IMG/VR virus record: IMGVR_UViG_3300044940_000530
Coordinates: 1-56,641 of that record
Length of the DNA: 56,641 nucleotides
Origin: a virus
Taxonomy: Duplodnaviria > Caudoviricetes
Direction: 5' to 3' (one strand)
Part shown: one piece after another, positions 1 through 56,641 of the stretch
Position numbering within the stretch: the first letter of the stretch is position 1
Layout: the number at the start of each line of letters is the position of its first letter
Notes under the pieces: generated by a model
The model's input: only the letters and a program-made list of their open reading frames with translations
What the model was told of the DNA's origin: nothing
The model's database searches: none
Position numbers and translations under genes: made by a program

Positions 1-233
1 AAACAGCCCCGCAGGTATTGTGTTGCTTTCCTCCGCGATTTCCGCCCAGAGCGACCCATCAACCGCCACGAGAGGCACGTCCCCCGCCACTTCGGAGAGG
101 CGCTTTCCCAACTCAGCCAGGGCAGGGGTGCGCGCAAAGCGGACGAACAGGGTTTTGTAGGGGTTCTTCCTTTGCTGGACGGACCGGATGTTCTGATTCT
201 TCTCAAAGAACCGAGTCGCCTTGCTGCCCTTGG
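1..233. repeat. 233-bp terminal direct repeat, left copy (circular assembly overlap)
   Basis: Identical to 56409-56641 except T106 vs C56514. It lies inside a continuous reading frame. Confidence 0.97.
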
Positions 234-3200
234 AACCTTCCTGCTGATAGATGGTGACGACTTCCACGCCCTTTTTCAGCGACCCGAGCGTGCCGAGCAG
301 CAAGTCCGCGAATCCCTGCCGCTCCCTGCCACCGAAAATGCCGGGTTGGGTGCGCTTGCCAAGCTCTGCGGCTCCGCCTGCATCGCTGTCGCGCAAGCGC
401 TCGATGATCTGTTCGGGCGTGAGGTTTGAGATTCCGTCGAGATCGACCATGGCCGCGAAAGCGGATTCGCGGGCATCGAAGTCGCCTTCCCCGCTAGCGT
501 CGTCGGTCGCCCCGCCCGTGCCGAGTCCTGTGGCCTCCACTTCGGCGGTCTCGCGCAGCGTTTCAATCGCGCCGGTATAGTCCTCCGCAGCGATGAAGGT
601 TTCGACAGCCCGGAGATCGTTGACGACATCGGGATCGCGCGGGGCTTTCAGGGCGGCAGCCAACCAACGAAGCGTGGCGTTCGCCCCCGCCGTGGTCGGC
701 GCATCCACCGATAAGGTTTTGGCAGTGGCGCGCAACACCCCTGGCGTTAGCTTCTGATTCTCGGGCCGATCAAGAATCTTACGAACCGCCTGCTCGATGC
801 GCGCCACCCGCCGCGCGAAGGCTTCCGGCGATTCGGCACGGGGCGACGATGGGTTGTCCAGCAACGCATCCAGAATCCGCTGCGCCTGTTCGTCGCGCTG
901 CTTGCTGCGGTTCTCGACTTCGGCGTTGATCGTGCTCTGCGTTGCGGCTTCGATTTGATTCACCTTGGCGACCCACGCCTCGGATCGGCCTCGGTTGTCC
1001 CCGCCAACCGTTCCCTTGCTGGCGAACGACTCCAACTCCGTGAGCCATTTCAGTTCGGCGAGATTGGGGTTCTCCGCCTTCAGCGTGTCGAACACTTCTC
1101 GCGCTCTTCTGAGGATGCGGATAATCGCGTCTGTGCGGATTCTTCCGCTTGGGTCTCTATTAGTCGCTATGGCGCGGATGCGCCCGAGCACCTTGGCGGT
1201 CGCCTCCGGATCGCCGCGAAGTGCGGTTTCCATCTCCCTGTCGCTGACGCGCTCTTCGCCCTTTCCGGCACGGGCGGCGATGGTCTTTTCGCGCGCGGCG
1301 CGCGCGGCGGTCGCGGCTTCCGGGGACATCTTCGCGACCCGGCGCTCGAACTCGATATCGGCTTCGCGCTGCTTTCGCTGGTCGTTCAACTCTTTGATTT
1401 GTTTACGGATGCGAGCATCGACCTTTTGCGATACGAGTCGCATCAACGAACCGCCAGCGTCGGATTCTTTATTCGCGCGAATCTCCTCCCGCACGTCGGA
1501 GATGATTTCGTCAGCGATCTCCCGCGCGGTAGCCGTTGTGATGATTACGTCTCCGCTCTCGTTGTCGAACGGGCCGTTCACACGAGCAAGGGTTTCCTTC
1601 AAGCGCGCCTCGATGCCGGGGCGTTCGGATTCGAGGACCGCTTCGAGTCGCGACGGCGGGGTGCCGGGTTTCTTCTGTTCGACTTTTTGCTGGACCGCCG
1701 GTTTCGATGATGATGTGCGATTGTTTGGTGTTTGTTCCTGTGTAGTAGGACCTTCTTCCGTGATGGGAGGGTTTTCCTGCGCGCTGGTAGATGAAGTTTC
1801 AGGTTCAGGTTGTGTTCCTGAGGACGGCTCTACTACAGGTGGCGCAGAAGTCGGCGTTCCAGATTCCGTAGGTGGTGTTTCAGTGGTTGCCGCCCGCGCC
1901 TTTTCAGCCGCCGCGATGGCCTTACGGATATCGGAAACACTGGGCTGCCCATTTTTGGTGGTCGCCGGAATGGTATTCACATCGATGCCCAACTCTTTGG
2001 CACGAGCCAAAGCGGCCTCGCGGGCAGGAGAAGGCCGCGATGTGGGTGTGGGTGTGGGTGTGGGTGTGGGTGTGGGTGTGGGTGTGGGTGTGGGTGTGGG
2101 TGTGGGTGTGGGTGTGGGTGTGGGCGTGGGTGTGGGTGGTGTAGGCGGCGTGGGTTCGGGCGTGGGCGTGGGCGTGGGCGTGGGCGTGGGTGTGGGTGTG
2201 GGTGTGGGTGTGGGTGTGGGTGTGGGTGTGGGTGTGGGTGTGGGTGTGGGTGTGGGTGTGGGTGTGGGCGTGGGTGTGGGTGTGGGTGTGGGTGTGGGTG
2301 TGGGCGTGGGTGTGGGTGGTGTAGGCGGCGTGGGTTCGGGCGTGGGCGTGGGCGTGGGCGTGGGCGTGGGCGTGGGCGCTTGGTCGAGTGCCGCTTCCGC
2401 CTGTTCCGCCTGTGCGATGGCTTTGCGAATATCGGAGAGGTTCGGTCGCCCGCTCTTGGAAGTCGTTGGAATCGATGACAAATCGATGCCCAACTCCTCG
2501 GCACGCGCCAAAGCGGCGGCGCGGGTAAGCGGAACATTCGGCGTAACTCCCGACGCCTGCTGAGCCGCCTGAGAAGCTGCCGCGATGGCGGTCTCGCCCT
2601 GCGCGGCAGGGCGTGAAGAGCCACCGCCCGCCGCTGCGGCATTCAGGGCAGCAGCCTGCGCACTATCGACGGCAGGTGCAGGCGCCGTGCCGGGCGGAGT
2701 CCCTTCGGGCGGCTGCGCCAACGCCTCCTGCAACGCCTTGAGAGCAGCGGGGTCCATCGGCTGCTCGCCCGCCCGCTTGCGGCCGAAACTCGAATCACGA
2801 ACCCGGTTGGCCTCCGTTCCGGCTGGGGGGAGCGCACCCGCGATGCCGCCGAGCGTGCCGCCGAGAGTCGCGCCTGTCAGCGCCCCCGTGGCTACATCTT
2901 CGGCGAGATCGCGGAAACTGAAGTCCCTCCCATCGAGATTCTGAATCCCGAACTGAGTCGCGGTATTCTCGATGCCCGACTGTGCCGCCTCTTCCTTCAT
3001 TTCGGCAACGGCACCGCGCCGTGCCCCCGCGAACACGCCCCGCACGCCTCCCGTCGCAAGGCTGGCAGCGGCGGGGCCAGTGATGCCATACGCCACACCC
3101 GCTGAAAGCGCACCCGCGATCAGTGGATACGCTCCCGCCGCCTCCCGAAGCGTCTGGTCCAGCGCGTCGCGTTGACCGACACCACTCTCGATAAGCTCCC

Positions 3201-3786
3201 TGTAACGCGGAACGGTGTCCATCCGCGTCTGCTCGTCCATATTGAGAAACTCATCGACGATTCCCGACCATACGCCTCCCATGGACAGCGAACCGCCGAC
3301 ACCGCCCGCCGTGGCACCGGCACCGGCGGTGATGGCTCCCGCCGAAGCGCCTGCGGCAGCCATGCCACGGGCGACAAGCCCAGCAGGCAGCAGCGTCGCC
3401 ACGATGGAGGGCGCGGCCTCCAAAGCCTTTACGGCGACCGCGCCGAAAAAGGTTCCCACGCTGTCGTAAGCGCTCGGACCGTCGCCACCGGGGATGAACT
3501 CGCGTTGGCTGGCCGTTCTGAACGATTCGGAGCGGCGCCCAAGAATCTCCCCGGCGCGATCCCGCAGCCCTTCACGCGTGTCGGTGAACCACCCTCCGGA
3601 CCCGAACAGATATTCGCCCGCTCCGGCGAGGGAAGAACCAAGCCCCAGAACACCGCCCGCAAGCGACCGCCCCACATCGCCCAAGAATCCCGGTTCGGAT
3701 TCAGATTTACGGCGGATGGAGTCGATGCTGGGGGCGTCGTCGAATACGAACGTGCCGCGCCCTGTAGGAATCAGTTGTCCTGCCAT
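1..3786 (-). CDS. Giant internal virion/ejection polyvalent protein, N-terminal 1262 codons (continues across the contig end into 56408..52566; about 2542 aa in total)
   Basis: ATG at 3786 overlaps the TGA of the upstream gene. No in-frame stop was found by hand in 1-2520, and the ORF track lists no closed ORF from 3786. It has a Gly/Ala-rich N-terminus, two PSBD-like repeats and a PT linker, and is in frame with ORF 52566..56519. Confidence 0.9.
2041..2378. repeat. (GGGTGT/GGGCGT)n hexamer repeat encoding a Pro-Thr linker, with a 180-bp higher-order duplication
   Basis: About 55 hexamer units. The interrupting block GGTGGTGTAGGCGGCGTGGGTTCGGG recurs at about 2135 and 2315. Confidence 0.97.
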
Positions 3787-6008
3787 CAGGGCACCTCACG
3801 CGGCATGCGCGGCGCACGCGGCATGACGGTGTTTGGATCAAGGCTTGGCGCATCGGCGATGCCGGGGGGAAGCGCGCGACGTGGTTGCGGGGTCACGATA
3901 ACAGGCTGTTGCGTTGGCGTGCCGGGTGCGCCGGGCGCGGCGGGCGTGCCGCGCAAAGACGCACGCCCCGCTGCGGGAGCCTGCGTGGCGGGGGCCTGCG
4001 TGGCGGGGGCCTGCATGGCGGGTGCCATCGGTTCGTTAGGATTCGGGGGGGCTGGCAAAGATGGCCCAAACCCTTCCGGAACAAGAAGCCTCGGTGCCCC
4101 CTCAATATTGAACCTGTAGGGTTCGCGGTTTTTGTATTCAAACGCCTTCCCGCGTTCCCGCACGGGGAGCGAATAATACGCCGCAAGGGTTGCTGTGATC
4201 TGATTGGCATCCGATCTGGGATTCAGCGCGTAGAACGACACTGCCCATTTATTGACATTATCCCGTATCTCGCTGGTTGGCATCATGCCATCCAAAACTC
4301 TGTTCACTGCGCTACTGAACTTATTGATTTGCTCGATGGTTATCTGATTTTCGCGCAGCGCCAAAGCGGCAGTAGTGTTCGCCATCCGCTGTTCCTGCAA
4401 CTCAAGCTGCCGATTCCACATATTAATCCTTGCGTTGATCTCGTTGATTCGATCTTGGGTCAATCGCCCCTTGTTTTGTTCAAGTTCGGCTCGCGCTTCG
4501 GCAAGTTTAGCCTGCGCCTTCTGCCTCTCGGCGCGAACCAGCATCATCTCCCGCTCGAACGCCTGCTGGTTCATGCGCGCCATCCGCTCTACGATGCGGC
4601 GATTGGTTTCCGCAGGCGCGACGGCGAGTGCTTCGTTCAGCCTGGAAGAAGCCGCAGCGAGAGCTGCCTTGGTCTCGTCAGTCGGCGCGGCTTCGTGCGC
4701 ACGTTCGGCGCTCATGACAGCCTGGAATGCTTGTTCCGCCGCGTCGGCCCGTCGTGCCTCATCGGCTTGGCGGTCCCGTTCAGCCCGACGAGAAGCGGAA
4801 TCCTCGGCGGCGCGCATATTATCGAAAATCGTATTCTGCGCGGTTACACCAGCACGAGAAATGGCGGCGTCGAATCGAGCCGTGAGGTCTCTAAGCTCTT
4901 GTTGGAGCGTATTTTTCTGCTCTTCTGAAAGCGGCTGCCGAAGCATTTGCTGAACCTGAGCAATACGCTCGCCGATTGGGAAGGCCTCTCTCGCGGCGTC
5001 TTCCTCGGTGATTCGCCGGTCGAAAAGAATCTGATTGCGCCCTTCGGCCGCTTGCGCCCGGCTTTCGGCACGGAGTGCAAGTTCGCGCGCCTGCGCAGCG
5101 GTAGCAAGCGTAGAATCAGACTCCCGCCGCCTCATCTCGTATTCAAGCGACCACTTCGGATCGAGCATGCGAAGCGCGAACTGCTCTGCCTGTTGCGGCG
5201 TCACTCGCGTTCGCGTGACCTGATCCGGATTCGTCTCGCTCTGACGAGTCATCATGATTCCGCCGCGCCCATCGGGCTGGAATTGCGTGCGGATTCCATC
5301 CGGGACGTATTGCTGCCCCGCGTTGAGCGCGCGCGTCGCCGTATCGAGATCGCCAGCGCTCATGGCCGCGACAGCCATCGAAACCGTCGCCTGCAACCCT
5401 CGGATTCGCTGGCGTTCCGTGTTCTGCAAAACCTGATTAAGCTGTTCCGGTGTCGCGCCGTTGCGGCGATAAAGTTCGACCAACTGCTCCAAGTAGGCGT
5501 TCCAATTGGCGCGGGTGATGGGCGCGCTTGGCGGCGCGCCGCTTGCCTGCCGCACTTCGCCCAGCAGCGCCGCCCCGCGTTCCAAAGGGCGCTCTCCCGG
5601 CAGTGGCGCGCCGACCGGCACCTCGGGGCGGGAAGCGATCATCCGCCGCACGGGGTCGGCGGGTTGTTCGTTGGAAAGCGGAGTCTGGGAAGGTGAGGTC
5701 TCGGAGGAGGGAGGCGATCCCTCCTCCCCTCGCGGGCTGCCGGGCGGCGCGAGGCTCGCGCTGGACGAGGATGCAGCGCGAGGAGATTCCGGAAGTTCGG
5801 AAGAATCCTCAGGAGCGATTCCGAAACTGCGTTGAAGCGCGAGAGTTCCCCGCTGGATGTTCTCTTGATTCCTGTTCTCGCGTTGCGCGGCAATGGCTTG
5901 TTCTCTCGCGAACGCGGCCTGATTGGCATCACGCATGCCCCGCGTGACGGCACCGAAGCTCGAAAAGAAGTCGTCCAGTTCGGAGTCGTAGCCTCGGCGG
6001 TATCTCAT
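3786..6008 (-). CDS. Internal virion (ejection) protein, 740 aa, coiled-coil rich
   Basis: Long Ala/Arg/Gln-rich helical ORF between the small ejection protein and the giant protein, the typical position in podovirus gene order. Confidence 0.7.
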
Positions 6009-6032
6009 GGACGGTTCCCCTATTGCACGGAA

Positions 6033-6902
6033 TCAAGGACCGCGAAGAGCGTTGAAGATGCTGCCGCCGATGGTGTTCGCCCACCCACCCGCAGGCAGGG
6101 GTGAGAGTGCGAGTCCTGCAACACCACCCAGAATCGACCCGATCCCGCTGCCGCCACGGCGCATGGCGTTCGCCTGGATGGCGGCGTTGTTCATGCTCGC
6201 GACCTGATTTCCCCAGTTGCCGAGCGCTTGATTCGATAGGCCCTGCCACTGGACGCCGGTCCCCATGGTATTCGCTCCCGACGCGGTGGCCGCAAGCCCG
6301 GCACCCACGGCACCCTGGCCCGCGTTCTGCGCGGTCTGATACGCCTGGGCAATGGCACCGGGGTATCCGCGCCCGATGTTGATCGCCTCGCCCCGGAGTG
6401 CCCGCCCCGTCGCTTCGGTTTGCAGGCGGGCGTTGTTCGCCGCACCCGCCGACGCGGCGGCCTGTGCCGTTCTGGCCGCGCGATCCAACGCGCCCGCACG
6501 GGCTGTTGACGGGTCGATCCCGAAGGATTCAAGGTTCGCCAGCGCCGCCCTTCGTTGGGCGTCGAACGCCTGCGCCACATCCGCTTGCGCGCGGCCCGCT
6601 TCGAGGTCCATGCGGCCGGGCGTCGCGAAGTCCCTGGATTCGGCGATAAGCTGATCTTCGATGGGCTGAAATACCCGGTTGTAGCGCTCGCGCTCGGCGA
6701 CACCCGCAGCGGATTCGGCTTCGAGCGTCGGCATCAGCACATTGATCACACGGTCCACAAGCTGGCGATCCATGGCGTATTGCTCGCGCGCCCAAGCAAG
6801 CTGCTCGCGCGCGACTTCGGCGCTGATCTGCGCGGCCTCCCGGTTGGCCTGCGCAACCGGAGTGTAGTCAGGAGCCGACGCCCTACCGCCTTTTCCGCCC
6901 AT
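6033..6902 (-). CDS. Internal virion / DNA ejection (pilot-like) protein, 289 aa
   Basis: MGGKGGRASAPDYTPVAQA N-terminus, Ala/Gly/Gln-rich, directly after the GNAT gene. Confidence 0.75.
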   Translation of the reverse strand: MGGKGGRASAPDYTPVAQANREAAQISAEVAREQLAWAREQYAMDRQLVDRVINVLMPTLEAESAAGVAERERYNRVFQPIEDQLIAESRDFATPGRMDLEAGRAQADVAQAFDAQRRAALANLESFGIDPSTARAGALDRAARTAQAAASAGAANNARLQTEATGRALRGEAINIGRGYPGAIAQAYQTAQNAGQGAVGAGLAATASGANTMGTGVQWQGLSNQALGNWGNQVASMNNAAIQANAMRRGGSGIGSILGGVAGLALSPLPAGGWANTIGGSIFNALRGP

Positions 6903-6905
6903 GAG

Positions 6906-7379
6906 TCATCCCCGCACGGTTCGGAGCCGTAGCCGAAGCCATCGGCAATCATCACGAGCCATTGTTACCACCACTCCCGGACCGGACACAAACATCTCCG
7001 GAAGAACCGCCTCCACGCGGAAGCCGAGCCGGAGATCAAAACTGAGAGCGTGTTCGTTGGCTTTTTCCACCAACCCGAAGATTCGCCGGTATCCCAACTG
7101 CACGAACGGGTAGTGGAACGTGGCGGCCAGCATGTCGTGGGTGATCCATCGCTCATGCCGACCGGCCACATGGAGCCAACACGAAGCACCCGTGTGGTTC
7201 GTGAATATGACCCCGCCAGCGACGCGATTCATCGAATCGCCTGAACCGTCCGAACCATCCAGGGCTTCCGAATCCTCGACGACACCGATGGTGGTATCCA
7301 GATCGGGGTTGTAGCCGCACTTCGCGCGCTCGGCGACGAACCTGCCGACCAAGGGAGAATCGAATACGAGCCTGCGCAT
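6906..7379 (-). CDS. Phage GNAT-family acetyltransferase
   Basis: FHYPFVQLGYRRIFGLVEKANEHALSFDLRLGFRVEA fits the GNAT C-terminal motif. SD GAGG precedes ATG 7379. Position before the ejection genes is as expected. Confidence 0.8.
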   Translation of the reverse strand: MRRLVFDSPLVGRFVAERAKCGYNPDLDTTIGVVEDSEALDGSDGSGDSMNRVAGGVIFTNHTGASCWLHVAGRHERWITHDMLAATFHYPFVQLGYRRIFGLVEKANEHALSFDLRLGFRVEAVLPEMFVSGPGVVVTMARDDCRWLRLRLRTVRG

Positions 7380-7387
7380 GGCCGTCC

Positions 7388-7885
7388 TCAAGTCGCATCG
7401 CGTGTGACGGTAGTGCGCACGCTTCCGGTCATCGAAGCGGTTACGCGCGCTTTGGTGTCGTTCACGTCGCGGAAAGTCACGGTGGCGTTACCGCCTCCAA
7501 GGTCCACAATGGTGGTCTTTCCGAAGTTGACCGCTGCCAGAAGCCGAATCGCCTGCCGCAACGTCATCCCCGATTCTATGGGCGCATCAAGAATCGCGGT
7601 CGCCACATCGTCCTGAGTCAGCGCATTGACGCGAACCACGGCGAGAGCTCTGCCCCGCGCCCTCGGAGCGGCACGCACCACTTCGGCGACACCCGCGATG
7701 ACGGCAGGGCGGTTGACGAGCCGTGTGCCGCGAGCGAAGGTGACGGCCCCCGATGCCGTAGTGACACCTCCCGCACGCGCCTCGCCATTCGCACGCGCGG
7801 ACTCGACAACCCCAACGCATGTAGTAACCGTCGCGGCCGCGCCGGGACCGTTCCAATGAAGGTTGGCGAGCGATGCGAGCGGCAT
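7388..7885 (-). CDS. Putative virion structural protein
   Basis: Translationally coupled ORF in the late operon; Thr/Val/Ala-rich. Confidence 0.6.
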   Translation of the reverse strand: MPLASLANLHWNGPGAAATVTTCVGVVESARANGEARAGGVTTASGAVTFARGTRLVNRPAVIAGVAEVVRAAPRARGRALAVVRVNALTQDDVATAILDAPIESGMTLRQAIRLLAAVNFGKTTIVDLGGGNATVTFRDVNDTKARVTASMTGSVRTTVTRDAT

Positions 7886-8505
7886 CAGTCAGGCTCGACG
7901 GAAAAATGCACCAGCACCGCAAAGGAACCCGCCGTGACGTTTGTCACCTGCCGGATGGCGACGGCTTCGCCAGGACGGATGGCTTTCGGCCGCGCATAAG
8001 GGTGCGCCTCCCCAAGGAAGTTAATGGTATCCACCAACTGCTGAACGTTACCCGCAGCAGCAGTATGCTCGTCCGACGACAAGAGGATGGGACGAAGAAT
8101 CTGTCCGTCCGTCAAACCCGCCGTCACCGTATGGCCTGCCGTCACACCCGCAAGCGCCGGGTCCGCCGTGTTGAAGGCGAACGGAGTGAGCGTCGTCATG
8201 GTCGGCGTCCCCGACACACGCCGGAAATCGAATCTTACGGCACCGCCCGCGATGCCTGCGATCTGGACGTTGATCATATACAACGCCAAAAGCCACACCG
8301 TCTGATTCGAGCCAGTGTCATTACGAAGATAGAGGTGGTATTTGTTCGCCGCGAGCGTGCTGGCATCGTTGAACACCCCATATGTCGGCAGGCCGTCGTA
8401 ATACACACCTTGGCTGTGCATCACATCCGATCCAACAGTGTAGGACCGCATTGCCAGCTTGTCGCCCGTCGAGTCCGGAGGGACCTGGGTGAACGTGCGT
8501 GTCAT
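7885..8505 (-). CDS. Putative virion structural protein, 206 aa
   Basis: Coupled ORF in the late operon; beta-rich composition. Confidence 0.6.
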   Translation of the reverse strand: MTRTFTQVPPDSTGDKLAMRSYTVGSDVMHSQGVYYDGLPTYGVFNDASTLAANKYHLYLRNDTGSNQTVWLLALYMINVQIAGIAGGAVRFDFRRVSGTPTMTTLTPFAFNTADPALAGVTAGHTVTAGLTDGQILRPILLSSDEHTAAAGNVQQLVDTINFLGEAHPYARPKAIRPGEAVAIRQVTNVTAGSFAVLVHFSVEPD

Positions 8506-8508
8506 GAA

Positions 8509-8943
8509 TCAGTCCTCCACCATGACGAGAGTGCCCGCAGGAAAGCGCGGCGTAATCAGATTGGTGATCGACAACGCCGCAGTCAGCGCACCCTTATACA
8601 GAATCTGCCCGGTCGCCACGACCGACACGCTGACATGCGTGATCGTGTTCGACCCTCCGGTGCATTCAGGAAAGGTGATCTCGGCGGTGTTCTTCATCGC
8701 CGGACCTGCGGAATCGGCCGGAAAGGGATCGGTCGCCGCGCAGTTGGTCCATCCCGTCGTGTCACGCGGCACCGTCACTGGCGCATATCCCGTGTAGTTG
8801 GCGGCGTTTGTGGTCGCAGTCCCCGCTTCGCCAGGATCAGCGGTATGAAGGTTGACCTGCAAAACCGACCCATACGAAGGCATCGCCACGTTGTTGAAGA
8901 TGAACCGGACGATATCGTTCTCGGTCTGGTTGCTCTTGCTCAT
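8509..8943 (-). CDS. Small tail/fibre-associated structural protein (paralogue of 11964..12332)
   Basis: LHTADPGE...YTGYAPV...NTAEITFP...TITH...LYKGAL...PRFPAGTL pattern, common in phage tail-fibre-like small proteins. Confidence 0.7.
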   Translation of the reverse strand: MSKSNQTENDIVRFIFNNVAMPSYGSVLQVNLHTADPGEAGTATTNAANYTGYAPVTVPRDTTGWTNCAATDPFPADSAGPAMKNTAEITFPECTGGSNTITHVSVSVVATGQILYKGALTAALSITNLITPRFPAGTLVMVED

Positions 8944-8946
8944 GGT

Positions 8947-9309
8947 TCACCACCCAGAGGGAAAGTAGCTGTTGCCGGAACCACCGGAAGGCACGTTCGC
9001 CCACTCGGTCACGAAGTTGACGTTGCTCGCCTTGCGCAAAAACTGTCCAGTGGTGCCTCCCGGCGGAACACCAACCCCCGGAGGGCCAGGAGGACCAGGG
9101 GGACCGGGAGGACCGCCGCCACCCCCACCCCCACCCCCCGAAAAATCGATCTCCGCCAGGACCTCGGACAACCGTTGCTCCGTCACAGCCGCATCGGCGG
9201 ATCGCCCGCGCACGCCGAGCAACACTTCGAGCGCCTCGATAGTCGCGCGCAACGACACCAGCAACGAGCCGAGATTCAAAACCGGGCGAGGAATCGCTGG
9301 CCGTGTCAT
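8947..9309 (-). CDS. Tail-associated protein with a short collagen-like (GPP)n segment
   Basis: GGGGGGGG-PPGPPGPPGPPG-VPPGGTTGQFLRKAS motif; overlaps the stop codon of the nozzle gene. Confidence 0.7.
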   Translation of the reverse strand: MTRPAIPRPVLNLGSLLVSLRATIEALEVLLGVRGRSADAAVTEQRLSEVLAEIDFSGGGGGGGGGPPGPPGPPGPPGVGVPPGGTTGQFLRKASNVNFVTEWANVPSGGSGNSYFPSGW

Positions 9310-11177
9310 ACCGTCCTAAGCTCCTTGCCGTTCTCGGCCAAGGCAAGCGACAAGACCGGCACGCGGGTCTTGATCTGAACCTGCCAGAGATCGCTCTTGA
9401 ACCCGGACGGGAGGCGATACATCCGCCCATCCTGCACCGGCCCCTGCCATACAAGGTTCCCATTGGCATAGACGAACACGAACGTGCCGATCCCTGGCGG
9501 CAGATTGCTCAGGACGGGCACGGGGTTCAGTCCGAACCAGTAGGGGAACCCATTCGCATCCGGGTTGCCCGGTGGAGGTGTTCCGGTTTCCGGGGCCTCG
9601 TTGATGATCGTCGAGTTGAAGAGCGTGTAGTTGAAGATGCATGCTTGGTCGAGCCATGGTCCGCCCGTGGGGGGCGATTCTTCTTCAATGGGCGAATCGC
9701 CGATATCCCCAACGTCGAACCTCGTATCCGTCCGCACCTTCAACGCACCGAAGTTGACCGGAGTCGGGACTTCATACTCGCGCGACAACCAATCCGCGAC
9801 ACCGAACACCGCACGCGGGCTGCCCCACTGATACACGGTGTTGTCGGCCATGAAATGGACTTCGCCCGTATAGGAATCCGTCCATATGGACTCGATCTCG
9901 GGGAGATTCACCAGATCGACAAGGCCGATCTCGCGATTCGTAAGATCAAGCTGATAGCCGCGCCTTTGGGTGCGAATCGCGAGAAGCTGACCGTCGAAAA
10001 GCGCCCCTCCGATGAACCCCGTGGCGTATCGACGCTGCCACTCTTCCTGCCCGATCACGTTTTCCGTTGCGTTGATCATGCCGCCCGGAGAAATGAGAAT
10101 CAATCCAGTAGCGCCAACGTAGAACACCCCCTGTGGCGTCGGGATGGCACCGTTCGGACTGGCGCAAGGCTCGACGGTTTCGGTGGATTCCTGGCTGATG
10201 TTGGCGGGCGAGTTGCCGGTGATCAGCACCGGGCTGACGGTTGTCAGCGCGACAAACGTCTGGCCGAGAACGGAACCCGCGACAACCTCGTTGGCGACAG
10301 AAGTGATGTATTCGGCAGGCCACGCATGCGGGCGATACGGCTCGCTGAAGAACACGTCCTTGCCGCGCCATGCCACGAAGAACCCATTCGGCATCTCCGT
10401 GAAGCCCTCGAACTCTTCGGGTTCGCGCCACGAAGCGCTAGGCAGAATCAAGGATTCCGCCGCAACTTGCGAATCGGTTCGTGTGTCGGTGTAGGTCGTA
10501 GTGGTGATGGGCACGTCAGCGACACGAAAAAACTGCGTGCCTAGCTGTCCTGTGATGCTGCGGTAGATACGAAAGCTGACGATACCGCGAACAGCGGCGT
10601 CCACTCCCTGCGGCAACGCAAGTCCGCTGATCGTCCAGTCGCCGGTGATATTGCCCGACGTGGTGGTGGCTGGCGACGGCTGCCCTTCCTCGCCAAAAAC
10701 ATTGACGAGCGTATAGACATACGCCCTCGTAACAACAGGAGCGGCACCGCCCGTAACGGTGACGAGGGGCGCGTCCTCCGGCGCGGGGACGCCGAGCAGA
10801 TAGGGCGGATCGCCGTTCTTGATGCGCGCGAAGCTGTTCTGGACCAACCGTTGGGGCGAACCAGGGCCGTTGTTGTCCAGCCAGATGAACCGCCGGAACG
10901 CATCGTTCACCAGCGGATTCCGATACATGGTCGCGAATCGCGACACGAACGGCACCCACACGGGGGTTTCGGGATCATCAGGGTCAGGAAGCCGGACGGC
11001 ACGGCGATATACCGTTGGGTCTTCAAACTCGTGCAAACGCACGGCGGAACGGATCGGCCGCAGTTCGCCGGACTTCAAATAGGCGTTGGTCACAACCTGC
11101 GCCATCATCTCGGGCAGCAGTCGCCGCGAAATCAGCGGGGCTGATCCCCCGAACCGGCTGATTTTCATCGCGGTCAT
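9306..11177 (-). CDS. Tail tubular protein B / nozzle-like protein, 623 aa
   Basis: ISRFGG..P..SRRLLP N-terminus, RAYVYTLVN.FGEEG.PS and FSEPY.PHAWP motifs; size and position fit a podovirus nozzle. Confidence 0.75.
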   Translation of the reverse strand: MTAMKISRFGGSAPLISRRLLPEMMAQVVTNAYLKSGELRPIRSAVRLHEFEDPTVYRRAVRLPDPDDPETPVWVPFVSRFATMYRNPLVNDAFRRFIWLDNNGPGSPQRLVQNSFARIKNGDPPYLLGVPAPEDAPLVTVTGGAAPVVTRAYVYTLVNVFGEEGQPSPATTTSGNITGDWTISGLALPQGVDAAVRGIVSFRIYRSITGQLGTQFFRVADVPITTTTYTDTRTDSQVAAESLILPSASWREPEEFEGFTEMPNGFFVAWRGKDVFFSEPYRPHAWPAEYITSVANEVVAGSVLGQTFVALTTVSPVLITGNSPANISQESTETVEPCASPNGAIPTPQGVFYVGATGLILISPGGMINATENVIGQEEWQRRYATGFIGGALFDGQLLAIRTQRRGYQLDLTNREIGLVDLVNLPEIESIWTDSYTGEVHFMADNTVYQWGSPRAVFGVADWLSREYEVPTPVNFGALKVRTDTRFDVGDIGDSPIEEESPPTGGPWLDQACIFNYTLFNSTIINEAPETGTPPPGNPDANGFPYWFGLNPVPVLSNLPPGIGTFVFVYANGNLVWQGPVQDGRMYRLPSGFKSDLWQVQIKTRVPVLSLALAENGKELRTV

Positions 11178-11182
11178 GAAGA

Positions 11183-11344
11183 TTACCTCTTCTTCGGCTT
11201 CCGCGCCGTCTTGGCGGATTCGATGAAATCCTGCGCGGTGGGCGCGCCTTTGGTGCCCGGCTTACGCATGGTTTCGCCGCTTCCTGCTGCGATTCGACGG
11301 CGTTTCGCGTGGATGTTGGCATAAAGCCCAGGACGCTTGCTCAT
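11183..11344 (-). CDS. Small basic phage protein, 53 aa
   Basis: MSKRPGLYANIHAKRRRIAAGSGETMRKPG..GAPT, a recurrent small phage protein pattern; ATG at 11344 sits just after the upstream stop. Confidence 0.75.
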   Translation of the reverse strand: MSKRPGLYANIHAKRRRIAAGSGETMRKPGTKGAPTAQDFIESAKTARKPKKR

Positions 11345-11345
11345 G

Positions 11346-11594
11346 TCAGCACTTCCACGCCCGGAGGCTCTTGTTGATGCGGCTGTTGGGATCATTGGCG
11401 GTCTTGGCGCTGGTCAGCTTCGCCTTCATTCCCTTCATGCGCGCGCAGAAAGAATCCCTGCGCGGACCGCCCTCGGGTTGCGGAGGTTTGAGATTTCCCC
11501 CCGTCGCGCGGTTGTAGGCAGCCCGCCCCTTGGCGTTCAACCCACCGTTCGGGTCCTTATGCTCTGCCCTGAAGTCGAAACGTTTCTTGCTCAC
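11346..11594 (-). CDS. Small basic phage protein (DUF6321-like), 82 aa
   Basis: HKDPNGGLNAKGRA...RRDSFCARMKG...SLRAWKC; GTG start with GGAGG SD. Confidence 0.75.
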   Translation of the reverse strand: MSKKRFDFRAEHKDPNGGLNAKGRAAYNRATGGNLKPPQPEGGPRRDSFCARMKGMKAKLTSAKTANDPNSRINKSLRAWKC

Positions 11595-11917
11595 TTGGGG
11601 CCTCCCTGATCCAGTTTCGATTTCCAACGCTCGATGACGAAAACAAACGTCGCATCTATGAACTTGCCGCCACCGATGCTGGTGATGACGATGACGGCGA
11701 TACCCATCTGCGAATCGGGCGGAATCGACAGATATTCAGCAACACCCGCGCCCATAAGCCCGAGAGGGATACCAACCGCCAACTCCCATGCCGCCTCCCA
11801 ACCCCGTTTCCGTGGGTTTGAATGCGCCAGGGTATAGAAGCGCCCGAGGATTCCGAAGAGTCCGGCAGCGGCGATGGAAGCCGGATCAGCATCGGGGGGC
11901 GTGGACGACAACGGCAT
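11591..11917 (-). CDS. Putative holin
   Basis: 108 aa with 2-3 hydrophobic segments and a charged C-terminus; SD AGGAG. Confidence 0.6.
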   Translation of the reverse strand: MPLSSTPPDADPASIAAAGLFGILGRFYTLAHSNPRKRGWEAAWELAVGIPLGLMGAGVAEYLSIPPDSQMGIAVIVITSIGGGKFIDATFVFVIERWKSKLDQGGPK

Positions 11918-11963
11918 GGCAAGCTCCTGTGCATCACCCCCCGATGCGAGACCATAGCACGCC

Positions 11964-12332
11964 TCAGGAAGTAACCGCGATGCCTACCGTTAATGATCCA
12001 ACGGCGATGGTAACGGGCGAACCCGGCCCGAGTGTCACGGCGTTCACGAGCGGCCCCACCCATATGCAGGAACCTCCCGTGATCGTAGTGAACAGCCCGG
12101 CATGGGTCAGCCCGGAGAAAGCCACCGTCGTCGCAGGGACCGTCACCTCAGCGGCGTTCGTTCCACTCGCGCCTGTCACTGTCAGGCTGACGCTCACTCG
12201 CGTATATGAACCTCCGGAAGGTTCGCCGATCAGTCCTGCGGAATCCTTTCCGGTCCCCAACCCGAGGAAGTATGGACCGCTAACAGCCGCCATTGCCTGT
12301 GCGGCACCGGTCGTAGTCAAGTAGCTTGCCAT
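11964..12332 (-). CDS. Small tail/fibre-associated structural protein (paralogue of 8509..8943)
   Basis: GE.SGGSYTRV...NAAEVTVP...THAGLF...GPL pattern. Confidence 0.65.
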   Translation of the reverse strand: MASYLTTTGAAQAMAAVSGPYFLGLGTGKDSAGLIGEPSGGSYTRVSVSLTVTGASGTNAAEVTVPATTVAFSGLTHAGLFTTITGGSCIWVGPLVNAVTLGPGSPVTIAVGSLTVGIAVTS

Positions 12333-12353
12333 GTTGGGGACCTTTCAGAAGGT

Positions 12354-13553
12354 TCAGGGGGTTTCGACGACCGCGCCAAACTGATTCGGCGCAGCGAAAA
12401 GCGGAATGTCGGAACCGGTGCAATCTTCCGCAGCATCGGTCACGGAAGGTGTATTGCCGGGGTCCGCCCAGATCGCGTTCGCAAGCGCCCCTCGTGGCGG
12501 TGTGGTGCCATTCACGAACTCGCTGTAACCACCCATACCCGCCCAGAACTGAAGCCGCGCACCGGGCGTCACTCCCGACACACTCAACGTGAGGGTCGCA
12601 TAACCCGTGGTCGCTACATTCGCGTTGTTGAACGCGCCCGCCTGATTCGTGATCGATCCCGCCGTCACCGTGAAACCGCCGCTCCCCTGTCTGCGCAACG
12701 GCAGGCGCGCGGGCGACACGAAACGCGCCACCAGCGTTGTCGGATTCGTCAGAGTCGCGGATACGAGCCGTGGCTGTCCGCGCGTCGGCGGAATGACCCC
12801 GTTACGGAGCGCAATGGCTGTGGCGACGGCGCGAGCAAAACGATAAGACGCGCTGCGGATCGGATGCACGAAGTCGGGCGAGCCGTTGATATACGCCCCG
12901 CGCGGAGTGAATGGCGTGGCATGGACAGGGGGCATGCAGAACGAAAGTTGGTTCGCGCCCGCGAACGGACGCCCCGCGCCGCCGATTGCTTCGAAGATTC
13001 GTCGCATGCCGCCGAGTCGGGCTGCCACATCCGCCCCACCATCGCGCGCGCCGGGCACCAGTGTCAGGATTCTGAACTCGCCGAAGGACGATGCGACGGC
13101 ATCGTTGATGGCCGTATAGTAACCCGTCACCGATGTGGCATACAAGGAATCGGTGTAAGACGCAGAGCTTGCGTCCTGAGTCTGCGACCAGTGAATGAAC
13201 ACCCCGAGCCTGGACGCATTGGCGAATGTAAGCATGTGCTCGCGCTGCGCGATGCCATGCACGTCGAGCGCGTTGTTCGTGTCATGCCAGAACGCATCGC
13301 TCCCGCCGTTGAGCGAGCGAACCAACGCGGTCCCCCCTACGGCGGTGTATGTTTGCGGTCCCGGCCCCGATACCGCGCTCACTGTAACGGTCACGCCCGG
13401 CATCCACGTTTCGAGGAGTGTCTTCATATGCACCCCGGCGGTGGGAAGGGACGCCATGGGATCGTCCACTGTCTCGCCCCCACCCCCGGCCGCCATAAGG
13501 GCTTGGCTTTGACCGTTGAACGTCACGGCGATGCTGCTGAATCGCGCGCTCAT
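12354..13553 (-). CDS. SGNH/SASA-like carbohydrate esterase, probably virion-associated
   Basis: FNGQSQA (GQS nucleophile block), AVGGT, HWSQTQD and DFVHP (DxxH) occur in the expected order. Confidence 0.6.
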   Translation of the reverse strand: MSARFSSIAVTFNGQSQALMAAGGGGETVDDPMASLPTAGVHMKTLLETWMPGVTVTVSAVSGPGPQTYTAVGGTALVRSLNGGSDAFWHDTNNALDVHGIAQREHMLTFANASRLGVFIHWSQTQDASSASYTDSLYATSVTGYYTAINDAVASSFGEFRILTLVPGARDGGADVAARLGGMRRIFEAIGGAGRPFAGANQLSFCMPPVHATPFTPRGAYINGSPDFVHPIRSASYRFARAVATAIALRNGVIPPTRGQPRLVSATLTNPTTLVARFVSPARLPLRRQGSGGFTVTAGSITNQAGAFNNANVATTGYATLTLSVSGVTPGARLQFWAGMGGYSEFVNGTTPPRGALANAIWADPGNTPSVTDAAEDCTGSDIPLFAAPNQFGAVVETP

Positions 13554-13555
13554 TG

Positions 13556-16102
13556 TCAGACCCTCGACAGAAGGTAGTTGAGATTCGCTTCAAGCACGCC
13601 ATCAGACGTGGGCGGAGCGAGATCGACGATGACTTCCCGCAACTCCCAGTTGCCCATGCCGCCCGTAGGATCGTAGAGAGCGCGGCCGATGCGGGCGCGT
13701 GGGTTGTTGGCGGACGTGCTCCATGTGCGAGCCGTGTTTCCGTCCACACTCTCCATGGTGGTGAAGTTCCCGCCCGCTGCCGACTTCACGCGGAGACGCG
13801 GAAGGTTATCGCTCGTGTTGGGCGTCGTCCGGTCGTCGTTGAAGACGAAGGCGATGGCGTGCCACACGTTTGCAACAACCGTCCCTGTCGTAGCCGCCAC
13901 AGTGACGGCGGTTCCAGAAGCACGCCAAGAACGAATCACACCGCTGCTGAGGACACACACGGCAACGCCGTTGCGTTCGTCGGCAAACGTGTTGTGCTGC
14001 GTGCCGCCGGAGAAGAGATAAGTCCGCCACGTCGGGACAGTGAGGAACCGGAACGTCATATATACGACGCCTCGCTGGCCCGAGTTTGGCGCGTTCCCAA
14101 GAAGCTGCGCCAACGTGCCGCTACCCGTCCCCGTAGCGAGGAAGTCCCCATTTTCGTCAGTTTGCGAATCCGAAGCAAACGAAATGGTTCCCGTGGACGT
14201 GCTGTGAGATGGCTGATTCGCCGCAGTGTTCTGAATCAGCGAGCGCGTCGCGGGACTCAACGAAGCAAACGACGACACGGCCCCGTTGGCTGTCGTCACG
14301 CTCGCCGCAGTGTTGGCGTCATGGATGTGAAGCGGGTCGTTCAACACCATGCCCGCAACCGTGGACGCGAGCGCGAAGAAGGTGCTCTCGTTCTGCCAAT
14401 CGATTGCGGTGCTTTCGCCACCACCTTGGACTGGCTGAACCGGCGAAGTTGGCTGCGAAGTCGCGATGCCCGTGCCCAAGCTGTTCTGACCCTGAACCCG
14501 CACCTCCATGGCCGCCCCCTGGTCGGCGACCGTAAGCGTGTAAGTCGCCGCCGTAGCCCCCGGCACGGCCACACCCGCGCGAAGCCACTGGAAGGTATAG
14601 GTGATCGGCGCACGACCCGCCCACGTTCCTGTGGAGGCGGTCAACGTCTGCCCCACCTGCGCTGTTCCTGTGATGGTCGGGAGAGTCTCGTTGATCGGGC
14701 GCTCGTCAACGACCGGGAGCATGTTGGAGAACCACGTAAACGTGTTCGAGGCCCACGTTCCGAGCGGGCGCGCGGCTGCTCCCGTGCCATACGTCACCGC
14801 CCAATACGTAGGCCCGATACCACGATTCGCACGCAGCCAATCCCTGTGCGTGATCAGCAGGTTGCGCCGCGTCACGGAATTGGCGTTATCGGTGGTGAAC
14901 CGGTCGAACTCCGCGACAAAGAACGGTCTGCCCGTCGCCGTTGACCACGCCACCGCGTTCGCCCAGGCAGAAGCCGGATTCATGGAATCCGTATAAAGGT
15001 GCGCCTTGTAGAGAACCCCGGTATCGAGCGTGGGCACGATCTGCGCCAAAGAACCGACAGACGAGAAGTTGGCACCCCCGGCCACGATGACGCGCGTCGG
15101 TGTCACGGCGCGCATCAAGGCCAGGAACTCCTCCCGGATGGGGCGATCCGTCGCCTCGCGTGCCGCGTCGTTGGCACCCAACGCAACGGATTCGTTCTGC
15201 CATTCCAACGCGAGACGGCGTTGCGGGTCGTTGATGTTCTGCTGGATGTGCGCGCACCACGACTGGCACAAGAGGTATAACCCGGCCCATCCGTAGTTGT
15301 TGCGGTTCGCCGCACCGTAAGGGTTGCCCCCTTGCGTCGTCGCAAAGTCCCAGAGGTTCTTCCCGAAGGGGGTGACGATGACATACATCCCCGCGTCGAG
15401 CGCGTTCTGGATCGATGCATACCAGTTGGTGCCGCGCGTATTGAGGTTGCGCCACACGCACAACATCGCGCCGCCGTTGGTCAACGTCACGGTCTGGTCC
15501 GCGCTGCGAGTGCCGGTGCCTCGGATTCTGACGAATCTATCCGGCCCCGAACCGCCAACGCTCGATACGTTATAGACCTGCCCGCGCGTTATCGTGATCC
15601 CCCCGATGGTTTGCGTCGCAGGCCCATCCCACCGCAGCACGACAGGATCGCCGACAACCGGATTCCATATGGGGTGATTGCCGATGCTCACCTCATCGGG
15701 AGCAAGCGCTGCGGAGGTCGCGATGGACGACACCGACCGCATGAACTCGAAGTTGTTGTTCGGGTCGAACACCTCGGCGAAGTTGCGAACCAGCCGGACA
15801 CCGCGCGCATACTGCTCATCGAAGTGCGCGCGGGGAATAATCCCGTTGGTGGTCACAGACCCAGGGATATAGAACGAATACCTCTCGTAGTTGAGCGCCC
15901 CCGCAGCCGACGCGGCGAGAAACGCCGGAATCATCGCCGCAGCGTTCCCCGCAGGCGGAATCGGGGTCCTGCCGAACGCCTGCGCGAGCGCGAACTGCGT
16001 ATCGACAGGAATCAGTGAATCCTCACCACGCTCGTAGGCGGTGATTCCAGCGGAATCAATACCGTCTCGAAACCTGCGAGCGCGCTGCGACCGTGTGACC
16101 AT
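13556..16102 (-). CDS. Virion-associated GH5-like glycoside hydrolase with Ig-like and C-terminal lectin/LamG-like domains, 848 aa
   Basis: GVRLVR, GMYVIV, LEWQNE (acid/base), AHLY, PFFVAEF (nucleophile) and YW motifs, then P.N.TLPTITGTAQVGQTLTASTGTW Ig-like repeat. Confidence 0.7.
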   Translation of the reverse strand: MVTRSQRARRFRDGIDSAGITAYERGEDSLIPVDTQFALAQAFGRTPIPPAGNAAAMIPAFLAASAAGALNYERYSFYIPGSVTTNGIIPRAHFDEQYARGVRLVRNFAEVFDPNNNFEFMRSVSSIATSAALAPDEVSIGNHPIWNPVVGDPVVLRWDGPATQTIGGITITRGQVYNVSSVGGSGPDRFVRIRGTGTRSADQTVTLTNGGAMLCVWRNLNTRGTNWYASIQNALDAGMYVIVTPFGKNLWDFATTQGGNPYGAANRNNYGWAGLYLLCQSWCAHIQQNINDPQRRLALEWQNESVALGANDAAREATDRPIREEFLALMRAVTPTRVIVAGGANFSSVGSLAQIVPTLDTGVLYKAHLYTDSMNPASAWANAVAWSTATGRPFFVAEFDRFTTDNANSVTRRNLLITHRDWLRANRGIGPTYWAVTYGTGAAARPLGTWASNTFTWFSNMLPVVDERPINETLPTITGTAQVGQTLTASTGTWAGRAPITYTFQWLRAGVAVPGATAATYTLTVADQGAAMEVRVQGQNSLGTGIATSQPTSPVQPVQGGGESTAIDWQNESTFFALASTVAGMVLNDPLHIHDANTAASVTTANGAVSSFASLSPATRSLIQNTAANQPSHSTSTGTISFASDSQTDENGDFLATGTGSGTLAQLLGNAPNSGQRGVVYMTFRFLTVPTWRTYLFSGGTQHNTFADERNGVAVCVLSSGVIRSWRASGTAVTVAATTGTVVANVWHAIAFVFNDDRTTPNTSDNLPRLRVKSAAGGNFTTMESVDGNTARTWSTSANNPRARIGRALYDPTGGMGNWELREVIVDLAPPTSDGVLEANLNYLLSRV

Positions 16103-16123
16103 GACGAGAACTCCTGTTCTGGG

Positions 16124-16552
16124 TCAGGCCGCAAGCACCGCTGCCGTGGGTGCGCTGTCCACACTGACCGCACCCGCAATATTCGTGCCAGTCACTCGAA
16201 AACGCAGCACTTGACCCACATCAGCCGGGACAGGGGAATACGTAAGCGCCGACGCCCGGAGAATCGGCACCGTTCCACGGAGCCAAACACCCGTCAGAAC
16301 CACCCGCGCACCCGTCCATGTGCCGAACGTTGCAGTCAGGGTAGCCCCTACCTGCGCCGTGCCCGTGATGGTTGGGAGAGCGGTGTTCACCGGAAGGGTG
16401 ACGGCGGCGGGCATCGTGTTGGGCCGCACCACCCGCGCGCGGGTGCGCTGTTCAGCGGGGGCGATCCGCGAACGCTCGTCGTTCTCATACGCGGTGAGGA
16501 ACGAAGAATCGATTCCTTTCTCGTAGCGGAGTCGGCGTTGTGAGCGCGGCAT
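16124..16552 (-). CDS. Ig-like domain virion protein, 142 aa
   Basis: PVNTALPTITGTAQVGATLTATFGTW Ig-like domain; N-terminus shared with the 848-aa neighbour; SD AGGAGG. Confidence 0.7.
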   Translation of the reverse strand: MPRSQRRLRYEKGIDSSFLTAYENDERSRIAPAEQRTRARVVRPNTMPAAVTLPVNTALPTITGTAQVGATLTATFGTWTGARVVLTGVWLRGTVPILRASALTYSPVPADVGQVLRFRVTGTNIAGAVSVDSAPTAAVLAA

Positions 16553-16608
16553 GGGATTCCTCCTATGGAGCGTCGGGGTCGGGGGCGAGAATCACAGCGT
16601 GCTCCTCG

Positions 16609-17091
16609 TCATAAGGCAGCCGCCGTTTGAAACAGCGCATCCATTTGCTCGGCAGTGGCGAGTTGCGCATTGATGATCGCCTGAACCAGCGGATGCGACC
16701 GTTCAACCCGCGTCATGGTGGCCCAGGTAATACGCGCGGCAAGCGCCTGCTCTCCGGGCAGTTGCGCGAACACCGCGTCGATGGCAGCAGGCACATCGCC
16801 CGTCCTGGCCGCTGCCAGCGCCTCGGCCTCGGTGATCAGCCCCGCTTGCGCCAGCGCAATCAACAGTTGGCGACGCGAAATAATATCAGGAACAGCCAAC
16901 GGTGGCGACGGTGGCGGCGGATTCTCAACCCCCTCCTGAACCGGCTCAGGTTCCAACGGAACATCAATATTGCGAGCGGCTCTTGCGACTTCTGCGAACA
17001 ACGGATCGGTAGGCACAACGTGATAAGGCCAGTTATTGTCTGTTAGAATTACAAACGAGCCGTCCAAACGACGATAAAGAAGATTCCACAT
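16609..17091 (-). CDS. Tail fibre assembly/chaperone-like protein, 160 aa
   Basis: ATG 17091 overlaps the fibre stop; ISRRQLLIAL...W...RVERSHPLV...MDALFQTAA C-terminal pattern is typical of genes following tail fibres. Confidence 0.6.
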   Translation of the reverse strand: MWNLLYRRLDGSFVILTDNNWPYHVVPTDPLFAEVARAARNIDVPLEPEPVQEGVENPPPPSPPLAVPDIISRRQLLIALAQAGLITEAEALAAARTGDVPAAIDAVFAQLPGEQALAARITWATMTRVERSHPLVQAIINAQLATAEQMDALFQTAAAL

Positions 17092-18110
17092 CACGCAATC
17101 CTCCAAGCAAAACCAATCCATGATGGTGTTCCAGTAGCATTTGGTGGAGCAGACCCAAAAGCAGTCCCTCCGGCTGCAATCAAAACAGATGGAGAGTAAA
17201 GTGATGGTGGAACTCTCTCGCTGTTGCCATCCTGAGTAGGAACAAAATGCTCTAACCTCCAAACAAAACGAAAAACAAACCACGTTCCGCCTGATGGTAG
17301 TGTATAGGACGAACCTTGTATCACCACAACCTGCCCGACACCATTGGGTGATTGCGGCATTGGCGCGCGGGTTGAGATTTGCGCGCTAACATTCGTCACC
17401 TGCGTGTCCACATACGCCTTGCGTGTGGCGTGGTTCGGATTAGTAGGATCTGAACCGGGCAAAGTCAGTTGGCCCGTCATCGGCACCGAACCATCCGGTC
17501 TGACCAAAGACGCCGCAGCAATAGCTTGCGCGGTCCTCAATGGCGTCATCAACTTGTCCGGGTTCGTGCCCGCCTCGGCTTCGGTAAGCGTCGCAAGCCG
17601 CGCTGTTGTCTGCTCATACCCCCGAACAGGCGTGAGAAACAGTGTGTTGTCAGTCGGAGGAAGCAACTGAACGGCGGCCGTAGGTGTCGGCGTCAGGCGT
17701 TCGGTCAACGCCACGACATCAGAGATCGGATGCGTGTGCAGAAGCGGCGCGCGACTCGCCAGCGCGGCATCGAGTCCGACTATTTGCGCCGTCGTATGCG
17801 TGTGTCCCTGCTGCACGAAAGCATCGAAACACCCCGCCGTGATCCGCATGGTGACAGAAGAACCCGCCGTCCACGTCTGCGCCGACGTATCCTCGCGGCC
17901 GCGAACAACCGTCAGCACATCGCCCGTGCGGGCGGTGCAATGCATGATCTCGAACGCCGCGCCGTTCTGCACGGTGATGATGAAATACTGCCCCGGCGAA
18001 GGATTCGGAAAACGCGAACCTTCTCCGGGCGGCAGATTTACCGTGTTGTCCGTGATGAGAATCCCGGACGCCAGCGTGGAGACGACGTTGTTGCGGAAAA
18101 GGATTGTCAT
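17091..18110 (-). CDS. Tail fibre / receptor-binding protein, 339 aa
   Basis: FRNNVVSTLASGI...FP...FEIM.CTARTGDVLTV.RG.EDT anchor, HTH.I..GL metal-binding repeats, ATL.EAEAGT...MTPL and MTGQLTL...HATRKAYVD fibre motifs. Confidence 0.85.
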   Translation of the reverse strand: MTILFRNNVVSTLASGILITDNTVNLPPGEGSRFPNPSPGQYFIITVQNGAAFEIMHCTARTGDVLTVVRGREDTSAQTWTAGSSVTMRITAGCFDAFVQQGHTHTTAQIVGLDAALASRAPLLHTHPISDVVALTERLTPTPTAAVQLLPPTDNTLFLTPVRGYEQTTARLATLTEAEAGTNPDKLMTPLRTAQAIAAASLVRPDGSVPMTGQLTLPGSDPTNPNHATRKAYVDTQVTNVSAQISTRAPMPQSPNGVGQVVVIQGSSYTLPSGGTWFVFRFVWRLEHFVPTQDGNSERVPPSLYSPSVLIAAGGTAFGSAPPNATGTPSWIGFAWRIA

Positions 18111-18736
18111 CGGCCGAACCTCGGAAACCGCCACGCCGCCGTGTGCGCGTTGCGCTCGCTGCGCACCAGCGCGGAGCACTCGGCGACGGCGGAATTGAAG
18201 CTACGAAGGTTGAAGAGCGCCCTACCGGCATCCGTCCAGGGCTTCTCCGGCATCGCGTGAAGGCGAGCGCGCAACCCGAACAGGATCATCTCGTAGTGCG
18301 GCTCGATCTCCGCCGGAATCGCCGCCCCGGAAAGAACGTCGATGGACAGGACCAGCTTGACGCGAAAGGTCTGAACACCGGTCGGAATGGGGCTGACCGC
18401 GATTGTGCTTGCTGTCGGAAGCCCGACTCTACGAATCGGACCGCTATCCAGATCGTCGGATATCCCCAACGAAAGGAACTCGCCGTCGCGACCCTCCACC
18501 ACCATGCGCGCCCACAGAATCTCCGTAGCGATGACGCCTTCCGCGATCTCCAACTCGTAGAAGCGTTCGCCGGGAGTCGTGGTGATCGTTACGATGCCTT
18601 GCCACAACTTGGTGCGGCGGAGCGCGTCATACACCACCCAACGCAGGTTCCGCTCGACAAACGCAAGCTCGATGCCCGGCATCTCCGCCAGGACACTGGT
18701 GATGATGTTGTCGCGGAACGGGGCGGTATCGGTCAT
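18107..18736 (-). CDS. Head-tail adaptor / tail tubular protein A-like
   Basis: Located two genes after the major capsid gene; 209 aa with RL..MP.KPWTD motif. Confidence 0.6.
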   Translation of the reverse strand: MTDTAPFRDNIITSVLAEMPGIELAFVERNLRWVVYDALRRTKLWQGIVTITTTPGERFYELEIAEGVIATEILWARMVVEGRDGEFLSLGISDDLDSGPIRRVGLPTASTIAVSPIPTGVQTFRVKLVLSIDVLSGAAIPAEIEPHYEMILFGLRARLHAMPEKPWTDAGRALFNLRSFNSAVAECSALVRSERNAHTAAWRFPRFGR

Positions 18737-19083
18737 TTCGGGTTGCCCCGCAGCGCCACACCATAAGCCGTGACCATCGTGATCGCCCGGCCATCCATGG
18801 TGAACTCGTCATCGCGCAGTTCGGCACGCCCGACGACATAGTTGATCAGAGGGACGAAATACTGCTCGGGCATCAACACCTGAGCGTTCATCGTGCCCGC
18901 CGTGTATTGCGGCAGTGGTTGGGCCAACGTTTCGATGAACAGATCGGGGCGCACACGGCGGGCCTCGCGTAGGCCTTCGGCCACCAGCCTCGCCAACTGG
19001 TCGTCGGTGTAGCGAAACGGCTGAACCTCGTCCTGAAGAAGAACCCTGGCCTGCGTAACCAGTTGTCTGACTGTGAAGGCCAT
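18733..19083 (-). CDS. Putative head-tail connector/adaptor protein, 116 aa
   Basis: ARVLLQD...RYTDDQL......GL......RPDLF pattern; SD GGAG; directly after the capsid gene. Confidence 0.65.
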   Translation of the reverse strand: MAFTVRQLVTQARVLLQDEVQPFRYTDDQLARLVAEGLREARRVRPDLFIETLAQPLPQYTAGTMNAQVLMPEQYFVPLINYVVGRAELRDDEFTMDGRAITMVTAYGVALRGNPK

Positions 19084-19109
19084 GATTCTCTCCCGCTCAC
19101 GCTCTATGG

Positions 19110-19162
19110 GTGAAAGAACCAGATGAAGGGGTGCCGGTCCATGCCCTAAAGACCAGCACCCC
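19110..19162 (-). terminator. Probable terminator/attenuator hairpin after the major capsid gene
   Basis: GGGGTGCYGGTC...GACCRGCACCCC stem followed on the minus strand by a T-rich run. Confidence 0.55.
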
Positions 19163-19179
19163 CCCATGCCGTCAGCCGA

Positions 19180-20160
19180 TCAGGCGGGGTTGCCCGCGTT
19201 CGGATCAGGACGGGCATACAACTGCGCGTAGGCGGTCGGGTCGATGACCTGACGGCCATAGACCTGAAGCCCGCGCAGAAGATCGGAGAAGGACCGCTCG
19301 GAGCGAATCTTCTCCATGTTGGTCATCTGGCTGGCGAACGTCACCGCGTTCTTGTGGCCAGCGTAGATGTAAGTCGCGCCATCGGTGTTGTTGCCCTCGA
19401 TCCCATCGGTAGTCGAGGTGGGGAGCAGATTCGACGTGTAGAGAGTGAATCGGTCGATGGTGCCAAGACGGCCGTTGCGGGCAACGGAAGTCGAATCGCC
19501 GGTGAGCGAAGCGTCACGAAGGTCCGACCGCTTGAGCAACGACGCCATCCATGCGGGCATGACGATCCAACGCCCCGTCTCCGGGATGTTCTGCTCGTCC
19601 AAGACCTGACCAAGAAGAATGATGAAGTCCATCACGTTCGTGCGCGTGATGACGACGGGGGTGCCAGCGACGCCGAGGTTGATGTTCTGCGAGATTCGCC
19701 CGGCACCCGTCCCGCGATTGCGAGCCGCAGACCGGTTGACGAGGAACTGAAGAACATCGGTATCGATGGAGATTTTCATCTGCTCGGAGGCGTCCTCCGT
19801 CCAGATGTTCATCAAGTTCACATCGGCCTGATGCGCCAGCACATCATCGACGGCGACGTGGAAGTAGCGGCCCTGGTCGATGGCCATTTCGATGATGGCG
19901 GCACCGGGGCGCTCGATGATCAGGTCCTGATTCGCTTGGTAGGGGCGAATCGTGATCGTCGGGCGGACGCGCATCTTCACGCGGTCGCCCTGGTTCCGAA
20001 TCTCGCCCTCGTATTGTGTGTTCGCGATAGCCGCGAGCACCGTCGCGTCGTAGAACTTCTCGATCAGCTTCGTGGACCAGATTTCCGGGATGAACGTCCC
20101 GGAATAGGCGGGCGACGGATTGGGACCGGCCCACGGAGTTGCTGAGACAGGAAACGACAT
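19180..20160 (-). CDS. Major capsid protein (HK97 fold), 326 aa
   Basis: FIPEIWSTKL, YEGEI.NQGD.V, IDQ..YF...DD, LD.Q.IP..GRW, RGL.VYG..V motifs; SD AGGAGG; follows the scaffold gene. Confidence 0.92.
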   Translation of the reverse strand: MSFPVSATPWAGPNPSPAYSGTFIPEIWSTKLIEKFYDATVLAAIANTQYEGEIRNQGDRVKMRVRPTITIRPYQANQDLIIERPGAAIIEMAIDQGRYFHVAVDDVLAHQADVNLMNIWTEDASEQMKISIDTDVLQFLVNRSAARNRGTGAGRISQNINLGVAGTPVVITRTNVMDFIILLGQVLDEQNIPETGRWIVMPAWMASLLKRSDLRDASLTGDSTSVARNGRLGTIDRFTLYTSNLLPTSTTDGIEGNNTDGATYIYAGHKNAVTFASQMTNMEKIRSERSFSDLLRGLQVYGRQVIDPTAYAQLYARPDPNAGNPA

Positions 20161-20217
20161 CGTGCTTGCCTCCTAAGCGATGGACGACCGCAACGATGGT
20201 GCTCCCACGTTCAGCGG

Positions 20218-21420
20218 TCAGTTGGGGGATACACGGCCTTCACGCTGCGCAGCGGCAATATCGGCTTCGATGGCGCTGCGCTGTTCCCTGGACCCACGGA
20301 ACGAGCCGTTGGACAGGGAACGGTAGAACGCCTTGATTTCGGTGACGGACCATTGCTTCCGCTGGTTCCCGCTGGAAGCGGGAGACGGCGCAGCGCGGGA
20401 AGCGGGCGGCGCAGCGAAGGCTTCGAGTCCGGAGGCAGATTGCGAATCCGGGGCGGTGCGCGCCGTGCCCGTATCCGCCGTCTGCGCCGAAGAGTCGGAA
20501 CCCCGCGACCCCGAAGCGTTCCGATGGTTCAGATACGCTTTGAAGAACGCTGCGGTGCGTTCAACATCAAGAACCGATGTTGCGTTGTCAAGAGCTTCCT
20601 GCCGAACACGCCCAAGAAAAGGGTCATATTCCTGCAACCACGCATGGAATCCGGGGTCGGTATCGAGCGCCTTGGCCTCCGGGACCACCGAAAGAAGGTC
20701 CGCGAAGAACCGCCGCTTGCGATTGATCGACGTATCCTGAATGAGCGATTCGACAACCGAAGTCAAATCGGCGATTCGCTTTTCGTATGGTGCCAACGCG
20801 ACAGCCACGTAATCCTTGACGAGCGGCATGGTCTTGCGCGCGGCCGCAAGAAGAAGATCAGCGCCGAACAACGACTCCTCTTCTTCGGTGACAGGCTCAA
20901 TATTGAACCGCGCCTGCGCCTGCGCGTGCTCAAGTTCTTGCAACTTCTGTTCGAGCGCCTTCCTGGCGGCTTCCTCCGCCTTGCGCTGCTCGCGCTCGCG
21001 CGGAAGCTCCGCCTCGAACCTCCCCCTCCATGTGCGGCTTTCCTGCTCGGCACGGGCGAGCCGCTCGCGGAGTTCGGCGATCTCGGCCGACAGGTCGGGC
21101 GCAACCGGTTGAGACGTGGGCGGCTGAATCGTTTCAACCTGCGCCGCCGGGGGTGGCTGGTTCTGGCCGGGAGCAACGACCTCCGGAGGCTGCTGCGGGA
21201 TGTCCGGGGTGGCCTGCGGAAAATCGGCAGGCGGCGTCTCCGACACCACCATCTCGACGGCCGGGCGCGCCTGCGCGGGGGCCTGCGCGGGGGCTTGCGC
21301 GGGGGCTTGCGCGGGGGCTTGCTTGGCCTTCTGCGCCTCCGCAGCAATCGCCGCCATCATGGCATCCGCCCTACGGCTCGCCTCGCGGATAGCCGTGGGC
21401 GTGGTGTCGATATCGGACAT
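20218..21420 (-). CDS. Capsid scaffolding protein, 400 aa
   Basis: Pro-rich N-terminus, coiled coil, DPGF.AWL motif and IEADI.AA.REGRV C-terminus; immediately upstream of the capsid gene. Confidence 0.8.
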   Translation of the reverse strand: MSDIDTTPTAIREASRRADAMMAAIAAEAQKAKQAPAQAPAQAPAQAPAQARPAVEMVVSETPPADFPQATPDIPQQPPEVVAPGQNQPPPAAQVETIQPPTSQPVAPDLSAEIAELRERLARAEQESRTWRGRFEAELPREREQRKAEEAARKALEQKLQELEHAQAQARFNIEPVTEEEESLFGADLLLAAARKTMPLVKDYVAVALAPYEKRIADLTSVVESLIQDTSINRKRRFFADLLSVVPEAKALDTDPGFHAWLQEYDPFLGRVRQEALDNATSVLDVERTAAFFKAYLNHRNASGSRGSDSSAQTADTGTARTAPDSQSASGLEAFAAPPASRAAPSPASSGNQRKQWSVTEIKAFYRSLSNGSFRGSREQRSAIEADIAAAQREGRVSPN

Positions 21421-21443
21421 ACAACATCTCCGTCAGTTAGGAT

Positions 21444-21722
21444 TCAGGACTCCTTACGCGGCAAGTTCGATGCCCGCGCGGCCTCCATGGTGCTCTCGGC
21501 GTTCTCGATGCGATTGATCAGCACGCGGTAAGCATAAGCGATTCCCTGTAACTTATGAATCGTATTCTGGTCCGCCCCCAAAAGCGCGGTGATCGCAGAC
21601 GATTCGAGCTTGCGAAGCTCGGACAGGAACCCGTCGAACGCTCCCCCCGCGAACCGCTTCACGTCCAGAACAGCCAGTTCGAGTCCGTAGGCGAGCGCTA
21701 CCGGGTTCCTATCCTTGCTCAT
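21444..21722 (-). CDS. Small conserved head-region protein, 92 aa
   Basis: Between portal and scaffold; KLQG.A motif. Confidence 0.6.
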   Translation of the reverse strand: MSKDRNPVALAYGLELAVLDVKRFAGGAFDGFLSELRKLESSAITALLGADQNTIHKLQGIAYAYRVLINRIENAESTMEAARASNLPRKES

Positions 21723-21728
21723 CGGAAA

Positions 21729-21896
21729 TCACATCTTCTTCGGCATCTTCTTCTGCGGGTTCATCCCGCCGCTGGCGTTCCCGGCAACGACGCCGCTCTT
21801 GCCAGCCCGAACCTCGGGCACGCCGGACGCAGGCTTCGCCTTGCCCTTGCCGCCCATCATCTTCATCTTCATCTTCATTCCACCGTAGCCCTTCAT
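21729..21896 (-). CDS. Small Lys/Met-rich basic protein, 55 aa (MKGYGGMKMKMKMMGGKGK...)
   Basis: Below the ORF-track cutoff and read by hand; SD AGGAG, ATG at 21896, TGA at 21729-21731. Confidence 0.65.
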   Translation of the reverse strand: MKGYGGMKMKMKMMGGKGKAKPASGVPEVRAGKSGVVAGNASGGMNPQKKMPKKM

Positions 21897-21918
21897 CGCG
21901 CACTCCTGTTCGCGTGGA

Positions 21919-24306
21919 TCACATGCCGGAGACCTGCTGTTGCAGATTCACGCGCGGCCCCCTGTCGCGTGGACCTGTTCCTTCGCCGCCCATCTGCGTC
22001 CCTTGGGCGATCCTGGCGGCTTCCTCGGGAGCTTCGGCGGGAATGTCCTCGGGTGCGCCGGGTGCGCCGGGTGCGCCGGGTGCGCCGGGTGCGCCGGGTG
22101 CGCCGGGTGCGCCGGGTGCGCCGGGTGCGCCGGGTGCGCCGAAAGCGGCCTGACTGCGAGCCGCTTCGTCGCGGGCACGAAGCTCCTCGTCGGACGGCAC
22201 GATCTCATGGTCCCCAAGCCCGACATGCTCCATGACCTTCCGCAACACGGCACCACGGCCGCGCAGACCCATGATCGAAACATCCAGCGGATTCGCAGTA
22301 GCCTGAAGAATCTCGACCTGCCGCTGGCGCTCCGTCTCCTTCTGAATCGCGACGTTGACCCCGCGCACCTCGATTGTCTCGTCCCCGCGCAAGGTCTTGC
22401 CCTTGTCGGTCAGCATCAGCATGTCGTAGAGCGCCGTCAGCACAGGCTCGATGATGTCGCTGTCGATATTGGCGGCGACGGTTTGAAGAATCTTGGTGGC
22501 GTTGCCCATGAGCATCGCCAGACCCGACGCGGTGCGTCCGGCACCGCCCAGACGCTCCGAACCTGTGATGTAGCGAGGAATCGCAGACAGTTCGTCGGCG
22601 ATCTGCGTGAACTTCTCGTAGACCCCGAGCAGCACTTGGGCGTTCGAGTTGGGCTGGAAGAAGTCCACAGGCGGCGGCTCGCTCGCTCGCGGCGGGCGTG
22701 TCGGGTCCGCACGCACGCGCCAGCGTTTCCAAGGATAGAGCGAATCCGCATCCTCGATGGCCGCAAGCCGGTCGATGTCCACGACAACCTGCGGCCCGGA
22801 CGACATGGAGAGGTTGTTGACAAGCGCACGCAACGCCGCGTTGGCCACATCCTGCACATCGCTGAGGATGTCGGGCAGCGCGTTGCCCAACACCGTCCCC
22901 GGTGCCTTCTCGAAGCTCGTAATATAATAAGGATGCCGCTTGCGCGGGGACGGCAGCATCTGCACCTTGATCACGTAGCGCCCGACCATCCAGACCTGCA
23001 CCGCATAGTCGGTATCGGGATCGGGAACCTGCTTCCTGGACATGCCGTAATCCAGAAGCATCGACCCCTGCACGGACCCCGTGAACTCAAGCATGTCGAT
23101 CACGCCTGATTCGTTGTGCGTGGGGTTCTCGCGGCTTTCGAGATCGGCCTGTTCCTGATCCACCCCAAGGGCGATCTCGGTGTAACCGGTCCGCCCGTAA
23201 TCCCTGAGCACGCTGCGCAGCGCGTCCTCGTTGTATCCCGGAACGCCGATCAAGGCGTTGAGATCGGCACGGGTGAGGCGGGACCGCTCGATGATGTTGG
23301 CCTGCGCGATATCGCTCACCCCCGGCGTCCACCAGAGATCGAACGGCGACACGCGCTGCCAGAACATCTTGGGCTTGAACGTCGATTCGACGGTCTTGTT
23401 GCCCGGCGGCCCGACCCACGACACAACCAGGGTGTTGCGCACCACAGGCCCCTTGATACACGCGAACGGAAACAGCGGCAGATCGGTGAGGAACTCCGCC
23501 AGCGCCCTGTAGAACCCACCCTCCACCAGAATGTCATCGAGCCGGGCCTGCGCACGGGCCGCCTCGTCGGCGGCGGCGCGTTTCTGCGCACGCTCCGCCT
23601 CCATCACAAGCTGCCGCCTGCGGCTGGCGATCTCCTCTTCGGCGGGGGGCGACCCCGCGAGCGCGGCGGACGCCGATTCCGCAACAATCAACGAATCAAT
23701 GTTCGCGATGATATCATCCGGCATCGTCGGGTGCGGGGTCGGCAGCAGCGCCCACGGACGCTGCGCGTTGAGATAGATGTCGCGCAGCAACGCGGTCGCG
23801 CCGCGACACTTGACGGCGACGAGGCGGGCGAAGATTTCGGAGCCGCCGAACTCGCGGATTTCGGCAAGCGTGCGGGAATCATACTGACCATTGAACATCC
23901 GCAAGGCATTGATAAGACGGTCGTTCCACCCGGTAGCTGATTCCCTGTGGCGCTTCATCATCTCGAACTGCGAACGCACATACGCCGCCAGATTCGATTC
24001 CGTCTCTTCATTCAGCGACAGTTCAGGAATCACATTCGGCGCAGCGGCGTCGCGCGTCGTCTCGGCGGGCGTGGCGATTCGCAGCAACCCTCCCCGGTCG
24101 GACGGCCCCATGACCGGCTGCGCACCGCCACCCTGCGGACCGGGGGGAACCGCTCCGGCGGAAAACGCAGGCATCGCGGAAGGAACGGAAGGGACGGGGG
24201 GAATGGAAGGGACGGGGGGGATGGAGGGAACGGAAGAAACGGGCGCTGGCCCGCCCACCCCAGGAATCGCTCCTCGCTGACCGGGAAACAGGACAGGCTC
24301 GACCAC
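21919..24306 (-). CDS. Portal protein, about 795 aa
   Basis: Size and position; RVSPFDL.W.PG, PYY..SFEK.PG...G..LP..L.DVQ, NNL..S.GPQ and RTASGLAMLM motifs. GTG 24306 with AGGAG SD is preferred over the longer ORF start. Confidence 0.88.
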   Translation of the reverse strand: MVEPVLFPGQRGAIPGVGGPAPVSSVPSIPPVPSIPPVPSVPSAMPAFSAGAVPPGPQGGGAQPVMGPSDRGGLLRIATPAETTRDAAAPNVIPELSLNEETESNLAAYVRSQFEMMKRHRESATGWNDRLINALRMFNGQYDSRTLAEIREFGGSEIFARLVAVKCRGATALLRDIYLNAQRPWALLPTPHPTMPDDIIANIDSLIVAESASAALAGSPPAEEEIASRRRQLVMEAERAQKRAAADEAARAQARLDDILVEGGFYRALAEFLTDLPLFPFACIKGPVVRNTLVVSWVGPPGNKTVESTFKPKMFWQRVSPFDLWWTPGVSDIAQANIIERSRLTRADLNALIGVPGYNEDALRSVLRDYGRTGYTEIALGVDQEQADLESRENPTHNESGVIDMLEFTGSVQGSMLLDYGMSRKQVPDPDTDYAVQVWMVGRYVIKVQMLPSPRKRHPYYITSFEKAPGTVLGNALPDILSDVQDVANAALRALVNNLSMSSGPQVVVDIDRLAAIEDADSLYPWKRWRVRADPTRPPRASEPPPVDFFQPNSNAQVLLGVYEKFTQIADELSAIPRYITGSERLGGAGRTASGLAMLMGNATKILQTVAANIDSDIIEPVLTALYDMLMLTDKGKTLRGDETIEVRGVNVAIQKETERQRQVEILQATANPLDVSIMGLRGRGAVLRKVMEHVGLGDHEIVPSDEELRARDEAARSQAAFGAPGAPGAPGAPGAPGAPGAPGAPGAPGAPEDIPAEAPEEAARIAQGTQMGGEGTGPRDRGPRVNLQQQVSGM
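22051..22140. repeat. (GGGTGCGCC)10 encoding (GAP)10 in the portal C-terminal tail
   Basis: Ten perfect 9-bp units. Confidence 0.97.
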
Positions 24307-24358
24307 GACGCTTCTCCTAGGGTAAGGCTTACGCTCCCGATCCGTCAGAGGCACCGCG

Positions 24359-25099
24359 ATGCCCCCAACGAACCCATTCCCCGCCGTGTATACCCCAAAG
24401 ACAACCGATGGGGAACGAGAACCCACGGACCTCAAGGGGTTGGGGTCGGGCGTGCTCGATCCGTCCCTGAACGGACTGGCGCGGGAAATCGCGCAGGACA
24501 TACGCCCGCTGGAAGAGATTCTGCTGGATCACGGATTCTCGGGACTGGGCGATCCCCGATGGACGGCGATCAGCGAATCCCCCGCGTTCGGTGCGATTCT
24601 CGCGCAATCGATTGAGGAATGGAACTCGGCGAAGACCACACCGCAGCGAATCCGCATGAAGGCCGCCGCAATCGTGGAACAGTCCCTCCCGGCGGTGTTC
24701 TCGATCATCAACGACACGACGGAGAAGGCAGCGGACCGCATCCGCATGCTGGAAGTGATCGGACGCTTCGCCGGTGTCGAAACGGAAGCGAAGACCGCGC
24801 ATTCGGGGGGCGGGTTCTCGGTGTCGATCAACATCGCTCCCGGCAACGGCACCCCGGCAATGCAGGTGCGTGTGGTGGGCGGCGACGAAACATCCCCCGA
24901 TGGGCCTACGCTCGAAACGACCGCCGATGGGCCGACGCTCGAAACGACCGCCGATTCGACGGACCTTTCCGAATCGGCACGGCTGGCCACCGCTTCCGCC
25001 ATCCATGCCTCGGTGGAGCGCGCCCTCCAACGCGCGCTGCGCGAGGGACGCGAACCCACCGAAGAGGAACGAATCATGGACAGCGAGCACGGCCTATGA
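24359..25099 (+). CDS. Putative terminase small subunit, 246 aa
   Basis: Directly upstream of, and ATGA-coupled to, TerL; helical core with GGGFSVSINI C-terminal strand. Confidence 0.7.
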   Translation: MPPTNPFPAVYTPKTTDGEREPTDLKGLGSGVLDPSLNGLAREIAQDIRPLEEILLDHGFSGLGDPRWTAISESPAFGAILAQSIEEWNSAKTTPQRIRMKAAAIVEQSLPAVFSIINDTTEKAADRIRMLEVIGRFAGVETEAKTAHSGGGFSVSINIAPGNGTPAMQVRVVGGDETSPDGPTLETTADGPTLETTADSTDLSESARLATASAIHASVERALQRALREGREPTEEERIMDSEHGL

Positions 25100-26553
25100 A
25101 CGCCCCGTTCGCACCCCCCACGCCCCAGACCATCTCGCTCAAGGGCGTCACATACGACGCCCCTCCCACCATCAGCCGGTTCATGCTCGATTCGTCGTTC
25201 GTGCGGCTGGTGCTCGGCCCCGTGGGTTCGGGCAAGACGACGGGCATGATCTTCGAGCTTCTCCGGCGCGCGAGCATGCAGGCTCCGGGCGCGGACGGGC
25301 TGCGCAGGACGCGCTTCGCGATTGTGCGCAACACGCTGTCGCAGATGCGGCAGACGGTGCTGCGCGACATCGAAACATGGCTCGGTCCGATCATCCACTA
25401 CAAGACCAGCGAGAACGTGATCTTCATCGAAGCAGGCGATATCCGCTCGGAATGGTTCATGATCCCCCTCGAAGACCCCGTGGACCAGAAGCGCCTGCTC
25501 TCGATGCAACTCACGGGAGTGATGATCAACGAGTTCATCGAAATCGACCTCGGCTTGGTGGACGCGATGCTCGGACGACTGGGGCGCTACCCCCGCATGG
25601 CGGACGGCGGCCCGACATGGTTCGGCCTGATCGGCGACTCCAACTTCCCCAACCAAGGCTCGCCGTGGCATCTGGCCTTGGAAGTGAACCGTCCCCCGGA
25701 CTGGAAGGTGTTCAAGCAACCGGGCGGCCTCAATCCGGCAGCGGAGAACCTCAAGAATCTCGTCGGAGGACGGGAATACTACGAACGCCTCGCCCGTCAG
25801 CAGAGTCCCTCATGGGCCAAGCGGTATGTGCATGCGGAATACGGCGACGACCTCGAAGGCACGCTCGTCTTCGCGGGATCGTTCAACTACGGATTCCACA
25901 CAACCACCGAATCCATCGAACCGATCCCCATGGCACCGGTCATCGTCGGACAGGATTTCGGGCGCTGGCCGTGTGCGGTGCTGACGCAGATGGACCGGCA
26001 GACGAACAGGGTGCTCGTGCTCGAAGAGATCATCGCAAAGGACATGGCGCTGGAACGGCACCTGAACGAGAACCTCATCCCGGTCATGGGCAGTTCCCGC
26101 TACCTCAGCAACCCGTTCGTCATCGTCGGCGATCCGGCAGGCGACCAACGCAACACACTCTATGAAATGACCAGTTTCGACATGCTCCGCAACAGAGGGC
26201 TGATCGCCGTGCCCGCGCCGACCAACGACATCGAAGCCCGGCTGATGGCGGTGACGCATCTTCTGCTGCAACAACGCGCGGGCGGACCCGCGATTCTCAT
26301 CGACGCCAACCGCTGTCCGACGCTGATCCAGGCGATGCGCAGCATGTATAAGTTCAAGAAGACGAGGCAGGGAACGACGAACGCCACGCCCGAGAAGACG
26401 AATCCGTGGTCCGACATCATGGACGCGCTGCAATACGCCTGCCTCGCGCACTCGGGCGGTTTCCAGAACGTCCTCAACGTGCATGTGAACCGCCAGCGCG
26501 GCACGAGGACGGGGATCAAGCCCATGATCATGCCCGTTCGCGGCTGGACGTGA
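25096..26553 (+). CDS. terL: Terminase large subunit, 485 aa
   Basis: Walker A GPVGSGKT, Walker B-like MINEF, nuclease GQDFG, GDPAG and SDIMDALQY; true start is the ATG at 25096. Confidence 0.92.
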   Translation: MNAPFAPPTPQTISLKGVTYDAPPTISRFMLDSSFVRLVLGPVGSGKTTGMIFELLRRASMQAPGADGLRRTRFAIVRNTLSQMRQTVLRDIETWLGPIIHYKTSENVIFIEAGDIRSEWFMIPLEDPVDQKRLLSMQLTGVMINEFIEIDLGLVDAMLGRLGRYPRMADGGPTWFGLIGDSNFPNQGSPWHLALEVNRPPDWKVFKQPGGLNPAAENLKNLVGGREYYERLARQQSPSWAKRYVHAEYGDDLEGTLVFAGSFNYGFHTTTESIEPIPMAPVIVGQDFGRWPCAVLTQMDRQTNRVLVLEEIIAKDMALERHLNENLIPVMGSSRYLSNPFVIVGDPAGDQRNTLYEMTSFDMLRNRGLIAVPAPTNDIEARLMAVTHLLLQQRAGGPAILIDANRCPTLIQAMRSMYKFKKTRQGTTNATPEKTNPWSDIMDALQYACLAHSGGFQNVLNVHVNRQRGTRTGIKPMIMPVRGWT

Positions 26554-26576
26554 ACGGCTGGACATGATGGGGACAT

Positions 26577-26609
26577 AAAAAGGGCTGCGACCCTTTCGAG
26601 TCGCAGCCC
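26577..26609 (-). terminator. Intrinsic terminator between convergent terL and HTH genes
   Basis: 10-bp stem GGGCTGCGAC/GTCGCAGCCC with an A5 run on the left (U-tract on the minus strand). Confidence 0.75.
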
Positions 26610-26676
26610 AAGGTGCCACCAAACGAGTAAGGAAGAGAACCGACACGCCTGCGAGGCAGGCCATGACGGGAAAGAA

Positions 26677-27294
26677 CTAGTCCTCCGATTCCGCCCTGTC
26701 AAGAAGCTCGTCGGCGGAAACCATCGCCTGCGGCACGCCGGAATCCAACGGTTCGACAGGAACCGCCGCCGTCAACGTCACCTTCCTGCGCTTCCTGCGC
26801 GGCAGCGGGCGGGCGACAATGGCGTGCCTGTCGGGTTTACCGGGCCTGTCGGACTTCGGGGATTTCGGGGATTTCGGGGACTTCGCGGAGGCGACGGGAC
26901 CGACGACCTTCCCGGCACGGACGCGATCCTCGCGCTCGGGGTCGCCCGCGAGCACCGTAGTGAACCCCTCACCAAGCAGCCCATGCAGCCCCAGCTTGCG
27001 GAAATGCCCCTCATGCTCGGCAGCGGCCTTGGCGATGGCCCGCTCGGATGGATTCGTGGGAACGGTGCTCATGGAACACTGGCGAATCACATATGAACGA
27101 TTCACCCCCAGCTTCGCGGCGATCTCCTCGGTCGGCACGCGAGCCTTGGCCATGGCGTTGATCAGCACCAACCGGGCGACGTGGAACACGGGAGACACAC
27201 GCGGCTTGGACCGTGCCGACACGACACCGTTGTTCGTCCTGTCGGCACGAACGGGCTTGGAATCCTTCGGAACGAAGGAGGATTTTCTGCTCAT
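26677..27294 (-). CDS. HTH DNA-binding protein (GcrA-N-terminus-like HTH), about 205 aa
   Basis: TEEIAAKLGVNRSYVIRQ helix-turn-helix; basic low-complexity C-terminus; SD GAGG before ATG 27294. Confidence 0.6.
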   Translation of the reverse strand: MSRKSSFVPKDSKPVRADRTNNGVVSARSKPRVSPVFHVARLVLINAMAKARVPTEEIAAKLGVNRSYVIRQCSMSTVPTNPSERAIAKAAAEHEGHFRKLGLHGLLGEGFTTVLAGDPEREDRVRAGKVVGPVASAKSPKSPKSPKSDRPGKPDRHAIVARPLPRRKRRKVTLTAAVPVEPLDSGVPQAMVSADELLDRAESED

Positions 27295-27568
27295 GTTTTC
27301 ATCCTCTTGCAAGCGCGGAGAATCGCGCGACGGGCATCGTAGAAAGAACGATTCGTAGAGTCAATGGGGAATCTTTGGGAGATTTTTCCAGGATTTTTTG
27401 AATCGTGGGGGGTGTTTGTGAATCAATGTTGTTATGTTTTGATGTTGTTATGTTGTTGTGGGGGAACCGGGATTTTTTCAAGTCACCTGCCACAGGCAGG
27501 CGCGGCGGGGGGCGTTGGCCAGATGGGGGGGTGGGGTCGGGCCATCGCGCGCGTGCGCGGGCGCGGGC

Positions 27569-27601
27569 CATGCCACGTTAAAGCGCGATTCCTTGAGTGT
27601 C
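27569..27601 (+). promoter_or_regulatory. Repeated early promoter-like motif, copy 1 (CATGCCACGTTAAAGCGCGATTCCTTG)
   Basis: 27 bp identical to 29389-29415; precedes a transcription unit. Confidence 0.65.
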
Positions 27602-27631
27602 AGCGGCGACGCTCGACACGCTCTTTCACAA
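27597..27631 (+). promoter_or_regulatory. boxB-like GNRA hairpin plus boxA-like CGCTCTTTCACAA
   Basis: GTGTC-AGCG-GCGA-CGCT-C-GACAC hairpin followed by a near-consensus boxA at 27619-27631. Confidence 0.55.
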
Positions 27632-27649
27632 CCGCATAGGAGATTCGCA

Positions 27650-27967
27650 ATGACCTACAAAAAGGTCGGCGGGCTGCACTTCTGGACCATCGGCCGCCTT
27701 GGCGGGTCGATCTACTGGAAGAAGGCCAAGGCCAAGGCCAAGGCGGCGCAACCGACGCCGCGCGAAGTCGGGCTTCCCATCGGCCTTGACCGGCAGGCTG
27801 CGGCCCGCGTCGCAATCCGCTCCGCGCGGATCGTCAACAAGGAGCGCGTGGAGTATGGGCAGCGGGTGCCCTGCGCCTTCGAGGCGTCCGCTGCCTACCG
27901 CTTCGCCGATGAGGAAGCGGCGAGCGTGTTCCGCACCGTCTACTCGCAGATGGTGACGGTTTACTGA
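27650..27967 (+). CDS. Early hypothetical protein, 105 aa
   Basis: SD AGGAG, ATG 27650; YKKVGGLHFW.IGRLGGS N-terminus. Confidence 0.75.
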   Translation: MTYKKVGGLHFWTIGRLGGSIYWKKAKAKAKAAQPTPREVGLPIGLDRQAAARVAIRSARIVNKERVEYGQRVPCAFEASAAYRFADEEAASVFRTVYSQMVTVY

Positions 27968-27974
27968 TTCACTC

Positions 27975-27996
27975 GGGAGGGGCGAAAGCCCCTCCC
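27975..27996 (+). other. GC hairpin with GAAA tetraloop and no U-tract
   Basis: GGGAGGGGC-GAAA-GCCCCTCCC. Confidence 0.7.
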
Positions 27997-28015
27997 AACC
28001 ACCACAGAACGGAGA

Positions 28016-28483
28016 ATGACCATGATGACCAACAAGCAGCATGATGCAATTTGGGCTTTCGTTGTGGGCGCAGCCCTACAGATGGGCGCGGTCGGATATT
28101 GGGCTAGCCGCAACGAACCGCAGCCCTACGCGCTGAACGACTTCCTGGCGGAGAACATCCGCCAAGCGTGCGGGCAGGACGCCCGGCACGGGTTTGCTGG
28201 CCGTGCGTGGGCCGACGAGGCCCCGCTGAGCGCCACGCTCGCGGACGCGGTTATCGCGGCCGCTGAGTATGCCGGGGTGCGGATCACCCCGGCTGACGTG
28301 GAGGCAGCATGCCTCCGAATGAAGTGGGAGCATTATAAATGGGAGGGTATGAACCTCCCATGTAATTGGGAGGCTCTACAAGCGGCAGCCGCCGAGCGCG
28401 GCTGGGGCTGGAACCCGGTGCGGCCCGACCGCCCGCTTTACGAAGTATCGACATGGGCGGGAGAAGTCGCCGCCCGCCTCTAA
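28016..28483 (+). CDS. Early hypothetical protein, paralogue A
   Basis: SD GGAG; aligns end to end with 28655..29092. The exact start among three close ATGs is uncertain. Confidence 0.85.
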   Translation: MTMMTNKQHDAIWAFVVGAALQMGAVGYWASRNEPQPYALNDFLAENIRQACGQDARHGFAGRAWADEAPLSATLADAVIAAAEYAGVRITPADVEAACLRMKWEHYKWEGMNLPCNWEALQAAAAERGWGWNPVRPDRPLYEVSTWAGEVAARL

Positions 28484-28491
28484 ACACTACC

Positions 28492-28520
28492 GGGGGGCCG
28501 CAAGGCCCCCCTTCTTTTTT
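28492..28520 (+). terminator. Intrinsic terminator
   Basis: GGGGGGCC-GCAA-GGCCCCCC followed by TTCTTTTTT. Confidence 0.92.
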
Positions 28521-28525
28521 GCCTC

Positions 28526-28591
28526 CACCGCCGCTGCGCTGTCACACCAAGAGCGTGCGCCTCCCGCGTCGGCGCGAACAGGAAGCGCCGC
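28526..28591. repeat. 66-bp intergenic element, copy 1
   Basis: 62/66 identical to 29297-29362; lies between a terminator and a promoter motif. Confidence 0.9.
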
Positions 28592-28620
28592 TGCCACATT
28601 AGCGCGCGATTCCTTGTGTG
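28592..28620 (+). promoter_or_regulatory. Repeated early promoter-like motif, copy 2
   Basis: TGCCACATTAGCGCGCGATTCCTTGTGTG, 3 mismatches to copy 3. Confidence 0.6.
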
Positions 28621-28654
28621 AGCAATGGTGCTCAGCAGCGAAGGAGATAGACCG

Positions 28655-29092
28655 ATGACCAATGAGCAGCGCGACATGATCTGGGGTTTCGTTACTGGCG
28701 CTTCGATCTGCATGAGCTGGGGCAACCGCCCCTACGCGCTGCACGCCCTCCTGGAAGAGAGCATCTACCGGACGTGCGGGCAGCACGCCCGGCACGGCCT
28801 CGCGGGCTGTGCGTGGGCCGATGAGGCCTCGGTTAACGTCAGCCTCGCGGCCGCGTTCCTCGCGGCTGCCGAATACGCGGGCGTTGCTCTGACGGTCGCG
28901 GACGTGGACGCGGCTTGCCTCTTCATGGAGCGACTGCACTTCCAGTGGGACGGGCTGCTTGACCCCCCGCAGACCTGGGAGGCCCTCAAAGCGGCCACGG
29001 AGTCCCAAGGCCGAATCTGGGACCCGATTTCGCCAGACCGCCCGCTTCGTGCGGTTTCGTGGTGGGCGGGAGAAGTCACCAACTACCTCTGA
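28655..29092 (+). CDS. Early hypothetical protein, paralogue B, 145 aa
   Basis: SD AAGGAG, ATG 28655; shares CGQ.ARHG.AG.AWADEA, AAAEYAGV, WEAL.AA and PDRPL...WAGEV with paralogue A. Confidence 0.85.
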   Translation: MTNEQRDMIWGFVTGASICMSWGNRPYALHALLEESIYRTCGQHARHGLAGCAWADEASVNVSLAAAFLAAAEYAGVALTVADVDAACLFMERLHFQWDGLLDPPQTWEALKAATESQGRIWDPISPDRPLRAVSWWAGEVTNYL

Positions 29093-29101
29093 TCACCACC
29101 G

Positions 29102-29130
29102 GGGAGGCCGCAAGGCCTCCCTTCTTTTTT
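29102..29130 (+). terminator. Intrinsic terminator
   Basis: GGGAGGCC-GCAA-GGCCTCCC followed by TTCTTTTTT. Confidence 0.92.
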
Positions 29131-29139
29131 GTTTGTTCC

Positions 29140-29255
29140 GTGCCTGCTGTGCCTGCTGTGCCTGCTGTGCCTGCTGTGCCTGCTGTGCCTGCTGTGCCTG
29201 CTGTGCCTGCTGTGCCTGCTGTGCCTGCTGTGCCTGCTGTGCCTGCTGTGCCTGC
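29140..29255. repeat. (GTGCCTGCT)~13 non-coding tandem repeat
   Basis: Perfect 9-bp units over 116 bp. Confidence 0.97.
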
Positions 29256-29296
29256 CGTCGCGCGAATCGCGCTGTCACACAACCGCTGCACTGGCG

Positions 29297-29362
29297 CACC
29301 GCCGCTGCGCTATCACACCAAAAGCGTGCGCCTCGCGCGTCGGCGCAAACAGGAAGCGCCGC
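29297..29362. repeat. 66-bp intergenic element, copy 2
   Basis: Near-identical to 28526-28591. Confidence 0.9.
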
Positions 29363-29388
29363 GACCGATTCCGAAGAATCCGACGAAT

Positions 29389-29421
29389 CATGCCACGTTA
29401 AAGCGCGATTCCTTGTGTGTC
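29389..29421 (+). promoter_or_regulatory. Repeated early promoter-like motif, copy 3
   Basis: 27-bp identity with 27569-27595. Confidence 0.65.
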
Positions 29422-29930
29422 GGAGCGGTGCTCCGGGCCTACCGCGCCCGCAAGGGTGCCGCGCTCTTTGACAATCGAATCGGTTCCTTTGGCTCGCGGT
29501 AGATAGGTGCGCCTAATGCGCCATTTGCCCGGCCTAGTGAAGCCTCGCGCGTGGCGTCTCATGCGCGCGATGCCGATGGAATAGGACAAGCCGCCCTAAT
29601 CAAGCGCGCACGGCGCGCGGGGCATGCAATGTCGCATGAAGGGACATGCGGCAGCCTGTTACTTGCATGCATGCGGTAGGTGTTCGGATTCATCGGTATA
29701 GCCTAGCTAGTGTCGAGAGGTGGCGTAGGTTATGCGATTCGGCAAATCGCATAGCGTGGCAATCCGAACGGGGCGCGAGTCGAGGAACGCACCATGATGG
29801 TGCAGGCGAGCAACGGCGCAACCGTTGTAACCAGAAACGGGCGGCGCGCAGGCCAACAATCCGCGCGCCGATTCGCCAAACATGCGGGCGCGATTCCTGC
29901 ATGTTTCGCGAATCGGATAGTCGATTCTCA
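29420..29930 (+). ncRNA. Candidate ~500-nt structured RNA or long leader (family unknown)
   Basis: Lies downstream of a promoter motif and boxA, has no convincing ORF, and contains at least seven nested stems found by eye. Confidence 0.4.
29444..29474 (+). promoter_or_regulatory. boxB-like GCAA hairpin plus boxA-like CGCTCTTTGACAA
   Basis: GCGCCC-GCAA-GGGTGC followed by boxA at 29462-29474. Confidence 0.6.
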
Positions 29931-29949
29931 AACAGGAAAGGGTGAAACA

Positions 29950-31086
29950 ATGGCTGACATGATCCCCGGTATGACGAATCAGGCCGTGGAGGCGTTCCTT
30001 GCGCGCGCCGCCAATATCGGCGCAAACGCCAAGGTTCTGGAATCCGAGGCAAAGGCGCAAGTTGACGCCGATGCCAAGGCAGCGGCTGATGCGCGCGACT
30101 TGCTGCGGGATTCCAAGCGCCGCGCGGCCGGTTTCCGCCGCCCCGCGTTCCGTGCGCTTGGCGAGGTCGCGGCCGCTTTCCAATCGGCGAGCAACAACTT
30201 GGACTCTGTTCCGGAGACGTTCCGTGAGTCGGTCGCTTCGCGGGCGGCGCAGGCCTTCGCTGCGAGCTACACCGGCCGCAGCGAGAAGTCCGCCAAGGGC
30301 GGGGTTGCGGCGGGCTGGACTCACGTGATCTATCTCGGCAGCGCAGGCCAGACTCTGATCAACGCACTCGCCGAGCGAGTCGATCACTGGCAGGCCATCG
30401 CTGATCTTCCTATCAATGACGAAGGCGCGGCCGCGCTGCGCGAAACGGCGCTGCGCTACGTCACTCCGGCCGCGTCCTGTCCGGCCCCTGACGGGCGGAT
30501 CGAGCCGGGCAAGTTGCCCAAGCACAACGGCCGCGCGGCCGTGACACTGACCGTGGACGGCAAGACCGTGTCGCTGCCCGCGCGTGGCGCTACCAATCGC
30601 GACGCTATCCTTGCGGAAGCGGCCCGTTTGGCGCGCACGCACGGTATTGAGGTTGCGACGCATCCCTTTGTGCTTGACGCGGTGTTAGACAACGGCGGGA
30701 AGTGGCGCAAGCCCGAGGGTGACGCACAGGCGCTCGCGGCCGATGCGCTTTCCGCGCTCGACAAGTTGCTTTCCTTGGGCGGCGCGGAGTCGCTTGACGG
30801 CGCATCGCTCATGGTGATGCGTGACGTTATTCACCGCATTGCGCAGCAAGGATTGCGTGAGCGTCCCATGGTGGTGCCTGAGGTCGCCAACACGCCGATT
30901 TTGGCCGCACCACAGGCCATGCCGGAGAACGTTTCCGGCAGCGCACTGACGGTCACTGCCGAGAATGAGGCCGATTTGAACGAATCCGATTCGTGCAACG
31001 CATCGAACAGTGACGATTCTTCTCCGAACAAGGAATCCAAGAAGGGCAAAAAGCCTAGCAATATCAAGCGGAAGCCCGGTATCTGA
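29950..31086 (+). CDS. Early hypothetical protein, 378 aa
   Basis: Purine-rich SD before ATG 29950 (alternative in-frame ATG at 29794); followed by a hairpin. Confidence 0.8.
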   Translation: MADMIPGMTNQAVEAFLARAANIGANAKVLESEAKAQVDADAKAAADARDLLRDSKRRAAGFRRPAFRALGEVAAAFQSASNNLDSVPETFRESVASRAAQAFAASYTGRSEKSAKGGVAAGWTHVIYLGSAGQTLINALAERVDHWQAIADLPINDEGAAALRETALRYVTPAASCPAPDGRIEPGKLPKHNGRAAVTLTVDGKTVSLPARGATNRDAILAEAARLARTHGIEVATHPFVLDAVLDNGGKWRKPEGDAQALAADALSALDKLLSLGGAESLDGASLMVMRDVIHRIAQQGLRERPMVVPEVANTPILAAPQAMPENVSGSALTVTAENEADLNESDSCNASNSDDSSPNKESKKGKKPSNIKRKPGI

Positions 31087-31092
31087 CACTGA

Positions 31093-31126
31093 CGCGGGGG
31101 GCGCAACGCCCCCCGCGCATTCGTTT
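31093..31126 (+). terminator. Probable intrinsic terminator
   Basis: 11-bp stem CGCGGGGGGCG/CGCCCCCCGCG followed by a T-rich tail. Confidence 0.7.
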
Positions 31127-31369
31127 GTGCATTTTGAGCGTTTAAACCCCTGAATCGTTGCGCGTGTGCGCATTATTTTTTGTTGCGCTATCACCCGTCG
31201 CAACAGAATGCGGCGCAAATTGTGGCAAATTGTGGCAAAGCGTCATCGCGCAGCGTTACATTTCGTAACATCGGCACGCGCGAAGCGGGCGTTTGCGGCT
31301 GATACGCGCCTCAACAACATGTTCCGTAGCCGTTCTAACCCTATTCTCTACAACCTACGGTAGCGATAA

Positions 31370-31740
31370 GGGTAACAATATTGCGCGCAAGGGGGGTGTT
31401 TGCGCAAACTTGCAGGGGGTGTGAATTAGGTGTGAATTAAAGTGTGAATTGTTCGGCACGCAGGCGCAAGGAAAAACATAAGGATATCAATAGGTTAACA
31501 TATATAGGTATATAAGGTAATATTATATTAGTCATATTCACACCCCTCCAAAGGAGGCGCCGTAGCGATTTTTTCGTGTTTCCGGCTGCGGCGCCTGCTG
31601 CCGTCCCCCCGCGCGCGCCTCCTCAAAAAAAGGGTGTGAATATGACTAATATGCAAAAAACCTAGGAAACTCTAGGACTCCAACCCCGTTCTGTGCAGTA
31701 ATCGTAACGGTGAATATGTGTGAATATGTGTGAATTAGAA
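31370..31740. other. Putative replication origin: AT-rich tract, GTGTGAATW iteron-like repeats and a 21-bp inverted repeat
   Basis: GTGTGAATW at 31419, 31430, 31442, 31634, 31718 and 31728 (partial at 31710, reverse at about 31535); AT-rich 31470-31545; inverted repeat 31525-31545/31632-31652. Confidence 0.6.
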
Positions 31741-31780
31741 AGCGCAACAATACGGAACACGTAACAAAACACACGATTAG

Positions 31781-32087
31781 GAATCCAATCCACGATTCTA
31801 TGAATCAGATTCGTAAAATAAGATTCATACAACGAATCAGATTCGCAAAACAAGATTCATACAATGCATCAGATTCGTTGAATCATGAGCACCCAAGGAA
31901 TCAGATTCCTGGATTGAATCATTAATGAAGAATCCGATTCCTGAAACGCACTCAAACACCGAATCCGATTCTTCAAACGCGCACATTATGAGAATCAAAT
32001 ACCTCTGATTCGGATAAACCGACGAATCAGATTCGCACTATGCACCGCATGACGACTCTGCGAATCAAACATTGCGCTGCAGGATTC
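31781..32087. repeat. GANTC-dense array with GAATCnGATTC palindromes at a 31-32 bp period
   Basis: 24 GANTC sites (23 GAWTC) in 307 bp; cores at 31802, 31834, (31866), 31898, 31930, 31961, (31992) and 32024. Confidence 0.92.
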
Positions 32088-32105
32088 GTCATGCGCTTTA
32101 CGCGC

Positions 32106-32131
32106 AACCCCTAACCCCTAACCCCTAACCC
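32106..32131. repeat. (AACCCCT)3.7 telomere-like repeat; G-quadruplex consensus on the minus strand
   Basis: Minus strand reads GGGTTAGGGGTTAGGGGTTAGGGGTT; abuts SD AAGGAG. Confidence 0.85.
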
Positions 32132-32143
32132 AAGGAGCAACCC

Positions 32144-32740
32144 ATGTGCGCAACCCCCAACCCTACCTACGACGAGCGTCTCGCCGACCTGCTTTGCGTG
32201 CCGCATCTCGACGTGAGCATGCGTGTTTTTGAGCGCTCTAAGGGTATCTACCCCGACGAAACCGACCTTGCGCTCTATGCCGAGCGGCTTGCACGCTGGC
32301 TGGCCATCCCTGCCGACCGGCCGCGCGTGGGTGATTTCTTGTTGGTTTCCGAATCAACCACGCAGCCGCTTTTCAAGCGATTCACTCATGCATGGAACGA
32401 CGGTATCCAGACCACAAGCGAAACCCGCTGCCCCAACAGTCCGGACGACTGGTCCTTTTATATCGCCCCCGACGCATCCGTGTCCTATTCGGGCGGGCTT
32501 GATGCCGCCATCCCCTACGACCGGCTCGTGATCGTCTCCGAGAGTCGCGCCCGCATGGGGTATCACACCGGCGATATGATCATTGACCGCACGCCCATGC
32601 TCGTGCCCGGCACGTTCTGGTTCTTCAAGCATGACCGCCCCGGCGCATCACGCGGGCTTTCCTGCACTCTCCCGTGCCGTGTGTGGAGGGATACGGCGCT
32701 CGCGTGCCCTGTGGCGCGCCGGGGCGGTGGGGGTCTATGA
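32144..32740 (+). CDS. Hypothetical protein, 198 aa
   Basis: SD AAGGAG; globular-looking sequence (PRVGDF, SYSGGLD, FWFFKH). Confidence 0.8.
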   Translation: MCATPNPTYDERLADLLCVPHLDVSMRVFERSKGIYPDETDLALYAERLARWLAIPADRPRVGDFLLVSESTTQPLFKRFTHAWNDGIQTTSETRCPNSPDDWSFYIAPDASVSYSGGLDAAIPYDRLVIVSESRARMGYHTGDMIIDRTPMLVPGTFWFFKHDRPGASRGLSCTLPCRVWRDTALACPVARRGGGGL

Positions 32741-32785
32741 TTCGAGCACGCACGCACACACGCACGCCATGAAAGGAACCCGCCC

Positions 32786-33193
32786 ATGACGACTGTCATA
32801 CAGAACGAAACGGGAAAGACTGCGGATATCCCCGAAGATTGCCCCGCCTACATGATCGTCTCCCTCGACGATGTTCTGCAGATTCCCCCCGAGGCAAGGA
32901 ATCGCTTCTTCAACGACTTCCCTGCCGTCATCGCGGCTCTGGAATCCGCCGACAACAACATCGTCTTTTGGGTGGACGACGGTAGCGACGAAACGACCGT
33001 CATCGCGGGCGCAACGCTGCCGACCGAGCGGCTCATGGAGGCTGTGGGCCGACATATCCTCCATTACAGGGCGCGCCGTGCCGAACGCGACGCCACGTCG
33101 CGTATCGTTTATCGGCTGTCGATGCTCTTTCGCTCCTTCATGGGGTTGACGCACCCCAAGGAGGGCGCGCGCAAGCCCACCCGCACGCACTGA
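32786..33193 (+). CDS. Hypothetical protein, 135 aa
   Basis: SD AAAGGA; in the operon. Confidence 0.7.
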   Translation: MTTVIQNETGKTADIPEDCPAYMIVSLDDVLQIPPEARNRFFNDFPAVIAALESADNNIVFWVDDGSDETTVIAGATLPTERLMEAVGRHILHYRARRAERDATSRIVYRLSMLFRSFMGLTHPKEGARKPTRTH

Positions 33194-33238
33194 CACGCCT
33201 ACCAACCCCAACCCCAACCGAGAAGGATTCACCGAATC

Positions 33239-34753
33239 ATGACCACGGCCATCGACACCAACGCCATCCCCGCCATCTCCATTGCCGAGTTGCTCGCCGT
33301 CTCCCCCGTGCTGGAACAGTGGCGCAACAGCAAGGGGCGCATCATGCCCCTCCACCTCCAATCCGCTCCCGGCATCGGCAAGACCGCCTTCGTCTCCGAG
33401 ATGGCGCGCCGCCGTGCCGCGCTTGCCGAGGGTCCGCGTGGCGAGCCTGTCGTCGTCGGGTTCACCGTGGTGAACGCGTCCATGGTGTCCCCGCCGGACA
33501 TTCCCGGCTTCATCCTGTTTGATTCGCAGGAGTTTGCCGAATCCGAGCGCGACGACGAGGGCGCGATCCTGCCCCATGCCGTCAGGCGCTATCACGCGAA
33601 GGTCGCGCGCTACACCCGCCCCACCGTGTTCAACCTCTCCGGCGCGTTCGTGCGTGCCGTCGATCCCGCGACTGGCGAGCCGTATCCCGCCGGTCCCGAC
33701 GCGCCGACCGTGTTCATCGACCGCGACGACGCGGGCGGGCCGGTCATGATCGGATCGCTTGTGCGGGGGCGGCCCGTGGATACGGGCATCATGCTGCTGG
33801 ACGAGTTCATGCAGGCTCCCACCGATATCGCCAAGGCGTTCGCGCCGCTCATCGACGAGGGGCGTGCCGGTCCGCACCATCTGCCCATCGATTGGCAGGT
33901 GATCGCTGCGTCCAACCGGCAGCGCGATGCCTCTGGTGTGGGCCGTGCGTTGGCGTTCCTCACCAACCGCTGGATGCTCGCCGAGTTGCAGCCCGACATG
34001 GGTGCGCTGCTCGCGCATCTGACGGGCAGGGCGCATGGCGGGCAGGACGCGCGTGCCAACCCACACGTCAACCCGTATGGGGGGATCATGACGCCCACCG
34101 TGCTGCCTGCCATTGATCGTTATGGGCGCATCGACCGCTCCCGTCAGCCCATCCATCCCGCCATCGAAAAGTGGCTGGACACCAACGCCGATACCCTGTT
34201 CGGCGGCGTGCCGTCCGATCCGGGCAAGCCGTTCCTCACGCCGCGCTCCGCCGAGGCCGCGTCCAACCTCTTCGACGTGATGCTGCGGCTCGACCTCGAC
34301 GAGGACTTCCAGGCGTCCGATTCGTCGGAGTCCAACTACAGCGAGACGTTCATCGCCCGCGACGACGATCCCGCGCGATTCAGCATGTTCTCCCGCCTCG
34401 CTGCCGGTGCCGTTGGTGCCGACAACGCCGCGCAGATGCTCGGCACGCTTGAGTTGTTCGGCGAGGTGCCGACCTATGCCGCCATCGTGCGTGACCCCAA
34501 GCGCGCGCACGTCTCCGAGAAGGCCGACGCGCAGGTCGTGACGGGGATCGTCATCAGCCGCCACATGACGCCCGCCACCGCCGATGCCGCCATCGCCTAC
34601 GCCAAGCGCCTGCAGCCGCACATCGGTCGCAACGCCATCGTGTCCGCCGTGCGCGCCAACCCGTTGCTCATGGGGTGCCCTGCCGTGCTGGCGTGGGCGC
34701 AGGCCAACCCCGATGCGATGAATCGCCTGATGATGGTGGCGGCGCGGCGGTGA
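33239..34753 (+). CDS. MoxR-type AAA+ ATPase, 504 aa
   Basis: Walker A SAPGIGKT, Walker B IMLLDEF, sensor I AASN, Arg finger LTNR, sensor II TPRS; VWA partner nearby. Confidence 0.88.
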   Translation: MTTAIDTNAIPAISIAELLAVSPVLEQWRNSKGRIMPLHLQSAPGIGKTAFVSEMARRRAALAEGPRGEPVVVGFTVVNASMVSPPDIPGFILFDSQEFAESERDDEGAILPHAVRRYHAKVARYTRPTVFNLSGAFVRAVDPATGEPYPAGPDAPTVFIDRDDAGGPVMIGSLVRGRPVDTGIMLLDEFMQAPTDIAKAFAPLIDEGRAGPHHLPIDWQVIAASNRQRDASGVGRALAFLTNRWMLAELQPDMGALLAHLTGRAHGGQDARANPHVNPYGGIMTPTVLPAIDRYGRIDRSRQPIHPAIEKWLDTNADTLFGGVPSDPGKPFLTPRSAEAASNLFDVMLRLDLDEDFQASDSSESNYSETFIARDDDPARFSMFSRLAAGAVGADNAAQMLGTLELFGEVPTYAAIVRDPKRAHVSEKADAQVVTGIVISRHMTPATADAAIAYAKRLQPHIGRNAIVSAVRANPLLMGCPAVLAWAQANPDAMNRLMMVAARR

Positions 34754-34800
34754 TTCTCCATGCAGTTGCGAATCGGATCAAACACACGAAGGAGAGACAG

Positions 34801-35055
34801 ATGAGCTACAACTTCCAGGGTGTTCTCTACAACACCAGCAAGGACGCGCTTGAGGCAATCGCGGTCGCCTGGGTCTACGGCGGGGCTGAGCGCCCCTACC
34901 ACGATACGTTGAAGGAGGCACCGGCCAAGCTGGCTGCCGAGTGTGTCCAGGCATGGGGGCTTCGTGCCCTGCTCGCCGAAATGGGCGAGAACGAGGCGGC
35001 GCTCGCCGGAGCGATTGAGGAAATCCTGTTCCGTGCGTTGGCGGTGCTCGACTGA
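34801..35055 (+). CDS. Hypothetical protein, 84 aa
   Basis: SD AAGGAG before ATG 34801. Confidence 0.7.
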   Translation: MSYNFQGVLYNTSKDALEAIAVAWVYGGAERPYHDTLKEAPAKLAAECVQAWGLRALLAEMGENEAALAGAIEEILFRALAVLD

Positions 35056-35146
35056 GCGAAGGAACATAGGACCAACTACCCATGGTTGCGCTCCCGTTTG
35101 TGTTTGGTGCGCGGAAACGTGCGGGAATGCGCTATACTTGCGATCC

Positions 35147-35211
35147 CGAACCCAACCACGAACCCAACCACGAACCCAACCACGAACCCAACCACGAACC
35201 CAACCACGAAC
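35147..35211. repeat. (CGAACCCAACCA)5 leader repeat
   Basis: Five perfect 12-bp units ending at SD GGGAG. Confidence 0.95.
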
Positions 35212-35224
35212 GGGAGTGCGTTCC

Positions 35225-35593
35225 ATGGATACGCCAACGAATACGGCTCGGAATGCCGACAAGTGGACGTGCCGTGCCGCTGTTCGGATTCTTCATGCCA
35301 TGAGAATCGGCGTGTTCGCGGCACAAATCGCGCTCGCTGCCGCGTCGTTGCTCGCACTCGTTTCCGTTGTCGTGTTCAATGCCTTCTGTGCGTTCGGAAT
35401 GTGCGTTTCGATGGAGCCGCTGTTCGGAAACGAGATTTACCGGTTTGACATTGCGGTGCTGCTGTTCGTGTTCCTCGTCTCGACAGCGGCGTCGATCCTG
35501 ACCCTGTTGAGCAAGCGCATCAAGACCGCATGCGATTCGTGCGAGCGGCGCATGCGCAAAACACCCAACCGAACATCCAACCAAACATCCTGA
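35225..35593 (+). CDS. Putative membrane protein with two TM segments, 122 aa
   Basis: SD GGGAG; two long hydrophobic segments. Confidence 0.6.
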   Translation: MDTPTNTARNADKWTCRAAVRILHAMRIGVFAAQIALAAASLLALVSVVVFNAFCAFGMCVSMEPLFGNEIYRFDIAVLLFVFLVSTAASILTLLSKRIKTACDSCERRMRKTPNRTSNQTS

Positions 35594-35594
35594 T

Positions 35595-35649
35595 CAACCA
35601 CCAACCACCAACCACCAACCACCAACCACCAACCACCAACCACCAACCA
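35595..35649. repeat. (CAACCAC)~8 leader repeat
   Basis: Perfect 7-bp units fill the intergenic gap. Confidence 0.95.
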
Positions 35650-35666
35650 AACGGGAAACCGAACCC

Positions 35667-37595
35667 ATGACCAACATTCGCAAGCGCGTCTTCGACGCGA
35701 CGGACCCCGCGACCGTTGCCGCCGCTGCCGTCAATGGTATCGTGACGCGGGAGCTTACCGTTGACGAGCAGGCTACCGTCCGCGAGACGGTTGCCGCCAT
35801 TCGCCGCGTCGCACCAACCGCCCGGCAGATGGAGGCGCTCATCGGCGCTCGTGCCGAGATACTGCTGACGCATCCCTTCCTTGCGTCGATATCATCAAGC
35901 GATTCCGTGTTTTATCACGCGGTGGATACCGACCTCTTTCCCATCGCTGCGACCGATGGCGTCGGCATCTACCTCAATGCGCGCATCGGCGGATTCTTCG
36001 AGTCGCAGCGCACCCCTGAGGATCAGGCGCGTGCGCACGGCATCTCGCCCGCCAACATCCCGCCCAACGCGCTCGCGCCGTCCACGCCGTCCGCCGCGCA
36101 CCCCAGTGGCAAGACCGGCCTCACCCCGGACGAGCGCGTGTTCGCTCTCGCGCACGAGATCATGCACGTGCTGCGCGAGGATTGCATCTGGAACTGGTAT
36201 GCCAAGGAATCCGATACCGTGCATGTGCCGCGCATCCCCGACGACGAGCCGCGCGGGTTGGGCATTCATGTCTCCGCCCCCATCGTCAACACCCCGTCCC
36301 GTCATGCGGGCATGGGTGGTGTGGCGGCGAAGCATATGCCCTACGCCATGAAGGGATTCCTCGGGCTGCCGCCCCCTTCGCTGCGCACGTCCAGCAAGCC
36401 CAACATCCCGCTCGACGGCACCGCCACCGGCGTTCTCCCCTACGAAGAGGAGGTGATGCAGATCGCGTTGGATGCGATCATCAACTCCATGCTGTTCTGC
36501 GATGGCGTCGGCGCGATGCCCGAGGGGGTGATTGCGATTCCCGGAATCAACTACCGGCACACCATCGGCGAGGCGTATGCCTACGTATGGCGGCTGTTTC
36601 AGGACCAGCGGAACCGCCAGAACCATAACCCCAACCCTAACCCCAACCCCAACCCGCGCGGCGGCATCCATACCCCCGCCCCTGCCCCTACCCCCGCCGA
36701 CCGGCAGGCCATTGCCAAGGCCGCTGCCGAAGCGATGGCGAACAACCCCTTGCGCGGCGACGTGCGCACTCCCGGCGAGATGGGTGATCCGACGCGCGAC
36801 GATGGCGACGAGGATAACAACGGGAACAACAACGCTCCCGCGTCCAACCCCATTCCCGCGCGGCAGGCGGTCGCCAAGTTCGAAGAGGGCCGCATGGAGC
36901 GCGAGATCATGGTTCAGCGCGCCCTTGCCGCCGCGCGTAACGCCGGGGTGGGGTCGTGCGCCATTGAAGAGTCGGTCAAGGCGTCGCGCGAGCCTGATGT
37001 TGACTGGCGGGCATACATCCCCGCGTTTCTCGCCCGTGCCGCGCAGGGTGCCAACTACGATTGGACGCGCCCGCACCGTCCGCCGCTCGTGCGCGATCTG
37101 ACTGTCGGGCAGGAGCCTTACTTCGAGCCGTCCCTGTCGGGCCAAGGGTGCGGTCACGTTATCGTTGTGGCCGATACCTCCGGCTCCATCGGCGAGCGCG
37201 AGCATCGCGCCATTCTCGGGTCGATCAGCGGCATGATGGCGGCTGTGCGCCCCAAGCGCGTCACTGTCGTGTTCTGCGATGATCGGATTCAGCGAGTCGA
37301 TACGTTCGATGGCGAGCCTGATCCCGATACCTGCGCGACCATCAACGTGCCGAAAGGCGGCGGCACGAGCTTCATCCCCGCCATCGAGTGGGCGGTCGAT
37401 GTCGCCCGTGGTGCGACCGATGCTTGGGGCGCGGCTGACATGCCCCCGCCCGAGGCGTTGATCTATGTCACGGACCTCTATGGTCCCGCGCCCGCCAAGG
37501 CACCCACCGAGTTTCCTGTGTTGTGGGTCGCCGTCAGCGATGCGCCGCACCCGTGGGGCGAGCGCGTCACCATCGATCCTGATTCGCTCGTTTGA
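35667..37595 (+). CDS. Metallopeptidase (DUF2201-like) plus VWA domain protein, 642 aa
   Basis: AATDG, AHEIMH (HExxH), DAIIN; MIDAS DTSGS, GGGTSF and YVTD. Confidence 0.9.
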   Translation: MTNIRKRVFDATDPATVAAAAVNGIVTRELTVDEQATVRETVAAIRRVAPTARQMEALIGARAEILLTHPFLASISSSDSVFYHAVDTDLFPIAATDGVGIYLNARIGGFFESQRTPEDQARAHGISPANIPPNALAPSTPSAAHPSGKTGLTPDERVFALAHEIMHVLREDCIWNWYAKESDTVHVPRIPDDEPRGLGIHVSAPIVNTPSRHAGMGGVAAKHMPYAMKGFLGLPPPSLRTSSKPNIPLDGTATGVLPYEEEVMQIALDAIINSMLFCDGVGAMPEGVIAIPGINYRHTIGEAYAYVWRLFQDQRNRQNHNPNPNPNPNPRGGIHTPAPAPTPADRQAIAKAAAEAMANNPLRGDVRTPGEMGDPTRDDGDEDNNGNNNAPASNPIPARQAVAKFEEGRMEREIMVQRALAAARNAGVGSCAIEESVKASREPDVDWRAYIPAFLARAAQGANYDWTRPHRPPLVRDLTVGQEPYFEPSLSGQGCGHVIVVADTSGSIGEREHRAILGSISGMMAAVRPKRVTVVFCDDRIQRVDTFDGEPDPDTCATINVPKGGGTSFIPAIEWAVDVARGATDAWGAADMPPPEALIYVTDLYGPAPAKAPTEFPVLWVAVSDAPHPWGERVTIDPDSLV

Positions 37596-37607
37596 GGGGG
37601 GCACACC

Positions 37608-38591
37608 ATGCCATTGGAGTATGATCGTCTTGTGCGCAAATACGCGGCGCACCTTGCGAGCGTGTCCTGCACCGACACGCAGGTTCGCAAGGTATCCGAT
37701 TCGTTGTTCGGTCCGAATCACCCGCTTCGCATGGAGATCGACGAAGCCTGCGCCCGGCTCGGACCCGAACAGGCGACGTTGACCGATCTTCTCGGCGTGT
37801 CGTTCGCCAGCCACAAGCCGACCGCGTTGATGGGCACCTGCGTCATCGACAAGGATTCGCCCACTCCTCCGCTGCCGGGTGCGGGCGCGGTCGCGGTCGC
37901 GCCGGAGGTGCGGGTGAGCATCGAGCCTCCGGGGTTCGAGTTCATGCCGATGACGGCCACGCTCAACAGGGAGGCGCTCATCGTCGGCGTGCCGTTGTTG
38001 CTCTCGCCGATGGCGCTCTCCCTGTTCTGGCGGTGGCGCGACATGCTGGTGGCTTCGCCCCATAGCCTGACGCACTCCGATCCGGTGCGCGCTGTGCATG
38101 GATTCTTTACGGAGCGGGTAGTGGATACCGTGCTCAACATGCGCAGCGCGTTGATCGCGGGGCGGATCACCAGAAAAAATATACCTTTGGACAGGAAGCA
38201 CTATCTGATGTTCGCGCTCAACGTGGTCATCCGGTTCGGTGTCCCTGTCGTTGCGCATGTGCGCAAGCTTTACAAGCGACGATTGGCGGATTCGTGGTTC
38301 GTGTGCGCGTCGTTGCACTCCGGCATTCATGATCCGCTTTATCTTGATTCCATCGCGTTGCGCGACCTGACTGTGCCCGGCATCGCGCTCGATACCGGGC
38401 CGGTGCCTCCATGCGGCGCGTGCGACGATGGTCCGGAGGCGGCGCTATCACGATACGCCGATCCTGCGCGGCATGCGCTTTCGGTTGCCGTGCTGACTCC
38501 GGTCATCGGTGCGGAATCGGCGGAGCTTCTTGTTTCGATGCACGATACGTTGTGCGCAATCAAACAGGAGGATGGCGATGGATCGCGCTAG
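37608..38591 (+). CDS. Hypothetical protein, 327 aa
   Basis: SD GAGGGG; contiguous operon. Confidence 0.7.
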   Translation: MPLEYDRLVRKYAAHLASVSCTDTQVRKVSDSLFGPNHPLRMEIDEACARLGPEQATLTDLLGVSFASHKPTALMGTCVIDKDSPTPPLPGAGAVAVAPEVRVSIEPPGFEFMPMTATLNREALIVGVPLLLSPMALSLFWRWRDMLVASPHSLTHSDPVRAVHGFFTERVVDTVLNMRSALIAGRITRKNIPLDRKHYLMFALNVVIRFGVPVVAHVRKLYKRRLADSWFVCASLHSGIHDPLYLDSIALRDLTVPGIALDTGPVPPCGACDDGPEAALSRYADPARHALSVAVLTPVIGAESAELLVSMHDTLCAIKQEDGDGSR

Positions 38592-38859
38592 CTACCGTGT
38601 GTTTCATTCGCTGGTGTTCGTTGAAAGCCCCGGCGGTGGGATATTCATCCGCGCCGCCCCTCTCGCGGCGTTCATTCCCGATGGAGACATCCGGCTTGCG
38701 GTCGCTATGGCGCGCGGCACGGTCGAGCACAATGGCGTCAACCTTGCGTCTCTCGCTGCCGCCGTGCGTTCGTGGAACGTGGCATTGGATTATCGGGTTC
38801 GCAATGAGCGCAAGGAGCGCGAGCGAAAACACCCGAAGAGACCCGAGAAGAATCCATGA
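38578..38859 (+). CDS. Hypothetical protein, about 93 aa
   Basis: SD AGGAGG; overlaps both neighbours. Confidence 0.65.
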   Translation: MDRASYRVFHSLVFVESPGGGIFIRAAPLAAFIPDGDIRLAVAMARGTVEHNGVNLASLAAAVRSWNVALDYRVRNERKERERKHPKRPEKNP

Positions 38860-39128
38860 AGAAGCCCATGTTGACTCTTGCGCTCGGTTTGGAGGAGGTC
38901 GGCAGTTCCCACGGACTGTTCGACGCCTTGACCCTCAACCTGCATACGCGCGGCGTTCTGCACGAGGAATCCCCTGCCGTGATCACGGTCGATTGGTATC
39001 CGAGCAGAACAATACACGACATTCAACGTCATAACGCGAGTGTCACATACCTTCGCCAATACCATACCATGCTGAATAGGACCATGCTGAATAGGACCAT
39101 GCTGAACAGGAGAAAAACCCATGTTTGA
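38856..39128 (+). CDS. Hypothetical protein, 90 aa, with a 15-bp x3 repeat (TMLNR)
   Basis: ATGA-coupled; ACCATGCTGAAYAGG three times at 39066-39110. Confidence 0.55.
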   Translation: MKKPMLTLALGLEEVGSSHGLFDALTLNLHTRGVLHEESPAVITVDWYPSRTIHDIQRHNASVTYLRQYHTMLNRTMLNRTMLNRRKTHV

Positions 39129-40470
39129 ACTTGGCGGACCTGAAACGACCATCACGCGCGAGGCGATGATGAACGCCGCGTTGCGCGAGCTTTCCTATGG
39201 GCGGAACGTCAGGAGGACCATCCTTTCGTTGGCGGACTACAGTCCTTCGACGGATGTCCGGCATTTCCCGGCGTTCCTCAACCGCATTCTGATTCCGCTT
39301 GTCGATGCCTACTGCGCGCACTACACCGCGTTGACGGACCTTTTCGGCGAGGTCAACACCGGCAGGGTGGCGTTCGACGCGGCGACCGCTTCGGTCCTGG
39401 CGGCGTTCGAGCGATCAACCACCAACGACGAGTTGAACGCGCTCGCGGCGCAGACGCAGCAGGTCCGTGCGATGCACGCCAAGCACGTCAAGCGCGCAAG
39501 CGTCGTCGTCACGCAGGTATTCACCACGGAACCCCGGTTCGCCGCGATCAAGGTCGTGCCCGATTCGGGGAATCAACCCGCAACGCTGTCCCTCAAGGAC
39601 TATGTGCGGGTTACTGATTCCGCGTTCGGGACTGGCGCTGCGGCGGCGTTCTACGATGGCGAAATGTCGCGCGGCAGCGGCGGGTTGCACCTGCCGTTCG
39701 TGACGGATATCCCCATCGAGCGTTTCGTTTTCGAGTTGTCGGGGCTGCTGTCGCTTCCCGTCATGCGCCGGGACATGCCGGTTCTCACGTTCCTGCTGCG
39801 TCGCAACATCAAGGAAACCAACGCGCCCCCGGTGCCGGGAGACGAGTTCCCCGATTGCCTGTGCGTGCTCGCGTCCCGCGCCGGTGCCACCGTTGGCGAC
39901 GAGACGATGAATCGCTTTTGGAGCGCGGTGGAGGCGGCGGTCAACCGCCGGTTCATCGTGCATATGCTTCTCAAGAACCTCGACATGTATGCGCTGGGCA
40001 TGGAGAACATCACCACGGCAGCGGCGTTCGCGGCGTTCCCCGAGGTGGTGGACATTTCCCGACTCTTCGGAATCCCCGACACCATCCTCAACGCTTGTGC
40101 CGATGAGGGTATAAACATCAGTTTCCGCGTTCCGCGTTCCTCGGCGGCTTACGTCTCGGCTGCCAGGGCGCAGCAGCGCACGGCGCGCACGGCGGGCATG
40201 TCTGCGGCGGCGCTGCTTGATTACGCGAAGTTCGTCGCGTCGCTCGCCGTCTCCGCGCGGGCGTCGCGCAACATCCCGTGGGGGGTGGGCAAGTCGTTCG
40301 TCACCCATCTGGTGGCGAATGCCGCCAACAACGAGGCGTGGGGCGTCGCCAACCCGTTCGCTACGCGATTCGTCGTCGCGCACAGGCACAGCGACGACCT
40401 CGATTTCTGCGCCGGATACTGCACCGGGCCGGGAGCGTATTCCGCCCGCATAGGACTGCATACCTGTTGA
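39121..40470 (+). CDS. Hypothetical protein, 449 aa
   Basis: SD AGGAG; long ORF with the genome's typical codon usage. Confidence 0.8.
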   Translation: MFELGGPETTITREAMMNAALRELSYGRNVRRTILSLADYSPSTDVRHFPAFLNRILIPLVDAYCAHYTALTDLFGEVNTGRVAFDAATASVLAAFERSTTNDELNALAAQTQQVRAMHAKHVKRASVVVTQVFTTEPRFAAIKVVPDSGNQPATLSLKDYVRVTDSAFGTGAAAAFYDGEMSRGSGGLHLPFVTDIPIERFVFELSGLLSLPVMRRDMPVLTFLLRRNIKETNAPPVPGDEFPDCLCVLASRAGATVGDETMNRFWSAVEAAVNRRFIVHMLLKNLDMYALGMENITTAAAFAAFPEVVDISRLFGIPDTILNACADEGINISFRVPRSSAAYVSAARAQQRTARTAGMSAAALLDYAKFVASLAVSARASRNIPWGVGKSFVTHLVANAANNEAWGVANPFATRFVVAHRHSDDLDFCAGYCTGPGAYSARIGLHTC

Positions 40471-40500
40471 CTATTGATTCCTAATATGATTAAATGAATC
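40465..40500 (+). promoter_or_regulatory. Putative sigma70-like promoter for the polymerase block
   Basis: TTGACT followed by ATTGATTCCT and an AT-rich -10 region; shares TGTTGACT(A)TTGATTCCT with 46492. Confidence 0.5.
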
Positions 40501-40515
40501 GCTTGGGGGGTGGAC

Positions 40516-42453
40516 ATGCACTGCTTGACGTTGGACTTCGAGACCTATTACGACGACGAGTGCAGCCTGCGCAAACTTACACCGGCGCAGTATCTCACGC
40601 ATCCACGGTTTCATGTGCATGGCGCGAGCTTCCGTATTGATTCCTTGAGTCCACCCCCTGGCACCGATCCCCTCGCGCCCAAGGCGCGGTGGTTGTGGGC
40701 GGACAAGCTGCCCGCCTTCTTCGCCGCGATTGACTGGTCCAAGACGATTCTCATCAGCCACAACGCCGGGTTCGACGGTGCCGTGTTGGCATGGCACTAC
40801 GGCTGCACGCCGCATCTTTATGTGGACACGATGGGGATGGCCCGCGCCACCGTCTATGCCTACACCGGTTCGGCGTCGCTCGCCACCGTCGCCGCGCATC
40901 TCGGGCTTACGCCGAAGGGCACTACCCTCGCCCGCACCAAGGGGTTGACGACGGAAGCCATTCGCGCCGATGCCGATCTGGCCAAGGAGTTCGAGTCGTA
41001 TGGGGTCGATGATTCCGACATATGCTACGGAATCTACCATCTGTTGAAGAATCAGATGACCCCCACCGAGTTCAAGATCATGGATATGGTCGTGCGGATG
41101 GCGGTCAAGCCGCAATTGACGCTGAACCTCGATGTTCTTCGTGCGCACTACCACAATGTTGTGACCGACAAGGAAAAGTTGCTGGCGTTCCTCGCCACCC
41201 CCGCAGCGCGCGAAGCCATTGGCGTCGATGTCGAGAAGGGCACGCTGCTGTCCAACGAGAAGTTCGCCAACGCGCTGGCGCGTGTCGGCGTCGAGGTGCC
41301 CATGAAATGGTCGCCGAAGCAGTCCGCCTATGTGCCTGCGCTCGCCAAGACCGACGAGGGGTTCCGCGCGTTGCTCGAACACAGCAACGGTTATGTGCAA
41401 GCGCTGGCTGCCGCGCGCCTTGGCGTCAAGAGCACCATCGAGGAGACGCGCACGGCGCGCTTCATCTCCATCGGCGAAGCCAAGTGGCCCGCGCTCGCAT
41501 ACAAGGATTCGCCGGTCCCTCCCGGACGGCCGGTGATGCCGTTCCCGCTGCGCTACAGCGGGGCGCACACGCACAGGCTTTCAGGCGATTGGTCCCTCAA
41601 CATGCAGAATCTGGGACGCACAAGCCCGCTCAGGGCGTCGCTCGAAGCCCCGCCGGGCCATGTCGTGATCGCGCCCGATGCATCGCAGATCGAAGCGCGC
41701 GGCGTGGCGTGGATCGCGGGTGCGAAGAAGCTTCTGGATGCGTTCCGGCTCAAGCGCGATCCGTATTGCGACCTCGCATCCGTCATCTACAACCGCACCA
41801 TCACCAAGGCCGATGCGTTCGAGCGATTCGTAGGCAAGACCGGAGTCCTCGGGCTGGGTTACGGCATGGGCGCGCAGCGGTTCATGGTGACGTGCGCGAA
41901 TCAGGGCAAGGTGATCAGCCCCGAGCTTGCCCACCGTGCCGTCAGCGCCTATCGGTCGGAGTATTATCAGGTCAAGGAGTTCTGGTCGTTGTGCGATCAG
42001 ATTCTCGGCGCGATGGTCAGGCGCGAAGCGCGTCCGTTCCGTGACATATTCCACGTCAACGTCGATCAGTCCATCACGCTGCCCAACGGCATGCGGCTGT
42101 TCTACAATGACCTTCAAGTCACCCGGAACGAGGCGGGGCGGGAAAGTTTCGTCTATCGCTACGGGCGCGAGTGGAAGGGAATCTTCGGCGGGATGTTGAC
42201 GGAGAATCTTGTCCAGGCTCTTGCGCGCATCATCGTCATGGATGCCGCCGTCCGTATCCGCTACGAGCGTAAGGTTCCCTACTACCCGGCAGGGCAGGCG
42301 CACGACCAGTTGATATACGTGGTTCCCGAATCAGAAGCGGAGGCGATTCTTGCAATCGTGATCGAGGAAATGTCGCGGCCCCCGTGGTGGGCACCCGATC
42401 TGCCGCTCGCTGCCGAAGGGAAACCGGGGCGGAACTTCTTGGAAGCGAAGTGA
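40516..42453 (+). CDS. polA: DNA polymerase family A with 3'-5' exonuclease
   Basis: ExoI LDFETY, ExoII HNAGFD, motif A DASQIEAR, motif B KTGVLGLGYG, motif C AHDQ. Confidence 0.95.
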   Translation: MHCLTLDFETYYDDECSLRKLTPAQYLTHPRFHVHGASFRIDSLSPPPGTDPLAPKARWLWADKLPAFFAAIDWSKTILISHNAGFDGAVLAWHYGCTPHLYVDTMGMARATVYAYTGSASLATVAAHLGLTPKGTTLARTKGLTTEAIRADADLAKEFESYGVDDSDICYGIYHLLKNQMTPTEFKIMDMVVRMAVKPQLTLNLDVLRAHYHNVVTDKEKLLAFLATPAAREAIGVDVEKGTLLSNEKFANALARVGVEVPMKWSPKQSAYVPALAKTDEGFRALLEHSNGYVQALAAARLGVKSTIEETRTARFISIGEAKWPALAYKDSPVPPGRPVMPFPLRYSGAHTHRLSGDWSLNMQNLGRTSPLRASLEAPPGHVVIAPDASQIEARGVAWIAGAKKLLDAFRLKRDPYCDLASVIYNRTITKADAFERFVGKTGVLGLGYGMGAQRFMVTCANQGKVISPELAHRAVSAYRSEYYQVKEFWSLCDQILGAMVRREARPFRDIFHVNVDQSITLPNGMRLFYNDLQVTRNEAGRESFVYRYGREWKGIFGGMLTENLVQALARIIVMDAAVRIRYERKVPYYPAGQAHDQLIYVVPESEAEAILAIVIEEMSRPPWWAPDLPLAAEGKPGRNFLEAK

Positions 42454-42463
42454 GGACGAACCA

Positions 42464-42850
42464 ATGAACGACGACAAGAACACGGGCAAGGGTATGGGGG
42501 TGTTCCATCGCCCTCCGGCAAGGCTGTGTTCCATGCGCGGCGGGCGGTATTATTTCGTCGACTCGGAGAATCGCGAGTGTTGGAGCGACAACACGCGAAT
42601 CCTGCTCTACGACAAGGAACACGTCCAGGCCGTGCTGGCGCACCACGGGTATGTGCTGAAAGACGACGGGGCCACGATCATTCCTGCCACGCAAGATACC
42701 CCCTCCGCCCCCGTGCCGGAGACGGAGGCGTTCGTCGCGAGGCGAACCATGCCCACCAACATCGAGCGGTTCCTGAAGGACGAGGCCCCGGTTGGCGTGC
42801 GCCGCTCGGGCAAGAAGCCGTCCCTTGCCGAACGGCGCGGCAAGCGGTAG
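42464..42850 (+). CDS. Hypothetical protein, 128 aa
   Basis: SD GAGG; in the operon. Confidence 0.65.
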   Translation: MNDDKNTGKGMGVFHRPPARLCSMRGGRYYFVDSENRECWSDNTRILLYDKEHVQAVLAHHGYVLKDDGATIIPATQDTPSAPVPETEAFVARRTMPTNIERFLKDEAPVGVRRSGKKPSLAERRGKR

Positions 42851-42882
42851 CATAATGATTCGTAATCAGGAGAAAGAATCCA

Positions 42883-43575
42883 ATGGACCCCAGGCCGTTT
42901 TCGTGGTCCTTCTCGAAACTCAAGAACTTCGAGACATGCCCACGCCGTCACTACGCGGTCGATATCGCCAGACGGTGGACCGAAGAAGAATCGGCGCAGT
43001 TGAAATACGGCAACGAAGTGCATGACGCCATCGCCGCGCGCATCAGCAAGGATACGCCGTTCCCTCCCCAGCATCAGCACCTCGCCCGTGCCGTGGACAC
43101 GGTGCTCGCCTTGCGCGCGACCGGCGTCAAGATGCTGGTCGAGCAGCAACTTGCCGTCAATCGCAGGTTCGAGCCTGTGGGCTACTTCGAGCAGGGCAGG
43201 GACGGGGCGTGGTTCCGCGCCAAGGTGGACCTCTGCATCATCGATCCCGAGAGGCGCAAGGGCGCGGCTTTGGATTGGAAGACCGGAAAGAAGAAGGAGG
43301 ACATGCCGCAACTGGCGCTCACCGCGCTTGTCGTGTTCGCGCACTTCCCTGTCGTCGATTCGCTCGCATGCCAGTTCGTGTGGCTCCAAGACAACGACAC
43401 GACGACGAGCCACTACAAGCGCGAGGATACCCAACGCATCTGGGCTTCCTTGCTGCCGCGCTATCAGCGGCTGGAAGATGCCCACAACCGCCAGGACTAC
43501 CCGCCCGCACCGGGCCGCCTTTGTGCGAAGTGGTGCCCGGTTCGCGATTGCGAACATCACGGCAAGCAGTATTGA
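42883..43575 (+). CDS. PD-(D/E)XK exonuclease (Cas4/RecB-like, Cys cluster)
   Basis: WSFSKL..FETCPR, E..L, KVDL, DWKTGK, QL and C..WC....C. Confidence 0.9.
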   Translation: MDPRPFSWSFSKLKNFETCPRRHYAVDIARRWTEEESAQLKYGNEVHDAIAARISKDTPFPPQHQHLARAVDTVLALRATGVKMLVEQQLAVNRRFEPVGYFEQGRDGAWFRAKVDLCIIDPERRKGAALDWKTGKKKEDMPQLALTALVVFAHFPVVDSLACQFVWLQDNDTTTSHYKREDTQRIWASLLPRYQRLEDAHNRQDYPPAPGRLCAKWCPVRDCEHHGKQY

Positions 43576-43607
43576 TTCGTCAACCCTAGAAGAGTCGGAG
43601 AGCACCG

Positions 43608-43838
43608 ATGCAGACAGCACAAGCACAGCAATTGGTCGATGAAGCGGAAGCATACCTTCGCCGCGTCCGCGAGATCATGGGCATGCTGAACAACGACGGA
43701 TGGGAGATCAAGATGGCTTTGATTCCCCGCGAGGGTCCAAGCACGATCATGCAGGTCACTGCGTCCATCGCGCTCATCGAGGCCACGCGCCTCGTGTCGT
43801 TCACGGTCCGGCCGTCACCGGAACCGGAAGGCATGTGA
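43608..43838 (+). CDS. Hypothetical protein, 76 aa
   Basis: SD GGAG. Confidence 0.6.
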   Translation: MQTAQAQQLVDEAEAYLRRVREIMGMLNNDGWEIKMALIPREGPSTIMQVTASIALIEATRLVSFTVRPSPEPEGM

Positions 43839-43871
43839 CGCGCGAACTTTCGCGTTCGAGCGGGGAAGCCG

Positions 43872-44216
43872 ATGACGCCAGAAGGCAAGGTGAAAGCGAC
43901 CGTGCGCGCGAAACTCAAAGACGCGGGCGCGTATCTGTTCATGCCGGTGCAGAACGGCATGGGCGCGCCGAGTCTGGATTTCATCGGCTGCCACCGGGGG
44001 CGGTTCTTCGGGATCGAAACCAAGGCGGGCAAGGGCAAGGTGACGCCACGGCAGTGCCACACCGCGTCGCTCATGGCGCGCGCGGGCGCGGCGGTGTTTT
44101 TGCTGCACCCCGAGTGCGAGCGGCCATGGCTGCTGCTGGACAGGTTTCTGTGCGATCCCGCAGCGATTGTTGACTGCAAAGAATCGTTCCCTGGCATAGA
44201 ATCCTTCATGAAGTAG
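43872..44216 (+). CDS. VRR-NUC domain nuclease (resolvase-like)
   Basis: MTPEGKVK, G.P.LDFIGC..GRFFGIETKA..G..T..Q. Confidence 0.88.
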   Translation: MTPEGKVKATVRAKLKDAGAYLFMPVQNGMGAPSLDFIGCHRGRFFGIETKAGKGKVTPRQCHTASLMARAGAAVFLLHPECERPWLLLDRFLCDPAAIVDCKESFPGIESFMK

Positions 44217-44227
44217 GAACACCATTC

Positions 44228-44875
44228 ATGATTCGCGATAAGGGCGGAATCGGATCGAAGATGGCGGGCGGCAACCCCCATCCCGACCGAGGGCGCGAGA
44301 CGGACGACTTCTACGCCACCCCTCACGCGGTGACGGAGGCGCTGGTCCTCGAATACCGGCGGCTGTTCCATTATGCGCATGTCTGCGACCCCTGTGCCGG
44401 GGATGGCGCGATGGTCGATTCCATTATCAAGACCTCGCGCATGTGCGGCATGCCGGTGGCCGGTGTTCATGCGTCGGACATCGCGCCGCGTGCGGAGTCG
44501 ATCCATCGGATGGACGTATTCGATCTCACGCGCGACATGCTCGCCGCGAAGGACATTCATATCGTGGTGACGAATCCGCCTTTCAGTCTTGCCCCCGATA
44601 TCATCCACCATATCGGCACGGTCGCGGGGGTGGAGAAGCCGGTCGAAGAGCGATACCCCCTGGTGTTCGCGCTCGTGTTGAAATCGACGTTCTGGCAAGC
44701 CGCGCGCAGGGAGGCGCTGTTCCGGCGCTGGCCGCCGTTCGTGCTTCATCCGTTGCTATGGCGGCCCGATTTCAAGTCCCTCGGTGCGCCGACGATGGAG
44801 ATCATGTGGTGCGTGTGGATTTCGACACGGTTTGGCGCGCCCACTGGTTATGTTCCGCTGAAACGCCCAGGGTGA
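44228..44875 (+). CDS. Orphan amino (probably N6-adenine) DNA methyltransferase, 215 aa
   Basis: DDFYATP, SAM-binding DPCAGDG, SDI, catalytic IVVTNPPF. Confidence 0.85.
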   Translation: MIRDKGGIGSKMAGGNPHPDRGRETDDFYATPHAVTEALVLEYRRLFHYAHVCDPCAGDGAMVDSIIKTSRMCGMPVAGVHASDIAPRAESIHRMDVFDLTRDMLAAKDIHIVVTNPPFSLAPDIIHHIGTVAGVEKPVEERYPLVFALVLKSTFWQAARREALFRRWPPFVLHPLLWRPDFKSLGAPTMEIMWCVWISTRFGAPTGYVPLKRPG

Positions 44876-44878
44876 ATC

Positions 44879-46480
44879 ATGGACCTCAACAACAAGACTC
44901 CGCTGCCGCCAACGAATCAAGAATCCTCCGTGATGGTGAGCCGCGCCCACCGCACGGTGGCCGTGCCCTTCAACGAGACGCTGGCCGACTACATCAAGGA
45001 CGCCAAGCGCGTGACCTATGGCGGCAAGGACATGCTGCTCATACGGCACGACGAGGCCAACACCACCATCGCCCGCGCCCTCGGCGTGCCGGTGCCCGCG
45101 CCGATTCTCTGGCACTATGACTGGGCTGGCGGCGCGCCGTTCGTCGTGCAGCAGCAGACGGCGGCGATGCTCACCCTCAATCATCGTGCCTACGTGCTGA
45201 ACGACATGGGGACGGGCAAAACGCGCACCGTGCTGTGGGCATACGATTACTTGCGCAAAGCGAATCAGGTCCGTTCCGCTCTGATCGTGGCCCCCCTCTC
45301 GACGCTGACCAATGTGTGGGCGCGGGAGATATTCGCCACCGTGCCGCACTATTCCTACAGCGTGCTCCATGGCGATACCAAGGTGCGCCGCGAGCGGCTG
45401 GCGGCGAAGGCGGATATCTACATCATCAACCACGATGGAATCAAAGTCGTCGCGGATGCGCTGAAACTACATCCCGATATCGACTTGATCGTGATCGACG
45501 AATTGGCTGTGTTCCGCAACGGCGCTGCGGCACGCACGCGGACGATGCGGAAGCTGGCGGAATCCCGAAAGCGAGTGTGGGGGCTGACCGGTTCGCCGAT
45601 TCCCACAGAGCCGACCGATGCATGGGCGCAAGCCTCCATCGTCACGCCGTGGACGGTGCCCATGTCATACAACGGGTTTCGCGATCTCACGATGCAACGA
45701 ATCACGCAATTCAAATGGGTCCCGCGACCCACCGCGCTTGCGCATGTCGCCAACGCGCTGCAACCGAGCGTCCGGTTCACTCTGGATGAGATCGTGGAGT
45801 TGCCCGAGGTGATCCACCGCGAGGTGCCAATCACCCAGTCTCCGAAACAGAAGGAGGTCTATACCGCGCTGGAAAAGGAGCTTTACGCCAAGTTCCAATG
45901 CGGCGAATTGACCGTTCTCAATGCCGGGGTGCTGCTCAACAAGCTTCTGCAAATCTCTCTCGGCTGCGTGTATGTCAACAGCGGCGCGGTTTTCCACATG
46001 GACAACGCCGACCGCATACAGGCGTTGATCGATTCCATCGAATCGACGGATCGCAAGGTGATCGTCTATGTGCCGTTCATCCACGCCATGAAGAATGTCG
46101 TGGATGAGTTGACCAAAGCCAAGATCAGTTGCGAATCAGTATCGGGCGAGACACCGGCGTCAAAGCGTGCCGATATCTTCAAGCGTTTCCAGACAGACCC
46201 AAGCCCGCGCGTGCTTGTTGCGCACCCTCAATGCATGGCGCACGGCATCACGCTCACTGCGGCCAACACCATCATCTGGTTTGGACCTATCGCCAACAAC
46301 GAAGTGTTCGAGCAGGCGAACGCACGAATTAACCGTATCGGCCAGACTCACAAGCAACAGGTGCTCATGTTCGCCGGGACCACGGCCGAGCGGAAACTGT
46401 ATGCCCGGCTCAAAGAGCGCGGCGATACGCAATCGCTGCTGCTCGACATGATGGCGGAAACGACGCAACAACACGTTTAG
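44879..46480 (+). CDS. SNF2-family (SF2) helicase, 533 aa
   Basis: DMGTGKT, VAP, IDE, LTGSP, HGITLT and QANARINRIGQ. Confidence 0.92.
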   Translation: MDLNNKTPLPPTNQESSVMVSRAHRTVAVPFNETLADYIKDAKRVTYGGKDMLLIRHDEANTTIARALGVPVPAPILWHYDWAGGAPFVVQQQTAAMLTLNHRAYVLNDMGTGKTRTVLWAYDYLRKANQVRSALIVAPLSTLTNVWAREIFATVPHYSYSVLHGDTKVRRERLAAKADIYIINHDGIKVVADALKLHPDIDLIVIDELAVFRNGAAARTRTMRKLAESRKRVWGLTGSPIPTEPTDAWAQASIVTPWTVPMSYNGFRDLTMQRITQFKWVPRPTALAHVANALQPSVRFTLDEIVELPEVIHREVPITQSPKQKEVYTALEKELYAKFQCGELTVLNAGVLLNKLLQISLGCVYVNSGAVFHMDNADRIQALIDSIESTDRKVIVYVPFIHAMKNVVDELTKAKISCESVSGETPASKRADIFKRFQTDPSPRVLVAHPQCMAHGITLTAANTIIWFGPIANNEVFEQANARINRIGQTHKQQVLMFAGTTAERKLYARLKERGDTQSLLLDMMAETTQQHV

Positions 46481-46493
46481 GAATCGTTTCTTG

Positions 46494-46521
46494 TTGACTT
46501 TGATTCCTTATTGACTATACT
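46494..46521 (+). promoter_or_regulatory. Sigma70-type promoter TTGACT-N16-TATACT
   Basis: Near-consensus -35 and -10 boxes in an intergenic gap; GATTC at 46502 in the spacer. Confidence 0.75.
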
Positions 46522-46541
46522 CCCACAAAACGGAGCGAGCC

Positions 46542-47126
46542 ATGACGGAAGAGACAAAGACCAGAAACCCCAGAAAGCCCAGAAAGCCCCGGAAATCCGA
46601 AGCGCAACCCTCTTCTCCCGCACCCGAAGAGCGGCCAGCGCTTACGCCTGATTCGTCCGAGATCGGCACCGTGCCGCCGGACTTGATGACGCCGGACTTG
46701 ATGACGGGGGTGAACCTCACGCCCTCAATGCCGGTCAACCCGCATGCGGCCAAGCGCATCGCGCAATTCCTCGCCGTGCGGGATCGCATCGATCAGCTTG
46801 AGGAGGAACACAAGCGGCAGATCGGTCCTCTCAAGGATATTCTGGTGCAGATTCACAACGATCTGCTGCGCACGCTGCACGAATCGGGCATCGATTCCAT
46901 CGCTGTGCGTGGAGTCGGCACCGCGTATCGCACCGAGCGGCATTCGGCATCGATCACCGATCCGGAGATGTTCAAGGAGTTCGTCATCGTCCAAGGAGCG
47001 TGGAACATGCTGGACTGGAAAGCGAATGCCACCGCAGCGCGGACCTACGCCCTGCAAACGGGGGAGGTGCCGCCCGGACTGGACATATCCACGCGCGTCA
47101 TGCTCAACGTGCGGAAGAACCCATGA
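46542..47126 (+). CDS. Conserved phage replication-block protein, 194 aa
   Basis: Coiled coil followed by GT.YR....S..D...F...PPG....V..RK pattern. Confidence 0.75.
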   Translation: MTEETKTRNPRKPRKPRKSEAQPSSPAPEERPALTPDSSEIGTVPPDLMTPDLMTGVNLTPSMPVNPHAAKRIAQFLAVRDRIDQLEEEHKRQIGPLKDILVQIHNDLLRTLHESGIDSIAVRGVGTAYRTERHSASITDPEMFKEFVIVQGAWNMLDWKANATAARTYALQTGEVPPGLDISTRVMLNVRKNP

Positions 47127-47139
47127 TTCAGGAGGGAAC

Positions 47140-47409
47140 ATGTTTCGGAATACCGAGAATCTTCCGGTCTTTTTTCTGAAGAACCCTACGGACCTGCCGG
47201 ACGATCCTCCGACATGCTGCCTTGTCGTCTCCGATCCGGAAGCGGACGCTGTTGCGGTTGTGAACACGGCGCTCAGGCATATCGGCAAATCCGGCGATAT
47301 CGTGAAGGTGTTCCGCACCAGCATCAGCCCCGTGCCGACGATGTATCGCGTCGCCATCCGACCGGACGGTAGCCGGTCCACAGGATTCTTCGATCTTGTC
47401 CCCGCCTGA
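47140..47409 (+). CDS. Hypothetical protein, 89 aa
   Basis: SD AGGAGG before ATG 47140. Confidence 0.7.
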   Translation: MFRNTENLPVFFLKNPTDLPDDPPTCCLVVSDPEADAVAVVNTALRHIGKSGDIVKVFRTSISPVPTMYRVAIRPDGSRSTGFFDLVPA

Positions 47410-47449
47410 CGAATCAACCCCAACCCAAACCCGACCTTAAGAGGAATCA

Positions 47450-48580
47450 ATGAGCAACCTCACCACACAGAACCCCGCTTTCGCCCCCGGTGCTGCCAGC
47501 CAACTGGCGGCGCTGGACCCGACGTGGAAGCCGGGTCAGCCGTCCAACCTCTCCAAGAACGTGCGCGCCAGCTACGCGGTGCTCAAGTATCGCGGCAAGG
47601 TGTGGCGCATCACCTATCAGGGGAATGAGCAGATGTTGATGGTCCCCTCGCAGGTGCCGGGCCAGCCGCCGCAGCCGATGCAGAGCATGGAGTTGGTCAT
47701 CGTGGACGGCAGCCCGGCTATTAGCAAAATCTACTACCCCGGCAGCTACGTTGAAGGCACAAGGGACAAGCCTACGTGCTGGTCTTCTGACGGTGTGCGT
47801 CCCGATTCCGCCGTTCCGCCGAATCAGAGGCAGGCGAGCGCGTGCGCCGTTTGCCCAATGAACGCATGGGGATCGCGGATCACCGAGAACGGCAAGCAGA
47901 GCAAGGCGTGCCAGGACAGCCGAAGGGTGGCCGTCGTGCCGGTGTCCGATATCCGCAACGCGGCGTTCGGCGGACCCGTGCTGCTGCGCATTCCGCCGTC
48001 GTCGCTCACCGAGCTTGCCAGATTCGACGGGCAGATGGCCGGTCTTGGATTCCCCACTCACGGTGTTGCGGTGCATGTTTCGTTCGATCCGACCGCCGCC
48101 TATCCGAAGATGCGGTTCAGTCCCTCGCGCCCGCTCACCCCGGAGGAGTTCGCCATGGTGATGGAGCACCGCAACGGACCGGTGCTGCGCGACGTGCTCG
48201 CGGCGTCGATCACGGAGCAGGCGATCCACGAGGAACCCGTCGCATCGGTCCCGTCTGCGGCCCCCACAATCGCCCCCATGGCGCAGCCCACGCCCACGCC
48301 CACGCCCACGCCACAGGCGACGGCACCGCAAACACCGCCGCCCGCGTTCGGCACGCCCATCCCCGTGCCGCCCGCGCCCGCGCCTGCGCCTGCGCCTGCG
48401 CCTGCGCCTGCGCCTGCGCCCGCGTTCGGCACGCCCATCCCTTCGTCCGCGCCCATGCCGGTGTCGTTCGGAGCCACGCACGTCCAGCAGATGCAGGCGG
48501 CGACGGCGATCCCCGTCCCTTCCGGCGAGGCGGTTCCCGACCCGCTGGATGAGATGATCGCCAACATGATGAAGTCCTGA
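47450..48580 (+). CDS. Putative ssDNA-binding/annealing protein with Cys motif and Pro-rich tail
   Basis: PTCWSSDG..P, CAVCP.N.WGS and KAC motifs; acidic C-terminal end; upstream of the primase. Confidence 0.6.
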   Translation: MSNLTTQNPAFAPGAASQLAALDPTWKPGQPSNLSKNVRASYAVLKYRGKVWRITYQGNEQMLMVPSQVPGQPPQPMQSMELVIVDGSPAISKIYYPGSYVEGTRDKPTCWSSDGVRPDSAVPPNQRQASACAVCPMNAWGSRITENGKQSKACQDSRRVAVVPVSDIRNAAFGGPVLLRIPPSSLTELARFDGQMAGLGFPTHGVAVHVSFDPTAAYPKMRFSPSRPLTPEEFAMVMEHRNGPVLRDVLAASITEQAIHEEPVASVPSAAPTIAPMAQPTPTPTPTPQATAPQTPPPAFGTPIPVPPAPAPAPAPAPAPAPAPAFGTPIPSSAPMPVSFGATHVQQMQAATAIPVPSGEAVPDPLDEMIANMMKS

Positions 48581-48596
48581 TCATCCTGGCAGCGAT

Positions 48597-48626
48597 GGGG
48601 GGTCGGGACTATACTCTCGACCCCCC
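48597..48626. terminator. Hairpin between SSB-like gene and primase
   Basis: GGGGGGTCGGG...CTCGACCCCCC; no clear U-tract. Confidence 0.45.
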
Positions 48627-48643
48627 GACGAGCGAGAACAACG

Positions 48644-51600
48644 ATGACGGGTTTCGGTGGTGCCATCACGATTCCGGTGCAAGATAATGAATCAGGAACC
48701 AACGCAAACACCGAAGCCGAAGCATTCCTCGCGCGCGTCCTCCCGGCACCGGGGCCGGGCAGGGCCATCAGCATCCACAAACCTTTCATTCCGGCGGGCG
48801 CTCCGAAACCCGTTTTCCCTGGCCGGGCGCACCACACGGTCGCCAGCGCCGTCGAAGAGATCGCGCTTTGGCAGCGAATCGCGCTGAACAGGCACGGCGC
48901 GCCACAGGACGATTTCTATGTTTCGATGTCTCTGCTGTCGGGCGAGGTATCTAAGACATCGAAGGCAGGCCGTCCGTATCTCCAAAGCACGCGGAGGGAC
49001 GAGAACGCTGTTGCGATTCGGTCGTTGTTCGCCGATCTGGATGTGAAGCCGTCTGCGTATCACAGTCAGCAGGAAGCGATCATGGCGCTCGCGCGCGAGG
49101 TCGGCGCGGGCAACCTTCCCTCGCCCACGGTCGTGGTCAACAGCGGCTACGGGATTCATATCTACTGGACCCTCGACACGGAACTGACGCCGCAGCAATG
49201 GCGGCCGCTCGGCGAAGCCGTCTCGCCGTTTTTGCGCCGACTCAAGATTCTCCATGATCCGGCGGTGTCGAGCGACGTGGTGCGCCTGATGCGCGTCCCC
49301 GGCACGTGGAACATGAAGGACCGGTCTTGTCCGCGCCCGGTGCGGCTGCTCGGGCCGATGCGCCCGGCGGACTACCCCGTGTCCACCTTCGCCAACCTGT
49401 TCAACGTGGTGATCGGTGCAGCCCGCACGGCGGTGCCGGGTGCGGCGCTGAACCCTGCCGCGTCTTCCACTACGCCGCCCCTGCCGCCTGCGTTCGCCCA
49501 CGGTCTGCCGCCGCACTTGCAAGCTGCGTCCCCGCCCGCGCTGAGTCCGTATCAACAGGGGTTGCCTCCTCCGCACGAGCAGCGGTCGCAGCCGGTGAAG
49601 TTCGAGCACGTCGTTCGTGATTGCGCGGTGCTCGCCGATATCGCGGCACGCGGCGGGAATGGCGATTCGGAACCTTTGTGGAATCTGGTCGTGTATGCGG
49701 CATCGTTCGCCGAGGACGACGGAGCCGAGTGGGCGCACAAACTGTCTTCGGGCGATCCGCGCTACACGCATGCCGAAACGGAACTGAAACTTGAACAAAA
49801 GCGCATCGCGAGGGAACGCGACCCGTCCAAGTATGGGTGGCCCACCTGCCAAGCGTTCAACCAGCATCATTCGGGGTGCGCGTCCTGCCCGCACGCGGGC
49901 AAGCTGAAATCGCCGCTTTCACTGGGCAAGGATGATTCCGATCTGCCTGAGGGGTATTACAGGGAGATGGGCAGCGTATGGCGCGATTCGCTGGATAGTC
50001 AGGGCAACCCGGTCAAGACGTGCGTTCTTCCGTATGGGATTCGCGACGCCTTTCTCGAAGATACGGATCAAGGTCCTGCGCTCAACGCGCAGATCATTCA
50101 TGCGCGCGGGGCGGCGACACGACTTCGCATGACGACGACGATGGCGAATGTCTGGCGCGAGAAAGCGATGGGCACTCTCGGGATGGCGGGCATATCGCTG
50201 AACAAGGAAACCCAACCGCACGCACAGAGGTTCATCGTGGCCTTCATCCAGCACTTGCAGCGTCGTCTGGGGACGCTCACCCGCCGCGATACGTTCGGGT
50301 GGACCAGGGACCGTGCCGGTCTCGTTGCGTTCGGCACCGGAGCGCGGGTGTGGACTGCGACAGGGTTCGAGGCGGTCCATCCAGGGGATCGCGTCATGGC
50401 CGACAAATACATGGCACGCGGAGACGTGCAGCCATGGAAGGACGTGGCCGATTTTTTGATCGCCATGAATCGCCTCGACCTGCAATGCGTGATCGCGAGC
50501 GCGTTCGCCGCACCTTTGGTGTGTTTCACCGGACAGTCGGGGCTTCTCCTGTCGATCTACAGCCCGCATTCCGGCGTGCAGAAATCGACCGCGATGCTGT
50601 GCGCGCAAGCCGTGTGGGGCAACCCCACGACGGCGATGAACCGGCTGGACGATTCGACGAACAGCGTCAGCAACAAGCTCGGGCTGCTGCGGCACCTGCC
50701 GATCTATTGGGACGAGTTGCAAACGGACCAGCATGCGGATGCCTACGTGAAGCTGGCGTTCGCGCTGAGCCAGGGGACCGAGAAGGCGCGCCTCACCGCC
50801 GATATCACGCAACGCGAGGCTGGAAGCTGGGCGACGATGCTCGTGTCGGCGTCCAACTTCTCCGTGCAGTCGTTGATGCACCGGCACGCGAGGAACACGA
50901 CAGCGGGTCTCAACCGGGTTTTCGAGATCGAAGCCGTCCCCGGCACGACAGGACTCGTCGGTGCGGCGGAGGCCAGCATGATGGTCGGGCGGCTGAGGGA
51001 GCACTACGGGCGGGCGGGAGAAGCGTATGCGCAAGCCTTGGCTCGCGAGCATGACCATTTGCAGGACCGACTCAAGAAAATCGCCGAATCGTTCGAGAAG
51101 AGCGTGCAGGCGGTTCCGGAAGAACGTTTCTGGGTATTCACTGCGGCTACGATTCTTCTCGGGGCCATGTTCGCCAAGAGCCTGGGACTGGCCGACTTCG
51201 ATGTTCCCGGAATGCAGCGATTCCTCGCCGACACGATTCTGAACCAACGCAAATCGAAGAACGACAGCACATACGACCACACGAGTCCCGAGTTCCTCGC
51301 GCATGTCTTGTTTCGCTACGTGCAGCATTGCCGTGCCAGAAACACCTGTCTGGAAACGGATCAATGCGTTCGCGGAGCGGGGAGGCATGTGGTCAATCTC
51401 AAGATGCCGAGCGATGACGCCCGTCGCGCGCTGCGTTCGCCCGTGCTGCACATTGCCCGCGACGCGGGGATTGTTCGGATGCTTCCATACGAGTTCGAGG
51501 AGTGGATTGATTCGCAGGAGTTATCCCGCCGAGTCATCATCGACGGGCTGGAAAAGCATGCAGGATTGACCCGCGCACGCATGACATGGGCCGGGGGCAC

Positions 51601-51751
51601 CGAATACGCCAGCGGCCAGACGCGGGTGTTTGAGCTTATCATCGACCCGGCACGAAGCGCAGTCGGCGCGCTCTTCAGCCAGCCGGGCGGGCCGTTCAAC
51701 GTCCAACCGCCGACAGTGACAAACGGGAGAAGTTCCGATGACAGACAATAA
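48644..51751 (+). CDS. Primase-helicase: AEP/RepB-like primase plus DUF927-like helicase, 1035 aa
   Basis: LFADLD, VNSGYGIHIYW and R.MRVPGT.N primase motifs; PTC..F....C..CPH; P-loop-like SGVQKST and WDE. Confidence 0.88.
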   Translation: MTGFGGAITIPVQDNESGTNANTEAEAFLARVLPAPGPGRAISIHKPFIPAGAPKPVFPGRAHHTVASAVEEIALWQRIALNRHGAPQDDFYVSMSLLSGEVSKTSKAGRPYLQSTRRDENAVAIRSLFADLDVKPSAYHSQQEAIMALAREVGAGNLPSPTVVVNSGYGIHIYWTLDTELTPQQWRPLGEAVSPFLRRLKILHDPAVSSDVVRLMRVPGTWNMKDRSCPRPVRLLGPMRPADYPVSTFANLFNVVIGAARTAVPGAALNPAASSTTPPLPPAFAHGLPPHLQAASPPALSPYQQGLPPPHEQRSQPVKFEHVVRDCAVLADIAARGGNGDSEPLWNLVVYAASFAEDDGAEWAHKLSSGDPRYTHAETELKLEQKRIARERDPSKYGWPTCQAFNQHHSGCASCPHAGKLKSPLSLGKDDSDLPEGYYREMGSVWRDSLDSQGNPVKTCVLPYGIRDAFLEDTDQGPALNAQIIHARGAATRLRMTTTMANVWREKAMGTLGMAGISLNKETQPHAQRFIVAFIQHLQRRLGTLTRRDTFGWTRDRAGLVAFGTGARVWTATGFEAVHPGDRVMADKYMARGDVQPWKDVADFLIAMNRLDLQCVIASAFAAPLVCFTGQSGLLLSIYSPHSGVQKSTAMLCAQAVWGNPTTAMNRLDDSTNSVSNKLGLLRHLPIYWDELQTDQHADAYVKLAFALSQGTEKARLTADITQREAGSWATMLVSASNFSVQSLMHRHARNTTAGLNRVFEIEAVPGTTGLVGAAEASMMVGRLREHYGRAGEAYAQALAREHDHLQDRLKKIAESFEKSVQAVPEERFWVFTAATILLGAMFAKSLGLADFDVPGMQRFLADTILNQRKSKNDSTYDHTSPEFLAHVLFRYVQHCRARNTCLETDQCVRGAGRHVVNLKMPSDDARRALRSPVLHIARDAGIVRMLPYEFEEWIDSQELSRRVIIDGLEKHAGLTRARMTWAGGTEYASGQTRVFELIIDPARSAVGALFSQPGGPFNVQPPTVTNGRSSDDRQ

Positions 51752-51965
51752 AGAATCACCGCTCGCCATCGCCTTGAAGAAGGCGTTCGACGCCTGGATG
51801 CTCACGCCGGGTGAGCGGAGCGTTCCCCTTCATGTCTTCATGGCGAAGTCGCTGCTCGCCATCCCCGATGCCGTGGTGCATATCCCCGAGCGTCCTCCGT
51901 CCGCGCAACTGTCGCTTCCGCTTCCGTCCCCTGTTCCGCCCCCTGTTCCGGAGCAACGGTCATGA
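51738..51965 (+). CDS. Hypothetical protein, 75 aa
   Basis: Overlaps the primase stop; SD GGGAG. Confidence 0.55.
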   Translation: MTDNKESPLAIALKKAFDAWMLTPGERSVPLHVFMAKSLLAIPDAVVHIPERPPSAQLSLPLPSPVPPPVPEQRS

Positions 51966-52294
51966 CGGAAATCGCGATGTTCCTTTTCGGGGTGCTGGTC
52001 GGTGTTGTCGGGTTTTTCCTCTATGTGGTTCATATGATGCGGGCCGACCTCGCCTATAATGATTTCATTTCGAGCATGAATCCGCAGCAGAACATCAAGC
52101 GATTCATAGCGGTCCGTAACATCGAGGCAGCGATGGACGAACTTTACATATGCCTGCTGCATCGGCATGAAAGCGGGCCGAAAGACGATTCTTCAAATCA
52201 GATGCACGCCTGCGACATGAAGCTGCTGCGGGACGGCATCGAGGGGCTGCGGTATCTCGCGCCCGATGTAGCGCCGCGTTTCATCTGCGACTAA
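51962..52294 (+). CDS. Hypothetical protein with N-terminal TM helix, 110 aa
   Basis: ATGA-coupled; hydrophobic residues 4-24. Confidence 0.6.
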   Translation: MTEIAMFLFGVLVGVVGFFLYVVHMMRADLAYNDFISSMNPQQNIKRFIAVRNIEAAMDELYICLLHRHESGPKDDSSNQMHACDMKLLRDGIEGLRYLAPDVAPRFICD

Positions 52295-52554
52295 CGAGCG
52301 CGCCACCCGCGATTCTTCGATTTATCCATCAGTCGGAGATTCGAGACGGAGTTCGACCCTCCGTCTCGGATCGGCGTCTTGTGGTCCACGTCCTTGCCCT
52401 TGAGCGCGTCCTTGCCGTGCTTTTTCTCCATCATGCGCCGTGCCTTGTTGCGCTGCGAACGCTTCGCAATCTGCTCGGGGGTGCCGTGGTATTCGTCATA
52501 ATGGCGGCGCATCTGCTCGGGCGTGCGGTGCGTCACCGGGTCGCGCTTGCTCAT
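52291..52554 (-). CDS. Small HNH endonuclease, 87 aa
   Basis: GKDVDHKTPIRDGGSN...NLR......NR; SD AGGAG. Confidence 0.88.
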   Translation of the reverse strand: MSKRDPVTHRTPEQMRRHYDEYHGTPEQIAKRSQRNKARRMMEKKHGKDALKGKDVDHKTPIRDGGSNSVSNLRLMDKSKNRGWRAR

Positions 52555-52565
52555 TGGGGATTCTC

Positions 52566-55500
52566 CTAGTCGGTGCCGAATCTGCCTTCGTCCAGCACGA
52601 ACCGCCGTGAACGCGGCACGTAGATGCCATCGACGGCTTCGCGTTCGCGACGCATCTTCTCGCGCATGCTTTGCCGGATGTTGTCCCTCGTGATGCGCGC
52701 GGGTATCTGTTCCGGCGATAGATTCCTGTTGAAATCATCAATCGCCAAAAGCGCCTTCCGCCGCTCTTCATATGTCTCCGCCTGCCGCAACGCGCGGAGC
52801 AGTTCGCTGCGTTTGCGGTCGAACCGTCGTAGCTCTCCTTGGACGGCGTTTCGCCGCTCATAGATGTTCGAGACCCGCGTCGGGGTGAACCCGACCGCCT
52901 GAATGATCGCTTCGCTGGTGCTGAAATCCTTGCCGCCGTCGATTCGCTCGCCGCGACGGTTGGTGACGCCCTCTTCGCTCAACCGCAATGCCCTGATCAC
53001 GTCGCGGATTGCTTTGGGCGTAACCGCTTCCGCAGCGCGCGCGTAGTCGCCGCTGAACGCAAGCTTCGGTGCCGACAGCGCCGCGACCAGCATGCTTCCC
53101 GGCGCGCCAAGAATAAACTCGCCTGCGTAGTGCGTCAGCGTTCTGGATTCGTAGTCGCGCAGGTCTTTCAGGAAGATAAGCCCGTCGAGTCCGAGACGGG
53201 TGGACATGTCCACACCGAATGCGGACGGAATACCGCGCGAGATCGCCTGTTCAGCGGTTGGCCCCATCAGGGCGGCCAGTTGTTTCCGGACCTCGGTTTC
53301 CCAATCGGGCGGTTCGTCGGCACCGAACAGGAGCGCGAGTGCGCCCGCCGCGATCACGAACACTTCCGTTGGCAGCCCAAGCACGCCTGCCATCACGGCA
53401 TGGGTGAGCAGAACATAGGCGAGCGTCTTGCGCGCGACCGCGCGTTCCTCGGGGCTTTTTCCTTTCACGGCGAGGTAGATTTGACGAATCAGAAGGAAAT
53501 ACACTGCCTGCGCATACTTGCGGAACGTCATCATCGGCGCGAGCAGCGGATACCGGCGCGCGTCCATATACCGCGCCGTGTTTGCCGACGAGTAATCCGC
53601 CTGCGATAGATCGACCACCTCGCGCGCTTCGGCGGTGGCAGCGCGGGCGTCCTTTCCCGCGCGGCGCGCGAGCCTGTATGTGGCAACCGCCGTCATGGCG
53701 CGGTTGACCACCTCGATTGAACTGGGGAACGCGCGGGCCATGGCTTCGGTCTGCGCAAGCTTGGTGGCAGCCCACCCCTGGGAAGCCTGCACCGTGCGGA
53801 CAAGCTCCAACCCCGCCGAGGCGTCGATGAGGCCCTCTTTGGCAAGCTCATCGAGCATGGCGTTCAACTCCGCGCCATCGCTTTGCTTACCAACGGCGCT
53901 CTTCACCAGGGACAAGAGGTCGAGCGCCTGCTTCTCCTTGCCGGTGCCGAGCGTCTTGACGGTGCGCGCGAACTCCTTTGCGCCGCCTTTCAGCACGCGG
54001 CCTGCGCCGATGCTGTTCACGGCCCGAGCCAACTCGACGTTGCCACGCGCCCCATACCTCGCCGACAGGATCGGCGCGGCCAGCATCCATGGCTGCGTGA
54101 TTTGAATCATGGAATACGAAGGCGACAGCAGATAATACGAAAACGCCATCGATTGCAGTGTCCGAATGAACTTGTTCGTCGATCCCCGCCCGGCGGGATC
54201 GACCGACGAGGATGCGGCGCGTTCCTCGAACTCGCGCAGCACGCGCTGACGGCGGACGGTATTGCCCGTGTCGGTCGTGCCGCCTTGTGGGTATTCCTCG
54301 CTCTTGATGTTGTCCTGCATGCCACGCATGGCGTCGGCGATCCGCTGCGCCGTCTTTACGCCTGCGTAATAGTTGGACGCGGAGATTCCGTAGTTGGCGA
54401 TGACGCGGCGGATGTCCTTGTTGGCACCCGCAACGCGGCGACGCTTGATCAGCGTGTTGTTCAGCAGCCGATTCGGAGTCAGTTGCAGAAGCGCGTCGGA
54501 CGCGGCGCGCACCGCTATTTCCTTTTGCTTCGGCGTCAGCGTCTTGTCGTCTTCGATGTATTTGAGCAAGCGCTGCCCTTCCGCGTCGAGCATGGAGACG
54601 GTTCCTTCGGCTTCGGCACGCAGCGCGATCTCCGCGACCTCGTGCTTCTTCTGCTGAACCAACTCCTGGCGGAACGTTTCGGCTTCGGCGCGCGTCTCGA
54701 AGAACGCAACGCCTTGCGTCTGCAACTCCAACTCGTATTCCACCTTCGCCGCAGCCTTGCGTGTCTTGTTCAGGGCGGCCTTGTATGCCTTGCGGTTGGC
54801 GGCGGCGATCTCCTGCGGTGTAGGCGCGGACCCGAGCAGCCCGCGCTGAACGGCTTGCTCCGCCTTGAGGATCGCAGGGTCCGGCTTGGTGATCTCGTTG
54901 CCTTGCGCGTCGTAGTAGCGCGTGATGGAATCATTGAGAACGGGCAACGAAGATTTCGCCGCGAAGGCTTCCCTGTCCGCGCGCGTGGCGAACTTGTAGA
55001 TCGACTGAGGGGATTCCTTCCAGCGAACAATGTAATCGCCGAACCGCTGCAAGGGAATGTAAGGACCCGCCAGCTTTCCGCGATTCCGCGTTGTGTCGAG
55101 AATCTCCGCCGTCGCATCGCCGACCAGCGTCCTGTCCTGCGCCGTCTCTACGCCTGTGGCCCATCGCAGCGCGAGCGGTTCCAGATCGCGGTGCCGCAGC
55201 GGCAGCGGAGTGTTGGCGCGGATGGCCTCATCGACCTGCGCGCGCCACCAGCGTTCGACGTTGGATTGCATCAGCGCCACGAGCATGTCCTTGTGGATTT
55301 TTTCCATGCTCGCGACGATCTTCTTATACACTGCCTGCTGTTTCGGCGTCAGCTTCGCCCACTCTGCGGACAGAACGCCGTGCAGTGCTTGCGCTTGCGC
55401 TTCGCGAGCGCCTTTCGGCGTTCCTTTCTTCGAGAGAATGTGCGCGTTCTTCGGGTCTGTGAGCGGAACGTCGGGATGCACCTCGGCGAGTGTGGCCTTC

Positions 55501-56641
55501 AACATGAAGTCGTTGAGGGTCGCGATCTCCTCGGGCTGCATGTCCCATGCCTGCAAAAGCGGCACGATATTGGTGCTCAGATAAGATTCGGCGATCTGCG
55601 CGCGTTCGGTGAGGGCCTTCACTCCCATCGTCAGGGGATCGTCGCGCCCGTTTGGATCGATCATGTCCATGCGCACGGTGCGCTTGAACAGCCCGGCGCT
55701 CATCATCTCGATTTGGCGCAGTGTTGCGAATCCGAGCCCTGTTCTCTTGAACCACTCCGTGATCGACGATGTTGAGGGCGCGGCGGCGACGCTCAACCGC
55801 TTCATCACCGCCAACGGTGCCGCCGCCGTATCCTCGGGGCGGCTGTGCTGGTTCACCAAGTATGCCAGCGCATCCAGCATGCGCTCGTCGTTGGCCTGAA
55901 TCCCTTCGGCACCGAGCAGGATGGACGCTTCCAACGCGGACATGGCCTCCGCATCGACGCTCGCGGGCAGGCGGGGCAGGCCGAGCGCCGAACGCACCAG
56001 TTGAACGAACGCCGCCCATGCGTTTCTGAACGTGCCGAAGATGCCGATGCGCGCTTGTTCCGCCTTGGATATCGAAATGCCCTCAAGGACGCGCTGCACT
56101 TCGCGGTTCGTCATCGCCATGGTGATGAACTCGTGCGGCGATGACAGTGCATAGGTCATGTAATCGGAACGCGGAGCGTTGCCCAACTTATCGGCGACGA
56201 ACTGCATCAATCGTTCCGCTCGCGCCCGCAGGGCGGTGTCCTTCAACAACGTCATCACGGTCGCCGCATGAACTAATTCATGTGCAACCGTCTCATCAAG
56301 CCCGGCAACCCCGAGGTAGGGTTCGTTCGGGTAGAGGATCAGGTCCTCGGGGATAAAAATCGTCCCGGCGGGAGCGCCCTCAGCGATTTCCTTTGTGGTC
56401 GACGGCACAAACAGCCCCGCAGGTATTGTGTTGCTTTCCTCCGCGATTTCCGCCCAGAGCGACCCATCAACCGCCACGAGAGGCACGTCCCCCGCCACTT
56501 CGGAGAGGCGCTTCCCCAACTCAGCCAGGGCAGGGGTGCGCGCAAAGCGGACGAACAGGGTTTTGTAGGGGTTCTTCCTTTGCTGGACGGACCGGATGTT
56601 CTGATTCTTCTCAAAGAACCGAGTCGCCTTGCTGCCCTTGG
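52566..56641 (-). CDS. Giant polyvalent ejection protein, C-terminal part (HExxH metallopeptidase-like and PLxRFG domains)
   Basis: VAHELVHAAT...HEF zincin motif; YIPLQRFGDY PLxRFG motif; the frame continues from 1..3786. Confidence 0.9.
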   Translation of the reverse strand, partial: KGSKATRFFEKNQNIRSVQQRKNPYKTLFVRFARTPALAELGKRLSEVAGDVPLVAVDGSLWAEIAEESNTIPAGLFVPSTTKEIAEGAPAGTIFIPEDLILYPNEPYLGVAGLDETVAHELVHAATVMTLLKDTALRARAERLMQFVADKLGNAPRSDYMTYALSSPHEFITMAMTNREVQRVLEGISISKAEQARIGIFGTFRNAWAAFVQLVRSALGLPRLPASVDAEAMSALEASILLGAEGIQANDERMLDALAYLVNQHSRPEDTAAAPLAVMKRLSVAAAPSTSSITEWFKRTGLGFATLRQIEMMSAGLFKRTVRMDMIDPNGRDDPLTMGVKALTERAQIAESYLSTNIVPLLQAWDMQPEEIATLNDFMLKATLAEVHPDVPLTDPKNAHILSKKGTPKGAREAQAQALHGVLSAEWAKLTPKQQAVYKKIVASMEKIHKDMLVALMQSNVERWWRAQVDEAIRANTPLPLRHRDLEPLALRWATGVETAQDRTLVGDATAEILDTTRNRGKLAGPYIPLQRFGDYIVRWKESPQSIYKFATRADREAFAAKSSLPVLNDSITRYYDAQGNEITKPDPAILKAEQAVQRGLLGSAPTPQEIAAANRKAYKAALNKTRKAAAKVEYELELQTQGVAFFETRAEAETFRQELVQQKKHEVAEIALRAEAEGTVSMLDAEGQRLLKYIEDDKTLTPKQKEIAVRAASDALLQLTPNRLLNNTLIKRRRVAGANKDIRRVIANYGISASNYYAGVKTAQRIADAMRGMQDNIKSEEYPQGGTTDTGNTVRRQRVLREFEERAASSSVDPAGRGSTNKFIRTLQSMAFSYYLLSPSYSMIQITQPWMLAAPILSARYGARGNVELARAVNSIGAGRVLKGGAKEFARTVKTLGTGKEKQALDLLSLVKSAVGKQSDGAELNAMLDELAKEGLIDASAGLELVRTVQASQGWAATKLAQTEAMARAFPSSIEVVNRAMTAVATYRLARRAGKDARAATAEAREVVDLSQADYSSANTARYMDARRYPLLAPMMTFRKYAQAVYFLLIRQIYLAVKGKSPEERAVARKTLAYVLLTHAVMAGVLGLPTEVFVIAAGALALLFGADEPPDWETEVRKQLAALMGPTAEQAISRGIPSAFGVDMSTRLGLDGLIFLKDLRDYESRTLTHYAGEFILGAPGSMLVAALSAPKLAFSGDYARAAEAVTPKAIRDVIRALRLSEEGVTNRRGERIDGGKDFSTSEAIIQAVGFTPTRVSNIYERRNAVQGELRRFDRKRSELLRALRQAETYEERRKALLAIDDFNRNLSPEQIPARITRDNIRQSMREKMRREREAVDGIYVPRSRRFVLDEGRFGTD
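56409..56641. repeat. 233-bp terminal direct repeat, right copy
   Basis: Matches 1-233 with one mismatch. Confidence 0.97.

Follow-up and report, generated by a model that had tools for sequence, protein, structure and literature searches.

A candidate genome-wide array of paired GANTC docking sites in a podophage clade encoding a distinctive adenine methylase

The 56,641-nt stretch of the Caudoviricetes record IMGVR_UViG_3300044940_000530, analysed here as a whole (hereafter, the window), carries the word GAWTC far above expectation. Of its 369 GAWTC sites, 112, equivalent to 63% of the 177-site excess, lie in pairs of half-sites that face each other at fixed distances. A sequence-only reading of this DNA had taken the lone pentamer as the selected unit; the unit is instead a two-part element, GAYTC-spacer-GARTC.

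Selection on GAWTC as a DNA word

With a G+C content of 62.4%, the window contains 174 GAATC and 195 GATTC sites, against 73 GAWTC sites expected under a mononucleotide model (a 5.0-fold excess) and 157 and 163 under order-1 and order-2 Markov models, respectively. Shuffling synonymous codons yielded 191.6±8.1 sites, never exceeding 215 in 300 shuffles, and shuffling codon order yielded 165±8; with both strands pooled, the excess reaches z = 21.7. Of all 1024 pentamers, GATTC comes first and GAATC second whichever of five nulls is applied (mononucleotide, order-1, order-2 or either codon shuffle). With an order-3 (maximal) Markov model the excess drops to 1.2-fold, because the 4-mers GATT, AATC, GAAT and ATTC themselves carry the GAWTC excess. 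The genome-wide over-representation put forward in the sequence-only reading thus stands, and the hand counts behind it (12 GAWTC and 4 GASTC at 1-1500; 7 GAWTC at 37600-38600) are exact.

GAWTC density ranges between 9 and 17 sites per 2 kb across the genome, rising to 25 in the 30-32 kb bin, and is higher outside called genes (11.3 per kb) than inside them (5.8 per kb). Within genes the sites occupy all three reading frames (103/59/123). The two ends of the window repeat each other (1-233 matches 56409-56641, with 1 mismatch), and a few sites are therefore counted twice. Codon usage confirms that selection acts on GAWTC at the DNA level, as the sequence-only reading had anticipated: codons that complete the word, rare ones included, are favoured precisely where they do so. 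For Ile, ATT makes up 64 of the 84 codons flanked by G and C, versus 93 of 659 elsewhere; AAT encodes Asn in 59 of 97 cases where it completes the word, versus 95 of 515; and ahead of TCN, GAT encodes Asp in 55 of 62 cases (322 of 770 elsewhere) and GAA encodes Glu in 48 of 62 (313 of 834 elsewhere). The 15 one-letter neighbours of GATTC that were tested are not systematically depleted; the low ones, AATTC and GATCC, are members of avoided palindromes.

GASTC occurs 77 times (24 GACTC and 53 GAGTC); the mononucleotide expectation is 122, and the codon shuffles give 99 or 80. The claim that enrichment does not extend to GASTC hence holds for its abundance but fails for its arrangement, since 26 of the 77 sites sit in pairs and the sister phages carry mainly GACTC..GAGTC pairs.

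Geometry of the paired half-sites

Pairs were defined as GAYTC facing GARTC head-to-head with start-to-start distances of 8-9 or 17-19 bp, that is, GAYTC-(N3-4 or N12-14)-GARTC, and the window contains 71 of them, taking in 140 of its 446 GANTC sites. Their distances are distributed as 14 at 8 bp, 7 at 9 bp, 11 at 17 bp, 26 at 18 bp and 12 at 19 bp, versus 0.88 expected per distance, and the reverse and direct orientations of GANTC pairs show flat distance profiles with no enrichment. Expressed as left half-site start/start-to-start distance, the pairs fall in the first 20 kb at 195/18, 756/18, 1463/16, 1628/17, 2937/18, 3524/19, 5010/17, 5228/18, 5785/18, 7226/8, 7572/19, 9273/18, 9676/18, 10453/18, 10916/19, 11849/9, 12743/9, 12996/18, 14215/18, 14977/8, 15524/9, 16511/18, 17753/19, 18425/8, 19428/19 and 19929/18; up to 40 kb at 21540/17, 22290/18, 23675/18, 24953/18, 25892/17, 27350/8 and /19, 29367/9 and /18, 29892/18, 31015/18, 31794/8, 31872/8, 32007/17, 32054/8, 32881/18, 33226/8, 33521/18, 34319/9, 34752/18, 35287/17, 35992/8, 36536/8, 37286/8, 37698/17, 38495/19 and 39562/8; and beyond it at 40061/9, 40639/8, 41011/19, 41825/18, 42560/8, 42857/19, 43574/18, 44230/17, 44896/18, 46031/9, 46893/19, 47804/17, 48670/19, 49664/17, 51069/17, 52559/19, 55082/18 and 56603/18. 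The last of these is the terminal-repeat duplicate of 195/18.

Mixed pairs are also over-represented, with 10 GATTC..GAGTC (0.7 expected) and 3 GACTC..GAATC (0.3 expected). Partners are all-or-none: perfect partners occur at 10-25 times background, while 4-of-5 partners remain at background (11-15 versus 11.3±3.2), and the same perfect-only rule holds in a 43-kb relative, G006, as expected for enzyme-like or mark-dependent recognition. In both genomes the pairs are evenly spaced, with a coefficient of variation of the gaps between pairs of 0.51-0.56 versus 0.98±0.12, a value that 0 of 5000 simulations reach; unpaired sites are randomly placed (1.03). Sixteen pairs touch non-coding DNA and the other 55 lie wholly within genes, on either strand. 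In 35 pairs examined, complementarity does not extend past the 5-bp arms (17-43% outward, 9-29% inward), and the preferred context in 70 half-sites is Y-GATTC-K, with 66% Y before and 64% K after the word. Once pairs are removed, unpaired GAWTC still stands at 1.3-1.6 times expectation.

The densest GAWTC stretch of the genome is a non-coding array at 31790..32100, in which about six 11-bp palindromes GAATCNGATTC, tail-to-tail with a start-to-start distance of 6, recur with a period of ~32 bp among other GAWTC sites; a repeat family (D1) has 5 copies there, spaced by 32, 32, 32 and 94. The remainder of this largest non-coding region (31100..31790) holds GTGTGAAT(T/A) direct repeats at 31416-31445 and 31700-31737, an A+T-rich stretch at 31480-31530 and a perfect 21-nt inverted repeat pairing 31525-31545 with 31632-31652, an anatomy suggestive of an origin or early control region.

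The methylase gene, its clade and the host

The paired layout is common to a small podophage clade, in which the word centre is T/A or C/G. G006, whose proteins are about 35-65% identical to those of the window, has 60 pairs, and a significance test was passed by L128, L129, L048, L051-L058 and L301. Two contigs too short for that test, L300 and L303, have 2 pairs (0.04 expected) and 3 pairs (0.05 expected). No pairs were found in 34 polA relatives or in 64 SNF2 relatives. Of the 71 major capsid protein (MCP) relatives off the pass list, 69, none of them above 59% identity, likewise showed no pairs; L049 and L050, at 88-90% identity, carry 3 and 2, numbers too low for the test. Positions turn over: of the 18 window pairs that fall in aligned orthologous stretches, only 2 occupy the same place in G006, versus 0.33 by chance. 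The comparison with related phages yields a divided picture, in which pairs recur within the clade and other relatives, including a cultured Rhizobium phage, have GANTC depleted or wholly purged.

On the plus strand at 44228..44875 the window encodes a 215-aa N6-adenine DNA methyltransferase (P0001) with motif I DPCAGDGAM and motif IV TNPPF in gamma order; across 31 methylase homologues, TNPPF and EPCAGDG vary little or not at all. The protein matches PHROG 799 (E 1e-25), and a Pfam search returned no match over the cut-off. Its structural model (pLDDT 89.8) has Type I HsdM, M.BseCI and M.TaqI as top fold matches and is predicted to form a symmetric homodimer via residues 153-213. The homodimer model scores an ipSAE of 0.57 versus 0.00 for the best control; among proteins of solved structure, 20 of 30 that are pairs of one chain attain that mark, as does 1 of 23 that are single chains. 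The homodimer runs share at least 97% of contacts, with partner pLDDT of at least 82.

The methylase gene is an insertion between a 114-aa nuclease gene (43872..44216, plus strand) just upstream and a SNF2-family helicase gene (44879..46480, plus strand) 7 bp downstream. The nuclease carries the PHROG label 'endonuclease / Holliday junction resolvase', and its syntenic counterpart in Rhizobium phage RHph_TM3_14A is annotated VRR-NUC. Orthologues of the methylase (at least 47% identity) occur on all clade contigs that cover the position (the window, G006/L128, L301 and L300/L303), in the same gene position where flanking sequence suffices, and all of those contigs carry pairs; the fragments L048-L058 leave the position uncovered and are outside this count. 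Methylase and pairs together span about four lineages, which are non-independent. By tblastn, the methylase is absent from 80 of 80 SNF2-helicase relatives. Pairs are absent from 67 viral, 15 metagenome (at least 4 kb) and 15 bacterial loci with methylase homologues at 45% identity or less, where GANTC is depleted and GASTC is often nearly zero. The methylase family alone is not sufficient for the paired trait, and its link to the trait may therefore reflect no more than common descent within a single clade.

Judging by sequence kinship, the phage very probably has an alphaproteobacterial host: its nearest cultured kin are phages of Rhizobium, followed by those of Roseobacter and Pelagibacter, and methylase homologues come from alphaproteobacterial hosts in 13 of 14 cultured-phage records and from Alphaproteobacteria in 15 of 15 bacterial genomes. 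The sequence-only reading had reached the same host from GAWTC enrichment, which is itself no pointer, since both PMC8919816 and PMC9516812 and the loci compared here show GANTC as depleted in Alphaproteobacteria hosts, the hosts of CcrM, and in most of their phages, in contrast to the 2-5 times over-represented and paired word found here. CcrM and its GAWTC-specific relatives otherwise resemble this system in the pentamer, very probably in host class and in the presence of an adenine methylase, here phage-encoded. CcrM is nonetheless beta-class and the phage enzyme has a gamma-order HsdM/TaqI-like core; no CcrM-type gene was found in the phage (PF01555 gave no match).

Possible binders of the paired sites

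The outer adenine positions of a pair are 10-11 bp (~one helical turn) or 19-21 bp (two turns) apart, placing both halves on the same side of the DNA. Together with the perfect-only partners and even spacing, this is the layout predicted for a docking site, and favours the protein-binding option raised in the sequence-only reading. We infer a putative protein that binds the pairs and targets GANTC, either the methylase itself or one that recognises the mark it makes, and on balance lean towards regarding the GAWTC excess as the footprint of selection for genome-wide two-part docking sites of a two-fold symmetric GANTC reader tied to the clade methylase. Such a protein would read the pentamer without tolerance and bind facing GAYTC ... 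GARTC, and the phage maintains one pair per about 0.7-1.2 kb over its full length, within and between genes. The best candidate partner is the clade-specific methylase, which might itself land on pairs as a homodimer and mark GANTC on phage DNA, or might write a mark recognised by a separate dimeric reader. Lone GAWTC sites may in part be leftovers and precursors of pairs turning over. The array's purpose could be, as a guess, to let the phage mark or coat its own genome rapidly and completely, now that this genome carries a word which related phages have to avoid. If defence against a GANTC-cutting enzyme were the sole aim, fewer sites would be better.

Several known systems share parts of this arrangement. 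SeqA in E. coli binds pairs of GATC sites on one helix face, and thus also involves short methylation-word pairs about one or two turns apart, genome-wide, with exact sites needed; GATC, however, has no orientation, whereas the central base of the present word imposes a strict head-to-head rule, and the evenly spaced pairs lie in a phage genome rather than a chromosome. Cluster A mycobacteriophage stoperators and phage P1 C1 operators likewise form tens of scattered binding-word copies per phage genome, with words that differ among relatives, but they are asymmetric, 13-17 bp long, transcription-oriented and mostly intergenic, unlike symmetric pairs of a 5-bp word located mainly in genes without strand bias. 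Type I methylases act as M2S1 complexes on a pair of half-sites whose target adenines are separated by about one turn; the HsdM-like core and two-part site with opposite-strand adenines one or two turns apart recall them, although their spacers are usually 6-8 bp (12-14 bp here), no HsdS specificity subunit was found in the phage, and lone pentamers are also enriched. HIP1 of cyanobacteria is another short palindromic, methylation-related word far over-represented in coding DNA with a matching methylase in the genome, but it is a single 8-bp palindrome, in a different taxon and with a different word, and we know of no pair geometry or even spacing for it.

A less probable but serious alternative is that the methylase only writes the mark and a separate dimeric reader, phage-encoded or a SeqA- or GcrA-like host factor, binds the pairs to coat, organise, transcribe or sequester phage DNA. 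A mark reader would suit both the helical phasing, at one or two turns, and the strict partners; the host is probably alphaproteobacterial and many early genes have no assigned function. The half-site context moreover resembles the best GcrA site, TGATTCG / YGAKTCK, as given in PMC4647560, although the K/M rule of that motif differs from the Y/R rule of the pairs. Searches of the phage found no GcrA-like gene, and clade-specific early genes returned no matches in Pfam, PHROGs, NCBIfam or Atlas that would nominate a reader. GcrA is not known to require paired sites.

We consider it unlikely that the pairs are working sites of a dimeric nuclease, nickase or recombinase, in the manner of dimerising Type IIS enzymes, which would place nicks, breaks or recombination points at regular intervals in the phage's own DNA. 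Strict recognition, half-sites facing over a fixed 12-14 bp spacer and even spacing would fit, and a PD-(D/E)XK nuclease gene (42883-43572) and the VRR-NUC-like gene lie nearby. Both, however, are conserved in pair-free relatives (69 of 80 and 64 of 80 loci, the latter among SNF2-helicase relatives); the VRR-NUC-like nuclease, being conserved over the wider phage group, is therefore not trait-specific. Two spacing classes one turn apart also suit one-face binding over a fixed cutting distance.

Far less credible is an origin without function, through directional mutation or repair bias (e.g. methylase-tied short-patch repair) after a GANTC-avoiding ancestor gained protection. Relatives purge GANTC, gain of the methylase goes together with the trait, and biased repair is held to shape Dcm-site-related words in E. 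coli; yet the neighbours of GATTC show no systematic depletion, release from avoidance predicts an observed/expected ratio near 1 rather than about 2-5, and bias cannot give oriented pairs at two phased distances with perfect-only partners. The random site placement that it predicts is contradicted by the pair geometry and even spacing. Poorly supported, and the least likely of all, are RNA or single-strand DNA hairpins acting as regulatory stem-loops or processing sites: the halves are reverse complements and a cultured relative has a genuine hairpin repeat at its gene borders (GTTACC-N6-GGTAAC), but a stem of 5 bp closing a 12-14 nt loop, with no extended pairing and mostly within genes on either strand, is a poor candidate, and mixed pairs such as GATTC..GAGTC would put T opposite G at the centre.

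Excess and pairing of GAWTC in the window

Short palindromes in phage genomes are usually taken as targets to avoid, and a restriction site under avoidance is observed far below expectation; for GAWTC in the window the reverse holds. The sequence-only reading had proposed from hand counts that GAWTC is over-represented genome-wide and that GASTC is not. The hand counts proved exact on recount, GASTC (77 sites) shows no enrichment, and the 369 GAWTC sites observed exceed every null tried: 73 expected from base composition, 157 and 163 under order-1 and order-2 Markov models, 165±8 when codon order is shuffled, and 191.6±8.1 when synonymous codons are shuffled (maximum 215 in 300 shuffles). Under each of these five nulls the top two of the 1024 pentamers are GATTC and GAATC, in that order. 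The proposed test of whether codons are preferred where they complete GAWTC gave a clear answer. ATT accounts for 76% of isoleucine codons between G and C vs 14% elsewhere, and the share of AAT is 61% in the completing context vs 18% elsewhere; the corresponding values are 89% vs 42% for GAT before TCN, 77% vs 38% for GAA before TCN, and 31% vs 9% for arginine xGA before ATC or TTC. Since these codons are favoured in word-completing contexts, selection acts on GAWTC as a DNA word. A search for a longer motif found little information in the pentamer flanks, and a longer motif was ruled out on that account.

GAWTC is half of a two-part site, a pair in which GAYTC is followed head-to-head by GARTC across a spacer of N3-4 or N12-14. 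Start-to-start distances of 8 (n=14), 9 (n=7), 17 (n=11), 18 (n=26) and 19 bp (n=12) stand out against 0.88 expected per distance. Sharp peaks occur in the head-to-head orientation alone, and the distance histogram is flat for the reverse and direct orientations; only a non-coding array at 31.79-32.10 kb departs from this, giving a tail-to-tail class 6 bp apart and a periodicity of 32 bp. The two distance classes lie about one helical turn apart, with no three-turn class in the window histogram, and the outer adenine positions would fall 10-11 or 19-21 bp apart, probably on the same helix face. Half-sites are strict GANTC, the target word of CcrM-type systems, and both W and S centres are found in pairs, the combinations at 16-19 bp being T/A (36), T/G (10), C/A (3) and C/G (1). 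The 71 pairs take in 140 of the 446 GANTC sites and 112 of the 369 GAWTC sites, the latter making up 63% of what exceeds the codon-shuffle null; once pairs are removed, lone GAWTC sites are still 1.3-1.6 times above expectation. Perfect partners exceed background 10- to 25-fold, and one-mismatch (4-of-5) partners show no enrichment either in the window or in its distant 43-kb relative G006, which rules out loose transcription-factor sites. Such an all-or-none rule would fit a restriction-modification type enzyme, or a reader of a mark set on exact sites only.

Pairs are evenly spaced in both the window and G006. The coefficient of variation of the gaps between them is 0.51-0.56 vs 0.98±0.12 for random placement, a value reached in none of 5000 simulations, and the largest gap is about half of the random expectation; lone sites are spaced randomly. 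The clade contig L301 carries 13 pairs in 9 kb, roughly one per 680 bp. Positions turn over, with only 2 of 18 window pairs in aligned orthologous segments found at the same place in G006. Given the even gaps and this turnover, what is selected is uniform coverage of the genome rather than any specific position. Gene-specific operators were ruled out, as 55 of the 71 pairs lie wholly within genes, strand bias is absent and positions are not conserved; proximity to gene borders is a weak effect (12 of 70 pairs within 40 bp, vs 6.9±2.5 by chance). Stoperators differ from the symmetric window pairs, being asymmetric, oriented with transcription and mostly located between genes. One GATTC-N13-GAATC pair in the capsid gene (19929-19951) is kept in place in G006 and in the clade contigs L048, L049, L051-L055 and L058, including phages that otherwise prefer C/G centres.

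Occurrence of pairs and of the clade methylase

The suggestion that the enrichment be sought in related phages met with a divided outcome: pairs recur in a small clade, and outside it there are none and the word is depleted. On the sequences compared, the paired-site trait belongs to this small podophage clade, several members of which are fragments. Besides the window it comprises fragments L048-L050 (capsid 88-90% identical, T/A type), L051-L058 (capsid 71-74%, mainly GACTC..GAGTC), G006 with L128/L129 (68% for the capsid, 35-65% for other proteins; 60 pairs of T/A and C/A type in 43 kb), L301 (C/G type) and L300/L303. The pair significance test was passed by 9 of 80 capsid relatives; the other 71 consist of 69 at no more than 59% identity and of L049 and L050, whose pairs are too few for the test. 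No pairs were found outside the clade among 34 polymerase relatives or 64 SNF2 helicase relatives. GAWTC is below half of expectation in 37 of the 64 SNF2 relatives, 12 of the 64 have at most two GANTC where at least 20 are expected, and the cultured Rhizobium phage RHph_TM3_14A has 0 GANTC in 50 kb vs ~143 expected. Depletion of GANTC is described for pelagiphages and alphaproteobacterial genomes in the cited parts of two published studies (PMC9516812, PMC8919816). Literature searches on GANTC/GAWTC in phages, supplementary motif tables aside, returned no report of enrichment or of paired sites.

The window encodes, between a VRR-NUC-like nuclease gene and the SNF2 helicase gene, a 215-aa putative methylase (44228..44875, plus strand) in which motif I (DPCAGDGAM) precedes motif IV (TNPPF), the order of gamma-class enzymes. 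T115, N116, P118 and F119 of TNPPF are invariant in 31 homologues, and P117 and residues E54, P55, G58 and G60 of the SAM-binding motif are at least 90% conserved in them. The protein matches PHROG 799 'DNA methyltransferase' (E 1e-25); Pfam and NCBIfam scans gave no model over its cut-off, N6_Mtase reaching 9 bits vs a curated 20.4, and a PDB sequence search gave nothing useful. Its structure model (pLDDT 89.8) has a predicted class I methyltransferase fold, with best Foldseek matches to 3lkd (HsdM), 7qw7 (M.BseCI), 1g38 (M.TaqI), CamA and PacII at query TM values of only 0.43-0.56, and with the RNA methylases KsgA and TrmM matching as well. Motif order and fold thus resemble Gamma-class HsdM and M.TaqI-like enzymes, whereas the Pfam score and the lack of a recognition domain or HsdS partner do not: 215 aa leave no room for a separate target-recognition domain, and a six-frame search of the window for HsdS (PF01420) gave no match. 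The window shares the GANTC word with CcrM-type systems but not their enzyme, as the beta-class CcrM family N6_N4_Mtase (PF01555) has no match in its six frames at E up to 1, in a search whose control found matches in 14 of 14 genomes. Modelled as a homodimer, the methylase scored an ipSAE of 0.57 vs 0.00 for the best control; that mark was attained by 20 of 30 proteins whose solved structures are pairs of one chain and by 1 of 23 whose structures are single chains. Between runs at least 97% of contacts are shared, partner pLDDT is at least 82, and the predicted symmetric interface is formed by the conserved C-terminal part (residues 153-213). These models support pairing of the methylase with itself.

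The methylase gene is present at 47-51% identity on every clade contig covering its position, in the same place wherever enough flank is available, and all of those contigs have pairs; fragments L051, L052, L056, L057 and L058, whose records are just 29-48% complete, gave no match. It is missing from all 80 SNF2 helicase relatives. Distant homologues (at most 45% identity) are carried by other phages and by all 15 of the alphaproteobacterial genomes, with GANTC depleted and pairs absent, and therefore the methylase family by itself is not enough to produce the trait. The link between methylase and trait, spanning about four related lineages, may reflect shared ancestry. Among the cellular genomes searched the family is confined to Alphaproteobacteria, and the cultured phages that carry it are almost only phages of Alphaproteobacteria. 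At loci with distant homologues (L211-L289, L344-L358), GAWTC is at about half of expectation and GASTC is often almost eliminated (for example 1 of 23 and 0 of 24 expected), with 52 of 67 viral loci below 0.5, a hint that protection by family members may be limited to W-centred sites.

Candidate partners of the pairs and alternative readings

On balance we favour a reading in which a protein of two-fold symmetry that recognises GANTC strictly would dock on the pairs, one subunit per half-site and both on one DNA face, the phage having been selected for a docking site within ~1 kb of every genome point. The clade-specific methylase would be the best candidate partner, either as a dimer that lands on and marks phage DNA or as the writer for a separate reader; that the methylase itself is the binder we put forward only tentatively. 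Gain of the methylase would also account for the clade's ability to carry a word that its relatives have to purge. Lone sites would partly be decayed or nascent pair halves, which accounts only loosely for their excess. The purpose of the lattice might be rapid and complete self-marking, coating, or telling phage from host DNA.

That a separate SeqA-like or GcrA-like factor binds the pairs seems to us rather unlikely. Paired reading of the SeqA type would correspond to window pairs composed of two exact sites on one helix face, one or two turns apart, and the pair context Y-GATTC-K resembles the GcrA optimum TGATTCG given in the cited part of a published study (PMC4647560). The GcrA orientation rule differs from the pair rule, however, and no GcrA gene was found in the window, a six-frame search with the GcrA profile giving no match. 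Scans with Pfam (49 translated stretches), PHROGs (20), NCBIfam (10) and Atlas (two clade-specific genes), covering ORFs outside the gaps at 6906-7391, 11964-12332, 16609-18179, 34943-35593 and 38411-39034, yielded no reader candidate beyond a sub-threshold HTH_23 hint in 26680-27312(-). That a dimeric nuclease or recombinase works at the pairs is quite improbable in our estimation. A repair or mutation bias without function is contradicted by the pair geometry, and the one-letter neighbours of the word are not systematically depleted, which also rules out a one-step conversion drive; we give such a bias very little credence. Hairpins (REP-like or RNA stem-loops) are hardly credible and were ruled out, as complementarity past the five bases is at chance level.

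A more elaborate form of the docking reading, which we consider doubtful, would have the clade use the cell-cycle methylation word of its alphaproteobacterial hosts as a self-identity lattice of strict, helically phased and regularly spaced GANTC pairs, written by a minimal dimeric adenine methylase without a target-recognition domain and used by a dimeric protein to tell phage from GANTC-poor host DNA and to load onto or coat the genome. If true, viruses would have a new kind of architectural signal acting genome-wide, its role akin to the one that Chi, uptake sequences or SeqA tracts play in cells. A methylation-linked short palindrome is here driven upward while other members of the group deplete or purge GANTC, and a regular lattice of two-part sites is kept while single sites come and go. 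The window thereby offers a clean and testable example of a viral genome-wide signal, linked to methylation, that is under positive selection. It singles out a minimal methylase family of 200 aa as a candidate for unusual DNA recognition, and supplies a signature, oriented and evenly spaced pairs, for which other viral genomes can be screened. It also bears on why alphaproteobacterial phages fall into lineages with and without GANTC.

Genome features and other palindromes

The 56,641-bp window (62.4% G+C) is a whole virus record. Bases 1-233 are repeated at 56409-56641 with one mismatch, and the genome is therefore closed or terminally redundant. A minus-strand frame, 3786..1, runs on into 56408..52566 across the junction, and joining 1-3786(-) with 52566-56639(-) would give one protein of ~2,540 aa with an LPD39 'large polyvalent protein' domain and an E3-binding-like stretch. 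Our own gene calls (n=46) cover 87% of the window. Pfam and PHROGs mark it as a podophage, with an SU10-like portal and adaptor, capsid, GP4 gp80-like fibre, GH5-domain tail protein and terminase, together with a family A DNA polymerase, PD-(D/E)XK nuclease, SNF2 helicase and DUF927 primase-helicase. Judged by the capsid protein (52.5% identity), its nearest cultured phages are Rhizobium phages RHph_TM3_14A, TM27A/B and TM29; Roseobacter and Pelagibacter phages come next. RHph_TM3_14A shares the gene order of the window. Megablast of 20 kb of the window against the phage collection gave no match, and a literature search by the Rhizobium phage names returned no paper. Window DNA, whole or in part, is present as assembled contigs in ten hot-spring or microbial-mat metagenome runs.

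The portal gene (21922-24501, minus strand) contains an 18-bp tandem repeat at 22057-22141; the C-terminal protein stretch that it encodes matches a collagen-like triple-helix repeat. The 848-aa tail-region protein encoded at 13559-16102(-) carries a GH5 cellulase domain (E 3e-13) and is a possible depolymerase against a glucan-type host surface polymer. The segment 31100-31790 of the largest non-coding region has two clusters of GTGTGAAT(T/A) direct repeats, a core rich in A+T, and a perfect inverted repeat of 21 nt (31525-31545 with 31632-31652). It adjoins the GAWTC array and resembles an origin or an early control region.

At least 14 palindromes, GTAC, CCGCGG, GCCGGC, CGATCG and ten others, are avoided wholly or nearly in the window. 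No copies were observed of GTAC (77-195 expected), CCGCGG (64), GCCGGC (51-59) or CGATCG (48-56), nor of CCCGGG, GGGCCC, GACGTC, GGATCC, GTGCAC, CTCGAG, GAATTC, CAGCTG or AGATCT; AATT has 21 copies (80-135 expected), CTAG 15 and CCWGG 70 (~175 expected). The list is common to G006, except for GCCGGC, which numbers 77 there. Phage RHph_TM3_14A (MN988472.1, 1-50000) has 26 copies of an 18-bp palindrome, GTTACC-N6-GGTAAC, with a 7-bp stem and a 4-nt loop. Most of those compared by eye lie at annotated gene borders (uncounted), and several have a 3' arm that runs into a ribosome-binding site. The top pentamers of this phage are GTAAC/GTTAC and GGTAA/TTACC, and one or the other is on top in many metagenomic relatives too; hexamers of this type number only 2-3 in the window.
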